A stretch of DNA of 64,000 bases, taken from assembly GCA_963718615.1 (NCBI GenBank), contig OY970368.1:5024001-5088000 (forward strand), read 5' to 3'. The translations under genes were made by a program, and so were the position numbers. Position 1 is the first letter of the stretch, and each line of letters starts with the position of its first letter. The notes under the pieces are model-generated. The model had not been told where the DNA came from. It searched no databases and saw only the letters and a program-made list of their open reading frames with translations. Source of the stretch: an uncultured cyanobacterium. Its GTDB lineage: Bacteria > Cyanobacteriota > Cyanobacteriia > PCC-9006 > JAAUQQ01. This document shows positions 1 through 64,000 of the stretch, piece by piece.

Positions 1-683
1 TCTGCAAGTGCTAAAGAGCGGTAACGTAATATTTGTAAACCAAACCGAAGCACTTCATATACTAATCTTTTAGGTTCCCAGTGAGGTACTAACCGTGATA
101 TTCGCAGTAGAGGATCAGGAAGAATAATTGTATCAACATATAGACCGCAGCTAGAGGCAATGCTATGCCCTCCAGCAGGAAAGAGGGAGCCTCCATAAAC
201 TGCTTTAATTCTATTTTGATCCTCGCTATGAATCCAAGCAGGATCTGCTATGTTTTTCCAAAACTCCTGAATTTGTTCAAGAAACTCAGGGAGATGTTGA
301 GCAGCTTCCTGTACCTGATTAGCATCTTGTATATAGGCTCCAGCAATTTGATGAGGTTCAGCATTACGCTCTTGCATAACCTGAAATAGATCACCAAATT
401 GGTGATCTATTGCTCTGAAAAAGGCTTCTTGTACTTGTTGTGGCGAAATAGCCTCTTTCCACTCTTCCCGATCTTGAAAGTGAGCCATCATAAGAGCCAT
501 AGACCGCACTGTCCCATCTACAGTATCCGGATCTACTAGCCCATCTGGTGCAAGGCGTACCCTTTCTAAACTTTCCAAAACATCATCGGCAAGGTGTTCT
601 GCAAGATGAATTTTGCCTACCTGAGCCTTCTCTCGAAGAATCATAATTCGCCGATGAAGCTCTTCTCTGTCAGTATCAGACAT
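1..683 (-). CDS. Hypothetical protein, runs off the left edge; probable first integron cassette gene
   Basis: Open frame from ATG at 683 (MSDTDREELHRRIMILREK...YGGSLFP...CGLYVDTIILPDPLL...) with no stop before position 1. Missing from the ORF track because it is truncated. Low GC, no HIP1, downstream of the attI-like site at 831-870. Confidence 0.8.
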   Translation of the reverse strand, partial: MSDTDREELHRRIMILREKAQVGKIHLAEHLADDVLESLERVRLAPDGLVDPDTVDGTVRSMALMMAHFQDREEWKEAISPQQVQEAFFRAIDHQFGDLFQVMQERNAEPHQIAGAYIQDANQVQEAAQHLPEFLEQIQEFWKNIADPAWIHSEDQNRIKAVYGGSLFPAGGHSIASSCGLYVDTIILPDPLLRISRLVPHWEPKRLVYEVLRFGLQILRYRSLALA

Positions 684-830
684 AGTTGAGGGTACCCCTA
701 ACTCTACATATAGTCAATTCTAATCAATTCACTTGTGATTTGACCTAAATGTAGCGGGACTTCGTTGAAGCCTGAACATTATGCCCTAGCAGGAAATCTT
801 CACAGGCTGTCTTCAGCAGAGAACGAAGCT

Positions 831-870
831 GTATAACAATCTGATTAGACTGAATGACCTCCACCTAATC
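831..870 (-). mobile_element. Integron attI-like recombination site (left)
   Basis: Minus strand GATTAGGTGGA-ggtc-ATTCAGTCTAAT-cagatt-GTTATAC: L box, 6-nt spacer and GTT R box. Aligns with the site at 20918-20957. Confidence 0.65.
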
Positions 871-891
871 CCCAGACTACAGGGTCTTATA

Positions 892-2721
892 CCCGGATTT
901 CTCACCAGGGCGGATAGAGAGTATCAGGCTTGCCCGAAATGAGATGAGCAGTCTGTTGACTCGAGCAATAGAGGATGCCTGAGGCATCTTTCAGGCTGTC
1001 TATGCTGTAAAGGTAGTCATTGTGCTCTAGATATGGGGCTTCAGGCAGATTTTGAGCAGGTCAAAGCAAGGGTGTGTAATCTCACCCTTGGAGAGTCGTT
1101 GAATTAAAGTCGGAGCGAAAGGCTAGAGTTCTACTCATCGGTCTATCCTGGCCTAGGGAGTCGTCTGCGCAACTGTTGTGCTGCCGCTTCAAAGAGGGTT
1201 TGTATGGGCGAAGCGAAAGTGAATGCGACGAGAATGCGCCTGACAGAGATGCGAACCTGTGCGCCAAGCTTGAGCAGCTTGCGTCGAATGGTGCCCAGAG
1301 TCGCATCAGCGAGTTCAGTTTTGGCGAGTGCCTTGAGGCGCAGGGCCTGCATCAAGACATAGGCGAAGGATGAAAACCAGAGTCTGAGCTGATTGCTTTC
1401 AAAGTCATGGGTGGAGGTGCGGTCGCTGAAGAGGTCAAGCTGATGCTCCTTGATGCGATTTTCCATCTCTCCTCGCGGACAGTAATAATCGCGGTGAAGG
1501 TGAGCGGGATGGGCCTGCTGTGCTGTCAAAGAGGTGACAACGAAATGGCGACGTGGGCCATTGCCATCGTAGGTGAGCTTGCAAATGACGCGACGCTCAC
1601 AGCTCCAGGATTTAAGCGTGGCATAGCTCAAGGACTGATGCCAAACCTGGGGCGGAACCAAGCGGTTGAGTTCAGCCTCTAGTTCACTTGCACTCTGCTC
1701 TAACAGAGGTTCTAAGGTGGCAGCAACCGTTTGGCGCTGGGCCTCATAAACGGCTTTGGCTCGCTGTTCTAACCCCCAAGTCAATTGGCGCAAGCGCTCA
1801 TTGCTGCTGTGGGCAAAAACAAAGTCCACCTGGGCTTCACCTTCACACCACAGCATGATGTCATCTCGGCTGTAAGCACTATCGCCGCGCACCAGAATCT
1901 TCACCTTCGGCCAATGACCTCGAATCTGAGCCACGATGCGTTGGAGTTCTTCTAACGCTCCCGCTGCGGGGTCCACATTGGCCGGTCGCAGTTTTGCACT
2001 CAACAAATGGCGACCACTGAAGATGAGCAACGGGGTGTAGCAGTCATGGCGGTAATACCCATTGAACGCTGAACCTTCCTGGGTGCCATGGGTGGGGTCA
2101 TCGGTGACATCCATGTCCAGGATGATTTGTTTCGGTTCACCTTCGAGTTGTTCGATGAATAGCTCCACCAAGAGCGCCTCGATGGCAGCCGGGTCCAGGC
2201 TCAGTTTCACGTAGCGCGAATCTGACAAGTCGCGGGGGACATGCATCGCTTGCTCCAATCGGTTGAGGGTGCTCTTGCCCGCTAACGGTGCACAGCGCGG
2301 ATGCTGGCTTTCTAACTGACCCAGAACTACCCCAAATAATCGCTCATGCCGAAGGTCGTCATGGTCATTCACGTCCTCGTAGCCTTGCACCAATCCATAA
2401 AGCCGTTGCCCGAGCAGCGTTTTCAATTCATGTTGCACCCGGCTGCCATCGCGGTGATCCGTAAAGCACTCGGACAGCCGCTCACTGATTCGATATAGCT
2501 GGTCGATTTCTCGAATTAGCAGCAGCCCTCCATCACTGCTGAGCTCACCACCGCTAAAGTTCGCTACTATCTTGCGTTGATTCAGGCGTCCAAACTCGTA
2601 GCTTGGCAAGTTACACTCTGTTTGGGTCGGGGCCATCTTTGCAAACCGCTGAATGTCTTGTGGTTATTACATTCTCGCTGGTTGGTGACCCCGATCCCTC
2701 GGCACTGGTGAGATATCCGGG
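892..2721 (-). mobile_element. IS1380-family insertion sequence, complete (1830 bp)
   Basis: Terminal IRs CCCGGATTTCTCACCAG (892-908) and CTGGTGAGATATCCGGG (2705-2721), one mismatch. 5-bp target duplication TTATA at 887-891 and 2722-2726. Confidence 0.93.
1143..2636 (-). CDS. IS1380-family DDE transposase
   Basis: Motifs FSGGELSSDGG, GYEDVNDHDDLR, LDMDVTDDPTHG, RGDSAY, RGEMENRIKE typical of IS1380 transposases. Confidence 0.95.
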   Translation of the reverse strand: MAPTQTECNLPSYEFGRLNQRKIVANFSGGELSSDGGLLLIREIDQLYRISERLSECFTDHRDGSRVQHELKTLLGQRLYGLVQGYEDVNDHDDLRHERLFGVVLGQLESQHPRCAPLAGKSTLNRLEQAMHVPRDLSDSRYVKLSLDPAAIEALLVELFIEQLEGEPKQIILDMDVTDDPTHGTQEGSAFNGYYRHDCYTPLLIFSGRHLLSAKLRPANVDPAAGALEELQRIVAQIRGHWPKVKILVRGDSAYSRDDIMLWCEGEAQVDFVFAHSSNERLRQLTWGLEQRAKAVYEAQRQTVAATLEPLLEQSASELEAELNRLVPPQVWHQSLSYATLKSWSCERRVICKLTYDGNGPRRHFVVTSLTAQQAHPAHLHRDYYCPRGEMENRIKEHQLDLFSDRTSTHDFESNQLRLWFSSFAYVLMQALRLKALAKTELADATLGTIRRKLLKLGAQVRISVRRILVAFTFASPIQTLFEAAAQQLRRRLPRPG

Positions 2722-2803
2722 TTATACAGAGCTGCTTCAGTCTATTCCCCAAATTAGGAATATTAGACCGAACCAGAGTCGGTATAATCCCCAAAAACGA
2801 ACA

Positions 2804-2830
2804 ATTAGGCGGAATGTCATTCCGCCTAAT
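2804..2830. promoter_or_regulatory. Perfect 13-bp inverted repeat within an array of ATTAGRC-like boxes
   Basis: ATTAGGCGGAATG-T-CATTCCGCCTAAT, with related boxes at about 2762, 2937 and 2960. Confidence 0.55.
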
Positions 2831-3190
2831 CCCGGATTTAGCGTCTTAGCCCGAATCTCATTCCTCATAATATCCACAATCCCCCGGATAAGACGATCAC
2901 CAGGCTTTTCCTGTCAAAAATCTTTGCATAGCATTTCGCCTAATCCCCCAAATCCCGCCTTAGACCGAAGCACCGAACATCCGCCCCCTTCAACAACACC
3001 TCCAGTTCAACCATGAAACCGACCAATTAGAGGCATGCAGTTCGGGGTCTGGGCGTTTGGCAAAGAAACAATCAGAGAACCGAAGCAGCCTGATTGCCCT
3101 GGTACCCAGCAGCAGCGATCGCAACCTTCCCACCTTCCCTGGGAAAACTAGAATCATCCGCTCAGGCTCATCCCGGTACCTGCTAGTCCC

Positions 3191-4372
3191 ATGCCTACCG
3201 CCGCATCTGCTCTCAAAAAAGGAATTCGTGCCATCCAAGCCGGTCGCTACACCGACGCGATCGCCCTCCTCCAATCCTGGTGCGACCAAGCCGGTCCCGA
3301 GGCCGAAGCCTATCCCGAAGCGGTGAAAGTCCTCGTGCGGGCCTATCGGGAAGCCGAACGCTGGGAAGATGCGATCGCCCTCTGCGAAGACCTAGCCGAA
3401 CACAGCGACCCCGCCCTCAAACATTGGGCTTGGCAAATGCTGCCAGTCCTGAGCAAAGCGCAGCCCGTCGATGGTCCCACCACGGAATTTGTCACCCTAC
3501 CCCACGCAGAAGCCGACCACACCGCCTTACAGATCGCCAAAAAATCAGTTCCCCTCGGAGATACCGCCGAACAACGTCAACTGCTCGCCGGGGCCAGGGA
3601 AGCCCTGGAAGCGCAACGCTATGGCACAGCCGTAGAACAGTTTGAAGCCTATCTGCGCCAAAAAAAGCAATTCGACCCGGCCAAGGCCCAAACCCACATT
3701 GCCCTAGCCCGCGCCTATCAAGGCAATCAACAGCGCCAGGAAGCCATTAACCTCTGCCAGCATTTGCTCAAAATTGGCGATCAGGGCACCAAACGCTGGG
3801 CACACCAATTTCTAGAAGCCATCAAACGCTATCCCAAAGCCCGCGATCCCTTGGCAGAACAACGCCAAGCCCGCAAACCCCCCACCCATTTGCAGTGGGA
3901 CATTTCGGAATCGGCCTTGGTGATTGCGATCCATACTTCGGTTTATGCCGGATTAGTCCTCTCTCCCCTGGTACCGGGAACCTTGTGGCGCGATTTGGGC
4001 TTAGCGCTGATTCAAGCAGGCACGATTACGCCGGAGTTGATCTTGCCCTTGGCGATCGCCCTGCTCCCCCTCAGCTTTCCCGCCGCATTACTCTACAGCT
4101 CCAAGGAACAAGCGATTCGGGGCCATGCTCGGGAAGTGGTGAACTATTGGATTACCTTGTTTGCGATCGCCCTCGCCGTCAGTCTCCTCGGCCCCTTGTG
4201 GACCATGCTGATGGAATGGGTTGCCAAGCTACCGCTGTTGTTTAATCTCACCAAACTTGTCCTTTCTCTGGCCGGATTCGGCTATGGTGCCGCTCCGCTC
4301 TTGGCGATTTTATGGCACTTTAAGAAACCCGAGCGCCGCTTCCGCTATCCTTTTATCCTACGCTTCATTTAA
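3191..4372 (+). CDS. TPR-repeat protein with C-terminal DUF4870-like membrane domain
   Basis: Two TPR-like modules, then hydrophobic helices ending in FRYPFILRFI. Confidence 0.75.
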   Translation: MPTAASALKKGIRAIQAGRYTDAIALLQSWCDQAGPEAEAYPEAVKVLVRAYREAERWEDAIALCEDLAEHSDPALKHWAWQMLPVLSKAQPVDGPTTEFVTLPHAEADHTALQIAKKSVPLGDTAEQRQLLAGAREALEAQRYGTAVEQFEAYLRQKKQFDPAKAQTHIALARAYQGNQQRQEAINLCQHLLKIGDQGTKRWAHQFLEAIKRYPKARDPLAEQRQARKPPTHLQWDISESALVIAIHTSVYAGLVLSPLVPGTLWRDLGLALIQAGTITPELILPLAIALLPLSFPAALLYSSKEQAIRGHAREVVNYWITLFAIALAVSLLGPLWTMLMEWVAKLPLLFNLTKLVLSLAGFGYGAAPLLAILWHFKKPERRFRYPFILRFI

Positions 4373-4433
4373 GCGGATTCGCTGCAAGCGTTGCATCCGG
4401 TCAAAACTCAGGTCAAACTCAGGTCAAATCAGG

Positions 4434-4742
4434 GTGAAAAGCTGGTTTCTTTATCTCATTCGGTGTCGTGATCATTCGCTCTATGTTGGTATCACAACCG
4501 ATATTAAGCGACGGTTTGCAGAACATTCGGCCCAAGGCCCCCGCTGTGCCAAGTATTTGCGAGGCCGCGCACCGCTCACGCTGGTGTACCAAACAGAAGT
4601 CGGCACAAAATCAGCAGCCTCTCGCCTAGAACTGCGACTGAAGCGCTGGCCCAAGGCCAAGAAAGAAGCGCTGGTGCTCGGACAAATCCCCTTAGACCCT
4701 AGTTTGCCTTCGACCGCAACGTCCCCGACCGCCGAGGCTTGA
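4434..4742 (+). CDS. GIY-YIG nuclease family protein (YhbQ/UPF0213-like)
   Basis: WFLYLIRC-x4-LYVGITTDIKRRFAEH...AKYLRGR...E-x3-K pattern. GTG start at 4434 inferred. Confidence 0.88.
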   Translation: MKSWFLYLIRCRDHSLYVGITTDIKRRFAEHSAQGPRCAKYLRGRAPLTLVYQTEVGTKSAASRLELRLKRWPKAKKEALVLGQIPLDPSLPSTATSPTAEA

Positions 4743-5565
4743 GATTCAACGGAATGAGGCGGGGTTGTAGACTATGCAACAAAGCTTCTCGAACGGCGGG
4801 TTCCGTTTCCTGATGCAGCAAGAGCTGAAAGGCTTGCTCCGCCAACCGCTGCTGATCCGATTCCAGCAGATGCTGATCGATCAAACGCTGGAGCTGACGG
4901 ACAGCCAATAAACGCTTGAGGGGTTCTGGATGGGCCAGTTTATCCAGGACCTGTTCAAAATCGACCTCGAAGCGATCGCCCTCGCGCCCCATCACCAGCG
5001 TCGTCAACACCAACAGCAGCGCCAGCATCCCGCCGCCCAGCAAAATCAAACTCGACGCCAACCAAAGGCTATGGGCATCTTCCCAAATGCTCACGGTCAT
5101 GTAGGTGCCGAGCATCGCCAACCCCCCACTGGCCACCGACAACAACAGCAACCGCTGGGGTCCCGCGCACCAGCGTCGCAGGTGATCGATCCAAGCTTGC
5201 CAATTTTGTTTTTGGAGGAGATAAACCAACCCCATCACCCCAGTTCCGACTCCGAGGGCCAGCATTAACTTACAATTCCAGGCCACAAGACCGCCCAAGG
5301 CCACAACGGCAAAGAGCTTGGTTGCCCAGCCGCGATGTTTGTACAGAAAACGCTGGAGCGATCGCGCCTGCTGTCGATTCGTTCGCGGTCGGGTCCCCCC
5401 AGCGGCTTGGCGGGAGAACTGGCCCAGGGCGCGGCAGACATCCTGGAAGGCAACAAGGAGAGTACGGCGGGGGGCAGGGTGAACCACGGTATTTTCTAGG
5501 AACTTCCTGGGCAAAGAAAAAGCAGGGAACAGGACTAGGAGCAATGTTTCCAAGCCCGCCCCCAT
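4699..5565 (-). CDS. Cyanobacterial membrane protein with C-terminal HEAT/ARM-like helices (start uncertain)
   Basis: About 4 TM segments followed by LAHPEPLKRLLAVRQL...ETEPAVREALL. Confidence 0.7.
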   Translation of the reverse strand: MGAGLETLLLVLFPAFSLPRKFLENTVVHPAPRRTLLVAFQDVCRALGQFSRQAAGGTRPRTNRQQARSLQRFLYKHRGWATKLFAVVALGGLVAWNCKLMLALGVGTGVMGLVYLLQKQNWQAWIDHLRRWCAGPQRLLLLSVASGGLAMLGTYMTVSIWEDAHSLWLASSLILLGGGMLALLLVLTTLVMGREGDRFEVDFEQVLDKLAHPEPLKRLLAVRQLQRLIDQHLLESDQQRLAEQAFQLLLHQETEPAVREALLHSLQPRLIPLNLKPRRSGTLRSKAN

Positions 5566-5610
5566 TCTATACCGAGCGGTCTTGAATGGCCCGTCTTTTT
5601 GAACTGACCT

Positions 5611-8600
5611 CTAGGGATCACCCTGGAGGGGAAGCCGGGGACAATCGGCAGCGCTGAGCTGGAGATAATCCAGACATTCCTGCGGGGTGAGCTGACGGAA
5701 GCTGCGATCGCGCGCCAGTTTGCGCAAACTCTTGGCCGTCGCGGCCCAAAAGGCAACGGTGCCCTCGGTATTCACCGCTGCGATAAATTGCCCATCGGGG
5801 CTATAGGTCACCTGGACAATGCCTTCCGTTACGTCCTGGGGGGTCTCTAGCGGGGTCTCTAGCAAGGTAATCTGACCCGTTTTGATCGACCAAAGGCGCA
5901 CAGTGCCATCGCGGTGGCCCGTGGCAAGCTGCTGCCCCTCGGGGGAAAATGCCAGGTCGCGGATGGGGCTCATTTTTGCTCCCGGTTCTGGCCCCTGCCC
6001 CAGGGATTGGGTTTGGCCCGTTTTCAGGTCGATCAGGGTGAGCGCACCGTCGGAGAACGTGGCTGCCAGGGTTTTGCCACTGGGATCGAGATGGGCGATC
6101 GCGATCCCCGGTAATTCAAACCGATGCAATTGTTTGCCGGTTTTGACGGCCCAGAGAGTGACAGTACCCGTCGGACTCACGGTTAAGAGGCGTCTGCCAT
6201 CGTGGCTAAACTGGGCGCTGGCGATCGCCCCCAAGGCTTGGGGCCAGAGGGCCTGTTGCCCACTATCTGTATCCCAAAGATGCAGCTGCTGGTGACGATC
6301 GATGGCCAAAAGGCTGCGACCTTCAGGGCTGAGCTCAAGGGTTTGCAGCGCCGGGGAGGACGGCGCGGAGTCGGTAGTCCCTTGGGATTCCAGATCCGGG
6401 TCTAGATTCGGGTTCACAGTGGCGTCTAGCGGATCCAGATCCGTCACTAAAATCTCGGCCCGGCGCAGATCCCAAACCTGAATATCCCCATTGGCATGGG
6501 CCGTGGCAACGGTCTGAAAATCGCCAGTCCAGTCGGCTAACTGAATCGGGGAGTGGGGCTCAATGTCGAGGACAGCGGTTTCCTGCTGAAAGCCTTGGGG
6601 AATGTTCCAGCGGTTGAGCTGACCGGCTGAGTCCAAGAGCAAAAACTCCAGGCCCGTGGGTCGGGTCGATCGCACCTGGAAGGGTTGGCGCGGTTGCAGT
6701 CCTAGCCAGCGCAGCGGGGCCAGGAGGCGATCGGGCACGGGCGCAGGTTGAGCCTCGGATTGAGAACTGGCAGCAGCCATCGGCTCCAGGATCGGCTCTA
6801 CCGATGCCCTAGGGAAGACTTGCGCAAAGCCCTGACGAATTCCCTCGGTGTGCAGGGGCGGCAGCTCATACCCTGGCTGGGCATCCCAAAATTGCAGATG
6901 GCGCGCATTGACGGTCACAAGGGTGTTGCCATCGGGGCTAAAGCGAGCATCCAGCAGGTCGGAAGCCTCGTCGGCCTCGCGCAGCACCGCCTGTCTGTGG
7001 CCCGTTTTGAGGTCCCAAAGCTGGGCAGCGTGGGGCTGAATTGCCAGGAGTTGGGTGCGATCGCCCTTCAACCGCACCAGGGGCACATCCGCGCCCTCGG
7101 TCAATTGCAACAGATTTTGTAGTTCTCCCGTTGCGGCATCCCACAACCAGGCCCGATTGCCCTGCACCGAGATCACTTGCGATCCGTCCGTCGAAAAGTC
7201 AAGCTGCTGGGGCTGCCCGGTTTGGATTTGCAACGACGCGGTGACCCGCAGTTGGTGACGCAATTCACCAGTGGCACGATCCCAGAGGTAGAGCGTACCG
7301 TTATGGCCGACAGCGGCGATCGCCCCCGTCTGCGGACCCAATTTTGGACTCAGACGAATCTGGGTAATGGGCGTGGAGGCACTCAGTTCTAGCTCCTGAA
7401 TGCCGGTTTCCAGATCCCAGAGACGCAAACGGCGATCGCCCCCGCTGGTCAAGAGATAGCGACCATCCTCACTAAACTGCATCTGTTCCACTGGGGTGTC
7501 ATGGTCGAGGGTTCCGAGGAATCGCGGCTTGGTGCCTTCGGTATCCCACAGGTAAACCAAACGACCGGCGATCGCCGCCAACCGGGGCTGGGTCGGACTA
7601 TATAAAATCTGCTCCGGCGGTATCGGCAAGTCTGTGAGCACCTGCTTCACCTGGCCCGAAGGCAAGGACCAAATGGCAATTTCTGGGCGATCGGGGGTCA
7701 TGGCCGCCAGTTGATCGCCCGTGGGACTGAGACTCAGCCCCGTAATCCGCACCTCAGCCACCGGACGGGAAGAGGTATCCACAAACGCGAAGCGCTGGAG
7801 GTCAGGCCCAACTCCGACATTGCGGGTGGTCTGGAGCGAACCAGCGCTCGCCATCGCCGGTTGAGCCAACAACGACTGCATCAGCCGAGAGGCGCGAGTG
7901 GCAGCGGGTTCCTGGGGCCAGACTAATTTTTGCTGAATGCGGGCGGATTGTTGCTGATCTAAGATAGGACCCACTTTCCAAAAATAGGCTTGTCCCATAG
8001 GGTCAATTCCGGCAATCAGAGGCTGTTGGCTAGACCACTGGAGCGATCGCGGTGCCGTCCGGGTTTTGTACTCTGCCCGCAGCTGCATACTGCGCAGCGC
8101 CTCTCGCAGAAGCTGATCCGAAGCGGGATCAAGGACTTGTTCCGGCGACGGAGGCATGGTCCAGCGGCTGAGCAGCAGCGCTGGGGTCGGGTCGGCCTCG
8201 TCATTGGCCAAAATCTTTTGGGCCGCTTGGCGACTGGGCAAGGTTTGAGCAGCGGGGGGATGAGACCCGGACCAATATTGATGCACCACGGCAAAGAGCG
8301 TTGCCGTCAGTGCCGAGGGCAGTCCGACCTGCAACAATCGTGAACTGTGTCGCAGCTTCTGGTTTTCCTTTTGACTCAAGTGGATGTAGTGCTGCGCAAT
8401 CGACGACAAATCCTCAGGATGATTGCGCAAATAGGCTTCTGCTGCCCGGAGCTTGGTTCCCTGGAGCCAGCCTTCACCACTGAACAACTCGTTGCGATCG
8501 CACCATTCCTTTGCCGCTGCTTCAATCCAGCGCTGTTGGGTGAGGCGATCGCGATCGGTTTTAAGCCACTGTCGCAGATCGGGCCAGTCCCGGATCAGGG

Positions 8601-10635
8601 CTTCGTGGGAGGCTTGGACCCAGTCCTTTTGCGATCGCGTCGCCAGAAATGTCACCTCGGGCTCCAAATCCGGGGGCAGCGGCATAACGACCCCCCCACT
8701 GGCCACCAACCGAGATTCGATCAAGGTTTCGAGCATTGCCGCCAGTTCTTCTCCCCGTGGCGTTGGACCAATGCCCAGGTCCAACTTCGAGACCATGCGT
8801 AGGGAATCCGGTGCCCCATCACCGAGCTGCGTCAGTGCCAGAAAAATCCGCTGGACAAGGCTTTGCTCGGAAGGGGAAAGATCGCTCAGAAGCTGAGTTG
8901 CCTGGTGAACTAACAGCCCTCGAATACCGCCCAGCTCCGCATAGGTCTTCAGGCGAAAAATGCGATCGGGCGTCGAGCCCGCTTGGGCCTCCCAGATGGA
9001 GTGCAGGACCAACTGCACCAAGGCCATCCGCGCTGGCGAAGTGGCGATATCGGCGAGGACCACCGCTGGTAATAGTGCTTCACACTGCCATCCCACCCGT
9101 TGGAGGGGTTTGACAATGGCAGCCTCTAGGGCGGGGCCACTGAGGGGATCGACGGTAATCAGTTGGGAGGGACCTTGGTGGAGCAGTTCGGTGATGGGAT
9201 AACAGGCCTCCCAATAATCGGACCGCACGGCGATCGCCACCCGCACCCAGTCCGACTCCTCCTGTAACAGCGTCACCAAATTTGCCACCACATGTTGACG
9301 GATCATCTCCATATCCCGATCCGTGGAAGGCTGGAGCAGCGCTTCAAAGGGATCGAGAACCAGCAATAGCTTTACCCGACTAGCCATCCAACCGCTGGGC
9401 CGTAGCGTCCGCACCAGTTGCAACAGCCCCCGCGTATCCGAGGCCAGCAACAAACTATTGCGACGCATTTGTTCGCCCCGCTCCCACTCAGTGGTCTGGG
9501 CATCGACGAAGGCCGCAGCCAGATCGAGCAGGGGTTGATTGTGTTGACCCAGATGCACGGACTTGAGTAACCAAGGGGTCTGGGTTTGTCGCTGGAGTGC
9601 AGGTAGTAGACCCGCTTGAATCAGCGACGTTTTGCCGCTACTGGCTCCCCCCACAATGGAGACCAAACTGTGATTAAACAAGGCTTCCAGCAGCGTTTGC
9701 ACCAGCTCATCCCGCCCCGTAAAGGCATAGGCTTGTTCTAGGCTAAAGGCATGCAGCCCAGGAAACGGACAAGGGGGAAAAGCCGGTGACGGAGGCGGAG
9801 CGGATGGCGGAACTGATTGGGACGCGGCTGGGGACACGGCTGGGGACGCGGCTTGCGCTGAGTCCGGAAAAGCCGAGTCAGGAATCGTTTTCGCACCGGA
9901 TGGAGCAGCCAAAACCCGAGCACGGGTCAAAACGATTTCGCCGCCTGAATTTTCAAAGAGCGGCTGCTGCAACTCGCCCTTCAGTTGTGTGCTAACCCAG
10001 TCTGTCAAGGCATAATTGGTAACACAACCCGCCATCAGTCGCTGGGGCACAAGACCTTCCAACAGGGCTTCCGTCAGCACACTATACTCACTTTGCAAAG
10101 ACTCATAGGCCGCTTCATACTCCCGCGAAGCCGCCATCAAAAAGCGCGAAGTGCCGGGTTGAGCCCCCGGATCCACCTCGGAAAAATTCAGCAATGCCCC
10201 ACTGTGACAACAATCCAGCCAAATCACCCGCTGCCGCACCGGGCTCTCCTGCAACAGTCGCCGCAGCCAAAACAGCGACAGACCATAGAGGCTCTGCTCG
10301 GGATTGACATCGCTCGTGGCCAGATAGCCCTCATGGATGCCCTGTTCCTTCTGCAACCCATGACCCGAAAAATAGAACAACGCCGTGTCCGGGACCGTCG
10401 GCCCCTTGGGCTTAAACAGTTTGACCAGCGCGGTTTCCAATTGCTGGACGGTGAGCGGGGTTCGTTGGCCGATTTTGGGCTGGCCCGCTTGAATGATTTC
10501 CGGCAGCCGTTGCACCCGAAAATCGCCGTCTTGACTCAGTCGTTGGGCGATCGCCTCTGCATCCCGAGCCGGTGCGCCCAAGCTGGGCAAGACCTGATAG
10601 TGGTTCAAACCGACCACCAGGGCATCTCTTGACAT
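5611..10635 (-). CDS. Caspase (peptidase C14) - STAND NTPase (nSTAND1-like) - TM - WD40 repeat protein
   Basis: FYFSGHG and LDCCHSG dyad, CPFPGL, Walker A GGASSGKTS, HEALIRDWP, many WD repeats. Start at MSRDALVVG inferred. Confidence 0.9.
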   Translation of the reverse strand: MSRDALVVGLNHYQVLPSLGAPARDAEAIAQRLSQDGDFRVQRLPEIIQAGQPKIGQRTPLTVQQLETALVKLFKPKGPTVPDTALFYFSGHGLQKEQGIHEGYLATSDVNPEQSLYGLSLFWLRRLLQESPVRQRVIWLDCCHSGALLNFSEVDPGAQPGTSRFLMAASREYEAAYESLQSEYSVLTEALLEGLVPQRLMAGCVTNYALTDWVSTQLKGELQQPLFENSGGEIVLTRARVLAAPSGAKTIPDSAFPDSAQAASPAVSPAASQSVPPSAPPPSPAFPPCPFPGLHAFSLEQAYAFTGRDELVQTLLEALFNHSLVSIVGGASSGKTSLIQAGLLPALQRQTQTPWLLKSVHLGQHNQPLLDLAAAFVDAQTTEWERGEQMRRNSLLLASDTRGLLQLVRTLRPSGWMASRVKLLLVLDPFEALLQPSTDRDMEMIRQHVVANLVTLLQEESDWVRVAIAVRSDYWEACYPITELLHQGPSQLITVDPLSGPALEAAIVKPLQRVGWQCEALLPAVVLADIATSPARMALVQLVLHSIWEAQAGSTPDRIFRLKTYAELGGIRGLLVHQATQLLSDLSPSEQSLVQRIFLALTQLGDGAPDSLRMVSKLDLGIGPTPRGEELAAMLETLIESRLVASGGVVMPLPPDLEPEVTFLATRSQKDWVQASHEALIRDWPDLRQWLKTDRDRLTQQRWIEAAAKEWCDRNELFSGEGWLQGTKLRAAEAYLRNHPEDLSSIAQHYIHLSQKENQKLRHSSRLLQVGLPSALTATLFAVVHQYWSGSHPPAAQTLPSRQAAQKILANDEADPTPALLLSRWTMPPSPEQVLDPASDQLLREALRSMQLRAEYKTRTAPRSLQWSSQQPLIAGIDPMGQAYFWKVGPILDQQQSARIQQKLVWPQEPAATRASRLMQSLLAQPAMASAGSLQTTRNVGVGPDLQRFAFVDTSSRPVAEVRITGLSLSPTGDQLAAMTPDRPEIAIWSLPSGQVKQVLTDLPIPPEQILYSPTQPRLAAIAGRLVYLWDTEGTKPRFLGTLDHDTPVEQMQFSEDGRYLLTSGGDRRLRLWDLETGIQELELSASTPITQIRLSPKLGPQTGAIAAVGHNGTLYLWDRATGELRHQLRVTASLQIQTGQPQQLDFSTDGSQVISVQGNRAWLWDAATGELQNLLQLTEGADVPLVRLKGDRTQLLAIQPHAAQLWDLKTGHRQAVLREADEASDLLDARFSPDGNTLVTVNARHLQFWDAQPGYELPPLHTEGIRQGFAQVFPRASVEPILEPMAAASSQSEAQPAPVPDRLLAPLRWLGLQPRQPFQVRSTRPTGLEFLLLDSAGQLNRWNIPQGFQQETAVLDIEPHSPIQLADWTGDFQTVATAHANGDIQVWDLRRAEILVTDLDPLDATVNPNLDPDLESQGTTDSAPSSPALQTLELSPEGRSLLAIDRHQQLHLWDTDSGQQALWPQALGAIASAQFSHDGRRLLTVSPTGTVTLWAVKTGKQLHRFELPGIAIAHLDPSGKTLAATFSDGALTLIDLKTGQTQSLGQGPEPGAKMSPIRDLAFSPEGQQLATGHRDGTVRLWSIKTGQITLLETPLETPQDVTEGIVQVTYSPDGQFIAAVNTEGTVAFWAATAKSLRKLARDRSFRQLTPQECLDYLQLSAADCPRLPLQGDP

Positions 10636-11027
10636 AGCACAATGCTTGAATGAATTGGACTGAATCCGGTCGCCTGGGGTATTGGGACAAAAGGGGATGG
10701 ACAAGTTGCCCATCCCACTTGATCAACACCTCGACGATGCACCCTAAGCTGGCCCCAAAACTGGAGCCTGCACCCTGAATTGGCGATGCAACCTTGGACG
10801 AAGAAAGCTGGCTAGGAATTATGCATCGCCGGAATCGCCCTCTAGAGACGCTTCTCTTGCTTTCTTCGCTGGCCGCAGATGCGTTTTCTTGCAGCCTTGT
10901 GGTTGTTAAAGTAACCAAGGAAAGGGGGAGTGTAAAAAGGGTGTCGCTCCTCGCGTAAGGCCACGGAAGCCCCATCCTCTCTTGCTTTTCAGCCCTCAAA
11001 ACTTCCGTGGATTCACCCTCGTCGACG

Positions 11028-12614
11028 TTATTTCTGTAGGGGGATTTGGGATGCGATCACCCGCTGCTGCCTCCACGCCCCAATCCACCGCCGCCAGCCC
11101 CAGCCAAGGCACCAACCCAAGCCCACCACCCCCAGGGAAAAGAGCCAAATCCTCAAACGAAAGCCTTGACCGAATTGCATGATGGCTTCGAGCAGCAGGG
11201 TGGGCACGATCGCCCCCAACAGCCCCAGGGCGATCGCCCAGGACGTGGAAATGTTGCGGTTCAAATCGCGGTTTTGCGATCCATAGCCCTGGATTAATTG
11301 TAGCCAGTAATTCAAACCCCAGCCCCAGGGAATGAGCCAGATGAAGTAATACATCCCTCGCAAGCCCAAGCCTCCAGGGGTCACGCGCAGGCGGCTGAGG
11401 CGATGGGGTAAAACATATTCAAACAGGGTTAGATCTGGAGTTAAGCGGAGGCTTCGAGACAGTTTTTGGCCATCACAAAAGATATCGAGGACATGGCCTT
11501 GATAGCGAATCACAAGATGATGAAAAGCCAAATCTTGGAAAACATTGGGAACTCGCAGCACCGGCCATAAATCTCCCTGTTGTCGGGTCACAGGCGTGCG
11601 CAATCGCAGGATCAAATCTCGATTCAATTGGCCCACCCAGAAATTAGAATTCCAGGCATTCTCGGCCATAGAAAAAATCACCGCAGGACCCTCTTGCTCT
11701 AGGGATTGAGTGGCGATGACCGCACTCCAGGTAAATTCTGAATGGGTTCGGAGCGATCGCACAATCCGTCGTGATTCCCCTAAGGTCGTCAACGGCGGCA
11801 GATCCTGCCCCCCTTGGAGCGGCACAGGGGGCTGGAGTTGCAGAAGCACCTCGGGCAGATGGGATTGTATCTGGTCTAACTGGGTGGGATTGGGATCGGT
11901 TAAATGTTTTAGCTGGGCATCAGAGAGGGCGCGATCGCTCCAGACAAGCGCTGCCACTTCCCCCGCCCAAGGGCGATCGCCCCGACCCGCATGGCCCACC
12001 TGGACCGGAAAATCTTCGTTCCAATTAATCAAGCGAGCCAGACGATGGAGCTTGGCCGTCGTGCCCAAACAGAGCAACAGCCAAATGCACAGAACGATGG
12101 CCCATACCCGAGGGGTTTGGAGCCGCTGCTGCAACCGCCAGAGCCAGCGGGGGCGGGTCTCTCGACTCAAGGCATTCCAGAGGAATCCTCCCAGTAAGCC
12201 TCCGAAGCCATTGAATCTCACATCGCTAAAACTGCTGGTTCGGCTGGGCATCAAGGCTTGAAGCCCCTCGACCCCCAACGACAACAACACACTCAACCCC
12301 AGACTGAGTCCCAGGCGTTGCAGGCGATCGCGGCGGGAGGCGACCACAGTGCGGGAACGATCGCGCCCTCCCAATCCAGCCAAGGCCCAACCCCAGGGGA
12401 TAAACAGCAAGATATTGCTAATGCGATCGCCCGTATAGCTGGCGGAGGTGAAGAATTCCTGTAAGGCCAAGGGCAACGGCTTGAGGGCAGCCCCCTGAAA
12501 ATTAAAGGGATAGAGGGTTGCCACCCCAATCACGACCAAACTCACCCCTAAACAAATCCGAGCGGCTCGGTGGGCCAGCGAGCGATGGAATCGCGATTGA
12601 TTGAAGGGCGACAT
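11028..12614 (-). CDS. VanZ-family membrane protein with LamG/ConA-like domain
   Basis: ATLYPFNF, NILLFIPWG, VEGLQ-x4-RTSSFSD VanZ motifs, then a LamG-like beta domain. Confidence 0.8.
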   Translation of the reverse strand: MSPFNQSRFHRSLAHRAARICLGVSLVVIGVATLYPFNFQGAALKPLPLALQEFFTSASYTGDRISNILLFIPWGWALAGLGGRDRSRTVVASRRDRLQRLGLSLGLSVLLSLGVEGLQALMPSRTSSFSDVRFNGFGGLLGGFLWNALSRETRPRWLWRLQQRLQTPRVWAIVLCIWLLLCLGTTAKLHRLARLINWNEDFPVQVGHAGRGDRPWAGEVAALVWSDRALSDAQLKHLTDPNPTQLDQIQSHLPEVLLQLQPPVPLQGGQDLPPLTTLGESRRIVRSLRTHSEFTWSAVIATQSLEQEGPAVIFSMAENAWNSNFWVGQLNRDLILRLRTPVTRQQGDLWPVLRVPNVFQDLAFHHLVIRYQGHVLDIFCDGQKLSRSLRLTPDLTLFEYVLPHRLSRLRVTPGGLGLRGMYYFIWLIPWGWGLNYWLQLIQGYGSQNRDLNRNISTSWAIALGLLGAIVPTLLLEAIMQFGQGFRLRIWLFSLGVVGLGWCLGWGWRRWIGAWRQQRVIASQIPLQK

Positions 12615-12829
12615 GGGTGTGTCTTGATAATCCCAAGGAAAGTGATAATCCCAAGGAAGGTGATGAAGGAATAGTGATTAAAGTAACATCTTCCTCGGCA
12701 AAACTATAGGTCGCCCGCGTGCCCGCCCGATCCCCTGCCGGATCCTTCATTCGAATCCCTCCCCCCAAAAGAACGACCCAGGCCCTAACCACCCATAATG
12801 GAAAGGGTGTTATTTGACCTCCTGCTTTC

Positions 12830-13585
12830 ATGTTTGGTTCGATGCTTGATTTGATATTTGGCTCGATGGATGTCCAGCGTTTTGTCCAGCGTTTTGTAAG
12901 GCATTTTGCACGGTATTTAGTACGGTATTGGGTGAAGCCGGTTGTGGCGATCGCCCTCTGTGGGGCGATCGCGTCCTGCAGCAACTCCGGACCCGCCCTA
13001 GGGGAGCCGACTCAATCCCCTCCTCAAATCCGCACTCAATCTTCCGCCCCAGGATCTGCCAAGGCCACCTTTGCCGGGGGCTGTTTCTGGTGCATGGAGC
13101 AACCGTTTGATCAGTTACCGGGGGTAATCTCCACCACCTCGGGCTACACGGGGGGAACACAGCCCAATCCGACGTACAAACAAGTGTCCTCCGGCACCAC
13201 CGGCCATACGGAATCGGTCCGGGTGGAGTACAACCCGGCTCAAGTCAGTTATGAGACCCTGCTCCAGACCTATTGGCACAATATCGATCCGCTGGATGCC
13301 AAGGGACAGTTCTGCGACAAGGGCAATCAGTATCGATCGGCGATTTTCTACGAAACCCCTAAGCAAAAAAAGTTAGCGCAAACCTCCAAACAAGCCCTGG
13401 AAAAATCCGGTCAATTCCAGCAACCCATTGCCACAGAAATTGTCGCGGCCAGCACATTTTATCCAGCGGAGGATTACCACCAGAATTTCTATCAAACCCA
13501 TACGGCTAAATATAAGTTCTATCGGTTGGGTTGCGGTCGCGATCGCCGTCTTCAGCAGGTTTGGGGAGACGCTGCGGGTCACTAA
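12830..13585 (+). CDS. msrA: Peptide-methionine (S)-S-oxide reductase, probable lipoprotein (true start likely GTG at 12931)
   Basis: FAGGCFWC, GYTGG, GNQYRSAIF, AEDYHQ motifs. Lipobox-like IASC. Confidence 0.95.
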   Translation: MFGSMLDLIFGSMDVQRFVQRFVRHFARYLVRYWVKPVVAIALCGAIASCSNSGPALGEPTQSPPQIRTQSSAPGSAKATFAGGCFWCMEQPFDQLPGVISTTSGYTGGTQPNPTYKQVSSGTTGHTESVRVEYNPAQVSYETLLQTYWHNIDPLDAKGQFCDKGNQYRSAIFYETPKQKKLAQTSKQALEKSGQFQQPIATEIVAASTFYPAEDYHQNFYQTHTAKYKFYRLGCGRDRRLQQVWGDAAGH

Positions 13586-13599
13586 GACCGTCAATTTCT

Positions 13600-14067
13600 A
13601 TGAAGAAACAGGACTCTTCCCTGCCCTTGATTGGCTGGCGTGAATGGGTGGCACTGCCGCAGTTGGGCATCTCCCGTATCAAAGTCAAAGTGGACACAGG
13701 GGCTCGATCTTCGGCGCTCCATGCCTATGAGATTAAAAGCTTTAAGCGCAGCGGCAAAGCGATGGTTCGATTTAAGGTCCATCCGCTGCAAAACAACAGT
13801 AGTAAACTCGTTACCGTCGAAGCTGAGCTGATTGACGAGCGTTCCGTGCGCAGTTCCATTGGCAAAGCCCAACTCCGTCCGGTCATCCGCACACCGATTA
13901 TTTTGGCGGGCAAGCTTTGGCCGATTGAACTCACCCTCACCAACCGCGATGCCATGGGGTTTCGGATGCTCCTAGGCCGTCAAGCGGTCCGCAAACGGTT
14001 TCTGATTGATCCCGGTCATTCCTTCGTCCAAGGCACCAAGCCGATCGCGCCCTGCGCCGAATCCTAG
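13600..14067 (+). CDS. RimK-associated putative aspartyl/'ATP-dependent zinc' protease
   Basis: IGWREW, KVDTGARSSALH, MGFRMLLGR. Directly upstream of rimK. Confidence 0.9.
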   Translation: MKKQDSSLPLIGWREWVALPQLGISRIKVKVDTGARSSALHAYEIKSFKRSGKAMVRFKVHPLQNNSSKLVTVEAELIDERSVRSSIGKAQLRPVIRTPIILAGKLWPIELTLTNRDAMGFRMLLGRQAVRKRFLIDPGHSFVQGTKPIAPCAES

Positions 14068-14088
14068 CCCCCTCCGCTTGACCTCGCC

Positions 14089-14991
14089 ATGAAAATTGCC
14101 ATTCTCTCCCGCGATGCTACGCTCTACTCCACCCTGCGCCTCAAGGAAGCCGGGGAACAACGGGGCCATGAAGTCCGCATCATCGACCACATGCGCTGCT
14201 ACATGGACATCACCTCCCAATCGCCCAAACTGCTGTATCAAGGCAAACCACTCGATCAAATTGAGGCAGTGATCCCTCGGATTGGGGCATCGAAGACCTT
14301 TTACGGCACGGCGGTGGTGCGACAGTTTGAGGTGATGGGGGTGTTTGTGGCCAATGACTCCCAGGCGATCGCCCGCTCCCGCGACAAACTGCGCTGTCTA
14401 CAGATTCTCTCGAAGCAGGGTCTAGGGCTACCGGTGACGGGATTTGCCCACTCCACCAAGGATATTGACGGTTTGATTGACCTGGTGGGCGGAGCACCGC
14501 TGGTGATTAAGCTCCTAGAGGGCACCCAGGGGATCGGCGTAGTCCTGGCAGAAACGCGCCAGGCGGCCAAGTCTGTGATCGAAGCCTTTCGGGGATTGGA
14601 TGCCAATATTTTGGTGCAAGAATTTATTAAGGAAGCGGGGGGGGCCGATATTCGCTGTCTGGTGATTGGGGACAAAGTGGTCACCGCCATGCAGCGCCAG
14701 GGGGCACCGGGAGAATTTCGCTCCAATGTCCATCGGGGGGGATCCACCAGCCAGGTGCGGCTGTCCCCGGAGGAACGCAGCACAGCGATTCAGGCCGCCA
14801 AGGCCATGGGGCTGAAGGTAGCCGGGGTGGATATTCTGCGCTCCCATCGCGGCCCTTTGATTATGGAGGTCAACTCCTCACCAGGACTAGAAGGCATCGA
14901 GAAGGCCACGGGCGTTGATGTGGCGGGCCGAATTATTGAGTTTGTCGAGCGGAACACAGGCCGTCGAAAGCGCAGCCTGTCGAAGCATTAG
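14089..14991 (+). CDS. rimK: 30S ribosomal protein S6--L-glutamate ligase
   Basis: ATP-grasp motifs [34 protein letters not shown]. Confidence 0.95.
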
Positions 14992-14999
14992 GAAGCATT

Positions 15000-15266
15000 T
15001 CAAGGGGCAGCCCGCCGTTTGGTCACCGTTTCAAAAAAGATTTTGCGGGCCGGTGCCATCATCTCATCGGGCATTGCTTCTAGAAAGCCTTTGATGGCTT
15101 CCGGATCCCGCAGATCGACCTCGGCGGAGGCCGTCAGCAAAAACAGCCAGATAATATGCCGTCCCCAGAGGTCTTCGATCGGATCCTGCAAAAACTGCTC
15201 ATCCAATTCTTCGGCGTACTTGGCCGCAACCCAAGCCAACAGCGGAGCTAATTGTTGCTGATTCAA
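15000..15266 (-). CDS. Hypothetical protein (TTG start inferred)
   Basis: AGGAG 7 nt before an in-frame TTG at 15266. This start avoids overlap with the rhomboid gene. Confidence 0.5.
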   Translation of the reverse strand: MNQQQLAPLLAWVAAKYAEELDEQFLQDPIEDLWGRHIIWLFLLTASAEVDLRDPEAIKGFLEAMPDEMMAPARKIFFETVTKRRAAP

Positions 15267-15319
15267 ACTGATTCTCCTAAGGGTGTTCTCTAAAATTATA
15301 TTTTCTAGGTTCAACACCC

Positions 15320-16912
15320 ATGAGCTTTGAAGGCCTGCTGGTTCAAATTGTCCTCTTTTCCTGTTTGGCGATGCTGATTCAGGCTCGGCAGATTGCACGG
15401 GGGTATGGGATCGCGGCGGTGTTCAATCTAGCCCTACTCCTAGCCCTACTTTGGCAGTTTCCCCACTGGGCCGGTTGGTTGAGTGGCACGGTGTGGGCTA
15501 TGACGTTTTTGTTGCCGCTGCTGGTCTCGGCTCGACTGCGGTTCTTGATGCTGCGAGAAGAGTATCAAGGGGCGGCTCGGCTGGTGCGCCGTTGGCCTTG
15601 GCTGGGGCCGTGGGGCGGGTATTTTGCTCAACCGGCGCTGGTGGAGGGATTGGCCATTGCCCAAGCCGGTGATCTCGAAACTGCATTGCAACACTTAGGG
15701 CGCGATCGCAATCAACCCGGATCCCCAGGCCAGATCGCCAACACGATTTTCTATCAGCTCTCGGCCCAGTGGCCAGAATTGCTGGCTTGGATGCAGATTA
15801 ACTTTACGGAATCTCAGTGGACACAGGTGCCTATCCTCGTAGCGATCGCCCATGTCCGTGCCCTAGGAGAAACCCACCACCGGGAAGCCATGGTCCGGGC
15901 CTTTGCCAAGCTCAATCAAACGGAGGCGTTCCAGCGCGATCGCGATTCCCTCAACCATCTGCGGATGATCGTTGCCGCGTTCTGTGGCAAAACAATTTTG
16001 GTTCAGCAACTGCTCTCGACGACCCTGAAACTTTCGGAACCCTCACAGCAGTTTTGGCGGGCAACGGCGTTGCTGGCCCAGAAGCATCAGGCGGAGAGAA
16101 GACAGGGGAGCCAGCAGTTGGAGACGCTACAACAATCCGGGAGCGGGATTTGGCAGGGGGCGATCGCCTACCGACTCCAGCATCCTCCTCCGGCCACCAC
16201 CGCGTCCCTCTCCCCCTCAGCTGCTCAAATCCTGCAACAGCTTGAAACTGAGGTCCAAAACGACCTCAAGGCCGGTCCTCTGCCCTTTGCTCGGCAACAG
16301 CAGCGAGCTTGGCTGACCTATGGGCTGATCGGTTTGAATTGCGCTGTTTTTCTCGCTGAAATTGGGGCCGAAATTGGGGCCAAAATTGGGGCCGAATGGG
16401 TCAGTCCATTCCTAGGCTCCTCCTACACCACAACATTGTTTTTATCGGGTGCATTGGTCCCGAGTCGAGTCCTGGCGGGGGAGTGGTGGCGGCTGGGCAG
16501 CGCTATCTTTTTACATGCCAACTTTGTGCATTTATTTTCTAATATGCTAGGGCTGTTTTTCTATGGTTCTTTTGTAGAGTCGCGATTGGGGGGGCTAAAA
16601 CTGGGGTTCGTTTATGGGATCGCAGGCATCGGCTCCATGGTCGGCATGATGGCAGTCGCGCTCATCCAGGGGGAACCGGAGTTGTATGGCATCGGAGCGT
16701 CGGGAGCGGTGATGGGCTTGTTAGGGGTGATGGTGGCGATCGGTCTCAAGGGATGGCAAGCCTCGAAGTCGGTGTTGGCGGGGCGAAATTTGCGATTACT
16801 GGTAATTTTGATTGTGCTACAAACCCTGTCAGATTTCGCAATTCCCCAGGTCAGCGCGTCGGCGCATTTATCGGGGTTGGCGATCGGTTTTTTACTGGGA
16901 TTGAGTTTGTAG
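15320..16912 (+). CDS. Rhomboid-family intramembrane serine protease with N-terminal extension
   Basis: GEWWRL, FLHANFVHLFSN, GASG, SAHLSG. Confidence 0.92.
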   Translation: MSFEGLLVQIVLFSCLAMLIQARQIARGYGIAAVFNLALLLALLWQFPHWAGWLSGTVWAMTFLLPLLVSARLRFLMLREEYQGAARLVRRWPWLGPWGGYFAQPALVEGLAIAQAGDLETALQHLGRDRNQPGSPGQIANTIFYQLSAQWPELLAWMQINFTESQWTQVPILVAIAHVRALGETHHREAMVRAFAKLNQTEAFQRDRDSLNHLRMIVAAFCGKTILVQQLLSTTLKLSEPSQQFWRATALLAQKHQAERRQGSQQLETLQQSGSGIWQGAIAYRLQHPPPATTASLSPSAAQILQQLETEVQNDLKAGPLPFARQQQRAWLTYGLIGLNCAVFLAEIGAEIGAKIGAEWVSPFLGSSYTTTLFLSGALVPSRVLAGEWWRLGSAIFLHANFVHLFSNMLGLFFYGSFVESRLGGLKLGFVYGIAGIGSMVGMMAVALIQGEPELYGIGASGAVMGLLGVMVAIGLKGWQASKSVLAGRNLRLLVILIVLQTLSDFAIPQVSASAHLSGLAIGFLLGLSL

Positions 16913-16936
16913 GGACGAACCGCAATTCGTCCCTAC
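16909..16936. repeat. GTAG-type REP-like palindrome / bidirectional terminator
   Basis: GTAGGGACGAA-ccgcaa-TTCGTCCCTAC between convergent genes. Confidence 0.65.
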
Positions 16937-16957
16937 AGCGCGATGGCCCATCGCAAC

Positions 16958-17422
16958 TTAACCGAGGGCTTGTTCGATGGTGGCGTTTAGATCCGCATCA
17001 TCGGGTGTAGTTTGGGGCTCAAAGCGAGCGACAACCTGGCCATCACGTCCCACAACAAATTTGCCAAAGTTCCAAGCAATATCGGGACCCTCACCCACCA
17101 AAAACTGATACAGCGGGCTGCGATCGGGGCCGTTAACATCCTGCTTTTCGAGCAGCGTGAACTCGACATCGTACTTGGTTTTGGTGAAGTCTTTGATCTC
17201 TTCTGGGGTACCGGGTTCCTGTCCCCCAAACTGGTTGCAGGGGACGCCAACGATGACGAGACCGCGATCGCTATATTTCTGGTCTAGCTCCACGAGGCCA
17301 TCGTATTGCTTGGTGAGACCGCACTTACTCGCAACGTTGACAAAGAGAACAACTTTATTTTCCAGGGTTTCGGGAGACAGCGGTGCACCGTCGAGGGTTG
17401 AGAGGTTAGTGGGTAGGGACAT
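16958..17422 (-). CDS. gpx: Glutathione peroxidase (Cys type)
   Basis: VNVASKCG, PCNQFGGQEPG, WNFGKF. Confidence 0.95.
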   Translation of the reverse strand: MSLPTNLSTLDGAPLSPETLENKVVLFVNVASKCGLTKQYDGLVELDQKYSDRGLVIVGVPCNQFGGQEPGTPEEIKDFTKTKYDVEFTLLEKQDVNGPDRSPLYQFLVGEGPDIAWNFGKFVVGRDGQVVARFEPQTTPDDADLNATIEQALG

Positions 17423-17607
17423 GGTGATCTATGTTCAGTCTTTACAACGACTCCATTATCAGTCATTCATCCAAGTGTTTCAAACCCATTAAAAACAATC
17501 CTTAAAAACAATCCTACAGATAGAAGCGAATCCCTCGGCTCTTTCTATAGGCTGAATTGGAAAACTGTGGCGACAAAGCGAAAGCGCAAGATTAGCCATC
17601 AGAATTA

Positions 17608-18126
17608 ATGAGGACAATAGAAATGTTTAATGGTTGGTCTTCTCTCGCCCATACCGTCTGGGTTGGTAGTCTGGCATATGTCATTATCATCTTCTTATTG
17701 CGAATCTCCGGGAAACGAACGCTCTCAAAGTGGAACTCGTTTGATTTCGTGGTTACGATCGCCTTTGGGTCAATTCTAGCTTCGTTGTTATTATCAAAAG
17801 AAACCTCCTTATTTCAAGGAGTCTTGGGATTTGGCCTGCTGATTCTCTACCAGTTTGTGTTGACTTGGAGTGCCGCGCGATCGCCATGGATCCAGAACCT
17901 CATCAAAGCAAAGCCAACGCTACTTTTATACAAGGGACAGTTTTGCCAAAAGGCGCTAAAGAATCAACGGGTGACTGAGGGAGAAGTTCTAGCGGCCATT
18001 CGTGGACAAGGCGTTGATGATGAGCATCAGATTGGAGCTGTGGTTTTAGAAACGGATGGCAGTTTCAGCATCATCAAAACGCTTACCCCTACTTCTTCTG
18101 CGCTGAGAGATGTAGAGGGATTTTGA
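17608..18126 (+). CDS. DUF421/YetF family membrane protein
   Basis: LRISGKRTLSK-x-NSFDFVVTIAFGS, VVLETDGSFS. Confidence 0.88.
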   Translation: MRTIEMFNGWSSLAHTVWVGSLAYVIIIFLLRISGKRTLSKWNSFDFVVTIAFGSILASLLLSKETSLFQGVLGFGLLILYQFVLTWSAARSPWIQNLIKAKPTLLLYKGQFCQKALKNQRVTEGEVLAAIRGQGVDDEHQIGAVVLETDGSFSIIKTLTPTSSALRDVEGF

Positions 18127-18225
18127 GAACTGTATCTAAACCTGTATCTAAACACTGTATCTCAATTGCATTTAGACAGCGTCTATAAGACCAATCAATG
18201 TGAATCTCTTTCTCAGGATTCTAGG

Positions 18226-20157
18226 CTATACAGTCGCCGCCTCGCGTTTTTTTGCAGACTGTACTTCGAGATAAATCAACAGGGCATTCACATCCGCCGG
18301 ATTAACCCCCCCAATGCGCGAGGCTTGGCCAATGGTTAGCGGACGGACTTGGGTGAGCTTTTCGCGAGCTTCCATGGAGAGGGTTTCGATCGCCATATAG
18401 TCCAAATTATCGGCTAACTTACGGTGTTCTTGACGGGCGATCGCATCAATTTGCTTCTGTTGCCGCTGCAAATACCCTGAATATTTAATCTCAATCTCCG
18501 CTCCTTCCTTTTCTTCCCGAGCCAGCGACGCCGTACCGAGGCCATAATGGTCCAAATCGCCATAGTGAAATCCAGGCCGACGCAGCAGATCTGCCAAGGT
18601 AATGGCATCTTTAATTTTTTGCTCGGTGTCTGCCATGATCTGCTGACCAACGGCTTCGTGGGCTTTGATGCGGGTGCTGTGGAGGCGTGCTTTTTCGGCG
18701 GTGATCTGGGCTTGCTTTTGCTGGAACAACTGCCAACGGCGATCGTCAATCAGGCCAATTTCTCGACCCACAGGCGTCAAGCGCTGATCGGCATTATCCG
18801 ATCGCAACAGCAACCGATATTCCGACCGACTGGTCAGCATCCGATAGGGCTCACGCAACTCTTTCGTACACAAATCATCTAGTAGCGTTCCCAAATAGCT
18901 CTGTTCCCGAGGGAAGATTACCGGGTCTTGGCCGCGCACCAACCGCACGGCATTAATCCCGGCCACGATGCCCTGGGCAGCGGCTTCTTCATAACCCGTG
19001 GTGCCATTGATTTGCCCTGCACAAAATAGCCCTTCGACGCGTTTGGTCATCATCGAGGGAAAGCATTGGGTCGCAGGCAAATAGTCATATTCGACGGCGT
19101 AGGCCGGTCGCAGCATGGTACAGTTTTCGAGGCCCGGTAGCGTACGCAACAGTACCAGTTGCAAATTCTCAGGCAGTCCAGTAGAAAATCCTTGAATATA
19201 CAACTCCGGGATGTCGCGCCCCTCCGGTTCAATAAAAATTTGGTGCGAGTCCTTATCGGCAAACCGCACGATCTTATCTTCGATGCTGGGGCAATAGCGC
19301 GGGCCTTTGGCATCGACGTAGCCGCCATAAATCGGCGTTAAGTGCAGGTTCTCCCGAATCATTTGGTGGGTGGCGGCGGTGGTGCGGGTGAGGTAGCAGG
19401 GCATTTGCTCTCGCTCCACCCAGGCGTCCGGGTCAAAGCTAAACCAACGCACATCTTCGTCGCCCGGTTGGGGTTCGAGAACACTGTAATTGACTGAGCG
19501 TTTATCAACGCGGGCGGGGGTGCCGGTTTTGAGGCGATCGGTTTCAAATCCCAAGCGGTTCAGGGTTTCCGTTAGCCCAACCGCCGCAAATTCCCCGGCC
19601 CGACCCGCTGGCATGGATTTGTTGCCCACCCAAATCTTGCCCCCCAGGAACGTACCGGTTGTTAAAACAACTGCTTTTGCCTTAAATGCTGCACCAAAGT
19701 AGGTCTCAACGCCCTGGACTTCTTCGTTTGGCCCCAGGATCAGATCGGTGACCATGCCCTCGCGCACCAGCAAATTTTCCTGGTTATCGACGATCTGTTT
19801 CATGATCGCGGCATATTCCCGCTTATCGGTTTGCGCTCGTAGCGCCCAGACGGCGGGGCCTCGGGAGGCGTTGAGAATGCGTTTTTGCAAGTAGGTGCGA
19901 TCGGCCAGTTTGCCAATTTCACCGCCCAGGGCATCGACTTCGTGGGTGAGCTGGGATTTGGCAGGGCCACCGACGGCGGGGTTGCAGGGTTGCCAGGCGA
20001 TGCGATCGAGATTCAGCGTTAGCAGCATGGTTTTGCAGCCCAACCGTGCCGCCGCCAGGGCTGCTTCACACCCGGCATGACCGGCCCCGACGACGATGAC
20101 GTCGAATTCGTCTTGGAAGTCGCGTGGGAAATTATGGGTAGCGATCGCAGTGGGCAT
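18226..20157 (-). CDS. mnmG: tRNA uridine-5-carboxymethylaminomethyl(34) synthesis enzyme
   Basis: [50 protein letters not shown] at 20157 inferred. Confidence 0.97.
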
Positions 20158-20356
20158 GAGAACAGGTATGGCTCTGTCAGGGACTAGAGCCTTTATTTTA
20201 TCGGATTCTACGAATTCCCTGTTAGCTGGCTCCGTATACAGATCTTGCACTTATCCTTTGCGGCAATCGATCATTCTGAATTCCTCAGCAAAGATCGTCT
20301 GTGGCCAGGGTTGATAGATAATTGATTGGCAGGAATCAAATGCTCCACAGTCAATT

Positions 20357-20473
20357 ATGAAGTTGCTGACTCGCGACGCTACTGACTATATCAATGACCA
20401 TCTAGACCAGGGGTTGAGTTTAGACAAATTAGCGACGATCGCCCACCTCAGCCCTTATCACTATGCATATTAG
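20357..20473 (+). pseudogene. AraC-family HTH fragment
   Basis: DYINDHLDQGLSLDKLATIAHLSPYHYA, then breaks at the IR starting at 20462. Confidence 0.7.
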
Positions 20474-20760
20474 GGTTTCTAGGGATTTCGATTGCAAGCC
20501 ATATCCCGAAAGGGCTTCGGGAAATTTTAGTGCTTAATATCGCAAGTTTTGTCCTGTACAGAGCGAAATAGTAGGTCCTCTGGGCCATCTCATCAACAGA
20601 TACTTACCCTTTTCCACAGGGTAGAAATCGATAAAATCGTTGCTGATACAGAGTTTCAGCTATCCTTACCTTTAGAGTACTACCCCTGGTCAAGCAATTT
20701 TTTGGGTCTGGGTTCCATGGCGGTTTCATAGAGAAAAGTTACGAAACCCTAACTTGCATA
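20462..20760. mobile_element. 299-bp segment bounded by inverted repeats (MITE/IS-remnant-like)
   Basis: TATGCATATTAGGGTTTC (20462-20479) vs GAAACCCTAACTTGCATA (20743-20760), 16/18 complementary. Confidence 0.5.
20680..20718 (-). pseudogene. intI: Integron integrase N-terminal relic
   Basis: MEPRPKKLLDQ then G*. Matches the usual start of integron integrases (..PKKLLDQVR..) and is divergent from the attI/attC array. Confidence 0.65.
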
Positions 20761-20917
20761 ATATTTTATAAAGGACGCCGTGCTATCTGGCAGGGTAGCT
20801 ATACTGAAATGAGTCCACCTAATCTACTAATGAAGGTGTTATGCAGACATATGGCTACCTAATCTCCTTTAGGGAATTGTTAGATGGACAGATTTCCATC
20901 TAACGCGTCCAAAGCGT

Positions 20918-20957
20918 GACTAGATGGACTAGATTCAGTCCAATAATATTGTTAAAT
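20918..20957 (+). mobile_element. Integron attI-like recombination site (right)
   Basis: GACTAGATGGA-ctag-ATTCAGTCCAAT-aatatt-GTTAAAT, lying between the intI relic and the first attC. Confidence 0.7.
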
Positions 20958-21041
20958 CGCAGCGGCAATATGAATCACTGAGGAGGCTTGCCTATAGATT
21001 TAATGTTAGCGCTTGGGAACACTACAAACAACTCCGCTACG

Positions 21042-21157
21042 AATTAACATATCGCTGCAACCGACGCAACAAAAAAAGGATTGATGAGCCAGCCGCGCTA
21101 TCAACATGCGTTGATAATAGCTAGATTTCTTGGCGTGGCTGAGCTAAATCGTTAGAC
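21042..21157 (+). mobile_element. attC site 1
   Basis: R'' AATTAAC, 5-nt spacer, L'' GCT(G)CAAC ... L' GCTGAGC, 6-nt spacer, R' GTTAGAC. Extrahelical-base pattern present. Confidence 0.85.
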
Positions 21158-21199
21158 AGAAAACCTATAATTTATAAATATGATTCATAGACTAACTTT

Positions 21200-22621
21200 A
21201 TGGAATGTAAAGCGAAGAAGTATTTCTCAGTTGAAGTTGACTTTGAGCTAGACTTTTGCACGCATGAAGCGAAAATTTACACAACAGACAGGTTTTATGA
21301 GCTGAAGACAGTATCTGGTGAGTTAGGCGCAGAATCTAGTTCTGATAAAAAAGCCTTTTTAGTGATAGAGGTATGGACTCAATTGAATGACACTGAGTCT
21401 TCCATAAATGTTCTTTTAAATACTCGGACTCCTATTCTAATTCTTCTTAGTATAATTAGCTATCTCTTAGATTATCCATTGACTATTTATGAAGCAGCAT
21501 CAGGCGAAACTGGGATTGCCTCAGATGAAAAACCTAATAAAATCAAAGTTTCAAAGTTTGTTCACAGTAAGATTGACAAATCAGATGACCTCCTCAAAAT
21601 TTTAGAAGCTATTTATGAGAGTGGAGAAAGCGTCAATGAATTTTTGGTTTCTGTCTTAAGTCGTTGGCATAAAGCTCGTTATTTAGAAGAACAAGATGAT
21701 GCTAGCTTATATTACGAGGAGAGCTTTCTGGTTTATTTCCATGTTATAGAATTATGCTCTAATCATTACAGCAACCAACAAAGCAAGGAAGCGCAAGACC
21801 AAATAGAAAGATTTACAAGAGAACTTCTTTCAAATACGTTAAAACTGCGGGACAATCAATTAGAACAAGCTAGTCAAGAGAAATACAAGGCAGTTCGCTC
21901 GATTTTGCTGGCTGATGGGCAAATATCAATAACATCAAAAACATGTTATTTTCTAGATCGAGTAAAGTTATTAGACCTCAAAACACAGTATTTTGTAGAG
22001 CAACTGGTTAAAATACGTAATACGATTGCACATGGTCGTCCTGTAAATCACAAAACACTAAGCTGGCCTCTGCCACCATTTTTCTCGATCAATGGTGATG
22101 TAGGAAATTTTATCTTTGAAATCAGGGCATTTACAGGTCGAGTTATTGGCGCGTATCTATCAATTGAAGCTTGGATGGATAAGTGGTCGGATGTCCATGA
22201 TTGTTTACATGTGCCGCCAGAATATATCAAAAAATTCATAAATGAGAACTCCTTTAAATCTATTTCACCAACTGATTTCCTAAAAGGTACGATAGAGGGC
22301 GTAAGACCAAGCTCTTTGGTGAAGCAATTTTTATTAAATAGGATGAAATTTCATGAGCTTGAAATAGGATTGAAGTCATTTTTGCTTGATGTAAAAGTTG
22401 ATGAAGATAGCGCTTTTGAAATTTTTGAGGCATCAATAGTGTTGGCAGACTCATCAGACAAGCAATTATCTGATAGATGCAGAAATATAGTATTTGATAT
22501 ACATAAAAACGAATTAGCGTGGTATTCAAATATAAAAGATGTTCTTAGAGAAATAGAGCAGCAAGGAGTTAAGTTGGTCTGGTTTCGTGAATGGATCGAA
22601 ACTGGTGGTCATAGGAGCTAA
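21200..22621 (+). CDS. Cassette-borne hypothetical protein with HEPN-like RxxxxH motif
   Basis: AT-rich, no HIP1, flanked by attC sites. FLVYFHVIE...KIRNTIAHG. Confidence 0.8.
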   Translation: MECKAKKYFSVEVDFELDFCTHEAKIYTTDRFYELKTVSGELGAESSSDKKAFLVIEVWTQLNDTESSINVLLNTRTPILILLSIISYLLDYPLTIYEAASGETGIASDEKPNKIKVSKFVHSKIDKSDDLLKILEAIYESGESVNEFLVSVLSRWHKARYLEEQDDASLYYEESFLVYFHVIELCSNHYSNQQSKEAQDQIERFTRELLSNTLKLRDNQLEQASQEKYKAVRSILLADGQISITSKTCYFLDRVKLLDLKTQYFVEQLVKIRNTIAHGRPVNHKTLSWPLPPFFSINGDVGNFIFEIRAFTGRVIGAYLSIEAWMDKWSDVHDCLHVPPEYIKKFINENSFKSISPTDFLKGTIEGVRPSSLVKQFLLNRMKFHELEIGLKSFLLDVKVDEDSAFEIFEASIVLADSSDKQLSDRCRNIVFDIHKNELAWYSNIKDVLREIEQQGVKLVWFREWIETGGHRS

Positions 22622-22651
22622 GCTGTGAACCAATTGCTATGAAAGAAATCT

Positions 22652-22739
22652 GTCTAACAATCCCGTTGCACACCGACCGTATAAAGTTGGTTGGTCAAGC
22701 CCAAGAGGTAATGGCGGCAGGTGAACGGGGTCGTTAGAT
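22652..22739 (+). mobile_element. attC site 2
   Basis: R'' GTCTAAC (exact complement of the upstream GTTAGAC), L'' GTT(G)CACA ... L' GGTGAAC, R' GTTAGAT. Confidence 0.88.
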
Positions 22740-23474
22740 GGAATCCGGGTCCACCCCAATTGACCTCAAATAGTCCGCCAAGCGATCAGCCCGCTGGCGC
22801 TCTTCCCTGAGCTGTCGCCGCTCTGCGCTGAGCTGTTCTTGCAAATCTCCAATCACCTGCTCCGAGAAAGGATACGGCTGACCCTGGGCATCGTGCCACA
22901 GCAACACCTCCTGCTCAATACCGCCCACCACCTGTCGCCCGCGCCCCAAACCTAAACCGATCTCTGCCATCCAAAAGGGTTCACCGATTTGGAGCTGATA
23001 GACCCCGTTTTCTAAGCGATACAGCTCGAAGGGTTGATGCTGATCGCGCCGCCAATACTCAGGGTTGTAGATGACGGAGTAACGCACGCCAAGACGAGCA
23101 TAGAGGTCGAGTTTTTCCTCATATTCTCCGTTGTAACGATGGGAGACCATTTCGAGGGTGAGGATGGGTACGATTTCGTTCTCTTCCCAGACGGCGTAGC
23201 TTTTGCGGGACTTGCCATCCTTTTTGCGTTCTACGCCCAGGCTCAAAAATGCATCCGGCACCACGGGCACTCGGGGATTCAGTCCAGTGGTGTGGTAGAC
23301 CGCCATATCAACGGCAAAAAACCAATCCATCCGTTCGGACCAAAGATTGGCCAGGGCCAAGAGGAGGAGATTGGGCAGGAGGTTTTGATCTTCGTTGTCC
23401 ACGGGGGTATCGTCCGAGCAGGGCAACTCGTCAGTTGTCGGTAATGCTGTAACATCCAGCGGCTGGGAAACCAT
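22734..23474 (-). CDS. Uma2-family (DUF820) endonuclease-like protein
   Basis: LPCSDDTPVDNEDQ, VVPDAFLSLGV, LEMVS, Y-x2-LGV-x-Y; coiled-coil tail. Confidence 0.9.
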   Translation of the reverse strand: MVSQPLDVTALPTTDELPCSDDTPVDNEDQNLLPNLLLLALANLWSERMDWFFAVDMAVYHTTGLNPRVPVVPDAFLSLGVERKKDGKSRKSYAVWEENEIVPILTLEMVSHRYNGEYEEKLDLYARLGVRYSVIYNPEYWRRDQHQPFELYRLENGVYQLQIGEPFWMAEIGLGLGRGRQVVGGIEQEVLLWHDAQGQPYPFSEQVIGDLQEQLSAERRQLREERQRADRLADYLRSIGVDPDSI

Positions 23475-23576
23475 GGCAACCTAGAACAAATCTACTTCTC
23501 ATTCTAACCAATCTAGCCTAAGCGCAGCATTGCCATCCTGTCATCCAGATATGGCAGATATGGGCAGGTATAGGGA

Positions 23577-24185
23577 TTAGAGTTGCTCTAGCCACTGGGG
23601 CCATTGTTCAGATTGAAGGATGATTTTGGCGAGGGCTTGGTAGCCTTTGGCGTTGGGGTGGGCTCCGTCGTTGGCGATCGCCTCTTCCATCCAAGCCGAA
23701 TTTTTCAACAGGGCTTGGCAGGTTGAAACATAGGGAATCTGGAGGGATTGGCAAAGGTCGGCCAGTTTGCGATTGAGGGGGGCCAGTCTGCGGTTGGCTT
23801 CGGGGTCGTCGGCGATCGGTGGGGATTCAATCATCAAGACGGTGCCTAGTTTTTGGGCTTGGCTCAAGATGGCTTGGGCGTAGGCGAGGCTATCGGCGGG
23901 GCTGACTCTGGGTTGGCCGGTGTCGTCGTCGAGATCAACATCGTTGGCCCCAAAGCAAAACACGAAGCCGGTGCCAGCGGTTTCGGCGAGGCGGCAGTGG
24001 ACTTCTCGTTGCCAGCGTTGGTGGATGAGTTGGCTAGTGTCGCCCCGGATGCCGAGGTTGTAGCAGGTGATGGCGGTGCCTTGGGCAAGAGTTGCTGCAC
24101 AAATGCGACTGACCCAGCCAAGGCAGGTGGGGTCGCCGGTGCCGTTGGTGAAGGAGTCGCCGATGAAGAAGATGCGGGGGCTCAT
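23577..24185 (-). CDS. GDSL/SGNH hydrolase
   Basis: FIGDSF, NLGIRG, FGAND, DGAHP. Confidence 0.9.
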   Translation of the reverse strand: MSPRIFFIGDSFTNGTGDPTCLGWVSRICAATLAQGTAITCYNLGIRGDTSQLIHQRWQREVHCRLAETAGTGFVFCFGANDVDLDDDTGQPRVSPADSLAYAQAILSQAQKLGTVLMIESPPIADDPEANRRLAPLNRKLADLCQSLQIPYVSTCQALLKNSAWMEEAIANDGAHPNAKGYQALAKIILQSEQWPQWLEQL

Positions 24186-24300
24186 GAAGAGACTTCTATT
24201 GCCTGTGGGGTATGGTGTCTGAGGTTTTTACCTATGAATCATATGCGATCGCTTTTTGTAATTATAATGTAGTTATTCAGTGGTGTGCGATATCAACGGT

Positions 24301-24588
24301 ATGGATAAAATCAGGTTCGAATGGGATCCGCACAAGGCAGAGGCCAATTATCGCAAGCACGGTATTTCTTTCGAGGAAGCTCAGACAGCTTTTTACGATG
24401 ACAAGGCTAGGTTAATCCATGATCCTGAACATTCTCTAAACGAAGACCGCTACATTTTGCTTGGCTTCAGTCAGGTATTGCGGTTGTTAATTGTGTGCCA
24501 TGTGTACCGGGAGAATGATGAGGTCATTCGAATTATTTCGGCACGTCTTGCGGCGAAGTCGGAACGCAGGCAGTACGAGGGCTTTTAA
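24301..24588 (+). CDS. brnT: BrnT-family toxin (DUF497)
   Basis: FEWDPHKAEANYRKHGISFEEA...EDRYILLG...IRIISAR. Confidence 0.9.
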   Translation: MDKIRFEWDPHKAEANYRKHGISFEEAQTAFYDDKARLIHDPEHSLNEDRYILLGFSQVLRLLIVCHVYRENDEVIRIISARLAAKSERRQYEGF

Positions 24589-24589
24589 T

Positions 24590-24817
24590 ATGCAACAGGA
24601 ATACGATTTTTCTCATTCGGTTCAAAATCCTTATATCAAGAAGCTGAAGAAGCAAATTACGATTCGGCTGGAAGAGGAGGTAGTAGATTATTTTAAACAG
24701 TTAGCTGAGGAGACTGATATTCCTTATCAGAGTTTGATTAATCTGTATCTTAAGGACTGTGTGCGATCGCAACGCAAAATCGCGATCGCGTGGAAGGATT
24801 CGGCTTTGGCTGAATAG
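24590..24817 (+). CDS. brnA: BrnA-family antitoxin (DUF4415)
   Basis: EYDFS...KKQITIRL...YFK...IPYQSLINLYL. Confidence 0.88.
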   Translation: MQQEYDFSHSVQNPYIKKLKKQITIRLEEEVVDYFKQLAEETDIPYQSLINLYLKDCVRSQRKIAIAWKDSALAE

Positions 24818-24857
24818 GAGAAAACAAATCGAGGTTCCACAGAAAAAGACGAAGCGT

Positions 24858-24944
24858 ACAAACACGACTGAGCTAGCCGAGGCAGGTGCGATCGCCCGTG
24901 CCGTTGGTGAAGGAATCGCCGATGAAGAAGATGCGGGGGCTCAT
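24858..24944 (-). pseudogene. Duplicated 5' fragment of the GDSL hydrolase gene
   Basis: MSPRIFFIGDSFTNGTGDRTCLG*, near-identical to 24099-24185. TAG replaces TGG. Confidence 0.85.
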
Positions 24945-25306
24945 TGTAGGGACAGTGGCCTGATGCTGCGTTCGACGGCAATTTTGAGCGCTTTGGCTTT
25001 GCGGACGAGCCCTCGGCGATATAGCTTCATGAGAAATTGGAGTTCTTGGCGTTCTGCTGAGGTGAGTTGATTTTCGCGTTGACGACTGAGCAGGGTGTTG
25101 AGGGTGTCTTGTTGCTGGTCGTCGAGTTGCATGTTGCAGAGAGCGAGCACTTGACTGTCAGGCAGTGTTTCAATGGGGTGTTCGGTGAAGCTATGGGTAA
25201 GCCATTCGAGCAGGATGTCTTCGATGCCCTGCTGGCTTTGATTCGCGAGTTGTTGCGCCTGTTGGAGTATGCCGTCGGGGATGCTGAGGCTGATGGTTTG
25301 GGCCAT
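24941..25306 (-). CDS. Hypothetical protein (antitoxin-like, RHH-type N-terminus)
   Basis: ITLSIPD-like start and LxxLL-x-RQRE-x-QLT-x2-E-x2-EL pattern common in small cyanobacterial accessory proteins. Stop overlaps the ATG of the GDSL fragment. Confidence 0.7.
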   Translation of the reverse strand: MAQTISLSIPDGILQQAQQLANQSQQGIEDILLEWLTHSFTEHPIETLPDSQVLALCNMQLDDQQQDTLNTLLSRQRENQLTSAERQELQFLMKLYRRGLVRKAKALKIAVERSIRPLSLQ

Positions 25307-25350
25307 GGGTGGTGGGTTGGGAGTGCTTGTGTTCTAGTTTAGCGTGAGAG

Positions 25351-25521
25351 TATTGCCTGTGATTGACTTAACTGCGATCGCCATCTGTAATTACATTCTG
25401 TAATCATGATGTAGTTATTCACTGTATTTTGATGATGCAACAGGCATACGACTTTTCTCATTTGATGCAGAATCCTTAACGTAAAATCGCGATCGCATGG
25501 AATGATTCGGTTCTGGCTGAA
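25351..25521 (+). pseudogene. Decayed, internally deleted copy of the brnTA promoter and brnA
   Basis: Matches 24197-24280 (tattgcctgtg...gtagttattca) and both ends of brnA (atgcaacagg.atacga.ttttctcatt / aaaatcgcgatcgc.tggaa.gattcgg). Confidence 0.8.
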
Positions 25522-25606
25522 TTGCCAAGAAACAAGGATTAAATAACAAGAAATTTGTAGGTTATTAAATTCACTACAATCGGCAATATTTTGAAGGATT
25601 GCCTGA

Positions 25607-25661
25607 ATGCCGCGAAAACCAAGGGAGCTAAAGCCTCAATTTTGCCACCACATTACTGTGC
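25607..25661 (+). pseudogene. N-terminal relic of a Y1 (IS200/RAYT-like) transposase
   Basis: MPRKPRELKPQFCHHITV resembles MPRxxR...YHIT starts; similarity then ends. Confidence 0.5.
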
Positions 25662-25678
25662 TGACGAAATCCACGGAG

Positions 25679-25834
25679 TTACCAGGAAATCTCGGGGTGT
25701 TTCATGATCTGGTTATCTAGATACCTGCGGTAGGCTTCACGCTCTTCTACCAGCTTCTCGTAGTTCACTCCTTCCTCTATCGGCAGGCAGATGGTTTTGT
25801 CTCCTGCCTTCCCTCTCCTCTTGCGTTTGGCCAT
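25679..25834 (-). pseudogene. 51-aa fragment resembling a transposase-like N-terminus
   Basis: GGAG RBS, then MAKRKRRGKAGDKTICLPIEEGVNYEKLVEEREAYRRYLDNQIMKHPEISW*. Confidence 0.4.
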
Positions 25835-25896
25835 TACTCCAGGCCTCCTATTACGCTTTCTACGATCTTACTACCCTCACACAAACTCATATGGAA

Positions 25897-27819
25897 CTAG
25901 GGGCAATTCTTGTCTTTTGGGAAAAATATCAGTCTTGAGTTGCTAGTGATGTTGGCACATATATCTATGCGCAACAGAAGAGTATAAAAGAGATTGTACC
26001 CACGCATAAATTCTGGAGAAGGTATCACCTCATTAGGTATCCAAGGAGGCAACCCTGACAAACGGTACTCATGAGGGGTCACTAGCAGGTGACCTGGGAG
26101 ATGTCCCGTCGGCGCTGTGATGTCAAAACTCAATTTTTGATATAACTTCCAGCTTTTCCCTATGCCGAAAATGCCTTTATTGCACCAACCTACGTGGACA
26201 CCAAACTTTTCCCAGTTGCTATCGTATGTAGTCGGATAGCCGTAGTTAGACCAGATTTTGCATTGCACACTAAAGCCGAACTTGTTTTTGCTGTACTTTA
26301 CCCACAGACGATCGATGTTCTGTAAATCCAGGCATGGGAAATGCCTAATATCTTTAACTCGCAGCCAGCATTCTTTTTGCCGGTTCATCACTTTGCACAT
26401 GCGGTCAGCAGTTTCCGTGTCAGCAGCTTTCCAATCTTGAGCCGCAAGCAAATCGCGTAGTTTGGCATAGTAGTTCTCCCCAAATTGCTCTGAGCTTACA
26501 TCGTCTTTATCAAGCTGCTTTGATTTGACAGCCGCTTGGTTCTTTCGTTCTGCTTTGGCATGTTTCTGTCTTTCTGCCTCCCGTTGCCGTTGATCTACCG
26601 CTTGGGCGGCGGCTTGTCGTTGGCGCTCGGCTTCCGCTTCTCGTTGTTTTCGTGCGGCTTCCGCCTGTTCCTGGCGTTTGCGTTCAGCTTCTGCCTGCTG
26701 CTGGGCTTGGGCTTGCCGTTGGCGCTCCAGCTCAGCCACATATCCCGCTAAATCATAACCACCCAACGCCGCCCGCTCGATCGCGGCCACATCCTCCGGC
26801 TTCAGCCGTAGGTGGGCGCGATAGTCTTTCAAATCAGCAATGATGCGCGACCCCAAGGGTGATTCCTGCGCCAAGCACTGCCGCAGCGTCTCCTCGTAGT
26901 CCTGCCGCTTGCGCTGATACTCCCGATAGGGCTTCAGCACCTCCGCCTCAATCGCCTCCGCCTCCGCCCCAGCAATCTGTAGCTCCACCCGCAAGTTTAG
27001 GAGCAATCGCCGCGCCGGAATCGTAAATGCTCCCGATATCGCTCGACGCTCGACCTCCTTGCGATACTTCAGCTTCGGGTCATCCTGGGGAGACCGCGCC
27101 AGCCGAATCTGATACCCCTCCCCCTTGAGATGAATAATGTCAGGACTCATTACAGGCGAAGTCTCCCGAACCTTGCGCCCCGCATAGCGGTGCAGCTCAT
27201 CCACCGTGATCACCCCATCCCCATCGGCATCAGCGGCTCCACTGGCAATCCCCTCCACCAGGTAGCGGGTGTAGATCGACAACTCCTCGCCCTTTTCCTC
27301 AAAGGAATAATCCACCGCACTGGTCGAAGTCAGCACCACCCGACCCTCGGCCCCGAGCTGCTCCTTCAGATCAACTTCGCCATCATCCCGCGCCACCAGC
27401 TCCCCAAAGGCCCCGCTAAAGCAGCAGTCGAGAATCAGCACCTGATACTTGGCCTTACAACCGCGAATGCACTCATGGAGAAACCGTGCAGGGGTGGCCG
27501 TGGCGCGAATTAACTTATCACGCTGTTTTTCCGTATTCGCAGCGGCAAAGTAGAGATCGCGGCGATCGTCCTTCACCCCATGCCCCGAGAAGAACAACAG
27601 CACCAAATCCTCCGGCTGCCGATCCTGAAACCACAGCTCAATCTCCCGCGCCATCTCCGGCTGGGTGGGGTTAACCACAGATTTCGCTTCATCGAACCTA
27701 CCCATTTCCGGATTCAGCAACACCCGCCGCAACGCCGCCACATCCTGAGACGCAGCCGGTAACGGTTGCAACCCCTCGCCATAAGTATCAACGCCGATTA
27801 AGAGTGCATACTTTCCCAT
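25897..27819 (-). CDS. Caspase (EACC1-associated type) - coiled coil - GUN4 domain protein
   Basis: LFFSGHG and ILDCCFSG. C-terminal LRDLLAAQDWKAADTET...DRLWVKYS...FGFSVQ...APTGHLP (GUN4). Confidence 0.9.
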   Translation of the reverse strand: MGKYALLIGVDTYGEGLQPLPAASQDVAALRRVLLNPEMGRFDEAKSVVNPTQPEMAREIELWFQDRQPEDLVLLFFSGHGVKDDRRDLYFAAANTEKQRDKLIRATATPARFLHECIRGCKAKYQVLILDCCFSGAFGELVARDDGEVDLKEQLGAEGRVVLTSTSAVDYSFEEKGEELSIYTRYLVEGIASGAADADGDGVITVDELHRYAGRKVRETSPVMSPDIIHLKGEGYQIRLARSPQDDPKLKYRKEVERRAISGAFTIPARRLLLNLRVELQIAGAEAEAIEAEVLKPYREYQRKRQDYEETLRQCLAQESPLGSRIIADLKDYRAHLRLKPEDVAAIERAALGGYDLAGYVAELERQRQAQAQQQAEAERKRQEQAEAARKQREAEAERQRQAAAQAVDQRQREAERQKHAKAERKNQAAVKSKQLDKDDVSSEQFGENYYAKLRDLLAAQDWKAADTETADRMCKVMNRQKECWLRVKDIRHFPCLDLQNIDRLWVKYSKNKFGFSVQCKIWSNYGYPTTYDSNWEKFGVHVGWCNKGIFGIGKSWKLYQKLSFDITAPTGHLPGHLLVTPHEYRLSGLPPWIPNEVIPSPEFMRGYNLFYTLLLRIDICANITSNSRLIFFPKDKNCP

Positions 27820-27875
27820 GGAACTGGTTTCAAAGGCTACGGCTGCGGGTCAGGATGAGTTTGCTCAGACCAAGC

Positions 27876-28307
27876 CTACTCAGGCTTGTTTGGTCCAGAC
27901 GGGTTTTGCTGCTCCCGTATCTTAACCCGCAAGTTTGCCAACCGCTCAATCGTATCCGCCGCCTGATCCAACTCCTGTTTGTTGCGATACTCAATGTTGT
28001 AAGTCATATCGTCAATTTCGCCCGATAGCGTCAGGGTCTTGCCATAGCGCAAGTTTCCCAGGTAATCCATCAGCTTCCCTAGGTTCTCGCGGTTGATCTC
28101 GGTAGTCAGCACCCCCATCAGAAATGCTGCCGCCCCAGATTTAGCCGATTCTGGGATATCTTCCTCACGAGCTAGACGGGCGGATTGCACCAAGTCGCCA
28201 GACTCCAGTTCGTCGGCGATGGTCACTAAAAAGTTCTCTAACTCAGCGCGATCAAGGTCAAAACCGGCTTCGCTAAAATCGATTAAAAAAGAACGTGATT
28301 CGGACAT
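27876..28307 (-). CDS. EACC1-like partner of the downstream caspase
   Basis: Small gene directly upstream of the caspase, with PESAKSG + hydrophobic segment + beta-rich tail. Confidence 0.65.
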   Translation of the reverse strand: MSESRSFLIDFSEAGFDLDRAELENFLVTIADELESGDLVQSARLAREEDIPESAKSGAAAFLMGVLTTEINRENLGKLMDYLGNLRYGKTLTLSGEIDDMTYNIEYRNKQELDQAADTIERLANLRVKIREQQNPSGPNKPE

Positions 28308-28418
28308 GGCGGCTGATCCGTAGGCTAACGCTCAGCCCATCATAATGGAAGTTCATGCTGGGAATATGCGCAGTGGTGCATGGCAATCAACAGATCAATT
28401 GTGCCGATCTCGTCGAAC

Positions 28419-28710
28419 TCACGCTAGGTAGGCTTCCAGCCGATCGCCCTGCAAATCCGCCAACGAAACCCAAATCACCAACGAATCTGGAAAATTCTGA
28501 ATCAGCCACTGCCCCACCTGTTGCAGCAGCGTCGTTTTCCCCGCCCCCGGTTCACCAATAATCGCAATTCGCCTACCCTGGCTCTTCGGACTTTCCCCTC
28601 GGCCCAAAACCTCCGTCAGAAATTCATCATGCTCACACTGCTTCGTAACCTCCACCAGTTCCCGTTCTGTCTTCTGAGCATCTCGCCCTGGACCTTCTCG
28701 ATAAAGCCGC
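28419..28710 (-). pseudogene. NACHT NTPase fragment
   Basis: IAIIGEPGAGKTTLLQ...IWVSLADL, terminating right after. Confidence 0.75.
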
Positions 28711-28825
28711 GATCCTAAAACTGAAGAGGTTCATCCTTGGCCGCGATAATAGATGCAATTAGCTCCTGCCTTAAAGCAGCGATCGAGTCCTTGAGCGCAA
28801 TGCGATTGGGTCCACCTCAAACAAA

Positions 28826-29236
28826 GTTGTACTACGGACCATTGATGCGTTAGGTCAGGTGCAAGGTAGGATTCCCGATATCAGCGTCATTGCTAAGGAA
28901 CAATGGGATGCCAACCCTTCATCCTATGCTGCATTCATCGATCCAATTCAGCTTGCCGTCGAGGTCGTTTCGACCCATTGGGAGGATGACTATGTGGATA
29001 AACTCGATGAATATCAACGTCTTCAAATCCAGGAATATTGGATTGTGGATTATTTGACCCATGGATCACGGGCCTATTTGGGTAACCCCAAGATTCCAAC
29101 CGTTTTTGTTCATCTTCTGAACGCTGAGGGAAAGTACGAAATGAAGCGCTATCAGAGGGACGAGGTGATTCAATCCGCAACCTTTCCGAATTTACAGTTG
29201 ACAGCCCATCAGGTCTTGTCGGGAGAGTTGGGCTAA
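28826..29236 (+). pseudogene. Uma2-family protein lacking its N-terminus
   Basis: GRIPDISV, LAVEVVST-x-WEDDY-x-DKLDEY, EYWIVD. No N-terminal half upstream. Confidence 0.75.
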
Positions 29237-29286
29237 AAAGACCGTTTTCCAAGTCAAATTTGATTGCGATCGCTCCCATCAAAAAT

Positions 29287-29577
29287 CTACTTTCTGCCTC
29301 GTGTCTTCCAGGCAAACACCGCAATACCCAACACACAAAGCCCCTTCCAGACCAACAGCCACCAAGGCTTCCACCAGCCTCCGGTTTCAATCTCAACCCA
29401 ATCCGAGATTCCGAAAACTAGAAACGTAAGACTCCCAAATCCCAGCCAGCGCGCTAAGCCAGCATTCGCTTGCTTGATTTTCCAGGCATAGCGCGCCGCA
29501 AAGAGAAACCAAACCAACGCCTCAGCTTGGTTGCCATAACGAAATAATTTTTCAAAGGTGTCTGGGGTGATTGCCAT
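29287..29577 (-). CDS. Small membrane protein
   Basis: N-x2-EALVW, FGISDWVEI-x-TGGWWKPWWLLVWKG, 3 TM segments. Confidence 0.75.
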   Translation of the reverse strand: MAITPDTFEKLFRYGNQAEALVWFLFAARYAWKIKQANAGLARWLGFGSLTFLVFGISDWVEIETGGWWKPWWLLVWKGLCVLGIAVFAWKTRGRK

Positions 29578-29675
29578 TCTCTATGCCTCTCGCCAAAAGT
29601 GGATCGATTGCGAGGCGATCGCCCAAACAAGCTAGGCTCAAAGAGCTCACCTCACCCATTGTCATCACGTTTCCT

Positions 29676-30914
29676 ATGGTTTCTCCTCGGGTCATCGTTA
29701 TTGGCGGCGGGGCAGCGGGGTTCTTTGGGGCGATCGCCTGCGCCGAAACCAACCCCAGCGCCCGCATCACACTGCTTGAAGCCGGTCGTCAGCCCCTCGC
29801 CAAGGTGCGAATCTCTGGCGGAGGTCGCTGCAATGTCACCCATGCCTGTTTTGATCCGGCAGAGCTCGTCACCCATTATCCCCGAGGCGGTCGTGCCCTG
29901 CGGGGGCCATTTAGCCGGTTTCAGCCGGGGGATACGGTGGCTTGGTTTGAGAACCGGGGAATCGCGCTCAAAACGGAGGCGGATGGGCGCATGTTTCCCA
30001 CCACCGATGATTCAGAAACCATCGTAGATTGTCTCCAGCAGGCGGTGCGACGCCATGGCATTGAATTGCTGACGGGAACGCCCGTGGTGGCGGTAGAGTC
30101 CTTAGGTTCCGCAGAAGCTCCCGCCTTTCGGGTCCAGGTGAAGGGGGGCGGGGAATTTCGGGGCGATCGCCTCCTCCTCGCCACCGGCAGCAGCCCCCAA
30201 GGACACCGCATGGCCCAGCACCTAGGACACAGCATTACGCCCCTAGCCCCTTCGTTATTTACGTTTAATCTTGCCGATTCTGCCATCCATCAGCTCGCCG
30301 GGGTTTCTCTGCCGCAAGCCCAGCTCAAACTCCTAGCGGAAGGAAAAGGATTTGAACAGACTGGCCCATTGTTAATCACCCATTGGGGATTGAGCGGACC
30401 AGCGGTTTTGAAGCTTTCGGCTTGGGCAGCGCGGGAACTTCAAAGCAGTCGATATCGGGCACAGGTTTGGATCAATTGGCTACCGGGGCTGAAGCCTGAG
30501 GGGGTGCGGGCGCGGTTGGAGGAAGGTCGATCCCAAGCCCCCCGCAAACAGCTTTCTAACTATCGTCCCGTGGAATTACCCCAACGGCTGTGGGACTACC
30601 TCTTACAGCGAGCAGACCTTGATCCCACGATTCGCTGGGCCGATCTCTCAAAAAAAGCAGTCAACCGGCTGATCACAGAACTGAACCAGGGAGAATACGC
30701 TATCAGCGGCAAAGGAGTGTTCAAGGACGAATTTGTCACCTGCGGCGGAATCAGCCTCAAGGAGGTCAATTTCAAGACCCTAGAAAGCCGCCTCTGTCCC
30801 GGACTCCATTTTGCCGGCGAAGTTTTGGACATCGATGGCGTCACGGGTGGATTTAATTTTCAAAACGCTTGGACCACAGCGTATCTAGCTGGGCAATCTA
30901 TGGCTATAGCTTAG
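29676..30914 (+). CDS. HI0933/YhiN-family flavoprotein oxidoreductase
   Basis: IGGGAAG, KVRISGGGRCNVT, LITHWGLSGP, GEVLDIDGVTGGFNFQ. Confidence 0.93.
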   Translation: MVSPRVIVIGGGAAGFFGAIACAETNPSARITLLEAGRQPLAKVRISGGGRCNVTHACFDPAELVTHYPRGGRALRGPFSRFQPGDTVAWFENRGIALKTEADGRMFPTTDDSETIVDCLQQAVRRHGIELLTGTPVVAVESLGSAEAPAFRVQVKGGGEFRGDRLLLATGSSPQGHRMAQHLGHSITPLAPSLFTFNLADSAIHQLAGVSLPQAQLKLLAEGKGFEQTGPLLITHWGLSGPAVLKLSAWAARELQSSRYRAQVWINWLPGLKPEGVRARLEEGRSQAPRKQLSNYRPVELPQRLWDYLLQRADLDPTIRWADLSKKAVNRLITELNQGEYAISGKGVFKDEFVTCGGISLKEVNFKTLESRLCPGLHFAGEVLDIDGVTGGFNFQNAWTTAYLAGQSMAIA

Positions 30915-31024
30915 TGCCTGACCCCGCAGCTTGCTGAGGACATTACCCCCCTAGCGACCTTACGGAGGTGAGGTAAAAATGCTACACATCCACACGGACA
31001 ATCGCCCTCCTCTTTCCTCCTGCC

Positions 31025-32806
31025 ATGGCTACTTCGACAGCAGCTCGCCTCGCACCCGGCATGCGCTTGCGTCAGCGATATCTGATCCAAGAAGTGCAGC
31101 GCCAGACCCGTTTGTCTTGCACTTACTTGGCCTTGGACCAAGAGCGCAGCAACCGACCCTGTTTGCTGACGGAGTTTCCCATTCAAACCCGTGAGGCATC
31201 GGTTCAAGAGGCATTGCTTCAAGCCTTTCGGCAAGCCGCAACCCCCCTGTTTCAGCTCCAGCATCCGCAACTTCCCCATTTCTCAGCTGCATTTCGCTAC
31301 AAACGCAGTTTGTTTTTGGTCCAGAGCCACACGGAAGGCGTCTCCTATCGGGCGTTACTACAGGCCCGACAAAAACGGGGCAAAGCCCTCACCGAACCGG
31401 AAGTTTTGCATTGTTTAACCCAGATCATTCCGGTCTTGAGCGAATTACATCGACGGGGAATTTTTCATTGCAAACTCTCACCGGATACGATTTTGTTGCC
31501 GATCGAACCTCCCCGTTCCCTCGACGAGGTCCATCGCGTCCTCAAACATGAAGCACCTTTGATGGTGGGCTTGGGCGCAATTGAGCAATTGGCGCAGCAA
31601 CTCTTGCAACTGCAACATCCAGAACGCAGCTTAGACTTTCCCCCCATTGGTCAAGCGGGTTACGCGCCCCCAGAACAGCTCCATACCGGTCGCCTGTTTC
31701 CCCATAGCGATCTTTACGCCTTGGGCGTGACGGCGTTGGTGTTGCTGACAGGTCGGGATCCTCAGGATTTGCTCGATAGCCAAACCCTATCCTGGTGCTG
31801 GCAACCATACGTAACCCTCAGTCCCGAATTTGAAGCGGTGCTGCTGCGTCTGCTGGCCTGGAAGCCGGGCGATCGCTACCCCCACGCAGACGCGGCCCTC
31901 AAAGAGATCCAAAAAGCTGCCCACCACGCCAATCTGCAAACCCTCCTGATGTTTAAAAAACCCTCCCAGCGCCGCTCTCGATTACCCATCCCCCTCCAGC
32001 AAGCCAGCGCCGAGTCTCTCTTTCCTAGAGTCGCTCAACCGGGTTTCAAACCCCGCATTAGCCCTGGTATTAAACCCTGGGAACTGACCATCGGCATTGG
32101 GGTAAGTGCGACAGCGGCGATCGCCGGGGCTCTCTTTCTCACGGCCCCCTTGGGGTCGTTTCAGGCTCTGACAACGGATCGACTGAGTTGGATGCAGGTG
32201 ATGGTAGAGCATACCTTCGGGTCTAGGCAGCAGCCATCAAGCCCGCACCTAGCCCAATCCCCCGGCTTCTTCCAGCACCGTCGGGGCCAAACCGCAGCCA
32301 AAGGGTCATCATCCGCATCATCTCCCGCACCTCAGCTCGATTTTGCTGATCCCATGATTGCTTCACCCGATGCGTTTATGCCATCCTCCCAGAGCACGTC
32401 CTTCAGCTTGGTTTCTTCGGTGGAAGACATTCCGGTTCCCATTTATTTCAGCGCTGACAGTCATTCCCAAACACTATCCGGCACACTGTACGAACTGCCC
32501 AGTCAGTCCTATTTAGTCGTGGCTCAACCCGGCCAACGCCTTGCCGTTCGAGTCGAAGGACTCGATGCCACCGTGACGGTTCTGGATAGCCAGGGTCAAG
32601 TGATCAATTCTGCTGCCGAAGCCACTCAGCGCTGGGCCGGAGCCTTGCCAGGGAATCAAACCCCAGAACAGACGAAAAATGTTGCGGGAGGCCCGGTAGG
32701 GAACAACAGCGGAGAAGATTGGGCGCGCGATCGCTACTTCATCCGAGTCAGCGGCAGCGGCGAATATCAGCTCAGTGTTCGTCTACAACCCCTCAAATCC
32801 CGTTAA
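31025..32806 (+). CDS. Hanks-type Ser/Thr kinase homolog with degenerate catalytic motifs, TM and C-terminal beta domain
   Basis: GYAPPEQ and SDLYALG retained. Catalytic K, HRD and DFG replaced (LLTE, HCK, VGLG). Confidence 0.8.
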   Translation: MATSTAARLAPGMRLRQRYLIQEVQRQTRLSCTYLALDQERSNRPCLLTEFPIQTREASVQEALLQAFRQAATPLFQLQHPQLPHFSAAFRYKRSLFLVQSHTEGVSYRALLQARQKRGKALTEPEVLHCLTQIIPVLSELHRRGIFHCKLSPDTILLPIEPPRSLDEVHRVLKHEAPLMVGLGAIEQLAQQLLQLQHPERSLDFPPIGQAGYAPPEQLHTGRLFPHSDLYALGVTALVLLTGRDPQDLLDSQTLSWCWQPYVTLSPEFEAVLLRLLAWKPGDRYPHADAALKEIQKAAHHANLQTLLMFKKPSQRRSRLPIPLQQASAESLFPRVAQPGFKPRISPGIKPWELTIGIGVSATAAIAGALFLTAPLGSFQALTTDRLSWMQVMVEHTFGSRQQPSSPHLAQSPGFFQHRRGQTAAKGSSSASSPAPQLDFADPMIASPDAFMPSSQSTSFSLVSSVEDIPVPIYFSADSHSQTLSGTLYELPSQSYLVVAQPGQRLAVRVEGLDATVTVLDSQGQVINSAAEATQRWAGALPGNQTPEQTKNVAGGPVGNNSGEDWARDRYFIRVSGSGEYQLSVRLQPLKSR

Positions 32807-32831
32807 ACCCATCACTCCATCACTCCATCCC

Positions 32832-33461
32832 CTAACTCTCCAACTCCGAAATATCAATCCCCACAATATCCTCTCGCTCCCCCAACGCATCCAAGTCCGA
32901 ATTCCCCGCGTCAACCTGTTCCTCCGGCAACAAATTCAGCCGAGGCCGCTGCACCACATAGGGCAAGGCAGCTCCTCGCAACCCTCGCAACACCCGAATC
33001 GGCGTATCATCAAACAGCAAAAATAGCGGCAGCACATCCTCCGCCCCATCGCTGAGCAAATGCTTATAGCGAGGGGGTAAAACCCATTCATAGTCGTTAC
33101 TCAACAACACTTGGGTTTTGCGCCAACGTCCCAGCAAATCCGAAAAATCCTCGCCAGGACGATAGATAAAAATAAAAATTTCGACCCCGGTTTTAATCTT
33201 CCATTCGGGGTCACACATCAAAATGCCAATGTCGCAAGGCAACTCCACCACCTGCTGACGATAGCGATTGACCCCCACCGCCGCTTCTTCAATGCGCAAC
33301 CGAATCAGCGGGAGAGGCACACTAATCAAACTCTCTCCCGGTCGGCGCATGCTGGGGAGCATTTCCAGGTAGGGACGGAACTGTTTGAGCAGTTCGATTA
33401 GGGCATGGCGATCGCTATACTCCGCCAGCAGCGCCTCATAGTGGGCAGGATTCAGGGACAT
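32832..33461 (-). CDS. Conserved cyanobacterial hypothetical protein downstream of pilC
   Basis: YRPYLE-like, LMCDPEWKIK, LL-x-RWR-x-TQ motifs. 3-nt gap to pilC. Confidence 0.8.
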   Translation of the reverse strand: MSLNPAHYEALLAEYSDRHALIELLKQFRPYLEMLPSMRRPGESLISVPLPLIRLRIEEAAVGVNRYRQQVVELPCDIGILMCDPEWKIKTGVEIFIFIYRPGEDFSDLLGRWRKTQVLLSNDYEWVLPPRYKHLLSDGAEDVLPLFLLFDDTPIRVLRGLRGAALPYVVQRPRLNLLPEEQVDAGNSDLDALGEREDIVGIDISELES

Positions 33462-33464
33462 GAT

Positions 33465-34694
33465 TTAGCCCATGGTATCGAAGACCTTGAACATCGGTAG
33501 ATACATGGAGAGGAGAATCGTACCAACCATGCCGCCAACCACCACAATCATCATGGGCTCCAGAATACTCGTCATGGCTTTTACCGCCTGCTCCACTTCA
33601 TCCTCATAAAAATCGGCCACTTTCATCAACATCGCATCTAGTTCACCGGTTTCCTCACCAATCATCATCATTTGCAGCGCCATCGTAGGAAAGGCCTTTT
33701 CCTGAGCCAAAGCAGAACTGATCATGCCACCGCTTTGGACCTCAATGCGAGCATTATCAATGGTGTCGGCAATCACTTGGTTACCGGAAGTATCTCGAAC
33801 AATTTCCAGAGAGGTTAGAATTGGCACCCCTGCTCGGGTTAAGGCACCAAAGGTTCTGGAGAAACGCGCCACAGAGTTTTTCTGAATCAAATCACCAAAT
33901 AAAGGCACATTCAGCGAAAGGCGATCGACGGTCTTCCGACCCACAGGGGTTTTGTAATACTGTTTGAAGGCAAAGACCGCACCGACGATCACGCCAAACA
34001 TCAACAGGATATTGAGCGGTTGTCTCAAAAATCCACTAATCCCCAACATAATCCGCGTAAATAGCGGCAGTTCAGTCCCCAAGGTTGCAAAAATTTCAGC
34101 AAAAATCGGAATGAGAAAAATCGTCAACCCGAGAAAGACTAATAAAGCAAACGAACCAACCGTGACCGGATAGGTCATGGCGGATTTAATTTGGTTCTGC
34201 AACCGGGCCGTATCTTCCAACAATTTTGAAAGACGGGCGAGGACTTCGTCTAAAACGCCGCCGATTTCCCCGGCTTGGATCATGGCGATGTAGAGGCGAT
34301 CGAAACATTGGGGAAACTTTCGCATAGACTCCGACATATTGGAGCCCTGTTGCACATCTTCACTCAGCGCCTCTAGGGCTTTCTTCAGCTTGGGATTGGC
34401 ACATTGCTCTGAGAGGATGCCGAGCGATCGCACAATCGGCACCCCCGCATTGACCATCACCGAGAGCTGCCGCGAAAAGACGGCCTTATCTTTAACCGTC
34501 ACCTTGGCCATCGCTTCGCTCAGGTTAAATTTACCTAAGCTTTCGAGGTCAAAGCCCTGGGACTCAGTCAAGTCCTGAACGAATAGCCCTTGATCCCGCA
34601 ACAACGCACGGGCATCACGGGCATTAGGAGCCTCAACTTTGCGCTTGCTAATTTGTCCCTGACCATCGCGAATCTGTGCAACGTAAGTCGCCAT
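33465..34694 (-). CDS. pilC: Type IV pilus platform protein
   Basis: Two T2SSF domains: FSRQL..M..AGVP, AGEIGG.L, GEETGELD. Confidence 0.95.
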   Translation of the reverse strand: MATYVAQIRDGQGQISKRKVEAPNARDARALLRDQGLFVQDLTESQGFDLESLGKFNLSEAMAKVTVKDKAVFSRQLSVMVNAGVPIVRSLGILSEQCANPKLKKALEALSEDVQQGSNMSESMRKFPQCFDRLYIAMIQAGEIGGVLDEVLARLSKLLEDTARLQNQIKSAMTYPVTVGSFALLVFLGLTIFLIPIFAEIFATLGTELPLFTRIMLGISGFLRQPLNILLMFGVIVGAVFAFKQYYKTPVGRKTVDRLSLNVPLFGDLIQKNSVARFSRTFGALTRAGVPILTSLEIVRDTSGNQVIADTIDNARIEVQSGGMISSALAQEKAFPTMALQMMMIGEETGELDAMLMKVADFYEDEVEQAVKAMTSILEPMMIVVVGGMVGTILLSMYLPMFKVFDTMG

Positions 34695-34822
34695 TTCTGC
34701 TCTCCTCGTCAGCGAAGCCTAGTCATACCGTGGACAGAACGCTAAGAAACCCAAAGATTTCCTGGCCCTCTGGAAGAAGTTGGCCCTATCTTAGGGGAAC
34801 TGGGGAAGAATCGGTTAAAATC

Positions 34823-35950
34823 TCATCGACGCACCGCCGGGGGACGCCCTCCCATCGCACCGGCCATATTAGGATTGCCGATTAAACGCTGGAGTTCATC
34901 TGGTTTTGAGGTCTTCGACATGGCCGCCTCAAAGGAAATATCTCCAGATTTATAGAGATTGGCCAAGGCCGTTTCGAGGGTTTCCATGCCCAGCTTTGCG
35001 CCAGTCTGGATTTGCGAATAAATCTGGGCCGTCTTGCCCTCGCGAATCAGGTTAGAAATTGCAGGGGTAATAACCATAATTTCCTGGGCCATCACCCGGC
35101 CAAATTCACCGGGTTTAGGATTCATCTTGGACACCAAGGTTTGGCTAAAGACCGCCACCAGGGAGTTGGAGAGCTGCACCCGCACCTGAGTTTGCTTATC
35201 CGAGGGGAACACGTCGATGATCCGGTCGATGGTCTGAGCCGCAGAACTGGTGTGCAGGGTTCCCATCACCAAGTGACCGGTTTCCGCTGCCGTAATGGCC
35301 AGGTGAATGGTCTCAAGGTCCCGCATCTCACCCACCAGGATGATGTCCGGATCTTCCCGCAAGGCCGACTTCAGCGCATTGGCAAAGCTCTTAGTATCTT
35401 CCCCGAGCTGCCGCTGGTGGATGACGCTCTTGATCGGTTCGTAGACAAATTCAATCGGATCTTCAACGGTCAAAATATGCTCAGCTCGGGTGCGGTTGAT
35501 CAAATCAATCATCGCCGCCAAGGTGGTGGTTTTTCCGGAGCCGGTGGGACCCGTCACCAGGATGAGCCCCCTCGGTTTTTCTGCCATTTCCCGCACCACA
35601 TCTGGCAATCCCAACGACTCAAAGCTCGGAATCTTAGAGCTGAGGGCTCGCAAGCAAGCCGCATAGGTACCGCGATCTTTATAAACATTCACCCGGAAAC
35701 GCGCCAATCCCTTCACCCCGTAGGAGCAGTCTAGTTCCCAGGTTTGTTCAAGGGTTTTCCGTTGGGTGTTGTTGAGCATGCTGAAAATTAGCCGCTGGCA
35801 TTCTTCGGAGGTCATGGGCTCATTGCCAATGGGCGTCAGCTTCCCGCTAATCCGAAAGTAAGGGGGTAAGCCCGCAGAGAGGTGCATGTCGGATCCCCCC
35901 ATCTCCACAAGCTGTTCCATCAAGTCCTCAATCATGAAGTCCATGGCCAT
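34823..35950 (-). CDS. pilT: Type IV pilus retraction ATPase
   Basis: GPTGSGKTT, ALREDPD, AAETGH, AISNLIRE. Confidence 0.96.
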   Translation of the reverse strand: MAMDFMIEDLMEQLVEMGGSDMHLSAGLPPYFRISGKLTPIGNEPMTSEECQRLIFSMLNNTQRKTLEQTWELDCSYGVKGLARFRVNVYKDRGTYAACLRALSSKIPSFESLGLPDVVREMAEKPRGLILVTGPTGSGKTTTLAAMIDLINRTRAEHILTVEDPIEFVYEPIKSVIHQRQLGEDTKSFANALKSALREDPDIILVGEMRDLETIHLAITAAETGHLVMGTLHTSSAAQTIDRIIDVFPSDKQTQVRVQLSNSLVAVFSQTLVSKMNPKPGEFGRVMAQEIMVITPAISNLIREGKTAQIYSQIQTGAKLGMETLETALANLYKSGDISFEAAMSKTSKPDELQRLIGNPNMAGAMGGRPPAVRR

Positions 35951-36020
35951 GGCTGAAAATCTCCTGGTGATAAAAGAAAGGTTTTAAATTGAACCTAGCG
36001 ATTGAACCTGGCTATTAAAC

Positions 36021-38021
36021 CTAGCTAAAGCGAGGCGTCAAACAATAAGGGCAGTCCAACCACTCCTGCTGAAGCCCTGCATTGCAAGTGCGACAGGTGA
36101 GCGAGGTCTTCCGCTTGGCCTTGAGCTCGGATTCAAGACCGGAATCCGTAAAGGTGACCCGCTCCACTTCTGCGAGAGTGGTATAGCCTTCTTGAACCAG
36201 TTGCAAACTGTAGGCTAGCAGGGTTTTCATGCCGCCTTCGACCGCAATTTCCTTGATGCGATCGGTGGAAGCCCCTTGGTTAACGGCGGTTTGTAGTTCT
36301 TCCGTAATCCGCATGACCTCATAAACCCCGACCCGACCTCGGTAGCCACTTCCCCCACAGGTTTCGCAAAGAGACCCAGCAATTTTTTCCCGTTGGATCT
36401 GGTCGGTGGTCAGCGTACGGGCTCGATAGAGCGTCATCTCCAAATCTAGAGACGCGGAAAGACCAAAACGGGCCAGTTCTTCAGGGGTAGGATTGAAGGG
36501 GATTTTGCAATCGCCACAGACCCGCCGTACGAGACGCTGGGCACAAACGCCAATCAACGAAGCGGAGACCATAAACGGCTCAACCCCCATTTCATCCAAC
36601 CGGGCAACCGAGCTGGGAGCATCGTTCGCATGGAGCGTGGTGAGGACCAAGTGGCCCGTTAATGCCGCTTCGATCGCCGTCTTCGCGGTTTCTAGGTCTC
36701 GGGTCTCACCCACCAGAATCACATCAGGATCCTGGCGCATAAAGGCTCGCAGGATTGAGGCAAAGTCCATGCCCTTTTCTCGAATCACCTGAACCTGCGT
36801 GATCCCTGGCAGAGAATATTCAATCGGGTCTTCTGCCGTACTGATATTCAGGCCAGGATCATTGCGTTCGGCTAGACAGGAGTAGAGGGTCGTGGATTTG
36901 CCGGAGCCGGTCGGCCCGGTCACGAGGATCAAGCCAAAGGGCTTGCTGGCCATATCCCGAACCAAGGCCAGCGTGTCGGGGTCTGTAATCAGCTTGTCGA
37001 GACCTAGCTGTGTGGACTCACTATTGAGCAGCCGCATACAGATTTTTTCACCGTAGCGACTGGGAAGTGTATTAACCCGAAAATCGATCCGCTTGCCCTG
37101 GAACGATCGCCGAATCCGACCATCCTGAGGGAGTCGCCGCTCTGCAATGTCCAAATCCGCCATGATCTTGAACCGGGAGGTAATTGCAGGGGTAATTTTT
37201 TTGGGAAATGGCTGGAAGGCTTCCTGCAAAACCCCATCCTTCCGGAAGCGAACCCGCAGAAATTCTTCTTGGGGCTCAATGTGAATATCTGAAGCCCCAT
37301 CGGTCAGGGCCTTGACCATAATTTTGTTCGCTAGACTAATAATCGGAGCCCCTTCCGCGTCCTTAAGCGCCGCGCCTAGGTCGGCCTCTACTTCATCGGC
37401 GGCTTCAACCAGGCCAATATCCTCTAACCCCGCCAAGTCCGACATCACATCCACCGCTTGCTGAGAGGCTTCTTGGCGCTCTCGCTCTAGCTGGCGGTTG
37501 AGATAGCGATCGATCATATGCTCATAGTCTTCCTGAGCAATGACCACCCGCTGGAGCTTTAGTCCCTGGGGCCGCAGGATGCGATTGAGATCATCCTGAG
37601 CGTCCAAATTATCAGGATGCACCATTGCCACCAGAACCGAAGGGGGCTGGGTTTGTTGCCGAGATAGGGGAATGAGCTGATGACGACGACAAATATCGAT
37701 GGGTATCAACGTGTCAATTAATTCCCCAACTTCATCAATGGGCCGTTGCTCCAGCTCTGGGTCTAGGGACTCAACACCATAGAGAATCTTCAGCTCAAAG
37801 AGCTGCTGCTTTTTATACTGGCGGATGAGATCCGGTGGTAAAGCTTGACCCGTCAGGGCTTCGACGATTTGCGTTAGGGGCTTACCGGTTCTACGACTTT
37901 CAACCAGCGCCTGCTGCATTTGATCTCGGTCGACGTAACCTGCTTGAATCAGCTTATTGCCAAAGGGCGAGAAGCTGCCCTGGACAACCAAGGCACGACG
38001 CTGAGAAGAAGAGTTAGTCAT
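36021..38021 (-). CDS. pilB: Type IV pilus assembly ATPase (cyanobacterial PilB1 type, C-terminal CxxC-CxxC)
   Basis: AERRLPQDG, GPTGSGKSTT, RQDPD, tail CRTC...CPYC. Confidence 0.96.
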   Translation of the reverse strand: MTNSSSQRRALVVQGSFSPFGNKLIQAGYVDRDQMQQALVESRRTGKPLTQIVEALTGQALPPDLIRQYKKQQLFELKILYGVESLDPELEQRPIDEVGELIDTLIPIDICRRHQLIPLSRQQTQPPSVLVAMVHPDNLDAQDDLNRILRPQGLKLQRVVIAQEDYEHMIDRYLNRQLERERQEASQQAVDVMSDLAGLEDIGLVEAADEVEADLGAALKDAEGAPIISLANKIMVKALTDGASDIHIEPQEEFLRVRFRKDGVLQEAFQPFPKKITPAITSRFKIMADLDIAERRLPQDGRIRRSFQGKRIDFRVNTLPSRYGEKICMRLLNSESTQLGLDKLITDPDTLALVRDMASKPFGLILVTGPTGSGKSTTLYSCLAERNDPGLNISTAEDPIEYSLPGITQVQVIREKGMDFASILRAFMRQDPDVILVGETRDLETAKTAIEAALTGHLVLTTLHANDAPSSVARLDEMGVEPFMVSASLIGVCAQRLVRRVCGDCKIPFNPTPEELARFGLSASLDLEMTLYRARTLTTDQIQREKIAGSLCETCGGSGYRGRVGVYEVMRITEELQTAVNQGASTDRIKEIAVEGGMKTLLAYSLQLVQEGYTTLAEVERVTFTDSGLESELKAKRKTSLTCRTCNAGLQQEWLDCPYCLTPRFS

Positions 38022-38052
38022 GGCGGCTCGAAGAGGGTCTCCTTAGGATTTC

Positions 38053-38061
38053 AGTATTCCC
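38053..38061 (-). promoter_or_regulatory. SigJ/SigF-type promoter box upstream of pilB
   Basis: GGGAATACT about 30 nt upstream of the pilB ATG, matching the group-3 sigma box known for cyanobacterial pilus genes. Confidence 0.6.
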
Positions 38062-38367
38062 ACAATTCCCTGTAATTTTTCTAGGGAGCAGAGAAATTAA
38101 TATAGGGGCGATCGCCAAAGCCCATCGGCTCTGGGAACAAACCTGGCTTCGCGACTCGGACCTCATAAAAACAGGCTGAAAACCAGGACAATGTTCTGAA
38201 AGTAGGGTGTGTATAGGGTTAAACTACCCCCTATGTGCCACTTCTACTTCCAACGTAGAATAATTGAAAGAGATCCGATGCTAGCGATCTTAGCGGTTCT
38301 ACACCGTGCTGGGTGCTTGCCAATCTTCGTAATCGGCTTAAAGTAAGACACATTCTAGGAATGATAG

Positions 38368-39129
38368 ATGACTGAGTCAGACAAGCAGATGGAGAAAAAT
38401 CTTGAGGAGGTTCGCGCTGAGGCCATGGCGGCAGAGTCCGATCCCCCAGAAATAGCCCCCGAACCCGAAGAAACTCCGACGGATGCGGTCGAGACGCCCC
38501 CCGAGTCGGCTGCTGCTTCTGATGAGGCTGCGGAAGCAGTCGCAGATATCCCTTCCGATTTTGAATCGCTGGAATTAGAGGGAGAAGGCGACGAAACGAT
38601 TTCGCCTGCAGCGGCCCAGGTGGAAGCGCTCACCCGTGAACTGCAAGCGTTGCGAGGACAGGTGGAGGATCGCAACACCCAATATCTGCGAATCACAGCA
38701 GATTTTGAAAACTTTCGTAAACGCACCCGTAAGGAGCAAGACGAGCAGGAAGAGCGCATCAAATGCGCCACAATCCTAGAGTTGTTACCGGTCATTGACA
38801 ACTTTGAACGGGCTCGGGTCCAGCTCAAGGCTGAGGGCGAGGAAGCGGTCAATATCCACAAAAGTTATCAGGGCATCTATAAGCAGCTTGTGGACTGCCT
38901 CAAGCGTATCGGTGTTGCCCCCATGCGAGCGGAAGGCAAAGAGTTTGATCCGATGCTCCATGAGGCGGTGATGCGAGAACCGACCGATGCCCATCCCGAT
39001 GGTACGGTCATCGAGGAACTCCAGCGGGGATATGTGCTGGGTGAACGGGTTTTGAGACATGCCATGGTGCGGGTCGCCGTTGCACCCGAGCCTACCGCTC
39101 CAGCAGAAGAAATCTCGGAGGACGCTTAA
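38368..39129 (+). CDS. grpE: Nucleotide exchange factor
   Basis: ADFENFRKR, LLPVIDNFERA, FDP-x-LHEAV, GY-x-LG-x-RVLR-x-AMV. Confidence 0.96.
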   Translation: MTESDKQMEKNLEEVRAEAMAAESDPPEIAPEPEETPTDAVETPPESAAASDEAAEAVADIPSDFESLELEGEGDETISPAAAQVEALTRELQALRGQVEDRNTQYLRITADFENFRKRTRKEQDEQEERIKCATILELLPVIDNFERARVQLKAEGEEAVNIHKSYQGIYKQLVDCLKRIGVAPMRAEGKEFDPMLHEAVMREPTDAHPDGTVIEELQRGYVLGERVLRHAMVRVAVAPEPTAPAEEISEDA

Positions 39130-39320
39130 TATTGATTGTCTGAATGGGAAGAATAGTCCCTAGTTCTACCCCTCATCCCCTTCCTCAAGGGTGCAAGAGG
39201 TAGTCTCGCTCACGAAACAGGTCGGAATTGCGTGTCAGCATGAGTTAGGGAAACGACTTTTCTGAGCTTGGTTGCACCTGTTCTGCCGATTGCCGCTAGT
39301 TGCTTTTCGCGCTACTCACT

Positions 39321-41297
39321 ATGGGAAAAGTTATAGGAATCGACCTGGGAACCACAAATAGTTGTGTCGCGGTCCTGGAGGGGGGGAAGCCCATCGTTAT
39401 TTCCAATTCGGAAGGCGGGCGAACCACCCCGAGTATGGTGGGTTTTGGCAAATCGGGCGATCGCCTCATTGGTCAATTGGCCAAGCGTCAGGCAGTCACC
39501 AACGCAGAAAACACGGTCTACAGCATCAAGCGTTTTATTGGTCGCCGCTGGGATGATACCCAGGAGGAGCGATCGCGCGTTCCCTACGGCTGCATCAAAG
39601 GACGGGACGATACGGTAGATGTGGAAGTGAGGGGAAAGAACTATACCCCTCAAGAGATTTCTGCCATGGTTCTGCAAAAACTCAAGCAGGATGCAGAAGC
39701 CTTTTTGGGCGAAGCCGTCACCCAAGCCGTCATCACCGTTCCGGCCTACTTCACCGACGCCCAACGCCAAGCCACCAAAGACGCTGGGACGATCGCCGGT
39801 TTGGAGGTGATGCGGATCATCAACGAGCCCACAGCCGCAGCGCTCTCCTACGGTCTGGATAAACAAGAGGAAGACCAAACCATTCTGGTCTTTGACCTCG
39901 GGGGAGGAACGTTCGACGTTTCCATTCTTCAACTCGGCGATGGCGTCTTTGAGGTGAAATCAACCTCCGGCAACAACCATCTCGGGGGCGATGACTTTGA
40001 TAATGTCATTGTCGAATGGATGGTCATGACCTTTAAGGAGCAAGAAGGGGTTGACCTCGCCGCCGACAAAATGGCCCTTCAGCGCCTCCGGGAAGCTGCC
40101 GAGAAAGCCAAAATTGAGCTTTCTAGCATGCAGACCACATCCATCAATCTGCCCTTTATCACAGCGGATGAGAGTGGCCCCAAGCATCTGGAAATGCAGC
40201 TAACCCGTGCCAAGTTTGAGGAATTGGCATTGGATCTGATCAAGGGCACCATCAACCCTGTCCGTCAGGCACTCAAGGATAGCGAGCTCCGGCCTGAAGA
40301 TATCAACCGTATTATTTTGGTCGGGGGCTCTACCCGAATTCCAGCGGTTCAAAAGGCCATTAGTTCCTTCTTTAGCGGCAAAGCACCCGATCGCTCGGTC
40401 AATCCCGACGAAGCCGTTGCCTTGGGGGCGGCCATTCAAGGCGGTGTCTTGGGGGGTGAGGTTAAGGATCTACTCCTGCTCGATGTCATCCCGCTCTCCC
40501 TGGGGATCGAAACCCTCGGGGGCGTCTTCACCAAAATTATTGAACGCAACACTACGATTCCCACCAGCCGCACCCAGTCCTTCTCAACGGCCACCGATGG
40601 CCAAACCATGGTTGAGATCCATGTGCTCCAAGGGGAGCGCGCGATGGTGAATGACAACAAGAGCCTCGGTAAATTCCAGCTCACCGGCATTCCGCCCGCC
40701 CCCCGTGGTGTTCCTCAGATTGAAGTGTCGTTTGATATCGATGCCGATGGCATTCTCAATGTCTCAGCCCGAGATAAGGGGACAGGTCGTGAACAAAGCA
40801 TTCGCATCACCAATACGGGCGGTCTGAGTTCAGCCGAGGTGGAGCGAATGCGCAGCGAGGCTGAAATTTATGCGGAAGATGACGATCGCCGGATTCAACT
40901 GGCGGAGCTCCGTAACCAGGCCGAAACCTTGTTCTATAGCTATGAAACGGCGCTGAAAGACAACAGCGACTTGGTCAGCGATAGCATGAAAGCCCAAGCA
41001 GAAGCCAAACGGGCCGAGCTCGCAGCAGCGGCTGAAACAACAAAAACAACACCCGAAGCCATGAAGGCTCTGTTAGATGAGTTTCAGCAGGTGGTGCTCT
41101 CCATTGGCGCGGCAGTATATCAGCAGTCTAATGCGGCTACACCCGCTTCCATGCCCGACGCAGACGACTTCTTAAGCGTCAGCGAACCATCAATGGCAGA
41201 AGCTGCCACCACAGGCTCTGAGCTCATTGGTGAAGACGACTTCTGTTTTGACGATGAGGAGGATACGGTGGTCTCTGACTACGAGGCGGTGGAATAG
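39321..41297 (+). CDS. dnaK: Hsp70 chaperone
   Basis: [27 protein letters not shown]; acidic tail. Confidence 0.97.
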
Positions 41298-41326
41298 GTG
41301 AAAGCCTTTCCTGCCGATTTTTGGCA

Positions 41327-41358
41327 TTGCGCATCTGAATCTCCCCTCGGATGCGCAA
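41327..41358 (+). terminator. Stem-loop between dnaK and dnaJ
   Basis: TTGCGCATC...GATGCGCAA inverted repeat with a weak U-tract. Confidence 0.45.
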
Positions 41359-41414
41359 ATAATTGTTAAGGTTGAAATTGCTCTCTCCTGCGGATTGTTA
41401 CTCCCAATCTCTCT

Positions 41415-42536
41415 ATGGCCCGTGACTACTACGAGATTCTAGGTGTCCCCCGAACAGCGGACAAAGATGAGCTGAAGCGAGCTTACCGTCGCCTTGCCCG
41501 TAAGTATCACCCCGATGTGAACCGAGAGCAGGGGGCAGAGGAGCGTTTTAAGGAAATCAATCGCGCCTACGAAGTCCTCTCTGAGCCCGAAACCCGAGCC
41601 GCCTACGATCGTTTTGGCGAAGCCGGGATCTCAGGGGCCGGGGGACCGGGTTTTCAAGACATGGGAGATATGGGCGGCTTTGCCGATATCTTTGAAAGCT
41701 TTTTTAGTGGCTTTGCTGGGGGAGGCCCCGCCGGAGCCACGCGGCGTCGGGGACCCATGCGAGGGGACGATCTGCGGCTGGATCTACGGCTGGATTTTCA
41801 AGAAGCCATTTTTGGGGGCGACAAGGAAATCCGCATCAATCATCTAGAGACCTGTAACTCCTGCTCCGGCAGCGGTGCAAAACCTGGGACTCGTCCGCGT
41901 CCCTGTCCGACCTGCTCCGGCAGCGGCCAAGTTCGTCGCGCCACCCGGACGCCCTTTGGCAGCTTTACTCAGGTTTCGGTTTGCCCCAACTGTGAGGGCT
42001 CGGGCCAAATTATTGAGGACAAATGTATTGATTGTGGTGGCTCGGGCCAAAAGCAAATCAAGAAGAAGCTCAAAATTACGGTGCCCCCCGGTGTAGACAG
42101 CGGTACGAGGCTACGGGTACCGGGTGAGGGAGATGCGGGTCAGCGCAATGGCCTTCCAGGGGATCTCTACGTCTATCTCTATGTCAACGAAGACCCCAAA
42201 TTCCGGCGGGATGGGATTAATATTCTGTCGGATATCAAGGTGACCTATTTGCAGGCCATTTTGGGGTGTCACATTGAAGTGGAAACGGTTGATGGTCCAG
42301 CGGAGGTAACGATTCCTGCCGGGACGCAGCCGAACACGGTGTTGACGCTAGAAAAGCGGGGTGTTCCTCGCTTGGGGGATCCCGACACCCGTGGTGACCA
42401 TCTGATGACCGTTTTGGTGGAAATTCCGACCAAACTCTCCCCTGAAGAGCGTGATCTCCTAGAAGGGCTGGCCCGATTGCGGGGAGAACAAACCGGTAAA
42501 GGGGGAGGCTTTCTCGGGGGCCTTTTCCGGAGCTAG
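41415..42536 (+). CDS. dnaJ: Hsp40 chaperone
   Basis: HPD motif, G/F region, four CxxCxGxG. Confidence 0.97.
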
Positions 42537-42543
42537 GGCGACC

Positions 42544-42795
42544 ATGACTATCCAAACACAGCCTTACGAATCCCTCGATCTGCGAGGCACGCCTTGTCCC
42601 CTCAATTTTGTGCGGACTAAGCTCAAGCTTGAACAACTGCCCCCTGGCACCTTGCTTGAGGTCTGGCTGGATCCGGGGGAACCGATCGAACAGGTGCCCG
42701 ATAGCCTGAAGATGAGCGGTTATCCCATTGAAAGTTTGGAAGCGCGGGAGGGTTTCTTTGCGCTCCAAGTGCGGCGTCCTGCGGAAGCTTCATGA
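42544..42795 (+). CDS. TusA/SirA-family sulfur carrier
   Basis: LDLRGTPCPLNFVRTK. Confidence 0.88.
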   Translation: MTIQTQPYESLDLRGTPCPLNFVRTKLKLEQLPPGTLLEVWLDPGEPIEQVPDSLKMSGYPIESLEAREGFFALQVRRPAEAS

Positions 42796-43904
42796 CCCGC
42801 GAACGCCAAGGAGAGCCTGAAAAGGTCCTGAGGGATCTGTTGGAGGGAACCGTGGTGGCGGTGCAGGCCAATTTTTACCAGGTTCAATTTGCCCAGGGAA
42901 CAAGCCTGCTGTGCACTCGGCGATCGCGTCTCAAGAAAATGGGTCAGCGGGTGATGGTGGGCGATCGCGTCCAGGTCGAAAAACCCGATTGGGGAGGCGG
43001 ACGCGGGGCGATCGCGGCGGTCTTGCCGCGCCGTAGCGAGCTCGATCGGCCTCCGGTTGCTAATGCGGATCAAATTTTGTTGGTGTTTGCCCTCGAAGAA
43101 CCGACCCTTGATCCCCATCAGCTCACGCGCTTTTTGGTGAAGGCGGAATCCACGGGATTAGAGATTTTGTTGGGGTTGAGTAAGGGGGATTTGCTGAGTG
43201 AAGCGCAGCGTCAGGACTGGCGCGATCGCCTAACAAATTGGGGCTACCCGGTCTATTTTCTCAGTCTGTTTCAAGCCGATGAATTTGACTCATTGCAACA
43301 GGCCCTTGTCCAAAAGATCACGATTGTTGCGGGTCCATCGGGGGTGGGCAAGTCGAGTTTAATCAATCGCTTAATTCCTGATTTAGCTTTGCGGGTGGCA
43401 GCCGTCTCCGGCAAGCTTGGGCGCGGACGACACACCACGCGCCATGTGGAATTGTTTGAACTGCCCCAGGGCGGACTGCTGGCAGATACCCCCGGCTTTA
43501 ATCAACCCAGTTTTGACTGCGGACCCGTGGAATTGGGACAATTTTTCCCGGAGATTCGGCAACGACTCACGCAGCAGTCTTGCCAATTTAGTGACTGTCT
43601 CCATCGGACAGAACCGGGCTGCGGCGTGGGCAAAGACTGGGAACGTTACGGGGATTATCTAACGCTGCTGGAAGAGGTGGAGCAGGGCTATTGGGCGGCG
43701 CGGAGCCAGCATACTAGCGAGGCTGGAGTAAGGGAAAAAGTGGGCAGTGATGGCCAGGTACAAATTGAGCCCAAGTTGATCCAAAAGCGATTTCGTCGTC
43801 AATCTCGCCGCTCTAAGCATCAAGAATTTGCCCATTTAACGGGCAGGATGGAGGATGTGAGGCGGTCCTTGGATGAAGAGGGAGGGCTAGATGCTGATGC
43901 TTAG
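42792..43904 (+). CDS. rsgA: Small ribosomal subunit biogenesis GTPase
   Basis: VGD-x-V, GPSGVGKSS, GRHTT, DTPG, C-x-FSDC-x-H-x2-EPGC. Confidence 0.95.
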   Translation: MTRERQGEPEKVLRDLLEGTVVAVQANFYQVQFAQGTSLLCTRRSRLKKMGQRVMVGDRVQVEKPDWGGGRGAIAAVLPRRSELDRPPVANADQILLVFALEEPTLDPHQLTRFLVKAESTGLEILLGLSKGDLLSEAQRQDWRDRLTNWGYPVYFLSLFQADEFDSLQQALVQKITIVAGPSGVGKSSLINRLIPDLALRVAAVSGKLGRGRHTTRHVELFELPQGGLLADTPGFNQPSFDCGPVELGQFFPEIRQRLTQQSCQFSDCLHRTEPGCGVGKDWERYGDYLTLLEEVEQGYWAARSQHTSEAGVREKVGSDGQVQIEPKLIQKRFRRQSRRSKHQEFAHLTGRMEDVRRSLDEEGGLDADA

Positions 43905-43951
43905 GAGGGAGGAGATGTAGATGTGGGCGCACTTGGGTCTGAAGGTTGGTC

Positions 43952-44650
43952 CTAAGGCAGAGATTTTGGGAAGTAAGTTTTGAGAAAAGGCTCACGGCAC
44001 CCCAGACGTTTGAGTACAGCCAAACAGTCTCGATTGCGAATTTCCAGCACAAGGCTGGTGATCGCTTGGGCTTGCTCGGGTTGGGCGGTGATTGTTTGGG
44101 TCTGATCGACCTGACTCAGAAGTTGCTGTTGTTCCTCAGGTTTTCGCCGTAGGGCAAAATCCCTCTGGAAATAATTGCGTAGATAGTTGAGCCCAGAGAT
44201 AGGGGTTGCGCTCGGCTGCAAAAGTTCAACCTCAAGATCGGTTGTAAACGCGGCCAGTTTACCGCTTTGTCGTGCCGCAATTTGCTGGTAGGCCAGTTGA
44301 GTCAGGGCAAAGTAGAATTTGTCGAGGGGCACGCCAGCAAAGCCCAGATCGATATTTGCATTGACAAAGGCGGTAAATCCAAGACCTACAGTAATGGCCT
44401 TGAGAACGATATCGAGCGTGATGGGAGTCTGGAGGCTAGCGGGATACAGAAGCCACAGGCAGGCCATGGGCAAGAAAAGCTGAAGGAGCACCCACCACCA
44501 AAGGCCAATAGATTTCCAGGGGGCGAAGAAGGGCGATCGACAATCGCGGGCAAATTTTTCGTAGGCAATGAGCAGGTTAAACACACCTGTGAGCAAGGCT
44601 ACGGCGGCAACAGGAAGCCAAGTGCCAATCTGCTGCATGATCTGCTGCAT
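43952..44650 (-). CDS. Hypothetical protein with 3-4 N-terminal TM helices and a soluble C-terminus
   Basis: ATG at 44650 overlaps the upstream TAA (TAATG). Hydrophobic segments in the N-terminal half. Confidence 0.75.
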   Translation of the reverse strand: MQQIMQQIGTWLPVAAVALLTGVFNLLIAYEKFARDCRSPFFAPWKSIGLWWWVLLQLFLPMACLWLLYPASLQTPITLDIVLKAITVGLGFTAFVNANIDLGFAGVPLDKFYFALTQLAYQQIAARQSGKLAAFTTDLEVELLQPSATPISGLNYLRNYFQRDFALRRKPEEQQQLLSQVDQTQTITAQPEQAQAITSLVLEIRNRDCLAVLKRLGCREPFLKTYFPKSLP

Positions 44651-45348
44651 TAACGGTTGCCTCGCCTTGCCCATTGAATGGGGGGGTGGAGATGAAAGTA
44701 GCCTTTTGAGGTGAGGGAAAGGAAAAGCTTGGATGAAACGGGTTGTTGGCGGTATTGGCGATCGCGCAATCCCGGCAAAACCGTATAAAGCATGGGCGCA
44801 GAGAGTTGATCGATGTACCCTTTTCTCCAAAGCGATTGAACTAGAGCTTTGGTTTGGTCGAGGGGTTGATTGAGGCGATAGGCTAAGTCTTGAGGGCGTA
44901 GCGGGTGCTGGGAGAGGGCTTGTAGGATCGCGGTTTGGATTTGGTGAGTGGTGGTTTCTCCGCAAGATTGCGAAGCGATCGACTCTGACATCTGAGTCAG
45001 TAACGTTTCGACTTGCTTGGCCAAAGCATTCGCGATTTGCCCTAAGCCATTTAGGGGGCCAACGCTATCGGCGACTAAAACAGCACTCTTGGCACGTTCT
45101 TGAGCACTATAGTTGCGCTTGCGTTGTTGCAGCGCTTGACCATAGGCCTGGTCGATGCTGGAAGAGGACTGCACGAGCTGGCAGAGCTGCTGCGCGGACC
45201 CAGGGGCTTGGTTTTGCCAATGTCGAATGGCCTCTAGGAGTTGAGTGAGTTCCTCACCTGAAATATCTGTGGCAAATTGCTCTAGGGCATCTTGCAGCAC
45301 AGCCAGATCGATCTGGTCTTTGCTCAGATTTTCGGGGGAAACGCTCAT
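44650..45348 (-). CDS. Hypothetical protein, helical N-domain plus winged-HTH-like C-domain
   Basis: ATGA overlap with the CHAT gene. ILQALSQHPL-x3-DLAYRL...VQSLWRKGYI...LTSKG. Confidence 0.75.
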   Translation of the reverse strand: MSVSPENLSKDQIDLAVLQDALEQFATDISGEELTQLLEAIRHWQNQAPGSAQQLCQLVQSSSSIDQAYGQALQQRKRNYSAQERAKSAVLVADSVGPLNGLGQIANALAKQVETLLTQMSESIASQSCGETTTHQIQTAILQALSQHPLRPQDLAYRLNQPLDQTKALVQSLWRKGYIDQLSAPMLYTVLPGLRDRQYRQQPVSSKLFLSLTSKGYFHLHPPIQWARRGNR

Positions 45349-48300
45349 GCGCTAATGCCTCCAGTGAGAATAAAGCCGGCCCAGTAGAAGGGATCCATGT
45401 AGGGCTGGGGTGCTGTTGTCATTTTACCCGGATTCTTTGCCCAGTCCTCTTCAAGCAGGATTTGTTCGGCTTCGAGTTCCTTGCGCCAGTGATAGCCCAA
45501 GTTGCCTCTATTTTTCAAGTCTGAAATCCAGGCAATCAGGGCTGGGTACTCAATTTCTCGGAGCCATTGTTGGGCTTGGTGAAGGGCGGTTCCAGGACTG
45601 CTGCCCTCCAAGAGAATCTGATAAAACCGGATCACAAGCCAGGTGCTGGCGATTTCGTCCACTTGCCAGAGGGTGCTGAGGACGTTGGCGGCTCCGGCTT
45701 TGAGGAAGGCGCTGGTGAGGCCGACGTATTCTTGGTCGAGGGTTTGGTTGCCGCTGAGGGCGGTTTCGCAGGCGGCGATCGCGGCCAGACAGTAGGGTTT
45801 GAGGTTGAGTTGGGCGATCGCCCGAGCATCCATCAAGCCATCGCTAAGCTGAAGGGCGGATTGCTCGGGCTGGCGGTAGTTGTGGGTGCCGTGGCCGGTG
45901 AAGTGGAAGAAGCCCTGATGGGTTTGGAGAGCTGCGGTGATGGCGGTTTGGGTCACGTCATCGGCGTCGAGGGTGGGGCCGTTGGGCAGGAGGGCTCGGA
46001 GGATGGCGGCTTCGAGGGCGGAGTAGAGCAGCGGCGGTTGGCTCAAGTCGGGGTCTTGGACGATGGGGTCTTTGATGCAGAGGAGGGCGGGGTCGTTCGG
46101 CAGGGGCTGCGCTTGGGCTTGGAGGCTGAGGCCGGTTTGGAGGCTGGGCAGGTAGGTGCAGCGGTATTGGTCGTCGAAGCATGCGTGCAGCGGGAAGCAG
46201 TGGAGGTCGCGGTGGGGGATGAGGATGAGGTGGTCGATGTTTTGGCCAGTTCCCTGGCCAGCTCCCTGAAGATATTGGGTTTCGATTTCGGGGAGGCCGA
46301 GGAGGTCGCGAAGCTCTTGGATTTGGGCACTGAGGCCGGTGCGCCAGGGGTGGGTTTTGCGTTCTGTGGCGGTGATGTCTTTGCCTTTGGCGCGGTAGTC
46401 GCGGTAGTGGGCATCCCAGGTTTTGCGCCAGGTGTTGAAGCAGTGCTGGCGGTGGCGCAGGGCGGCGGGGTCGGGGTCGAGCAGGATGGGGTCGGGGTGG
46501 TGGGGTAGGAGCAGGAAGGTTGTTAAGGCATCTGTGCTTAGGTGCCAATACACCACTGCGGCATGGCCTGGTTTGGGCGGGGACGAACGCGGTTCGTCCG
46601 TACGGTGGTGGGTTGGATTGGCAATTAATTGCCGTAGGGTGGCGTGGCTGGGGCTGGTGATGGTTTCTTGCCAGTGGTCGAGGATCCAGGTGAGGCGGCG
46701 GTTTTTATAGAATTCGGCGGTTTCGAGGGCGGCGATGGGTTGGCCCTCGGCGATGAGGCTATCGACAGCGATGTGGCTGAGGCCGCTGAATTGGGTTTCG
46801 AGGCGTTGTTTGGCTTGGGTTGTGGGGGCTTGGTTGAGGAGGGTTTGGAAGAGGCGGAGGGCTTCGATGCGGTATGCCGTGGCATTGGTGGGTTGGTGGA
46901 GGGTGAGGCAGAGGCGGATGAGGCTTTGTAGGACTTCGAGGCGGAGGGGGAGGATTTTGGGGGTGTCTGGGTGATTTTTGGGGAGGGTTTCGGGGGTGAG
47001 GAGGGTGAGGGCGGTTTGGTAGGCGGTGAGGGCTTGGTGCCAGCACTGGCGGGCTTGGGTGGGGTTTCGTTCGTTATCGGCGTGGTGGTTGCCCTGAAGG
47101 CGGTGGGTTTCGCCGAGTTGGTGTTGCAAGTAGCCGTGGCCGAGGGGATGGGTGGGGGCGGGGCATTGGCGCAGGCCCTCCTGCAGGCTGGCGAGTTGGC
47201 CGGGGTAGCCGCGTTTGTTCAGGTGAGGATTGTTGAAGCGGAGGGCGGCGGGGGTGTGGGGATGGGCTACGCTGGGGGTGGGGGCGGCGAAGGTGGTTGT
47301 ACCTACGCTATACGTAGAGCTTTTGGCAGCGATGCCCCGGTTGGTCCAGGCTTCGTGAAAGTCCGGTTTGATTTCGAGGGCTTTGTCGGAGCTGGCGATT
47401 GCTTCCTCATATCGACCTAAATGATCACATAGGGTTGCTCCCCGGTTGCCCCAGGCTTCGTGCAAGTCCGGTTTGATTTCGAGAGCTTTGTCGTAGCTGG
47501 CGAGCGCTTCCTCATACCGGCCTAAGTTATCGAGTGAATTGCCCCGGTTGGTCCAGGCTTCGTGAAAGTCCGGTTTGATTTCGAGGGCTTTGTCGGAGCT
47601 GGCGAGCGCTTCCTCATACCGGCCTAGGTTTCCGAGTGAAACGCCCCGGTTGTACCAGGCTTCGTGAGAGTCCGGTTTGATTTCGAGGGCTTTGTCGGAG
47701 CTGGCGAGCGCTTCCTCATACCGGCCTAAGTTATTGAGTGAATTGCCCCGGTTGGTCCAGGCTTCGTGAAAGTCCGGTTTGATTTCGAGGGCTTTGTCGT
47801 AGCTGGCAATCGCCTCCTCATCGCGGCCTAAGTTAGCGAGTGAATTGCCCCGGTTGGTCCAGGCTTCGTGATCGTCCGGTTTGATTTCGAGGGCTTTGTC
47901 GGAGCTGGCGAGCGCTTCCTCATACCGGCCTAGGTTTCCGAGTGAAACGCCCCGGTTGTACCAGGCTTCGTGAGAGTCCGGTTTGATTTCGAGGGCTTTG
48001 TCGGAGCTGGCGAGCGCTTCCTCATACCGGCCTAAGTTATTGAGTGAATTGCCCCGGTTGGTCCAGGCTTCGTGCAAGTCCGGTTTGATTTCGAGGGCTT
48101 TGTCGTAGCTGGCGATCGCTTCCTCATACCGGCCTAAGCTTCCGAGTGAAATGCCCCGGTTGGTCCAGGCTTTGTGGTCGTCGGGTTTGAGTTTGAGGGC
48201 TTTGTCGTAGCTGGCGATCGCTTCCTCATACCGGCCTAGGTTTCCGAGTGAAACGCCCCGGTTGTACCAGGCTTTGTGAAAGTCCGGTTTGATTTCGAGA

Positions 48301-49202
48301 GCTTTGTCGTAGCTGGCGAGCGCTTCCTCATACCGGCCTAGGTTTCCGAGTGAAACGCCCCGGTTGTACCAGGCTTCGTGAGAGTCCGGTTTGATTTCGA
48401 GAGCTTTGTCGTAGCTGGCGAGCGCTTCCTCATACCGGCCTAGGTTTCCGAGTGAAACGCCCCGGTTGTACCAGGCTTCGTGAGAGTCCGGTTTGATTTC
48501 GAGAGCTTGGTCGGAGCTGGCGAGCGCTTCCTCATACCGGCCTAAGTTATCGAGTGAATTGCCCCGGTTGGTCCAGGCTTCGTGAAAGTCCGGTTTGATT
48601 TCGAGGGCTTTGTCGGAGCTGGCGAGCGCTTCCTCATACCGGCCTAAGTTAGCGAGTGAATTGCCCCGGTTGGTCCAGGCTTCGTGATAGTCCGGTTTGA
48701 CTTCGAGAGCTTTGTCGTAGCTGGCGATCGCTTCCTCATACCGGCCTAAGTTGAAGAGTGAAAGGCCCCGGTTGTACCAGGCTTTGTGGTCGTCCGGTTT
48801 GATTTCGAGGGTTTTGTCGTAGCTGGCGATCGCTTCCCCATAACAACCCTGCCCAAAAAGCGCATTGCCTTTCCCTAACCACCGCTCCGCCGTATCCAAG
48901 ACGCCAGTCAACTCAGCTTCCCGCTGTTGCACCTGCCGCTCCAAAACCTCCATCCGCCGCACCGCCACCAACCCCGTATCTACCCCAAACGACTCCGCCG
49001 TCTTTAGGGTCTCCAACGCCTCTTCATACTTCTCCTCCTGAGCCTGCTGCCAAGCCAACCGCAACCAAAAATCCTCATCACTCGGCCCCTCCACCGAAGA
49101 ATCAGACAAAGGCTTCTGTAGCCCGCTCTCTGACCACTCTGGGCTCTCAGCCTCCGGCACCGCCTCAACCCGCTGCTCCCGCTTCCCAAACGGCCACACC
49201 AT
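45345..49202 (-). CDS. TPR-repeat CHAT-domain protease
   Basis: About 15 TPRs. CHAT motifs LILIPHRDLH, HFTGHG, AACET, STLWQV, AL-x2-AQ-x-WLR, PFYWAGF. ATG at 49202 supported by the duplicated copy. Confidence 0.93.
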   Translation of the reverse strand: MVWPFGKREQRVEAVPEAESPEWSESGLQKPLSDSSVEGPSDEDFWLRLAWQQAQEEKYEEALETLKTAESFGVDTGLVAVRRMEVLERQVQQREAELTGVLDTAERWLGKGNALFGQGCYGEAIASYDKTLEIKPDDHKAWYNRGLSLFNLGRYEEAIASYDKALEVKPDYHEAWTNRGNSLANLGRYEEALASSDKALEIKPDFHEAWTNRGNSLDNLGRYEEALASSDQALEIKPDSHEAWYNRGVSLGNLGRYEEALASYDKALEIKPDSHEAWYNRGVSLGNLGRYEEALASYDKALEIKPDFHKAWYNRGVSLGNLGRYEEAIASYDKALKLKPDDHKAWTNRGISLGSLGRYEEAIASYDKALEIKPDLHEAWTNRGNSLNNLGRYEEALASSDKALEIKPDSHEAWYNRGVSLGNLGRYEEALASSDKALEIKPDDHEAWTNRGNSLANLGRDEEAIASYDKALEIKPDFHEAWTNRGNSLNNLGRYEEALASSDKALEIKPDSHEAWYNRGVSLGNLGRYEEALASSDKALEIKPDFHEAWTNRGNSLDNLGRYEEALASYDKALEIKPDLHEAWGNRGATLCDHLGRYEEAIASSDKALEIKPDFHEAWTNRGIAAKSSTYSVGTTTFAAPTPSVAHPHTPAALRFNNPHLNKRGYPGQLASLQEGLRQCPAPTHPLGHGYLQHQLGETHRLQGNHHADNERNPTQARQCWHQALTAYQTALTLLTPETLPKNHPDTPKILPLRLEVLQSLIRLCLTLHQPTNATAYRIEALRLFQTLLNQAPTTQAKQRLETQFSGLSHIAVDSLIAEGQPIAALETAEFYKNRRLTWILDHWQETITSPSHATLRQLIANPTHHRTDEPRSSPPKPGHAAVVYWHLSTDALTTFLLLPHHPDPILLDPDPAALRHRQHCFNTWRKTWDAHYRDYRAKGKDITATERKTHPWRTGLSAQIQELRDLLGLPEIETQYLQGAGQGTGQNIDHLILIPHRDLHCFPLHACFDDQYRCTYLPSLQTGLSLQAQAQPLPNDPALLCIKDPIVQDPDLSQPPLLYSALEAAILRALLPNGPTLDADDVTQTAITAALQTHQGFFHFTGHGTHNYRQPEQSALQLSDGLMDARAIAQLNLKPYCLAAIAACETALSGNQTLDQEYVGLTSAFLKAGAANVLSTLWQVDEIASTWLVIRFYQILLEGSSPGTALHQAQQWLREIEYPALIAWISDLKNRGNLGYHWRKELEAEQILLEEDWAKNPGKMTTAPQPYMDPFYWAGFILTGGISA
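47330..48890 (-). repeat. Near-identical 102-bp tandem repeats encoding TPRs
   Basis: About 15 copies of HEAWxNRGxSLxNLGRYEEAxASxDKALEIKPDx. Confidence 0.92.
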
Positions 49203-49289
49203 CGCCCCATCTCCCACCAATACCTCCCCGCATTCTCCCAGAGATACCCCAGCCCGTCCGCGTATTTTTAATAACCTTCAAGAAACCCA
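49161..49289. repeat. Copy 1 of the duplicated CHAT-gene leader and 5' end
   Basis: Matches 49817-49945. Confidence 0.85.
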
Positions 49290-49452
49290 AATATTTCTCC
49301 AACCCAAGCCCCGGCCCAGATACCAAGCTAAACACCAGGTATTTATCTCAAATACCCGCCTCACCTTCCAGAATCAGAAAACACCCGGTGTCTGCGGTAG
49401 TCTAGTGAGTCGGTTATGAACCATAACAGGGCGTGGGTGTCGAGAAGTACTT

Positions 49453-49695
49453 TCATTCCATGTACTCCCGAAAATCGTCGAGCGGGGCATTAAAGTCGGG
49501 GAGGATGCGGATGAGTCCTCGGGCAGAACCAGGTATGCGACGCTCTTGCGAGGCGGGTTTTAGTTCATGTCCGATCGCGTCGGTTGGTTGGGGGGCTTGG
49601 ATGTTGAGGAGGAAATCAATAAAGTCAAGGACGAGTTTGGCGAGGGGATCGGGGAGTTGGCGGAGTTTGGCGATCGCGGTTTCGTGGGTGTTCAT
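49453..49695 (-). CDS. DUF2281-type antitoxin-like protein
   Basis: LP-x5-VLDFIDFL...R-x-PGSARG-x-I-x-I-x-PDFNAPL. Confidence 0.8.
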   Translation of the reverse strand: MNTHETAIAKLRQLPDPLAKLVLDFIDFLLNIQAPQPTDAIGHELKPASQERRIPGSARGLIRILPDFNAPLDDFREYME

Positions 49696-49816
49696 CGGTC
49701 TGTATGGATTGAGTTTGGAGTGCTCTCTATTTTAGCGTTTGTCCCTCAGGCCCAGAAGCACCCATTCTGTGTTGTCCAGGCATCTCGTCGTCCGTTTTCA
49801 ACTCCCGCTACGCCCC

Positions 49817-49945
49817 CGCCTCAACTCGCTCCGCCCGCTTCCCAAACGGCCAAACCATCGCCCCAGCTCCCGCAAAAACCTCCCCGCATTCTCCCAGAGA
49901 TTCCCCAGCCCATCCGCGTATTTTCAATAACCTTCAACAAACCCC
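49817..49945. repeat. Copy 2 of the CHAT-gene leader with a truncated start
   Basis: Encodes MVWPFGKRAERVEAGA* vs MVWPFGKREQRVEAV. Confidence 0.85.
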
Positions 49946-50124
49946 AAGCATCCCACCCGCATCCGCATCCGCCCAAAGCAAGACCCCAGAAGGTTCACCC
50001 AACCACTTTGGAACCTACCCCAGCCTCCGCAAACCCCTGGGGTCTGTCCACCCCAGCCCCCGCAAACCCCCGAGGTCTGAACTAATGCTAGCCTTAGCTC
50101 AATACCCTTTTCATCTCCCAGACC

Positions 50125-50385
50125 ATGACCGCCAAAGACCGACTCCTCCAAGAACTTGACCAAACCCCAGACTTCCTCATCGAAGAAGTCCTTCACTTTC
50201 TTCTCTTCCTCAAAAACCGCCTCTTCAACCGCCCCCCACAACCCAACACGCCTAAAGAAGACAGCCTCCTCAATTGGGTCGATCGCTTAACCACCCAAGT
50301 CCCAGAAGCCGCTTGGCAACAAGTCCCCACCGACCTCGCCCAAAACCTCGATCACTATCTCTACGGCTCCCCCAAAGAATCGTGA
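50125..50385 (+). CDS. DUF2281-like antitoxin
   Basis: EEVLHFLLFLK...VPTDLAQNLDHYLYG. GTGA overlap with the PIN relic. Confidence 0.8.
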   Translation: MTAKDRLLQELDQTPDFLIEEVLHFLLFLKNRLFNRPPQPNTPKEDSLLNWVDRLTTQVPEAAWQQVPTDLAQNLDHYLYGSPKES

Positions 50386-50608
50386 AAACTTTGTCACACA
50401 AGCGATTACTCGTTCAGACATAGAAGTCATCGCAAAGTCTTCGGAGTTGTTTCAGCAGTCTTTGTTCCTCTACACACAACGGCCAGATCAAGACTGGAGT
50501 CAAACCGACTGCGCCTCATTTGTACTGATGCAACAAAACAGCATTACAGAAGCACTGGCCTACGACAAACATTTCGAGCAGGCTGGATTTATTGCCCTTT
50601 TACGCTAA
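50382..50608 (+). pseudogene. VapC/PIN toxin with N-terminal internal deletion
   Basis: GTG start is out of frame with WSQTDCASF-x-LM...ALAYDKHFEQAGF. Confidence 0.8.
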
Positions 50609-50621
50609 AGAAGCAAACGCA

Positions 50622-50870
50622 TCAGCCCTCGAACAAACTCAGAATTTCATCAGGTAGAGGTGCATCAAAATCATCCGGTACGACAAACTCACCCGCACAT
50701 AGACCAAAAGGCCGAGAAGTCGCTTCAGGCGCTGCCGTCCGCACTTCACCTGTTTCCACCCGAAACGACCAGATCCCTCGCCTTAAGAGAGCAAAAATCT
50801 TCAAAAGAATCTCGACCATTCCCTCGGGAGCTTGTAACAGTTCTTGGATCAGTTGCTCTCGTGGTGTCAT
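50622..50870 (-). CDS. DUF2281-type antitoxin-like protein
   Basis: RPFGLCAGEFVVPDDFDAPLPDEIL. Confidence 0.8.
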   Translation of the reverse strand: MTPREQLIQELLQAPEGMVEILLKIFALLRRGIWSFRVETGEVRTAAPEATSRPFGLCAGEFVVPDDFDAPLPDEILSLFEG

Positions 50871-50967
50871 GGGCCTAGACGGTCAATCCTGTTTGTTAGG
50901 CTAGCATCCATCACCGGAACAGCGCTAGAACTTTGGGCAAGAAACACCCGTTGTTTAAGAGAGGAGA

Positions 50968-51354
50968 CTATCTTTTTCGACTATCCCAACCCCGAAAAGC
51001 CGCAAATTTAGCCAAAACGTTCAGAATTCGCCGAAAGAAAGACAGCCAGACCGGAACATCCGCCACCGCCGCTTGTGACATTGCCACCGCATGAGCCGTC
51101 GAATCTGATGGAGCGATTACTTCACAAGCTTTCGGAGAAATCGCCCCCACCGGCACCGTCACCACATACTGCTCCCGCACCAAAGACTGCGACAGCTCCA
51201 GCACCGCCCCCAGCTCCCCTCCGCCGGGGTGCTCCAGGTAGTCAATGAGGATGGCGCGATTGCTTCGCAAGCTTTCGGAGAAATCGCCCACCTTCAGATC
51301 AGCATCAGGTACAGAGCGAATCAGTTCAACCTCTTCATAAAGCTCAGACTTCAT
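50968..51354 (-). CDS. DUF4926-like protein carrying two 8-aa insertions
   Basis: LYEEV-x-L...LKVGD...IDY...G-x-VLE. Insertions lie at HIP1 sites. Confidence 0.65.
   Translation of the reverse strand: MKSELYEEVELIRSVPDADLKVGDFSESLRSNRAILIDYLEHPGGGELGAVLELSQSLVREQYVVTVPVGAISPKACEVIAPSDSTAHAVAMSQAAVADVPVWLSFFRRILNVLAKFAAFRGWDSRKR
51113..51144. mobile_element. 24-nt mini-element inserted in a HIP1 site (copy A)
   Basis: GCGAT[TACTTCACAAGCTTTCGGAGAAAT]CGC. Confidence 0.75.
51256..51287. mobile_element. 24-nt mini-element inserted in a HIP1 site (copy B)
   Basis: GCGAT[TGCTTCGCAAGCTTTCGGAGAAAT]CGC. Confidence 0.75.
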
Positions 51355-51561
51355 TGCTCAGCCTCCTATCGATGAGGATACATTGATTCAGCTTGGCTGG
51401 AGGAATGATGGCATCTGGAGGGATTCTCATGCTTGCTCAACAGTACCGCATCGCATCTATGTTACTGCTCTCGCGGAGCTATTTCCTGAGCCCGTTGCCA
51501 AGCCAACCGCAACTAAAAATCCCTATCACCCGCTCCATCCACCGAAGCCGCTACGGATTCC

Positions 51562-51605
51562 TCCCCAGCCCAGCCGCGAATTTTCAATAACCTTCAACAA
51601 ACCCA
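51562..51605. repeat. Copy 3 (partial) of the CHAT-gene leader
   Basis: ccccagccc..ccgcg.attttcaataaccttcaacaaaccc. Confidence 0.75.
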
Positions 51606-51806
51606 GACATCTCGCCTGCCCAGGCACCCACTAAGACACTCTGCGTAGTGCTAACTTCCCTTCTCTCCCAAGCCTGAAAAAGCTGAAAATTTGCCAAAAA
51701 CCCAGACTCCATCACCGACGAAGCGCTCGAAGCACTAGAAATTAATCGGGTGCGCGCTAACGAGATATTGGGGCTATAGAGCATGGAGCCCAGCGTTTGA
51801 ACCCGT

Positions 51807-53012
51807 CTAAAGATAGTTCATCGGATCCACCGGCTCCCCATCCTTGCGCACCTCAAAATGTAAATGCGGCCCCGTTGACAACCCCGTCGACCCCGTCAGC
51901 GCAATAACCTGCCCCGCCTGAACCTCCTGCCCCTCCTGCACCAGCAACTCATTATTGTGGGCATAGAGACTGGTCATGCCATCGCCATGGTCAAGGATTA
52001 TTGCGTTCCCATAGCCCCCATACCAATCCCCATAGATCACCACCCCGGCTGCCGTCGCACCCACGGGCGTACCGTAATCCACCGCAAAGTCGATGCCGCC
52101 GTGAAACCGCTCGGTGCTCAGGACCGGGTGAATTCGCCAGCCAAAGGGGCTGCTAATGGGAGCATTGATGGGATAGCGGAAGGGACCTTTGCCATAAAAT
52201 CCAGGGGTATTGCGTCGCGCTGCGAGCTTTTGCTGAATCAACTGGGTAATACCTTCCGAGTCTCGCTGGAGCTGGGTTTGGGCCGCTTCTAGGGCATCGC
52301 GGTTTTCCTTCAGCCGTTGTATGAGCATTTGCTGTTGCTGATTCCGCTGCTCCAGGGTTGCCTTTTGCAGAAGCTGTTTTTGCCGCAGCAGGGCAATGCC
52401 GTTTTTTTGTTCTTCAATTTGTTCTCGCTGCTGGGTAAGCTGCTTGGCTTGGGTTTTGAGTTGGGTGAGGCGATCGCGATCACCCTCATACAACTTCTTC
52501 AAATAATACCGCCGCTGCAAAAACTCACTCACCGACTCACTTTGCAACAACACCGCCCAACCCTGAAGCTGCTGCTGTCGTTGCAACACCTGCAACCGAG
52601 CCACCGTTGCACCGCGCTGATTTTGATAGGTTTGCTGCGATCGCGCCAGATCTGTCTCTAATCCTTGCAGATAGCGCTCCGCCAAGTCCAAGCGGTACTG
52701 GCTATCCTGCAAGGCCCCTTCCGTTTGCACCAACGTCTGCTGAAGGTTCGTCAAATCCCCCTGCGCCTGTTGCTCTGCCCGCTTGATACGCTCCGTTGCC
52801 TGCTCAACCGCCTCCTGACGTTGTTCGATTTGTTGCTGCTGCTGTTCGAGCTGCTGGATTTCGTCTTGGGCGATCGCCGAAGGAGGCATGACCATGTTGA
52901 TCCAAAGCATCAAACCGAGAAACCCAACGAGAATATACGCGAAAACATTAGCGATCGCCCTCATCCAGATTCTCCGATCTAGCCACTGAGGTTGAGTTCC
53001 ACAGCGTTTCAT
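51807..53012 (-). CDS. Coiled-coil M23 peptidase (EnvC-like murein hydrolase family)
   Basis: HGGID, YGN, YAH, STGPHLHFE. Start may be at 52964. Confidence 0.92.
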   Translation of the reverse strand: MKRCGTQPQWLDRRIWMRAIANVFAYILVGFLGLMLWINMVMPPSAIAQDEIQQLEQQQQQIEQRQEAVEQATERIKRAEQQAQGDLTNLQQTLVQTEGALQDSQYRLDLAERYLQGLETDLARSQQTYQNQRGATVARLQVLQRQQQLQGWAVLLQSESVSEFLQRRYYLKKLYEGDRDRLTQLKTQAKQLTQQREQIEEQKNGIALLRQKQLLQKATLEQRNQQQQMLIQRLKENRDALEAAQTQLQRDSEGITQLIQQKLAARRNTPGFYGKGPFRYPINAPISSPFGWRIHPVLSTERFHGGIDFAVDYGTPVGATAAGVVIYGDWYGGYGNAIILDHGDGMTSLYAHNNELLVQEGQEVQAGQVIALTGSTGLSTGPHLHFEVRKDGEPVDPMNYL

Positions 53013-53025
53013 TCCTTTGCCTGCG

Positions 53026-55143
53026 CTAAGACTTTGTTTTTTTCACTTTACCCGTTCCGGTCACCTTCGTATCCGTTTGGCGTTTTCCCTTTTGCTTCGA
53101 TTTTGGCTTCAAGGCATTCAACTCCTGGCTTGTTTTCGCAATGCGATCAAAGTCTACAATTCGCTTCTTCCAATGCGCAATTCGGGGATGATCGGACATC
53201 ACCGACTCCCAAATATTGAGCCAATTTTCAGCCGATTCAATCTCGCCTTTACGCCCCAATAACTCTAAATAGCCTTCTGAGAACTGGGCAAATTCCGAGA
53301 AATGGAATCGCTTAAATTTGAGGACGGGAAGCAACAACGCTTCTGCAGCGTCTAGCTCTTCTGCGTGAAGGTGTCGGTGGGCAAGAGACATCCTGGCAGC
53401 CAAATACGTGGGGTAGTCTTTGACCAGTTGTTCAAAGAGGGAAAAGGCTTCCTCTGTCCGTCCCTGGATTTGGTAGGCTACGGCTAAATTATTGAACAAA
53501 TCGGGGGTTTGACGAATCTCCAAGGCTTGTTTCAGCAGGGCTTCCGCCCGGACGGCTGCGTCGGTGGTGTTCTCTTTGAGCAGCGGCAAGGCTCTGTTCA
53601 ACAAATCCACCACTTTACGGGGATGGTTGTAGAGCGGATCGCCATGGATTTCAAAGCCAATAATGCTGATTTCTCGCCATTCACCTCCAAGCCACATCCG
53701 CACTTTTTCCGGGTCTAAAACATCTGCCTGAACTAGGGTTTGGGCCGCTTGATTACGCAAGGCATCAGGACCGGCTTGACCCAAGGCAAACTCTCGTAGC
53801 AGGTCAAAAAACTCAGGCGATCGCCCATGCTTCAGCAACTCTAAGGCCATGATTCGTCCCATCGGATCTCCCCGCAGCAGAGCCGTTTCTAACCAAGCGC
53901 GCAGTTCAGGATACTTTGCTTGTAGCTCGTTTAGGGCTGGGCCAAGTCGTATTTCCGCATCTTCTAGCTTCTGGACCAGTGGAGCCAGCAACTGAAAGAT
54001 CTCCTGCCCCATGGCTTGGGGCATCACATCAATGTTTTCAAAGGCCCAGGGACCATGGCGCTGACTGGCTGGAAGCAATTGATCTTGTAGGTTTTTCTCG
54101 GCGATTTCTAGATTGGGCGATCGCTCCAAGGCTTTTCGCCACAGGGCTTTGGCCTTTGCAATTTGCCCCGATCTGGCCATCGCCACCGCCACCAAATGCA
54201 AGCTTCTGCCATCCAGTGCTACGGATTGATCGTCATCCTCAGCTTTAGCTTGGTCCCAGATGTCCAGGACACCCGCATCATCGCCCAAATAGCTGAGGGC
54301 TTCAATTTTCTTGGTGAAGGGGTCCCAGGCTGCAGCTTGGCTTTTTTTCAGTTGTTCTGCATACCTCTGAGCTGTTTTCCGATCGCCCAGGGTGCAGTAA
54401 TAACGGACTAAATTTCCTAAGGCATGGATATTTTCAGGTTCAAGCGTTAGGACCTGTTCGGCTTGGGCGATCGCCTCTTCCAAATGCCCGGTTACCATAG
54501 CAATCAAGCTCAGATTGTTATAAGCCGGGGCAAAGTCTGCTTTTTGTTCAATAACCTTGAGTTCCGCTTCCTTCGCCAGGTCGTATTCTGCCAATCCGAG
54601 GAACAGTTGCCCCCATTCGTGCTGGAGCAGGAGGGCGATCGCCTGATCGCGAGGCAAATCTATTTCTCGGACCAACGCATCCCACAAGTCTTCGATTGTA
54701 TTCAACAGCAATTGAGTTTGCTCGGCCATGGGATGGCTGGGATCCTGCTCTAGGGCCGACGAACCCAAATGCCAAGCCAGGAGAGGATATTGTTGTTGGA
54801 AGGCAACCCCCGCCAAGACATAGCGGGCATCCTTGTGGTTGGGCTGAAGCTGAAGCAGTTGATTGGCCGCCCGACCTACAGTTGTGGTTGCATCCAACTC
54901 CAGAGCGACATGAATGAGGAGTTCCCACCCCGGCTTGTGCTGGGGATAATCCTGCGTCAGGTTGAGCAAATACTCATAAGCTTCGGTCGTTCTGCCCTGG
55001 GCGAAGAGTTTGTAGGCTCTTTGAAGTTCCTGGGGAAAGCTGGTGCGGGTGCCAAAACCGGCCCCCGAGCCTTTACCGGGTTGGATTTTGAGTCCCCGTT
55101 TTTTACTTTTTTTACTCACCAAGGTGCTTTTGCTCCAGTTCAT
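53026..55143 (-). CDS. TPR-repeat protein
   Basis: Multiple TPRs, e.g. AYNNLSLI...AIAQAEQVL-x-LEPEN. Confidence 0.8.
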   Translation of the reverse strand: MNWSKSTLVSKKSKKRGLKIQPGKGSGAGFGTRTSFPQELQRAYKLFAQGRTTEAYEYLLNLTQDYPQHKPGWELLIHVALELDATTTVGRAANQLLQLQPNHKDARYVLAGVAFQQQYPLLAWHLGSSALEQDPSHPMAEQTQLLLNTIEDLWDALVREIDLPRDQAIALLLQHEWGQLFLGLAEYDLAKEAELKVIEQKADFAPAYNNLSLIAMVTGHLEEAIAQAEQVLTLEPENIHALGNLVRYYCTLGDRKTAQRYAEQLKKSQAAAWDPFTKKIEALSYLGDDAGVLDIWDQAKAEDDDQSVALDGRSLHLVAVAMARSGQIAKAKALWRKALERSPNLEIAEKNLQDQLLPASQRHGPWAFENIDVMPQAMGQEIFQLLAPLVQKLEDAEIRLGPALNELQAKYPELRAWLETALLRGDPMGRIMALELLKHGRSPEFFDLLREFALGQAGPDALRNQAAQTLVQADVLDPEKVRMWLGGEWREISIIGFEIHGDPLYNHPRKVVDLLNRALPLLKENTTDAAVRAEALLKQALEIRQTPDLFNNLAVAYQIQGRTEEAFSLFEQLVKDYPTYLAARMSLAHRHLHAEELDAAEALLLPVLKFKRFHFSEFAQFSEGYLELLGRKGEIESAENWLNIWESVMSDHPRIAHWKKRIVDFDRIAKTSQELNALKPKSKQKGKRQTDTKVTGTGKVKKTKS

Positions 55144-55214
55144 GTACTCTCAATTGCCTGATCAATATCTTGTCTTTTTGGGGTGAATCACGGCAACCGA
55201 ACTTGTACATTTGT

Positions 55215-55823
55215 TCACAAAGGCGATCGCCCTTCCCCCGAAGCCTTGAACACAAACTGCCCAATTTTCTGAATCGCCAGGATGAGCACAATCGCCACGA
55301 CCGCCAGAGAGACACCGGGCAGGGTGAAGGCCAGGACGGAAAGCCCCACCGCCGCGATCAGCTCAAACGTGGCCACCAGGAAATTCGTCAGTCCTCCAGA
55401 AACTGCCGTAGAGGTGAGGCGAAGCAAATTGGTCAAAATTTTGGTTAATCCTGCCGTTCCTCCCCCAGCCACCAGGGCCAACGTCCACTGGGCGAGGGGG
55501 TCCATATCTGGAGCCAGGGAAGCGGAAACAGCCGTGCCCGCCAGGACGGCAGCAGGGGTCGCAACCACATCGAGAATATGGTCCACCCAGGGAATGTAAT
55601 AGCCGCCAATTTCGAGGAAACAGGCGGCAGCAAAAACCACAAAGGCTTGGGGGCTTTCGGCCCAGTCTAGTTGAGCAGGCAAATCAAAATGACCGAGGAC
55701 AGCGGCACCGCTGAGGGCCAGTAGGGGCACAAACACACGAAAGCCAGCAGCGGCGCTGAGACTGATGCCCAGCGCTAGCTCAAGCAGTGTGTGAATCCAA
55801 TCGGGACTGAGCCAAGCGTTCAT
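55215..55823 (-). CDS. DUF4126-family membrane protein
   Basis: LSAAAGFRVFVPLL, EI-x2-YYIPWVD, RLTST-x2-SGGL-x-N. Confidence 0.85.
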   Translation of the reverse strand: MNAWLSPDWIHTLLELALGISLSAAAGFRVFVPLLALSGAAVLGHFDLPAQLDWAESPQAFVVFAAACFLEIGGYYIPWVDHILDVVATPAAVLAGTAVSASLAPDMDPLAQWTLALVAGGGTAGLTKILTNLLRLTSTAVSGGLTNFLVATFELIAAVGLSVLAFTLPGVSLAVVAIVLILAIQKIGQFVFKASGEGRSPL

Positions 55824-55936
55824 GGGCGATCGCAGGAAAATACAAGGTTCACCAGAACCATTGTGCCAGCCAATCCCCTTAGAAGCTGCTTGTGATGGCC
55901 AATTTCGCCAACCGGAGCCGCAACCGGAGCCGCTAT

Positions 55937-57295
55937 CTAGGCCAGCTCAATCAACTTCAGCGCCTCCACCGGCTGGACCATACCATAGCCCCAACGATTA
56001 TCCGGACGGCGCTCTAGGCCTTGGGGATGGGCAGCGGTTTCGCGAATGGCTTTCATGACATCGGTTGCGGAGGCATCGGGATTGGCCGCCATCAGCAGCG
56101 CCGCCACCCCCGCAACATGGGGCGTAGCCATGGAGGTTCCGTCCATGTAGGTATAGGCAAAGGTACCATCGGGCCGCTGCTCCGGCGGAATGCAGGAATA
56201 GACCTGAGCACCGGGAGCCGCCACGTCCGGCTTATTCACCAAGGATTCCGGCTCCTGCCCTGGAAACACGAGGCTGGCCCCGCTGCTAAAAAATGTAATC
56301 CCCAGCTCCTCGTTGGGCAGTTTTTCCATAGCCCCCACAGAGAAAGCATTGTAGCTGTTGCCGGGTGAACTGGTATTGCCATGGTTTTCGTTGCCGATCG
56401 CCACTACCGGCAGCACATCAAACCGAGAAATCAGCAGGTCAAGAATCTTGCCAAACAGCGGCTCGTAATATTGCAGACCGAGGGACATGTTGATAATGTC
56501 CGCTTCATTCTCCACCGCCCAGGCCATCCCTTCAACCAGCGTCATCAAAGTCGCATCGCCAACTAAAACCCCTGCAACTAGGAGATTAGCTTCCGGTGCA
56601 ACACCAATGGAAATGCCATCCTCCGTTTTGCCGCCCACAATGGTGCCGGACACATGGGTACCGTGACGACCGGAATCAAAACTCGGCGTGACGCTAATCC
56701 GACGGCCCAGCGGGTCCACCACAATAAAGTTTTTCAACCGATCCTTGAGAGCCGGATGATCCCCATACACACCACTGTCAAGCACCGCAACGTTGACCCC
56801 CGCGCCTTTGGTGGTTTCCCAGGCTTTAGGAATATTGAGCTGTTTGAGGCCCCAGGTCAGCCCGTCTGTGGCTTCCTGCTGAACCAGGGCCGTAAAATCA
56901 ACGCGCTTGGGTTCAATCAGATGAATCGCTTGATTGGGCAATACCGCCAAAACCTCTGGTTGCTCAGCCAACGCGCCAAGGGTTTTCTGGGTGACTTCCA
57001 CAGCGACGACGGGTAGCGTATCCCCCCCAACGCTGCGCACATTCAGCGGGGTCCCACGATGACCCAGATCGCGGCTACGGTCTTGGTAATGGTCAACCAC
57101 ACGGGCTTCGACTTCGCGTTGGTGTCCGGCGACTTCACGAGACAGGCTGAGGCGATCGCGTCGGTTGATCCGCCGCTGGCCAGGGTCAACACCGGGCGCA
57201 CGATAAATCACAATGGCATCGCGGCGTGCATCGGGGTCACGATTGCTGAGAAAGGGTTCAAAGGCGGGAGAGATTTTTTTACGCTCTGTACTCAT
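55937..57295 (-). CDS. S8 subtilisin-like serine peptidase, no signal peptide
   Basis: VAVLDSG, HGTHV, GTSMATPHVAG triad. Confidence 0.93.
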   Translation of the reverse strand: MSTERKKISPAFEPFLSNRDPDARRDAIVIYRAPGVDPGQRRINRRDRLSLSREVAGHQREVEARVVDHYQDRSRDLGHRGTPLNVRSVGGDTLPVVAVEVTQKTLGALAEQPEVLAVLPNQAIHLIEPKRVDFTALVQQEATDGLTWGLKQLNIPKAWETTKGAGVNVAVLDSGVYGDHPALKDRLKNFIVVDPLGRRISVTPSFDSGRHGTHVSGTIVGGKTEDGISIGVAPEANLLVAGVLVGDATLMTLVEGMAWAVENEADIINMSLGLQYYEPLFGKILDLLISRFDVLPVVAIGNENHGNTSSPGNSYNAFSVGAMEKLPNEELGITFFSSGASLVFPGQEPESLVNKPDVAAPGAQVYSCIPPEQRPDGTFAYTYMDGTSMATPHVAGVAALLMAANPDASATDVMKAIRETAAHPQGLERRPDNRWGYGMVQPVEALKLIELA

Positions 57296-57435
57296 GGATC
57301 AGGGTCCCGGATTGGGGCCGATGGGGGTTGTGATTACTCTAGCAATCGGGTTTAGTAATTGGCAGGAAGGGTGAGAGATCTCCGAGGGCGATCGCGATCG
57401 CCCCTCCTTGACGTTAGCCAGCTAACCATTTCTCC

Positions 57436-58260
57436 ATGAGCCTGAGCATGAACAGAGCAGAAATCAGTCTAAAAACCGCAGCCGTATTCAACGCTGCATC
57501 GGATCACTTTGATGCGCCAGCGCTGTCATTTTGGAATCGATTTGGGCAACAAACCGTTCAGCAGCTTTCTCTGCGGGTGGGCGATCGCGTTCTCGATGTC
57601 TGTTGCGGAAGTGGGGCTTCTGCCATTCCGGCAGCGATCGCAGTCGGTCCTACAGGAGAGGTTCTCGGGGTTGATCTGGCTGATTCTCTTCTACAACTCG
57701 CACGCCAAAAATCTCAACAGCAGGGGCTTGAGAATCTCGAATTTCGGCAGGGGGACTTTGAGAATCTGGGGTTACCCAATGAAAGCTTTGATACCATCGT
57801 CTGTGTCTTTGGCCTCTTCTTTGTCCCGGACATGGTTGCGGCTGTCCAGGAACTCTGGCGGATGCTGCGCCCCGGCGGTCAACTGGCGATTACCTCCTGG
57901 GGCGCGAACGTTTTTGAACCAGCGAATCAACGGTTTTGGCAAGCGATCGAAACTGAGCGTCCAGACCTCGTGAAGCCATTTACCCCCTGGGACCGGATCC
58001 GCGAGCCTGAGTCCCTCAAAGCGTTGCTCGAAGCGGGCGGTGCCACTCAGGTGGATGTCATGGCAGCGAAGGGGGTCCATGAACTGGCGGAGCCTGAGGA
58101 TTGGTGGACGATGGTGTTGGGTGGCGGGTTTCGGGGAACGATTGACCAACTGGAAGCCGCAGCCCGAGAGCGGGTGCGACAGGATAATTTGGAGTTTCTG
58201 CGGAGCCATGATCTTCGGGCGTTAGCCGTGGATGTGTTGTATGCGATCGCCCAAAAGTAA
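57436..58260 (+). CDS. Class I SAM-dependent methyltransferase
   Basis: VLDVCCGSG, GVDL, RMLRPGG. Confidence 0.9.
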   Translation: MSLSMNRAEISLKTAAVFNAASDHFDAPALSFWNRFGQQTVQQLSLRVGDRVLDVCCGSGASAIPAAIAVGPTGEVLGVDLADSLLQLARQKSQQQGLENLEFRQGDFENLGLPNESFDTIVCVFGLFFVPDMVAAVQELWRMLRPGGQLAITSWGANVFEPANQRFWQAIETERPDLVKPFTPWDRIREPESLKALLEAGGATQVDVMAAKGVHELAEPEDWWTMVLGGGFRGTIDQLEAAARERVRQDNLEFLRSHDLRALAVDVLYAIAQK

Positions 58261-58282
58261 AACCTCAACAGAAGACCTATCC

Positions 58283-59575
58283 ATGTCGATCGCCACCGGA
58301 CTGCTTATTCTTTTGGTCCTGCTCGGCTTCAGCCTCAGCCTCTGGATCCTCATCCCCGCTCCGATTTTCTCTCTGCTCCCCCTCAGCGTCGGCGTACCGG
58401 AAATTAGTCCCTGGCTAGCCATTGTCAACGCAACTGCTCTGTTTCTCTCACTCAGCCGTAAAGGGTTTCCCTCGTCATCGCTGCTGTCCGCCAAGGCATT
58501 AGGAATTGGACTGGTGCTGTTGAGCGCGATCGCCCTCGCCCTCAGCCTCTCCCCTCTGATGCGCTTTCCCCAAACCCAGCAACAGGCGGAACAGGCGATC
58601 GCCCAAACCCTCGGTCCCGATTATCTTGAACAAATTGATCCTGAAATTCGAAACCAGTTGCGATCGCATCCCCTCAATCTCCTCGACAACTTCCGGGGCA
58701 TTCCCATTCCAGCCGTCCGTGAAACCCTTGGCATTCCCTTTGCACAACCCGATGGCGTTCCCCTAACACTCAATCTTTATCGTCCCGAACCGCCTGGAAG
58801 TGAATCTACTGGATGTGACTCTGCTGAACGTTATCCTGCACTGATCACCCTCTACGGCGGTGCGTGGCAACGGGGCACCCCCGAGAGCGACGAGACCTTT
58901 AACCGCTATATCGCCGCCCAAGGCTATGCCGTCTGGGCTCTTTCCTATCGCCATGCACCAGACTATCACTTTCCGGCACAACTGGAAGATGTGCGATCGG
59001 CTCTGACCTTTATCAAAGCCCATGGCCTAAAGTACGAAACCGATCTGAACCGGGTCGCGGTGATGGGCCGATCCGCCGGTTCCCAACTGTCCATGCTGGC
59101 CGCCTATCAACCGGGACCCCTGCCGATTCGTGCGGTAGTCGATTATTACGGCCCCGTTGATCTCACCGCAGGGTACAACAATATCCCCAAACCGGATCCG
59201 ATTGAATCGCGATCGGTTCTCGAAGCTTTTTTGGGCGGAAGTCCCCATGAATTTCCCGAGTTGTATCACCAAGCTTCACCCATTAATACGGTCAAACCCG
59301 GCTTGCCCCCTTCGCTCTTGATCTATGGCGAACGGGATCATGTGGTTAAAGCTGAGTATGGTCAAGCCCTGGCAGCTCAGCTCAGGCAGGCTGGCAATCC
59401 GGTGGTATTTATCCAGATTCCCTGGGCAGACCATGCCTTTGACGCGGTTTTTCGAGGGTTGAGCAACCAGTTAGCGCTGTATTATACCGAGCGTTTTTTG
59501 GCTTGGACCCTGCATCCAGCGACCCCTGGGGCGCAAACTCAATTGTTAAAGGGTGGTAATTCAGGGCCGGTTTGA
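58283..59575 (+). CDS. Membrane-anchored alpha/beta hydrolase (HSL-like esterase)
   Basis: YGGAW, GRSAG, D..H triad; N-terminal TM segments. Confidence 0.9.
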   Translation: MSIATGLLILLVLLGFSLSLWILIPAPIFSLLPLSVGVPEISPWLAIVNATALFLSLSRKGFPSSSLLSAKALGIGLVLLSAIALALSLSPLMRFPQTQQQAEQAIAQTLGPDYLEQIDPEIRNQLRSHPLNLLDNFRGIPIPAVRETLGIPFAQPDGVPLTLNLYRPEPPGSESTGCDSAERYPALITLYGGAWQRGTPESDETFNRYIAAQGYAVWALSYRHAPDYHFPAQLEDVRSALTFIKAHGLKYETDLNRVAVMGRSAGSQLSMLAAYQPGPLPIRAVVDYYGPVDLTAGYNNIPKPDPIESRSVLEAFLGGSPHEFPELYHQASPINTVKPGLPPSLLIYGERDHVVKAEYGQALAAQLRQAGNPVVFIQIPWADHAFDAVFRGLSNQLALYYTERFLAWTLHPATPGAQTQLLKGGNSGPV

Positions 59576-59784
59576 GCCTGGTCCGACGGAGGAGCCTGTT
59601 GCTGAATCTGGGGGGAGTCCAGGGGCCAGAGGGGAAAGGTGCCGCGTTTGTCGTAGTTGGAGGCGATCGCCAAAACCAAGCCCCCCACAACCATCGCGGG
59701 CAAGGGCAGTTCCAGGTGTCGCAGCCAATCTAACAATTGGGCGAAGACAAACAGAATTACAAAACTAGTCATCCACACACGCAT
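59539..59784 (-). CDS. Small conserved cyanobacterial membrane protein
   Basis: MRVW...LF-x2-AQL...GGLVLAIASN. Confidence 0.75.
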   Translation of the reverse strand: MRVWMTSFVILFVFAQLLDWLRHLELPLPAMVVGGLVLAIASNYDKRGTFPLWPLDSPQIQQQAPPSDQAQTGPELPPFNN

Positions 59785-59821
59785 GGGTTTATCTCCTCAG
59801 CAAAATTCATTAATGTAACAA

Positions 59822-60850
59822 ATGTGTCATGCTCATAGGATTGAGTTCTTGACGCTGCCTCGTATAACTTGCATGAAGACTATAGCGAAGCTTTTGACCG
59901 CTGGCGAAGGCAGTTTCCCTGGGCGTTGGCGAAAACGCTGGAACCTCAGTCCTAGAGGGAAAGGCTGGGGCCTGGGCGCGTTTTTATTACTGACGCTGTT
60001 ATGGGGTAGCACATTTGTCGTCGTTAAGGATACCGTAGTCGAGGTTTCGCCAAGCATTTTACTCAGCGTTCGGTTTCTCCTCAGCGCAATACTGCTCACG
60101 CCGTTGCTTCGTCGCCGGTCCAGAGTGCAAACAACAGTGCAAACCACTTGGAACTGGGCCTTAGGTTGGGCTGGCCTAGAACTGGGGCTAGCGCTATTCG
60201 CAGGCTATATGACCCAAACCATTGGTTTACAGTACACCACGGTCTATCGTAGCGCTTTTGTCACCGCGCTCAATGTCTTTTTTGTACCGCTGTTTTTAGG
60301 ACTATTGGGGCACCGCCTGGGATGGCCAATTTGGCTGGCGTCGCTGTTGGCGCTGGGCGGGGTTGGGCTGTTATCCTACGATGGCTCACCGCCTAACCTA
60401 GGGGATCTTTGGACCTTGGGCACTGCGATCGCCTATGCGGTCTATATCATTCGTCTAGGGTACTATACACAACGTTATTCAGCCTTATCTTTGTCGGTCG
60501 CACAACTGTGGGTGACGACGATCGCTTCGGTGATGTGGGCGATCGCCACCGATTTCAAGGCCTTAATGCCGGAACAACTGATGCGATTGCCCTGGGGACC
60601 GCTGTTGTATTTGGCGATCGCCTGTACCGCCGGAACCACGCTTCTCCAAGCCTGGGGACAACAGCGGGTGAACGCGGTTCAATCCTCAATTTTGTTTACC
60701 CTCGAACCCGTTTGGGCTTCGGTGTTTGCCTATCTGCTCTTGGGCGAAACCCTGGGGACTCAAGGGCTGTTGGGAGCTGCGGCAATTGTTGGCGCAACTT
60801 TGTTAACAGCTGTACCAAACGTCGCTGGCCCTTCGGCGCATTGTGGTTAA
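59822..60850 (+). CDS. DMT/EamA-family transporter (start uncertain)
   Basis: LWGSTF, QTIGLQYT, GDLWTL, LEPVWA; about 10 TM segments. Confidence 0.9.
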   Translation: MCHAHRIEFLTLPRITCMKTIAKLLTAGEGSFPGRWRKRWNLSPRGKGWGLGAFLLLTLLWGSTFVVVKDTVVEVSPSILLSVRFLLSAILLTPLLRRRSRVQTTVQTTWNWALGWAGLELGLALFAGYMTQTIGLQYTTVYRSAFVTALNVFFVPLFLGLLGHRLGWPIWLASLLALGGVGLLSYDGSPPNLGDLWTLGTAIAYAVYIIRLGYYTQRYSALSLSVAQLWVTTIASVMWAIATDFKALMPEQLMRLPWGPLLYLAIACTAGTTLLQAWGQQRVNAVQSSILFTLEPVWASVFAYLLLGETLGTQGLLGAAAIVGATLLTAVPNVAGPSAHCG

Positions 60851-60866
60851 GCGGTTCGAGTGAATC

Positions 60867-62795
60867 TCATTCCGGCTGCCAAATTTGAATCCTTTGGTCC
60901 TGAGTGACCAAAAAGCGGTTGTCAGCACTAAAATTCGCCTGCTGAACTTCATCCAAAGATAGCAGATGAACACCCGTCAGACCATCCCGCAAATCCAGGG
61001 CAAAACCAGAACCGGGAACAGTTGTCCCTGGCAAGGGGACAGCGGCAATGGGAATGGCAAAGGTCTTGCTGTCTGGGCTAATCAAAATCGGCTGCTGGGT
61101 GGCTCTAGAATCCCTCGGATCCACCTGGGGGTTGGGGCGGTTACCGGAGTCAACGAAGGCTGAGCGATCGCTCTTGTAGGTTTTCAGATTCCAAAATAGA
61201 ACGAGTTGACTGTCATCTCGGCTGAGCAGCGTTTGACCATCGGGGCTAAAGGCGATCGCCTCCACAGGTCGCTGATGCCGACGCAACGTAATAATTCTGG
61301 CCCCATTATTGGCGTTCCACAACTTGATGCTGTTGTCCAGATCCAGCGTCGCCAAGCTTTTGCCATCGGGGCTAAACGCCATGGCTTGGGGCAGCGTCGG
61401 ACCGAGGGTTTTGGCTTGCTGGGGCGATCGCGCAAAGGCTACTTTTACCAGTTTTCCATTGGGCAAATCCCAGAGCTGGATCGTGCGGTCGGTGGCGATC
61501 GCAAGTCTCGTACTGTCGGAGCTCATGAGCAAATCTTGCACAGCGCTGGCCTGGGTTTCGCCTGCGCCCAAGCTCAGGGTTTTGAGCAGTTTGCCGCTGT
61601 TGAAATCCCAGAGTTTGACCGTGCGATCGCCGCTGCCACTGACCAGCCATTGGCCATTGGGGCTGAGAGCCAGGGCGTTGGGCTTGTCGGCATGGGCTTT
61701 CCAGCTCCGTTGAGCTTTTCCAGTGGTTGTATCCCAAACTTGAGCTTGACCGTTGGCCAGAATCGCAGCAATGCGTTTGCTATCGGTGCTGAAGGCGATC
61801 GCTTGGGCCGGGGAACTGCCAGGTTTGAGCAGCGTGACCAGCCGAGTGCCACTCTCCAAGTTCCACAGGGCAAGGGTGCTGCTGGAAACCTGGGCTGATT
61901 TCTGAGCAAGGCTGGCCACCGCGAGCAGTTTACTATTGGGGCTGATGGCATGGTGCAGCGGGGTGACGGGGCCGCTGCCAGCGGGATAGAGGGCGGCGAG
62001 ATTGAGGCGGTGGAGGAGTTTGGGCGATCGCCAATCGCTGAGGCGGATCTCGGGAGTCTCTAGGGCAAGCTGAACCTGGGAAAACAATCGGGGTAAGTAA
62101 CTATAAAATCGCTCATTGCGCAGCTGCATGGCGTCGGTGGTACAACTGCCGCAGCCCTCTGCGACGCCCGAAAGCAGCGATTGAACCTCCGCATCAAAGA
62201 CCCCGGCCCAGGGCAGGTGGCCGGTTGGGGCTTGGAGTGAATAATTCAGCTCGGATTCGTTGAGCCAGTCACTGCTAATGAAGTCGTTTTCGGGGCGGGG
62301 CTTGAGCAGCTTCCAGCCGACGCGATCGCGAAAAGCATTGACCGCTGCTTCGGTATTATTCGGATGTTTTGTCACAGCCTCGCGCCAGAGCTTGGCCTGA
62401 ACACTGAGGCCAAACCGGCCACCGCTGGCCTGAAGCCAAGCTTGGTCAATCCCTCGAATCAGGCTGCCCATCTGCGCATCAGAGCCCCCTTGGCTTGCGG
62501 TTAGCAACCGGCGGGTTTCTTGGTCAGCAGCGGCCCAGTTTTTGGCATTGAGGTGTTGTTGGAGGGTAGAAATTTGGGCACTACCATTGCTGCGGCTAGT
62601 TAAAGACTGGGTGAGGAGATACTGACCTTGCAGATTCACAGAAGTAGGCTGGGCGAGTAGGGGAGTCGTCGTCAAGAGGGTGGTAAGGCAACTGAGTAGT
62701 AGGCGCTGGACTGGGAGGGAGGCGATCGCAACAAACCTTCGATAGTTTTCGATCGTAGTCGCTCTCAAAGTCGGCAGGTACAACGGAAGGGACAT
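60867..62795 (-). CDS. Secreted GUN4-domain + WD40-repeat protein
   Basis: Signal-like PLLA, then NWAAADQET...FGLSVQ...APTGHLP, then WD40 repeats. Confidence 0.85.
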   Translation of the reverse strand: MSLPLYLPTLRATTIENYRRFVAIASLPVQRLLLSCLTTLLTTTPLLAQPTSVNLQGQYLLTQSLTSRSNGSAQISTLQQHLNAKNWAAADQETRRLLTASQGGSDAQMGSLIRGIDQAWLQASGGRFGLSVQAKLWREAVTKHPNNTEAAVNAFRDRVGWKLLKPRPENDFISSDWLNESELNYSLQAPTGHLPWAGVFDAEVQSLLSGVAEGCGSCTTDAMQLRNERFYSYLPRLFSQVQLALETPEIRLSDWRSPKLLHRLNLAALYPAGSGPVTPLHHAISPNSKLLAVASLAQKSAQVSSSTLALWNLESGTRLVTLLKPGSSPAQAIAFSTDSKRIAAILANGQAQVWDTTTGKAQRSWKAHADKPNALALSPNGQWLVSGSGDRTVKLWDFNSGKLLKTLSLGAGETQASAVQDLLMSSDSTRLAIATDRTIQLWDLPNGKLVKVAFARSPQQAKTLGPTLPQAMAFSPDGKSLATLDLDNSIKLWNANNGARIITLRRHQRPVEAIAFSPDGQTLLSRDDSQLVLFWNLKTYKSDRSAFVDSGNRPNPQVDPRDSRATQQPILISPDSKTFAIPIAAVPLPGTTVPGSGFALDLRDGLTGVHLLSLDEVQQANFSADNRFLVTQDQRIQIWQPE

Positions 62796-63255
62796 AGGAA
62801 TCTAACCGACAACGGTTGGGGCAACAGCAAAACGACAAAATAGCTTGAGAAGAAAAGCGGAAACCATAACAAAATACAGGGAAGCAGCGTGAATCAAGAA
62901 ATTAGAAATATTAGCGAATCTTGTCAGGCCAGTCTTTGCTTAACTGTTGATTCAAACTTTTGCAAAAGGAACGATTCTAGCTAGATATTATCGACGTAAC
63001 CGAGATGGCAAGGTTACCAGCAATATAAAACCTAATCGCTCCCCGATTGAACCATAGCTGGACTGTTCTTATAGTATCGTACTAAAATCCATGGATGCCG
63101 CTACTTTTATGCAACCACTTGAATAAGTGGCATTATCCCGAGCCGAGTCGATGGGTCAGTCCTCAAACTCACCGCAAGATGCTTTAAGATAATGCTTTAG
63201 CCCCCCGTTGATTCACTATTTAGTTTCGGTTCTATTCATCTGAGGAAGGGGAACC

Positions 63256-64000
63256 ATGGTTACCACTCCTATGGGTTTGTTGCGATCGCTATTACTCGGC
63301 TACGCTCTGCTGGCAGCCCCTGCGGCCAATGCCCAGACCTTTCGCGACACCCCCCAACATTGGGCAGGAGCCTGTATCGATCGCCTCGCCCAGCGCAAAC
63401 AGCTCAACGGCTACCCCGACGGCAGGTTTCGCCCAGAGAACCGCCTCACCCGCGCGGAGTATGCCGTCCTGATGCTCAACAGCTTCCCCGAAGTACCAAC
63501 AAACCTCGTGGAAATTCCAAAATTCAAGGACTTGTCACCACAACACTGGGCTTATAAGGCAATGGGGCTCGCTTACCAAAAGCGCATCCTAGTGGGTTAC
63601 CCGGATAAGACCCTACGCCCCGATCGCCCCATTAGTCGAGCAGAGGCGATCGCCATCCTCTACAACCTGGTCTCCCCCCCATCGAATGGTAGCGAGGTGA
63701 TGGCCTGGAATCTCCCCCGATTCCCGTTGCCCAATAATCCCGACCAAATCTTGATCGAACAGTTTGAAGATGCCGCACAAATTCCCTCCTGGGCAAAGTC
63801 GAGTCTGTCAGGCGCTGCTGCTGGGTTTATGGTGGTCGATTATCCCCAAGGCCGAAACCTGCGACCCCAAGATGCCACGACCCGCGCAGAAGCCGCTGCC
63901 TTTCTTTGTCAGATCTCAGATATCGATGGCTTAGTTCCGGTGACAGCGATCGTGGGCACGCGCAAGTTTGCTCAATCGGCGGAATGGCAGCGGCTGTTGC
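63256..64000 (+). CDS. S-layer homology domain protein, runs off the right edge
   Basis: Signal peptide, then F-x-D...HWA...GYPDG-x-FRP...TRAE, three SLH repeats. Confidence 0.9.
   Translation, partial: MVTTPMGLLRSLLLGYALLAAPAANAQTFRDTPQHWAGACIDRLAQRKQLNGYPDGRFRPENRLTRAEYAVLMLNSFPEVPTNLVEIPKFKDLSPQHWAYKAMGLAYQKRILVGYPDKTLRPDRPISRAEAIAILYNLVSPPSNGSEVMAWNLPRFPLPNNPDQILIEQFEDAAQIPSWAKSSLSGAAAGFMVVDYPQGRNLRPQDATTRAEAAAFLCQISDIDGLVPVTAIVGTRKFAQSAEWQRLL

Follow-up and report, generated by a model that had tools for sequence, protein, structure and literature searches.

An attI site is the double-stranded docking site at which an integron integrase (IntI) inserts circular gene cassettes. For most chromosomal integrons, attI is described as unknown in the part of PMC4889954 drawn on here, and arrays without a nearby integrase are therefore filed as CALINs, their origin and competence being unclear; the same part already foresees integrase loss in some of several integrons as an origin of CALINs. 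In CALINs and decayed chromosomal integrons, such as those of Xanthomonas with an inactivated intI, attC arrays outlast a truncated or deleted intI, an IntI is possibly encoded elsewhere in the genome, and IS elements lie nearby, according to excerpts of PMC4889954 and PMC12444791. These features are shared by the locus analysed here, a window of 64,000 nucleotides from an uncultured cyanobacterium. In contrast to CALINs, however, the attI site of each array is recognisable in this genome, with about 23 modules in three families, one before every detected attC site. Xanthomonas, moreover, presents a single ancestral locus rather than dozens.

The first-pass annotation of the window had described two homologous attI-type sites, neither with an intact integrase. 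Both are very probably attI sites of one lineage (designated here as type B), belonging to integrons in which intI has been deleted to 5 and 11 codons and cassettes were docked at G/TT (the slash marks the crossover). The locus is thus assigned to chromosomal integrons that are multi-copy and decayed but have attI sites that can still be recognised; the comparisons below establish that the sites exist and are homologous, where the crossover lies, that attC sites are present and that intI has been lost. Integrase genes would once have lain divergently beside both sites and would later have been deleted. Cassettes would have entered at G/TT, one on the left and two on the right, with a canonical attC closing each array. 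The modules found throughout the genome would be leftovers of many integron copies, only one of which (type A) would retain an intact integrase.

Both 40-mers on which the annotation rested (minus strand 870-831 and plus strand 20918-20957) were confirmed letter by letter, as was the identity of 28 out of 37 positions through GTTA; over the full length, 29 of 40 positions are identical. A search of the window for ATTCAGTCYAAT-N6-GTT with up to two mismatches returned three matches, both sites being exact, compared with a mean of 0.15 in shuffled windows (n=100), none of which reached three. The third match, at 23277 with two mismatches, is located inside a Uma2-type gene and was taken as a chance occurrence. 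As read from the sequence, the simple sites are GTCTAAT-CAGATT-GTTATAC (left) and GTCCAAT-AATATT-GTTAAAT (right), each composed of an L box (GTCTAAT or GTCCAAT), a short, 6-nt spacer and an R box (G/TTRRRY), to which the L box appears inverted. The right half of the R box would be supplied by the docked cassette. Upstream of the simple sites, 200-300 bp are occupied by repeated 12-nt boxes of the GATTAGGCNGAAT type, mostly in inverted pairs, which by position and repetition represent putative extra integrase-binding sites.

The right site had been placed between an intI relic and attC sites; this relic comprises only 11 codons, reading MEPRPKKLLDQG followed by a stop (20680-20718, minus strand). 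Nine of its 11 residues match the N-terminus of the intact IntI (tblastn E value of 0.036, in a tiny database). A repeat of ~122 bp (20564-20686), present in at least nine places in the related genome G001 at 79-85% identity, abuts or overlaps the end of this remnant. The attI itself, a sub-type of type B, spans 20719-20951 on the plus strand, with the G of G/TT at 20951, and is homologous to genome positions 785222-785417; its boxes are CCACCTAATC, CTACCTAATC, GTTAGATGGA / TCCATCTAAC and GACTAGATGGA, then ATTCAGTCCAAT and the 6-nt spacer. In three related genomes (G001, G003 and G004), the match ends with the mnmG gene and a right-type attI is absent after it.

Two cassettes follow on the plus strand. 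The first (20952-21151) is ~200 bp long and lacks an ORF; its presumed attC, a 166-nt stretch, was missed by the attC profile, and a 146-nt part of it folded no better than shuffled sequences (z=-0.54). The second (21152-22733) carries a 473-aa ORF (21200-22621; GC content of 0.36) that matched no Pfam or PADLOC family. It is closed by a canonical attC (22651-22739) with R'' GTCTAAC, R' G/TTAGAT and an extrahelical G, the bottom strand of which folds as a bulged hairpin (z=-2.66). An Rfam search of 20200-22800 gave no match up to E=1.

The left attI, of the main form of type B, is read on the minus strand and is divided in two. In its proximal part (837-891), the G of G/TT (837) is accompanied by a 6-nt spacer, an L box contained in ATTCAGTCTAAT and a partner box, GATTAGGTGGA; this part ends at TTATA, the target of an IS (892-2721, minus strand) with a DDE_Tnp_1_4 transposase gene at 1143-2636 (minus strand). 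This IS, inserted ~50 bp from the crossover, has the ends CCCGG...CCGGG, is flanked by a 5-bp duplication of TTATA (887-891 and 2722-2726) and is represented by seven further copies in the genome with 99.8-100% identity. With the IS, which the annotation had also set aside, and one TTATA removed, the left site aligns with the type B repeat family over ~330 bp. The distal part (2727-3012, minus strand) contains more ATTAGGCGGAA-type boxes and is homologous to other type B copies, the nhmmer match covering 5026947-5026719 of the genome (2947-2719 of the window). Adjacent to it, at 3013-3030 on the plus strand, an ATG and four more codons precede a stop; this remnant aligns with the intI start of contig G003:C83 from a related genome. 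The IS would have struck after cassette docking, cutting off the distal boxes and leaving the simple site with one box. Because it is split by the IS, the left attI may be impaired.

Within the window, the left array consists of a single cassette (1-836, minus strand), which starts at TT (836-835) and carries a 552-aa ORF starting at 683 (minus strand). The Pfam and PADLOC searches assigned this ORF to no Pfam family and gave a weak N-terminal Avs1c-like match (E=6e-7 over 68 residues). The gene is of low GC content (0.425) and free of HIP1 (none, against 2.8 expected), as originally described. The cassette extends past the window to an attC at 5023002-5022912 of the genome (minus strand), ~1 kb outside the left end of the window. 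A second attC is located at 5014331, 8.7 kb beyond the first, and the segment between them encodes a complete type I restriction-modification system, the composition of which is native (GC content of 0.55, seven HIP1); this segment may be no cassette.

The inverted orientation of the two sites, their spacing of 20 kb and the IS at one of them could be taken to mean that both descend from a single attI or array through duplication followed by separation, by way of an inversion or IS-mediated event, and rearrangements and IS elements are proposed as sources of CALINs in the section of PMC4889954 used here. This origin is very unlikely. The sites belong to different sub-lineages, the left one being 68-71% identical to the main type and the right one grouping with the copy at 785 kb, and each has its own inward-pointing intI start remnant. 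The clean 5-bp target duplication indicates a simple insertion of the IS, and the intervening 18 kb are native in composition (GC content of 0.558, 38 HIP1) with ordinary genes for MsrA, RimK, a rhomboid protein and MnmG.

To define the crossover, comparisons were made among the type B copies of this genome (at 2250417, 4665787, 4667337 and 785422 and the two sites of the window) and among nine main-type copies from three genera. Similarity was 68-95% over the 276 nt up to G/TT, whereas the 40 nt beyond it showed 18-62%. The right site and the copy at 785 kb, for example, are ~93% identical over ~190 bp and diverge directly after GTTA. Content differs between paralogous copies at the predicted crossover, and the pattern places this crossover at G/TT of a GTTRRRY core, with cassettes that begin at TT.

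The same boundary bears on the notion that these elements are not attI at all, and instead represent an unusual attC of a plain CALIN or a MITE- or REP-like, non-integron repeat that happens to contain GTT. The element is indeed multi-copy and rich in inverted repeats, and other cyanobacterial genomes each contain several comparable box palindromes. Homology nevertheless stops at G/TT rather than at the ends of the inverted repeats and no target duplications were seen, such duplication being excluded by the 1907-kb copy of type A, the junction of which is empty (...TAAGAG/TTATGCTGC). Furthermore, the attC profile matches no attI module, all modules head arrays and none is found at an array end, and copies lie divergently beside the start of intI, both here and in related genomes. 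A non-attI origin is thus very unlikely, and the attI assignment of both sites, with their shared type B lineage, crossover at G/TT and attC behind each, is well supported.

Genome-wide, nhmmer with single attI queries detected ~23 attI modules, which fall by sequence into three families (A, B and C) with a common plan of an inverted box pair, 5-6 nt and G/TT. For attC sites, a regular-expression and folding search (RYYYAAC...GTTRRRY with strict R-box pairing) yielded two true sites and several false palindromes and was replaced by an nhmmer profile grown from three seeds, which identified 23 attC sites (E<=4e-8). Each of the 23 has an attI module no more than 16 kb upstream of it on the reading strand, whereas random placement put on average 0.66 sites, and in none of 2000 trials more than four, behind modules. 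The arrays are short, with zero to four detected attC sites per module. By the IntegronFinder definition of a CALIN (a minimum of two attC sites, with no intI close by), the left array has two profile attC sites, 8.7 kb apart, and the right array has one plus a non-canonical one; neither has an intI nearby. Tandem modules within one array direction were observed at 4665787 and 4667337, at 427904 and 417512, and in G001:C322. The view that integrase-less attI platforms are dispersed over this chromosome was thereby borne out, each module heading a short cassette array.

An intact intI elsewhere in the genome had also been anticipated, and one was found: the sole TIGR02249 match above the cut-off (443.8 bits) lies at 948656-949594, ~4 Mb away. 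Its product aligns end to end with VchIntIA (2a3v), including the stretches LYGSGLR, HTFRHSFA and IYTH, which presumably hold the catalytic residues. This intI belongs to a type A attI, not to type B, and its product (IntI-A) shares 64-66% identity with the intI relics of types C and B.

In related cyanobacteria, as the annotation had proposed should be checked, sites homologous to type B were found to adjoin intI, either as a relic or as a near-intact gene. In G003:C83, an 89-codon intI relic is located ~310 bp from a type B core, while a second copy, G003:C131, has kept only ~5 intI codons. G003:C431 has a near-intact intI (353 bits against a cut-off of 265, with one TGA), the upstream region of which ends in ...GATTCAGTCTAATTAATAG/TT; in a Chamaesiphon MAG (L056), intI is present in two frames together with ...TCAGTCTAATAAATAG/TT. 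In G322:C88, intI aligns over residues 3-320 in one piece and ATTAGGCTGAAT-type boxes lie ~150 bp upstream; a clean G/TT could not be located in this case. The box palindrome was found beside intI relics in four more genomes. None of the nine type B main copies from three genera is next to an intact intI, and the neighbours of intact or near-intact intI are more distant attI sub-types (G003:C431, 55-58% identity). Conserved sequence to the left of the type B boxes was considered as a possible intI N-terminus and rejected as such, the intI start in G003:C83 lying ~40 bp further on. None of the three outcomes named as speaking against the annotation was obtained: an attC was found behind the left gene, the motif was found beside relics or near-intact copies of intI in relatives, and content was found to vary among paralogous copies at the predicted crossover.

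The further inference of the annotation, that these platforms could be loaded in trans by one IntI, is tentative, and the only intact IntI belongs to another family, type A. In its strong form, ~23 modules and one integrase constitute one functional, distributed integron, with platforms kept by selection and loaded or unloaded today by IntI-A (948 kb); we regard this as possible and rather unlikely. One indirect sign is the ~200-bp cassette, which with 94-97% identity occupies the first position behind G/TT at three platforms: that of type A next to the intact intI, a type B main platform (4665787) and the type B sub-type platform of the window. Cassette 1 of the right array is 97% identical to the copy beside the intact intI and 94% to that at 4665787, different cassettes follow beyond its far side at each attI, and it is found in none of four other genomes of the family (87-93% complete). 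Its copies differ, however, by 3-6%, in contrast to IS copies of the same genome (99.8-100% identical), and its moves are therefore not recent. The search for recent sharing between arrays otherwise returned a shared 859-bp IS1-like IS (99-100% identity), a segment of ~450 bp to 1 kb that looks like an IS end (94-97%) and one 2633-bp element; the longer segments inspected are IS-like rather than cassettes, and none counts toward integrase activity.

Paralogous integrase-less platforms with unrelated first cassettes point in the same direction as the shared cassette. Homology between the platforms at 2250 kb (B_2250) and 4667 kb (B_4667) runs from -428 to +29 relative to the G (91-94%), and the attI sites at 785 kb and window right are likewise homologous; gene conversion could nevertheless explain the high identity of such pairs. 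Between genera, type B attI sites are 74-85% identical, as conserved as the mnmG coding sequence (79-82%), while mnmG-adjacent sequence fails to align between those genera, a conservation that could also predate loss of the cognate integrase or reflect transfer. A related organism (sequencing run X1) has the same dead intI region (20319-20827, with seven differences), and one of its contigs matches the far flank of the array from 22732 after 278 unlike letters, switching 1-2 nt from the attC crossover at 22733/22734. The X1 contigs are, however, short and may not be linked, and the gaps in cover at 20828-20947 and 21216-22622 carry no evidential weight; metagenome runs X2 and X3 contributed just small, less similar pieces.

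As regards recognition, type A and type B boxes have GAT..CAGAA in common and similar L boxes, and CALINs are described as mobilisable in trans in the excerpt of PMC12444791 used. Against this, attI is reportedly recognised by the cognate integrase only, in the part of PMC2095811 consulted, and IntI-A shares just 64-66% identity with the type B and C relics. A related proposal is that the ~23 platforms have been conserved across genera through continued use, served in trans by one non-cognate integrase, and that new platforms arise by attI copying, of which the tandem attI sites in arrays and platform pairs with the same truncated left end may be signs; this, too, is put forward tentatively, as the less probable course. 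Within the preferred reading of decayed integrons, some cassette traffic would have reached the platforms from an integrase encoded elsewhere, the signs of change after integrase loss being indirect, and the attI sites of the window may still be usable.

This genome, in which each detected attC array begins with its own attI and one integrase gene survives, allowed attI to be read directly from the comparison of paralogues, and the crossover point is thereby known for each of three natural families of multi-box attI. It offers a concrete test of whether integrase-less platforms are insertion-competent and can be served by a non-cognate IntI. A positive outcome would change the interpretation of CALINs and models of within-genome cassette traffic, and continued service of a network of platforms would make many CALINs of other genomes insertion-competent integrons whose attI was never recognised. 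Should the sites be dead, they would represent a well-resolved case of integron proliferation and decay in cyanobacteria.

The attI1 site of class 1 integrons consists of a simple site (L and R) and the accessory repeats DR1 and DR2. The present sites have in common with attI1 an L box, a 6-nt spacer, an R box (G/TTRRRY), a crossover at G/TT and extra integrase-type repeats upstream. The likeness is one of layout; in place of two accessory repeats, at least ~8 boxes extend over 200-300 bp, mostly in inverted pairs, and no integrase is adjacent. In mobile integrons, attI-type sites inside cassette arrays are described as substrates for plasmid-supplied integrase in the part of PMC12901181 drawn on here. 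DeltaattI-type cassettes and attI1-aadB-attI1 resemble the tandem modules found here in having attI inside arrays. In clinical class 1 and 2 integrons, these sites are short and derive from attI1 or attI2 by truncation, whereas the present ones are full-length, multi-box attI sites of a cyanobacterium's chromosome, where no resistance genes were seen. The sedentary integrons of the Vibrio type are likewise chromosomal, with attC sites homogeneous enough for a sequence profile and cassettes of mostly unknown function. In that type, one long array follows one intI and attI, whereas here ~23 short arrays each have an attI of their own.

Both 40-mers described in the first-pass annotation, the left site (minus strand, 870-831) and the right site (plus strand, 20918-20957), were present as written, sharing 28 of 37 positions through GTTA and 29 of 40 overall. 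Exact matches to their core, ATTCAGTCYAAT-N6-GTT, lie at 835-855 (minus) and 20933-20953 (plus), and allowing up to two mismatches gave three matches in the window against 0.15 expected, a number reached in none of 100 shuffles. The left site is adjoined by an insertion sequence (IS; 892-2721) that has CCCGG...CCGGG ends, is flanked by a 5-bp TTATA duplication and encodes a DDE_Tnp_1_4 transposase; its seven other genome copies are 99.8-100% identical. When this IS was taken out in silico, the left site aligned over ~330 bp with the repeat family, and the upstream boxes previously proposed to recur are therefore accepted.

The claim that neither site retains an intact integrase was likewise borne out, with start remnants alone remaining: on the right, 20680-20718 (minus) reads MEPRPKKLLDQG and then a stop, and on the left a start codon and four further codons persist at 3013-3030. 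A ~122-bp MITE-like repeat (20564-20686), present in at least nine copies of 79-85% identity in the related genome G001, abuts the right remnant where the gene was truncated. Between mnmG and this repeat, a short open frame (20358-20472) cut short by a stop resembles, by eye, the N-terminal portion of an AraC-type regulator (...LSLDKLATIAHLSPYHY). At 24099-25522, duplicated modules lie ~760-1140 bp apart (copies of 43-87 nt, 77-90% identity), one spanning the 5' end of a GDSL-lipase gene and the others being AT-rich and intergenic.

Both sites lead into cassettes ending in a canonical attC. The right attC (22651-22739) contains R'' GTCTAAC, R' G|TTAGAT and an extrahelical G, and its bottom strand folds into a bulged hairpin (z -2.66); an attC also follows the left gene, as the earlier proposal implied, ~1 kb beyond the window (genome positions 5023002-5022912). 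The cassettes are HIP1-free with a GC content of 0.36-0.44, and the two sites are separated by 18 kb of native composition (GC 0.558, 38 HIP1) with ordinary genes, e.g. those for MsrA, RimK, rhomboid and MnmG. Two attC of the left array enclose a complete type I restriction-modification system (HsdR, YhcG/DUF1016 nuclease (PDC-S02), HsdS, an AAA_13 protein and HsdM) in an 8.7-kb segment of native GC (0.55) with 7 HIP1 (genome 5014239-5023002; 2239-11002 of L064, the stretch left of the window); this segment is a defence 'cassette' of very large size or else host DNA trapped between two arrays.

The genome is a single 6.1-Mb contig, of which the window represents 5024001-5088000, and further core copies were located at 2250415 (minus), 4665769 and 4667319 (plus), along with one at 785389 that is shorter by one base. 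Some 280-430 bp of upstream sequence is common to three core copies and the IS-less left site, and the right site pairs with the 785-kb copy (~93% across ~190 bp). Similarity ended at G|TT, the proposed crossover point, in all comparisons made: identities within type B, the attI family of both window sites, were 68-95% across the 276 nt up to the G and 18-62% in the 40 nt beyond, the remaining similarity being a short motif common to many cassette starts. After TT, many cassettes share a TTAnnCnGCT...TCGGTGGGGAC-like start motif over the first ~30 nt (e.g. window 836-808 on the minus strand, genome 2250416 downwards and 4667338 onwards), which is longer than the 6 nt explicable by the attC R' box. 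Directly after the core, two type B-like attI (genome 3538718 onwards, and L061, a stretch of contig G003:C431 from a related genome) share GCGCGA(T/C)TCGAAGTCGTTCGGGGGAG..., a stretch in which a group II intron of the type targeting integron sites might begin.

The genome encodes a single intact integron integrase (948656-949594; TIGR02249, 443.8 bits, cut-off 265), which aligns over its full length with VchIntIA (2a3v); the alignment covers the LYGSGLR, HTFRHSFA and IYTH stretches, which we take to bear the catalytic residues. Single-sequence nhmmer searches using one attI per family as query identified about 23 attI modules genome-wide. Type A or A-like modules lie at 948, 1907, 1477, 3238 and 4518 kb, the last three with intI start remnants as read by eye; type B modules lie at 785, 2250, 3132, 3538, 4665 and 4667 kb and at both window sites, with a partial copy at 6017 kb; and type C modules occupy ten loci. 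Type C attI, with GTTATCAGGCA-type boxes ending AAGTTG|TT, adjoin relics at 3859666, 4646402 and 4713822 and follow the same plan as the other families (inverted box pairs, 5-6 nt, G|TT). An attC profile built up from three seed sites returned 23 sites (E <= 4e-8) plus a doubtful one (E 0.03); all 23 are located within 16 kb downstream of a module and on its reading strand, where random placement put 0.66 on average and never more than 4 (2000 trials), and one or more such attC follow 16 of the 23 modules. Besides its one intact integrase, the chromosome therefore harbours numerous short arrays, every one of them with an attI of its own, confirming the dispersed integrase-less attI platforms proposed in the first-pass annotation.

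Same-direction tandem modules, 1.5-10 kb apart, were observed at 4665787/4667337, at 427904/417512 and at G001:C322:11027/14182, and some attI thus do not head a cassette array but lie within it. Three arrays, each of a different attI type (3238, 4667 and 3859 kb), share a 2633-bp element at 99.96-100% identity, and an 859-bp IS1-like IS recurs at 99.5-100% identity in three arrays and as fragments in a fourth (1477, 4518, 4713 and 1015 kb); mobile elements seem to accumulate in arrays.

Upstream of the intact intI, type A boxes were found, GATATACAGAAA-A-TTTCTGCCTAT, ending TAAGAG|TT. This attI is followed by an ORF-less cassette of ~200 bp, which is 97% identical to the first cassette of the right site and 94% identical to that at 4665787. 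Given that the cassettes past this unit differ at all three locations (948 kb, 4665787 and the right site), and that the second type A copy, at 1907 kb, presents an unoccupied junction (TAAGAG|TTATGCTGC), the sequences indicate that the unit moved as a cassette via recombination at G|TT, without target duplication. At its 3' end (949481-949584), the intact type A intI is 93-95% DNA-identical to two type C relics (3860288-3860392 and 4712675-4712757), while the 5' parts are only ~79-82% alike, a contrast that hints at recombination between integrase genes.

Homologous sites were also seen beside intI in other genera of the same family and in further cyanobacteria, in agreement with the earlier proposal. 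In the related genome G003, contig C83 carries an 89-codon intI relic with two TGA ~310 bp from the core, and in contig C431 the sequence upstream of a near-intact intI (353 bits, one TGA) ends GATTCAGTCTAATTAATAG|TT. A more distant Chamaesiphon MAG harbours intI in two frames together with ...TCAGTCTAATAAATAG|TT, a further cyanobacterial contig (G322:C88) harbours an intI that aligned in one piece over residues 3-320 with same-kind boxes upstream, and the box palindrome adjoins intI relics in four additional genomes.

The ~200-bp cassette bears on whether the platforms form a working distributed integron, used in trans today by the surviving IntI. That it comes first at three platforms, each of a different attI kind and two lacking an integrase, and that it was not found in four other family genomes (87-93% complete), favour such use; however, its copies are 3-6% apart, whereas IS copies are nearly identical, and among the inspected longer inter-array shared segments (a subset) all others are IS-like. 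Two integrase-less platform pairs are 91-95% alike with unrelated first cassettes, and type B attI are 74-85% conserved between genera, on par with the mnmG coding sequence (79-82%), but the pairs could be homogenised by gene conversion and the conservation may stem from the time of cognate integrases. Sequencing run X1, from a related organism, contains the same dead-intI region (20319-20827, 7 differences), and an X1 contig matches the far flank of the array from 22732, with 278 unlike letters upstream and a switch point 1-2 nt from the attC crossover, again in favour of present use. Against this, the surviving IntI is that of a different attI family and only 64-66% identical to type B/type C relics, and attI recognition is reported to be limited to the cognate integrase (PMC2095811). 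Weighing these signs, we therefore regard use in trans today as rather doubtful, while the window sites are very probably attI that have lost their integrase.

A literature search, supplements aside, returned no description of cyanobacterial attI families and no genome carrying attI-headed mini-arrays by the dozen. Related concepts have been formulated: passages of PMC4889954 anticipate integrase loss in one of several integrons, as well as integrase-less arrays functionally linked to an IntI elsewhere, and CALINs 'can be mobilized in trans' according to a statement in PMC12444791. In clinical integrons, attI-type sites located within arrays are used by IntI1 in trans, as shown in PMC12901181.

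Follow-up and report, generated by a model that had tools for sequence, protein, structure and literature searches.

CHAT proteases are abundant in cyanobacteria, and to our knowledge few of them have a known substrate (HetF with PatU3, Csx29 with Csx30). In the genome of an uncultured cyanobacterium (GTDB Cyanobacteriota; Cyanobacteriia; PCC-9006; JAAUQQ01) the gene of a TPR-CHAT protease is joined by overlapping codons to two small genes, here called P2 and P3. This locus raises the question of whether the protease acts on the product of its neighbour, and what such an act would control. The window, meaning the whole stretch of DNA that was analysed, comprises 64,000 nt (assembly GCA_963718615.1, contig OY970368.1, positions 5,024,001 to 5,088,000, forward strand). 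A preliminary description had suggested that a sensor protease cuts the middle protein and thereby controls a membrane effector.

The three genes and their products

Between 40000 and 53000 of the window, the neighbours of the locus are rsgA, tusA, dnaJ and dnaK at one end, with small DUF2281 ORFs and an M23 peptidase at the opposite end. Both overlaps claimed in the preliminary description, ATGA and TAATG, are present in the reverse complement (Table 1), and the end that it used for the protease gene is the first ATG, at 49202. Other genomes hold the identical three-gene order with overlaps of 1-7 nt, which places the layout beyond chance. None of the three products matches a system-specific defence model in PADLOC-DB 2.0: the protease reaches generic TPR models only, P2 reaches JetC at noise level (0.0041, 13 bits), and P3 has no match. 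The preliminary description had recognised no named system, and the literature and defence-model searches likewise found none that corresponds to the module.

Table 1. Positions of the genes, domains and junctions of the locus, numbered from the first letter of the window.
Feature	Position	Strand	Basis
TPR-CHAT protease gene	45345-49220	-	ORF, 1291 aa from TTG at 49220
TPR array, residues ~110-645, ~15 repeats (boundaries approximate)	47286-48893	-	Pfam TPR families and signatures
CHAT (caspase-fold) domain, residues 967-1287	45360-46322	-	Pfam
ATGA, protease stop / P2 start overlap	45345-45348	-	Reverse complement read
P2 gene	44650-45348	-	ORF, 232 aa
P2 N-domain, residues 1-92, helical, no Pfam family	45073-45348	-	Alignment A3
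E84-R85-A86-K87, end of N-domain	45088-45099	-	Partner comparison; R85 codon 45094-45096
P2 winged helix-turn-helix, residues ~130-226	44671-44961	-	VIA-align on predicted model
TAATG, P2 stop / P3 start overlap	44648-44652	-	Reverse complement read
P3 gene (membrane protein)	43952-44650	-	ORF, 232 aa from ATG at 44650
P3 membrane part, residues ~8-100, three hydrophobic segments	44351-44629	-	Hydropathy, AF2, alignment A1
P3 C-terminal soluble six-helix domain, residues ~129-231	43958-44266	-	AF2, VIA-align

The first product belongs to the CHAT domain family by its Pfam score (PF12770, clan CD; 4.3e-41, or 141.7 bits with the cut-off at 24) and its His/Cys dyad, and is a predicted protease. 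The dyad, described earlier as intact, consists of His1110 (codon 45891-45893, minus strand) in HFTGHG, which begins at residue 1106, and Cys1151 (codon 45768-45770, minus strand) in AACET, which begins at residue 1149; both residues are unchanged in 25 of 25 orthologues. The TPR part, with 15 TPR_1 stretches in Pfam and 15 'AW.NRG' repeat signatures, is presumably a sensor or scaffold. Hydropathy over the first 120 aa peaks at 0.65, and because the N-terminus is not hydrophobic the protease is probably cytoplasmic. The protein matches the solved TPR-CHAT chains of Craspase in a profile comparison (E 1.5e-11 to 3.6e-9), and the NCBIfam model of Csx29 gives 45 bits, below its cut-off of 300.

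P2 was modelled with AF2 at a pLDDT of 84.3. Helices span residues 15-90, the last of them (63-90) bearing Y80-S-A-Q-E-R85-A-K87-S, and pLDDT falls below 50 at residues 92-96; after this linker come a long helix and a winged helix. VIA-align places the winged helix among MarR/PadR structures (Z 9-11.5, rmsd 1.1-3.4, 60-84 aa), with MarR 2qww (Z 11.5, rmsd 3.1, 77 aa) and TA0346 (Z 10.9, rmsd 1.6) among them, and the best Foldseek match has an E of 0.021. Pfam gives P2 no match above cut-off, with HTH_IclR at 15.4 bits (cut-off 22) and MarR_2 at 14.1 bits (cut-off 27), and two relatives of P2 reach DUF2250 or TrmB. Judged from the model, the C-terminal half is a bona fide MarR/PadR-type fold for which DNA binding is predicted. 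The layout first proposed for P2, a helical N-domain ending in YSAQERAKS followed by a linker and a winged helix, is thus borne out by the AF2 model and VIA-align.

P3 has three clear transmembrane segments, centred near residues 13-25, 55-65 and 84-91, and a soluble helical tail, in line with the three to four segments and tail expected of it. Conserved residues of the membrane part are G22, N25, P44, W51, W53, P61, W66, G89 and N97 in alignment A1, and the AF2 model has a pLDDT of 84.5. P3 matches no family, toxin families included, in Pfam, NCBIfam or PADLOC. The modelled tail shows a moderate similarity to CARD/death-fold domains. VIA-align returns the Apaf-1 CARD (Z 6.8, rmsd 3.1, 83 aa) and a MAVS CARD entry (Z 6.7, rmsd 2.5, 79 aa), and about 30 of the 50 matches listed are CARD, DD, PYD or DED (Z 5.2-6.8, 78-92 aa aligned), a range in which, by the tool's own warning, a helical bundle with Z below 8 may represent a common arrangement. 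The Foldseek probability for the tail is 0.41 at best, and a sequence scan of 20 members of the P3 family at E up to 1 gives one EAD5 match (0.03) and no CARD or Death match.

Linkage of the protease to a shared N-terminal domain

The N-domain of P2 is shared with small genes that lie 3' of CHAT genes of the same clade. In a survey of 401 cyanobacterial genomes, linkage was counted where an N-domain match fell within 600 nt downstream on the strand of the protease. An N-domain gene directly follows 41 of the 68 CHAT-clade matches, 36 of them within 48 nt, and 32 of the 35 best-scoring ones; the 27 matches without it are mostly weaker. Among 20 further clade loci, an N-domain ORF comes directly after the protease in 18, and a 19th (G252) was recognised through the A3 model. 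The genome of the window holds exactly two clade proteases and two N-domain genes, paired one to one. The preliminary description had treated protease and middle protein as specific partners and named their co-occurrence elsewhere as a check; the counts identify a cognate gene pair, and protease and N-domain are very probably functional partners.

It would accordingly be very surprising if a common cyanobacterial CHAT paralogue merely happened to lie beside an unrelated gene pair. CHAT genes are numerous in cyanobacteria, and other types (two-partner secretion, DUF928, CHASE2) do occur near some P2-P3 pairs, as such a coincidence would have it. However, the protease directly upstream of P2-P3 belongs to one orthologous clade, found in the same order and with overlapping stop/start codons at eight loci from six taxonomic families, and the wider linkage of clade protease to N-domain argues in the same direction. 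The CHAT domains of these eight TPR-CHAT genes are 39-50% identical among themselves, versus 23-34% to other CHAT genes nearby.

The N-domain also occurs by itself. Neither a clade protease nor P3 is near 56 of 124 N-domain matches, and 19 in a sample of 20 such lone matches are orphan ORFs, about 131 aa long, with housekeeping surroundings, so the domain is not exclusive to the protease. Pfam gives no consistent match across 53 members, only single weak ones, and the domain was not detected within the protease itself. It is N-terminal in 149 of 150 library representatives, of which three carry Xre_MbcA_ParS_C and one PhdYeFM. From these comparisons the N-domain looks like a previously undescribed candidate protease-partner tag of about 85 aa.

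By sequence comparison the ER-x-K motif is the boundary of this shared domain: between a winged-helix-plus-P3 partner and a glycine-zipper partner, similarity ends precisely at QER[A/S]K. In P2 the motif closes helix 63-90, immediately ahead of the low-confidence residues. Every one of the 26 partners next to a protease retains the basic residue of the motif (25 Arg and 1 Lys, as read from the sequence segments), and R85 is proposed as the P1 residue for cleavage. A regular expression finds the motif in all 8 P2 copies that adjoin the protease versus 6 of 26 others, an association that comprises only 3 independent contrast pairs (sign test p 0.25-1); in most P2 copies without the protease the basic residue has decayed.

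What follows the N-domain varies. It can be an Xre_MbcA_ParS_C antitoxin domain (5.8e-15) ahead of a RES toxin gene (3e-30), a tail ahead of a PemK/MazF toxin gene (6.7e-13), glycine-zipper-like membrane hairpins (sub-threshold matches only), a short tail ahead of a conserved protein of about 460 aa (439-477 aa), or a winged helix with P3. The last type and the glycine-zipper type are interleaved in one protease subclade (SH-aLRT 98). A toxin or membrane protein is the usual product of the third gene in sister modules, which agrees with the membrane protein originally read there. The order and overlaps of P2-P3 fit a type II toxin-antitoxin pair, and sister modules contain true antitoxin and toxin domains; P3 matches no toxin family. 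The module of the window appears to represent one form in a family of protease-controlled switches that is widespread and so far unstudied.

A proposed protease-gated switch and the readings that compete with it

The mechanism that would best join these observations is a protease-gated switch, in which tagged P2 is cut after Arg85 and thereby controls P3; we consider the chances of it evenly balanced. The cytoplasmic TPR-CHAT protease would hold P2 through its N-terminal docking domain, with the TPR array or bound partners as the sensor of a signal. The CHAT domain would then cut P2 at ER-x-K, most likely after Arg85, at the junction of docking domain and disordered linker. The cut would free or destabilise the MarR-like half of P2, the constant partner of P3, and P3, with its three transmembrane segments and cytoplasmic CARD-like bundle, would as a result differ in activity or in expression. 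Cleavage of P2 at or near R85, taken singly, is slightly favoured. The case for P3 as a controlled membrane effector is one of position: P3 occupies the place that RES/MazF toxins or small membrane proteins hold in sister modules, and by this analogy the assignment is tentative and falls somewhat short of even. About as tentative, and likewise short of even, is a cyanobacterial family of modular TPR-CHAT 'sensor caspases' hard-wired to their substrates by an Arg-ending docking tag, with swapped cargo that includes antitoxins (RES, MazF, Phd-type), glycine-zipper peptides, and a winged helix with a membrane-anchored CARD-like protein.

The contexts of P2-P3 in other genomes also bear on this. 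At 40 of 43 other P3 loci a P2 gene precedes P3 in the same orientation, and 25 of the 40 overlap by 1-7 nt, a count that depends on our own ORF calls. The P3 family occurs in 42 of the 401 genomes, nearly always as a single match. Of 35 N-domain-plus-P3 places, 27 are without a clade protease, some of them between dnaX and RNase H/dnaA. Short winged-helix-only copies of P2, together with P3, sit between two flavodiiron genes, a position held by six P3 loci. In G000, G023, G286 and G347, where only two flv matches were found, one of them shares 68-73% identity with the flanking Flv, which points to neighbours of the flv1/flv3 type and bears on Sll0218/ColA (the middle gene of flv4-sll0218-flv2). 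The other CHAT types seen near some P2-P3 pairs are probably there by chance or as separate modules.

These protease-less contexts resemble those of a regulator passed on vertically more than those of a toxin module. They favour an arrangement in which P3 is a membrane sensor or anchor, P2 its transcription regulator, and the protease an optional input that processes P2, with no toxin-like effector, much as a repressor is inactivated by a sensor protease. The winged-helix-plus-P3 core that so often lacks the protease, its stable housekeeping and flavodiiron neighbourhoods, the mostly single P3 match per genome and the modelled MarR/PadR-type fold of P2 all fit such an arrangement, as does the description of CHAT proteases governing transcription factors in the Csx30 and DdvA systems. 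It is nevertheless somewhat unlikely, given the RES/MazF toxins or small membrane proteins at the place of P3 in sister modules; a membrane-acting output is indicated because the cargo alternates with glycine-zipper-like hairpins within one protease subclade. The N-domain protein might instead be a securin-like pseudosubstrate, inhibitor or chaperone that keeps the protease inactive; the real substrates would then lie elsewhere, and the C-terminal domains of the partner would only localise the complex to DNA or membrane. Such control exists for separase, which is related to CHAT domains, and this precedent joins the one-to-one pairing and translational coupling of the genes and the many short partners (127-149 aa), whose tails are of low complexity and show no cargo that could be recognised. 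Fusion to antitoxin domains with toxin genes downstream is hard to reconcile with mere localisation, and a conserved Arg at the domain junction, beside a disordered linker, fits a true cleavage site; we regard an inhibitor as improbable. More improbable again is that P2 stays uncut and serves as an adaptor, its N-domain bringing the protease to whatever protein the C-terminal half binds, here P3, as the real substrate. The cargo domains are indeed protein-binding modules (antitoxin domains, and a winged helix regularly paired with P3), but for partners of the glycine-zipper and short-tail types a second substrate is not obvious, and the conserved motif sits in the partner itself.

Known systems and significance

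HetF is a membrane and divisome protein, PatU3 is an inhibitor of division and of heterocysts, and we know of no modular cargo family described for HetF. In Anabaena PCC 7120, HetF, a cyanobacterial CHAT protease, is reported to cut PatU3 after the essential Arg117, ahead of S118 (PMC9457339). The present locus would likewise pair a CHAT protease with one specific small substrate cut at a basic residue, here a candidate site. Another example is Craspase (Csx29, Csx30, Csx31, CASP-sigma), which also encodes a TPR-CHAT protease with a dedicated substrate (a candidate in our case) and whose CHAT core is distantly homologous to the one described here. As described, Csx30 is docked on Csx29 and severed in a flexible loop, and this cut acts as the control of a sigma factor (PMC10028731); docking through one domain, a cut in a flexible segment and an effect on a transcription factor are proposed here as well. 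Cleavage of Csx30 is reported to be independent of any single residue (PMC10028731), whereas the Arg is conserved in P2. Unlike in Craspase, no Cas7-11, Csx30, Csx31, sigma-factor or CRISPR gene is found among the ORFs at window 40000-53000, and P2 is unrelated to Csx30, with an N-terminal docking domain.

Bacterial gasdermins are membrane-acting proteins with neighbouring protease genes and are activated by proteolysis. The preliminary description had drawn this comparison, and here too a protease gene adjoins that of a membrane protein. However, the candidate cleavage motif lies in P2 and not in P3, and P3 has no gasdermin match in Pfam (E up to 0.1) and none among its listed Foldseek and VIA-align matches. 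BlaR1/BlaI and RseA/DegS are protease-controlled regulators. As in these and in DdvA-DdvS, proteolysis in the proposed switch would set free or inactivate a transcription regulator at the membrane; a study of Craspase also mentions DegS/RseA (PMC10028731). DdvA of Myxococcus, which acts with DdvS, carries a TPR-CHAT module; unlike the protease of the window, its CHAT domain is described as periplasmic, with an incomplete active site, and as part of the anti-sigma factor itself (PMC11506125). In Microcystis, the orthocaspase MaOC1 is reported to cut the antitoxin of an adjacent ParE/ParD-like pair at basic residues, which activates the toxin (PMC7935541). The RES/MazF variants and, by analogy, P2-P3 are proposed to follow the same logic. 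MaOC1, a C14 orthocaspase and not a CHAT protease, is a single described case, and the abstract refers to no dedicated docking domain in its antitoxin (PMC7935541).

EAD/Death-like small helical adaptor domains, known from conflict systems of multicellular bacteria, present in cyanobacteria and with a reported similarity to the death fold, couple proteases or NTPases to variable effectors from the termini of proteins (Kaur et al. 2021, PMC8195603). The EAD principle is that both partners carry the same domain, whereas the N-domain of P2 was not detected in the protease; neither the N-domain nor the P3 tail matches Pfam EAD/Death families beyond single weak matches. The protease/P2/P3 module is not described in the portion of that survey available to us (PMC8195603).

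For a whole CHAT clade there are now candidates for the substrate family, the docking domain and the P1 arginine, and because these are defined its specificity and activation become approachable by a simple cleavage assay. The fusion of the tag to bona fide antitoxin domains beside RES and MazF suggests that toxin-antitoxin pairs, and membrane effectors too, can come under the control of a caspase-fold protease; one experimental case of such control, MaOC1, was found in the literature (PMC7935541). A tag that is short, portable and specific to one protease might also find use as a tool. The death-fold tail of P3, if true, would pair a bacterial caspase with a CARD-like domain and bear on the roots of programmed cell death. 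Should the family of 'sensor caspases' outlined above exist, the window would hold a prokaryotic pathway from a caspase to a death-fold membrane effector, with the tag as a handle, degron-like and portable, that serves a single protease family.

The operon and its three proteins

The protease gene of the operon overlaps the P2 gene, which in turn overlaps the gene for the membrane protein P3. As noted in the preliminary description, the protease stop and P2 start share ATGA on the reverse complement, and the P2 stop and P3 start share TAATG. In Pfam, the protease contains 15 TPR_1 stretches and a CHAT domain at residues 967-1287 (4.3e-41). The His and Cys expected of an intact CHAT domain are present in HFTGHG (His1110) and AACET (Cys1151), and both residues are unchanged in 25/25 orthologues. 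Judged by its sequence, this is a genuine CHAT protease. A cytoplasmic location is probable for both the protease and P2, since neither the protease N-terminus nor P2 contains a hydrophobic segment. Searches of Pfam, NCBIfam and PADLOC assigned P2 and P3 to no family above cut-off, and no PADLOC system model fits the operon proteins. A promoter and terminator scan returned nothing exceeding shuffled expectation.

Coordinates of the operon and of other features discussed
Feature	Location	Position	Strand	Description
TPR-CHAT protease	window	45345-49220	-	1291-aa ORF
P2	window	44650-45348	-	232-aa ORF
P3	window	43952-44650	-	232 aa from ATG 44650; longest ORF call begins further upstream
ATGA overlap	window	45345-45348	-	protease stop/P2 start
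TAATG overlap	window	44648-44652	-	P2 stop/P3 start
GC-rich stretch	window	45500-47500		non-TPR half of protease gene
Small ORF	window	49453-49695	-	just upstream of protease gene
Small ORF	window	50125-50385	+	just upstream of protease gene
Small ORF	window	50622-50870	-	just upstream of protease gene
Housekeeping genes	window	39300-43904	opposite to operon	downstream of operon
GAF-winged-helix protein	L036 (G002)	3902-5686	-	594 aa, followed by divergent P3
Pepco and Peptidase_C14-GUN4 proteins	L042 (G286)	9846-11738		after P2-P3 pair
201-aa ORF and TIR-GUN4 protein	L043 (G318)	9885-12031		after P2-P3 pair
N-domain-antitoxin fusion and toxin	L073 (G398)	2907-4102		
N-domain partner and toxin	L085 (G125)	4288-5206		
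439-477-aa family, example	L082	3032-4465	+	
Paralogous module	G000, C1	4356500-4365500		same genome as window
Protease of paralogous module	L087	4263-7349	-	1028-aa TPR-CHAT protein
Partner of paralogous module	L087	3636-4259	-	207 aa

GC content reaches 0.61-0.62, with a strong positive GC skew, in the non-TPR half of the protease gene, and is 0.52-0.57 in the flanks. Among the three small ORFs upstream, two match DUF2281 (3.3e-10 and 1.2e-4), and the remaining one, which lacks a Pfam match, has a tail of similar acidic character, of the DDFDAPLP type. No toxin-like partner gene was found among them. The downstream housekeeping genes include a TusA-family protein (2.4e-17), RsgA (2.6e-55), and ORFs resembling dnaK and dnaJ, which were identified by visual inspection of their translations.

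The AlphaFold2 model of P2 (35-row alignment, pLDDT 84.3) agrees with the domain order that had been claimed. Predicted helices span residues 15-90, and the last of them (63-90) ends in Y80-SAQ-E84-R85-A-K87-S, closing what we call the N-domain. Directly after it, residues 92-96 are modelled at pLDDT below 50, followed by a long helix and a predicted winged helix (~130-226) which aligns with MarR/PadR-type regulators at Z 9-11.5 (for instance 2qww, Z 11.5, rmsd 3.1, 77 aa). P3 has three hydrophobic segments, within the three or four anticipated, and then a soluble tail modelled as a six-helix domain (AlphaFold2, 20-row alignment, pLDDT 84.5). Searching the PDB with Foldseek gave no match to either model at E ≤0.001. 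In an exhaustive structural alignment of the P3 model with 48,161 chains, CARD, DD, PYD and DED entries made up about 30 of the 50 matches listed. The predicted tail aligns with the Apaf-1 CARD at Z 6.8 (rmsd 3.1, 83 aa) and with a MAVS CARD entry at Z 6.7 (rmsd 2.5, 79 aa), values in the range where common helical arrangements occur. None of the 20 members of the P3 family alignment has a Pfam match to CARD or Death at E up to 1. The death-fold likeness of the model is moderate and unproven. Pfam scans of all members of the P3 and N-domain alignments at E up to 1 gave no recurring family, and the ESM Atlas returned only unnamed 'hypothetical protein' clusters for P3 and no usable match for the N-domain.

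A conserved pair and a protease clade

The P2-P3 pair is a conserved core. Of 401 cyanobacterial genomes sampled, 42 carry P3; these represent 27 of the 169 genera. Among the 43 P3 loci fetched besides the window, P3 is immediately preceded by a co-directional P2 relative in 40 (33 full-length, six reduced to the winged helix of ~100 aa, and one fused behind a GAF domain), the exceptions being L040, L041 and L066. By our own ORF calls, 25 of these 40 overlap P3 by 1-7 nt. Other neighbours vary and include histidine kinases, dnaX, RNase H with dnaA, and flavodiiron genes.

Several of these loci carry additional features. The GAF fusion in L036 may represent a small-molecule-sensing version of the pair. 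In two related genomes, an effector swap has occurred at one position after the pair, where L042 encodes Pepco and Peptidase_C14-GUN4 proteins whereas L043 encodes a 201-aa ORF and a TIR-GUN4 protein. In six loci (L030, L031, L035, L038, L039 and L040), a short P2 and P3 lie between two flavodiiron genes. This arrangement raised the candidate that P3 is Sll0218/ColA. However, only two flv matches were found in four other genomes, and the upstream Flv shares 68-73% identity with one of these. The cluster thus resembles flv3/flv1 into which two genes have been inserted, rather than flv4-sll0218-flv2, which, judged from the flanking Flv alone, weakens that candidate.

A TPR-CHAT gene lies directly upstream of, and co-directional with, the pair in eight loci (the window, L037, L044, L056, L062, L063, L065 and L067, the last with a split protease gene) spanning six taxonomic families. 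Their CHAT domains share 39-50% mutual identity, whereas they are only 23-34% identical to the other CHAT genes found close to some pairs. Those others (TPS-CHAT, and TPR-CHAT with DUF928 and CHASE2-GGDEF) were treated as a separate module and not counted as support.

A search of the 401 genomes with the window-type CHAT domain (E ≤1e-30) defined a clade of 68 places in 54 genomes, its membership set by E-value cut-offs. From the best of the clade places that lack P3, 20 were fetched; 18 of these have an ORF immediately behind the protease gene that matches the first ~85-120 positions of the P2 profile. A 19th partner, in L084, was found with the N-domain model, and in L074 an N-domain gene precedes that of the protease, with one gene between. 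The co-occurrence of such CHAT genes with a partner outside the window, on which the earlier proposal depended, is borne out: an N-domain match follows the protease gene co-directionally within 600 nt at 41 of the 68 places (36 of the 41 within 48 nt) and at 32 of the 35 best-scoring ones. The 27 places with no match are mostly the weakest clade members. All genome counts given here rest on partly fragmented assemblies and our simple ORF calls, and they include related genomes, which are not independent observations. In the window's own genome there are two clade proteases, each followed by one of its two N-domain genes. Its second, paralogous module encodes the protease, the N-domain partner and a 169-aa coiled-coil protein with a C-terminal hydrophobic anchor; IS1 transposase pieces follow.

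The N-domain, its cargo and its terminal motif

The sequence behind the N-domain differs between loci, as does the next gene.

Cargo of N-domain partners beside clade proteases
Loci	Partner cargo	Next gene
Window and 7 others	MarR-like winged helix	P3
L068-L072, L075, L076	glycine-rich hydrophobic hairpin	mostly small membrane ORFs
L073	fused Xre_MbcA_ParS_C antitoxin domain (5.8e-15)	RES toxin (3e-30)
L085	tail	PemK/MazF toxin (6.7e-13)
L077-L084	short tails	conserved 439-477-aa protein without Pfam family
L086, L087	unknown C-terminal domain	C-terminally anchored coiled-coil protein

The glycine-rich hairpins have only sub-threshold matches to C19orf12, Gly-zipper_YMGG and Bacteriocin_IIc. 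Members of the 439-477-aa family, found also in L089, share 25-77% identity over their full length. In a tree of the C-terminal 640 aa of the protease, winged-helix plus P3 and glycine-hairpin types are interleaved in one clade (SH-aLRT 98). There L044, of the first type, is sister to L070 and L071, of the second, from the same genus. By BLASTP, residues 5-84 of the L044 partner align with 2-82 of that of L070, and the alignment ends at QER[A/S]K. A search of 1.84 billion library representatives with the N-domain profile gave 481 proteins at E ≤0.001 (214 at E ≤1e-10). Among the 150 of these listed, 149 have the domain at the N-terminus and are 69-296 aa long. Pfam (E ≤1e-4) gave no match for 141 of the 150, Xre_MbcA_ParS_C in three, and PhdYeFM, DUF2250, TrmB, DUF4325, HEAT and a CHAT fragment ahead of the N-domain in one each.

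Across the 401 genomes, the N-domain occurs at 124 places: eight with both protease and P3, 33 with the protease only, 27 with P3 only and 56 with neither. A sample of 20 from the last group contained one place with a TPR-CHAT gene that had escaped the E cut-off; the other 19 were orphan ORFs in unrelated contexts, mostly of ~131 aa, and the N-domain thus also exists outside the module. These orphans (within L088-L107, for instance L093, L099 and L105) have weaker matches to the profile (E 1e-9 to 1e-14) and stand alone in varied housekeeping contexts with no CHAT gene nearby.

The basic residue of the ER-x-K motif is kept in 26 of 26 protease-adjacent partners (25 Arg, one Lys), mostly with Glu before it, as counted by eye from alignment segments where shifts of one or two columns affect several rows. 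Among P2 proteins with P3, the motif expression matches 8/8 protease-adjacent copies versus 6/26 others, of which three or four more keep an Arg. On the P3 tree, protease-adjacent loci are basal and scattered, requiring four changes, and the motif is lost in 17 members of a large protease-less clade of 18. This loss is consistent with constraint having relaxed once the protease was gone. Independent contrasts between motif and protease adjacency yield only three pairs (p 0.25-1), so the association is a trend and not a test.

Proposed protease-gated release and its alternative

Precedents exist for a protease acting on a specific partner. HetF, a cyanobacterial CHAT protease, is reported to cleave PatU3 after an essential Arg (PMC9457339). 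Another example is Csx29, which is described as gripping Csx30 through a docking domain and cutting a flexible loop, whereby sigma-factor control is released (PMC10028731). The window protease is not an orthologue of Csx29 (45 bits for the NCBIfam model against a cut-off of 300), and no Cas7-11 gene lies among the window ORFs around the operon. The orthocaspase MaOC1 reportedly cleaves the antitoxin of an adjoining toxin-antitoxin pair, allowing the toxin to act (PMC7935541). By comparison, the N-domain would dock its partner onto the protease, which would then cut P2 after Arg85. By position, the P2 winged helix would correspond to the antitoxin domains of the sister modules and P3 to their toxins, and the stand-alone winged-helix plus P3 pairs would fit such a two-part unit. 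We consider this gated-effector reading, taken as a whole, evenly poised between right and wrong.

The main rival holds that P2 and P3 are a membrane sensor and regulator pair to which the protease is an optional input. The stable housekeeping contexts of P2-P3 favour it, as does the frequent absence of the protease beside the pair. We judge the regulator pair rather unlikely.

The available portions of the literature on CHAT modules (Craspase, HetF, DdvA, MaOC1 and the Aravind-group surveys) describe neither the N-domain nor the module, and the same holds for the available portion of Kaur et al. (2021); the supplementary neighbourhood tables of PMC8195603 and PMC7159879 may list such loci. 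The pairing of a caspase-fold protease with its own dedicated substrate, linked to it in the genome, is a known arrangement, of which the window operon would be a variant. What sequence comparison adds to it is a predicted docking domain, a conserved Arg motif and apparent swapping of the cargo. The L073 and L085 loci, in which the partner precedes a recognisable toxin gene, would be the cleanest for testing protease-gated toxin release.
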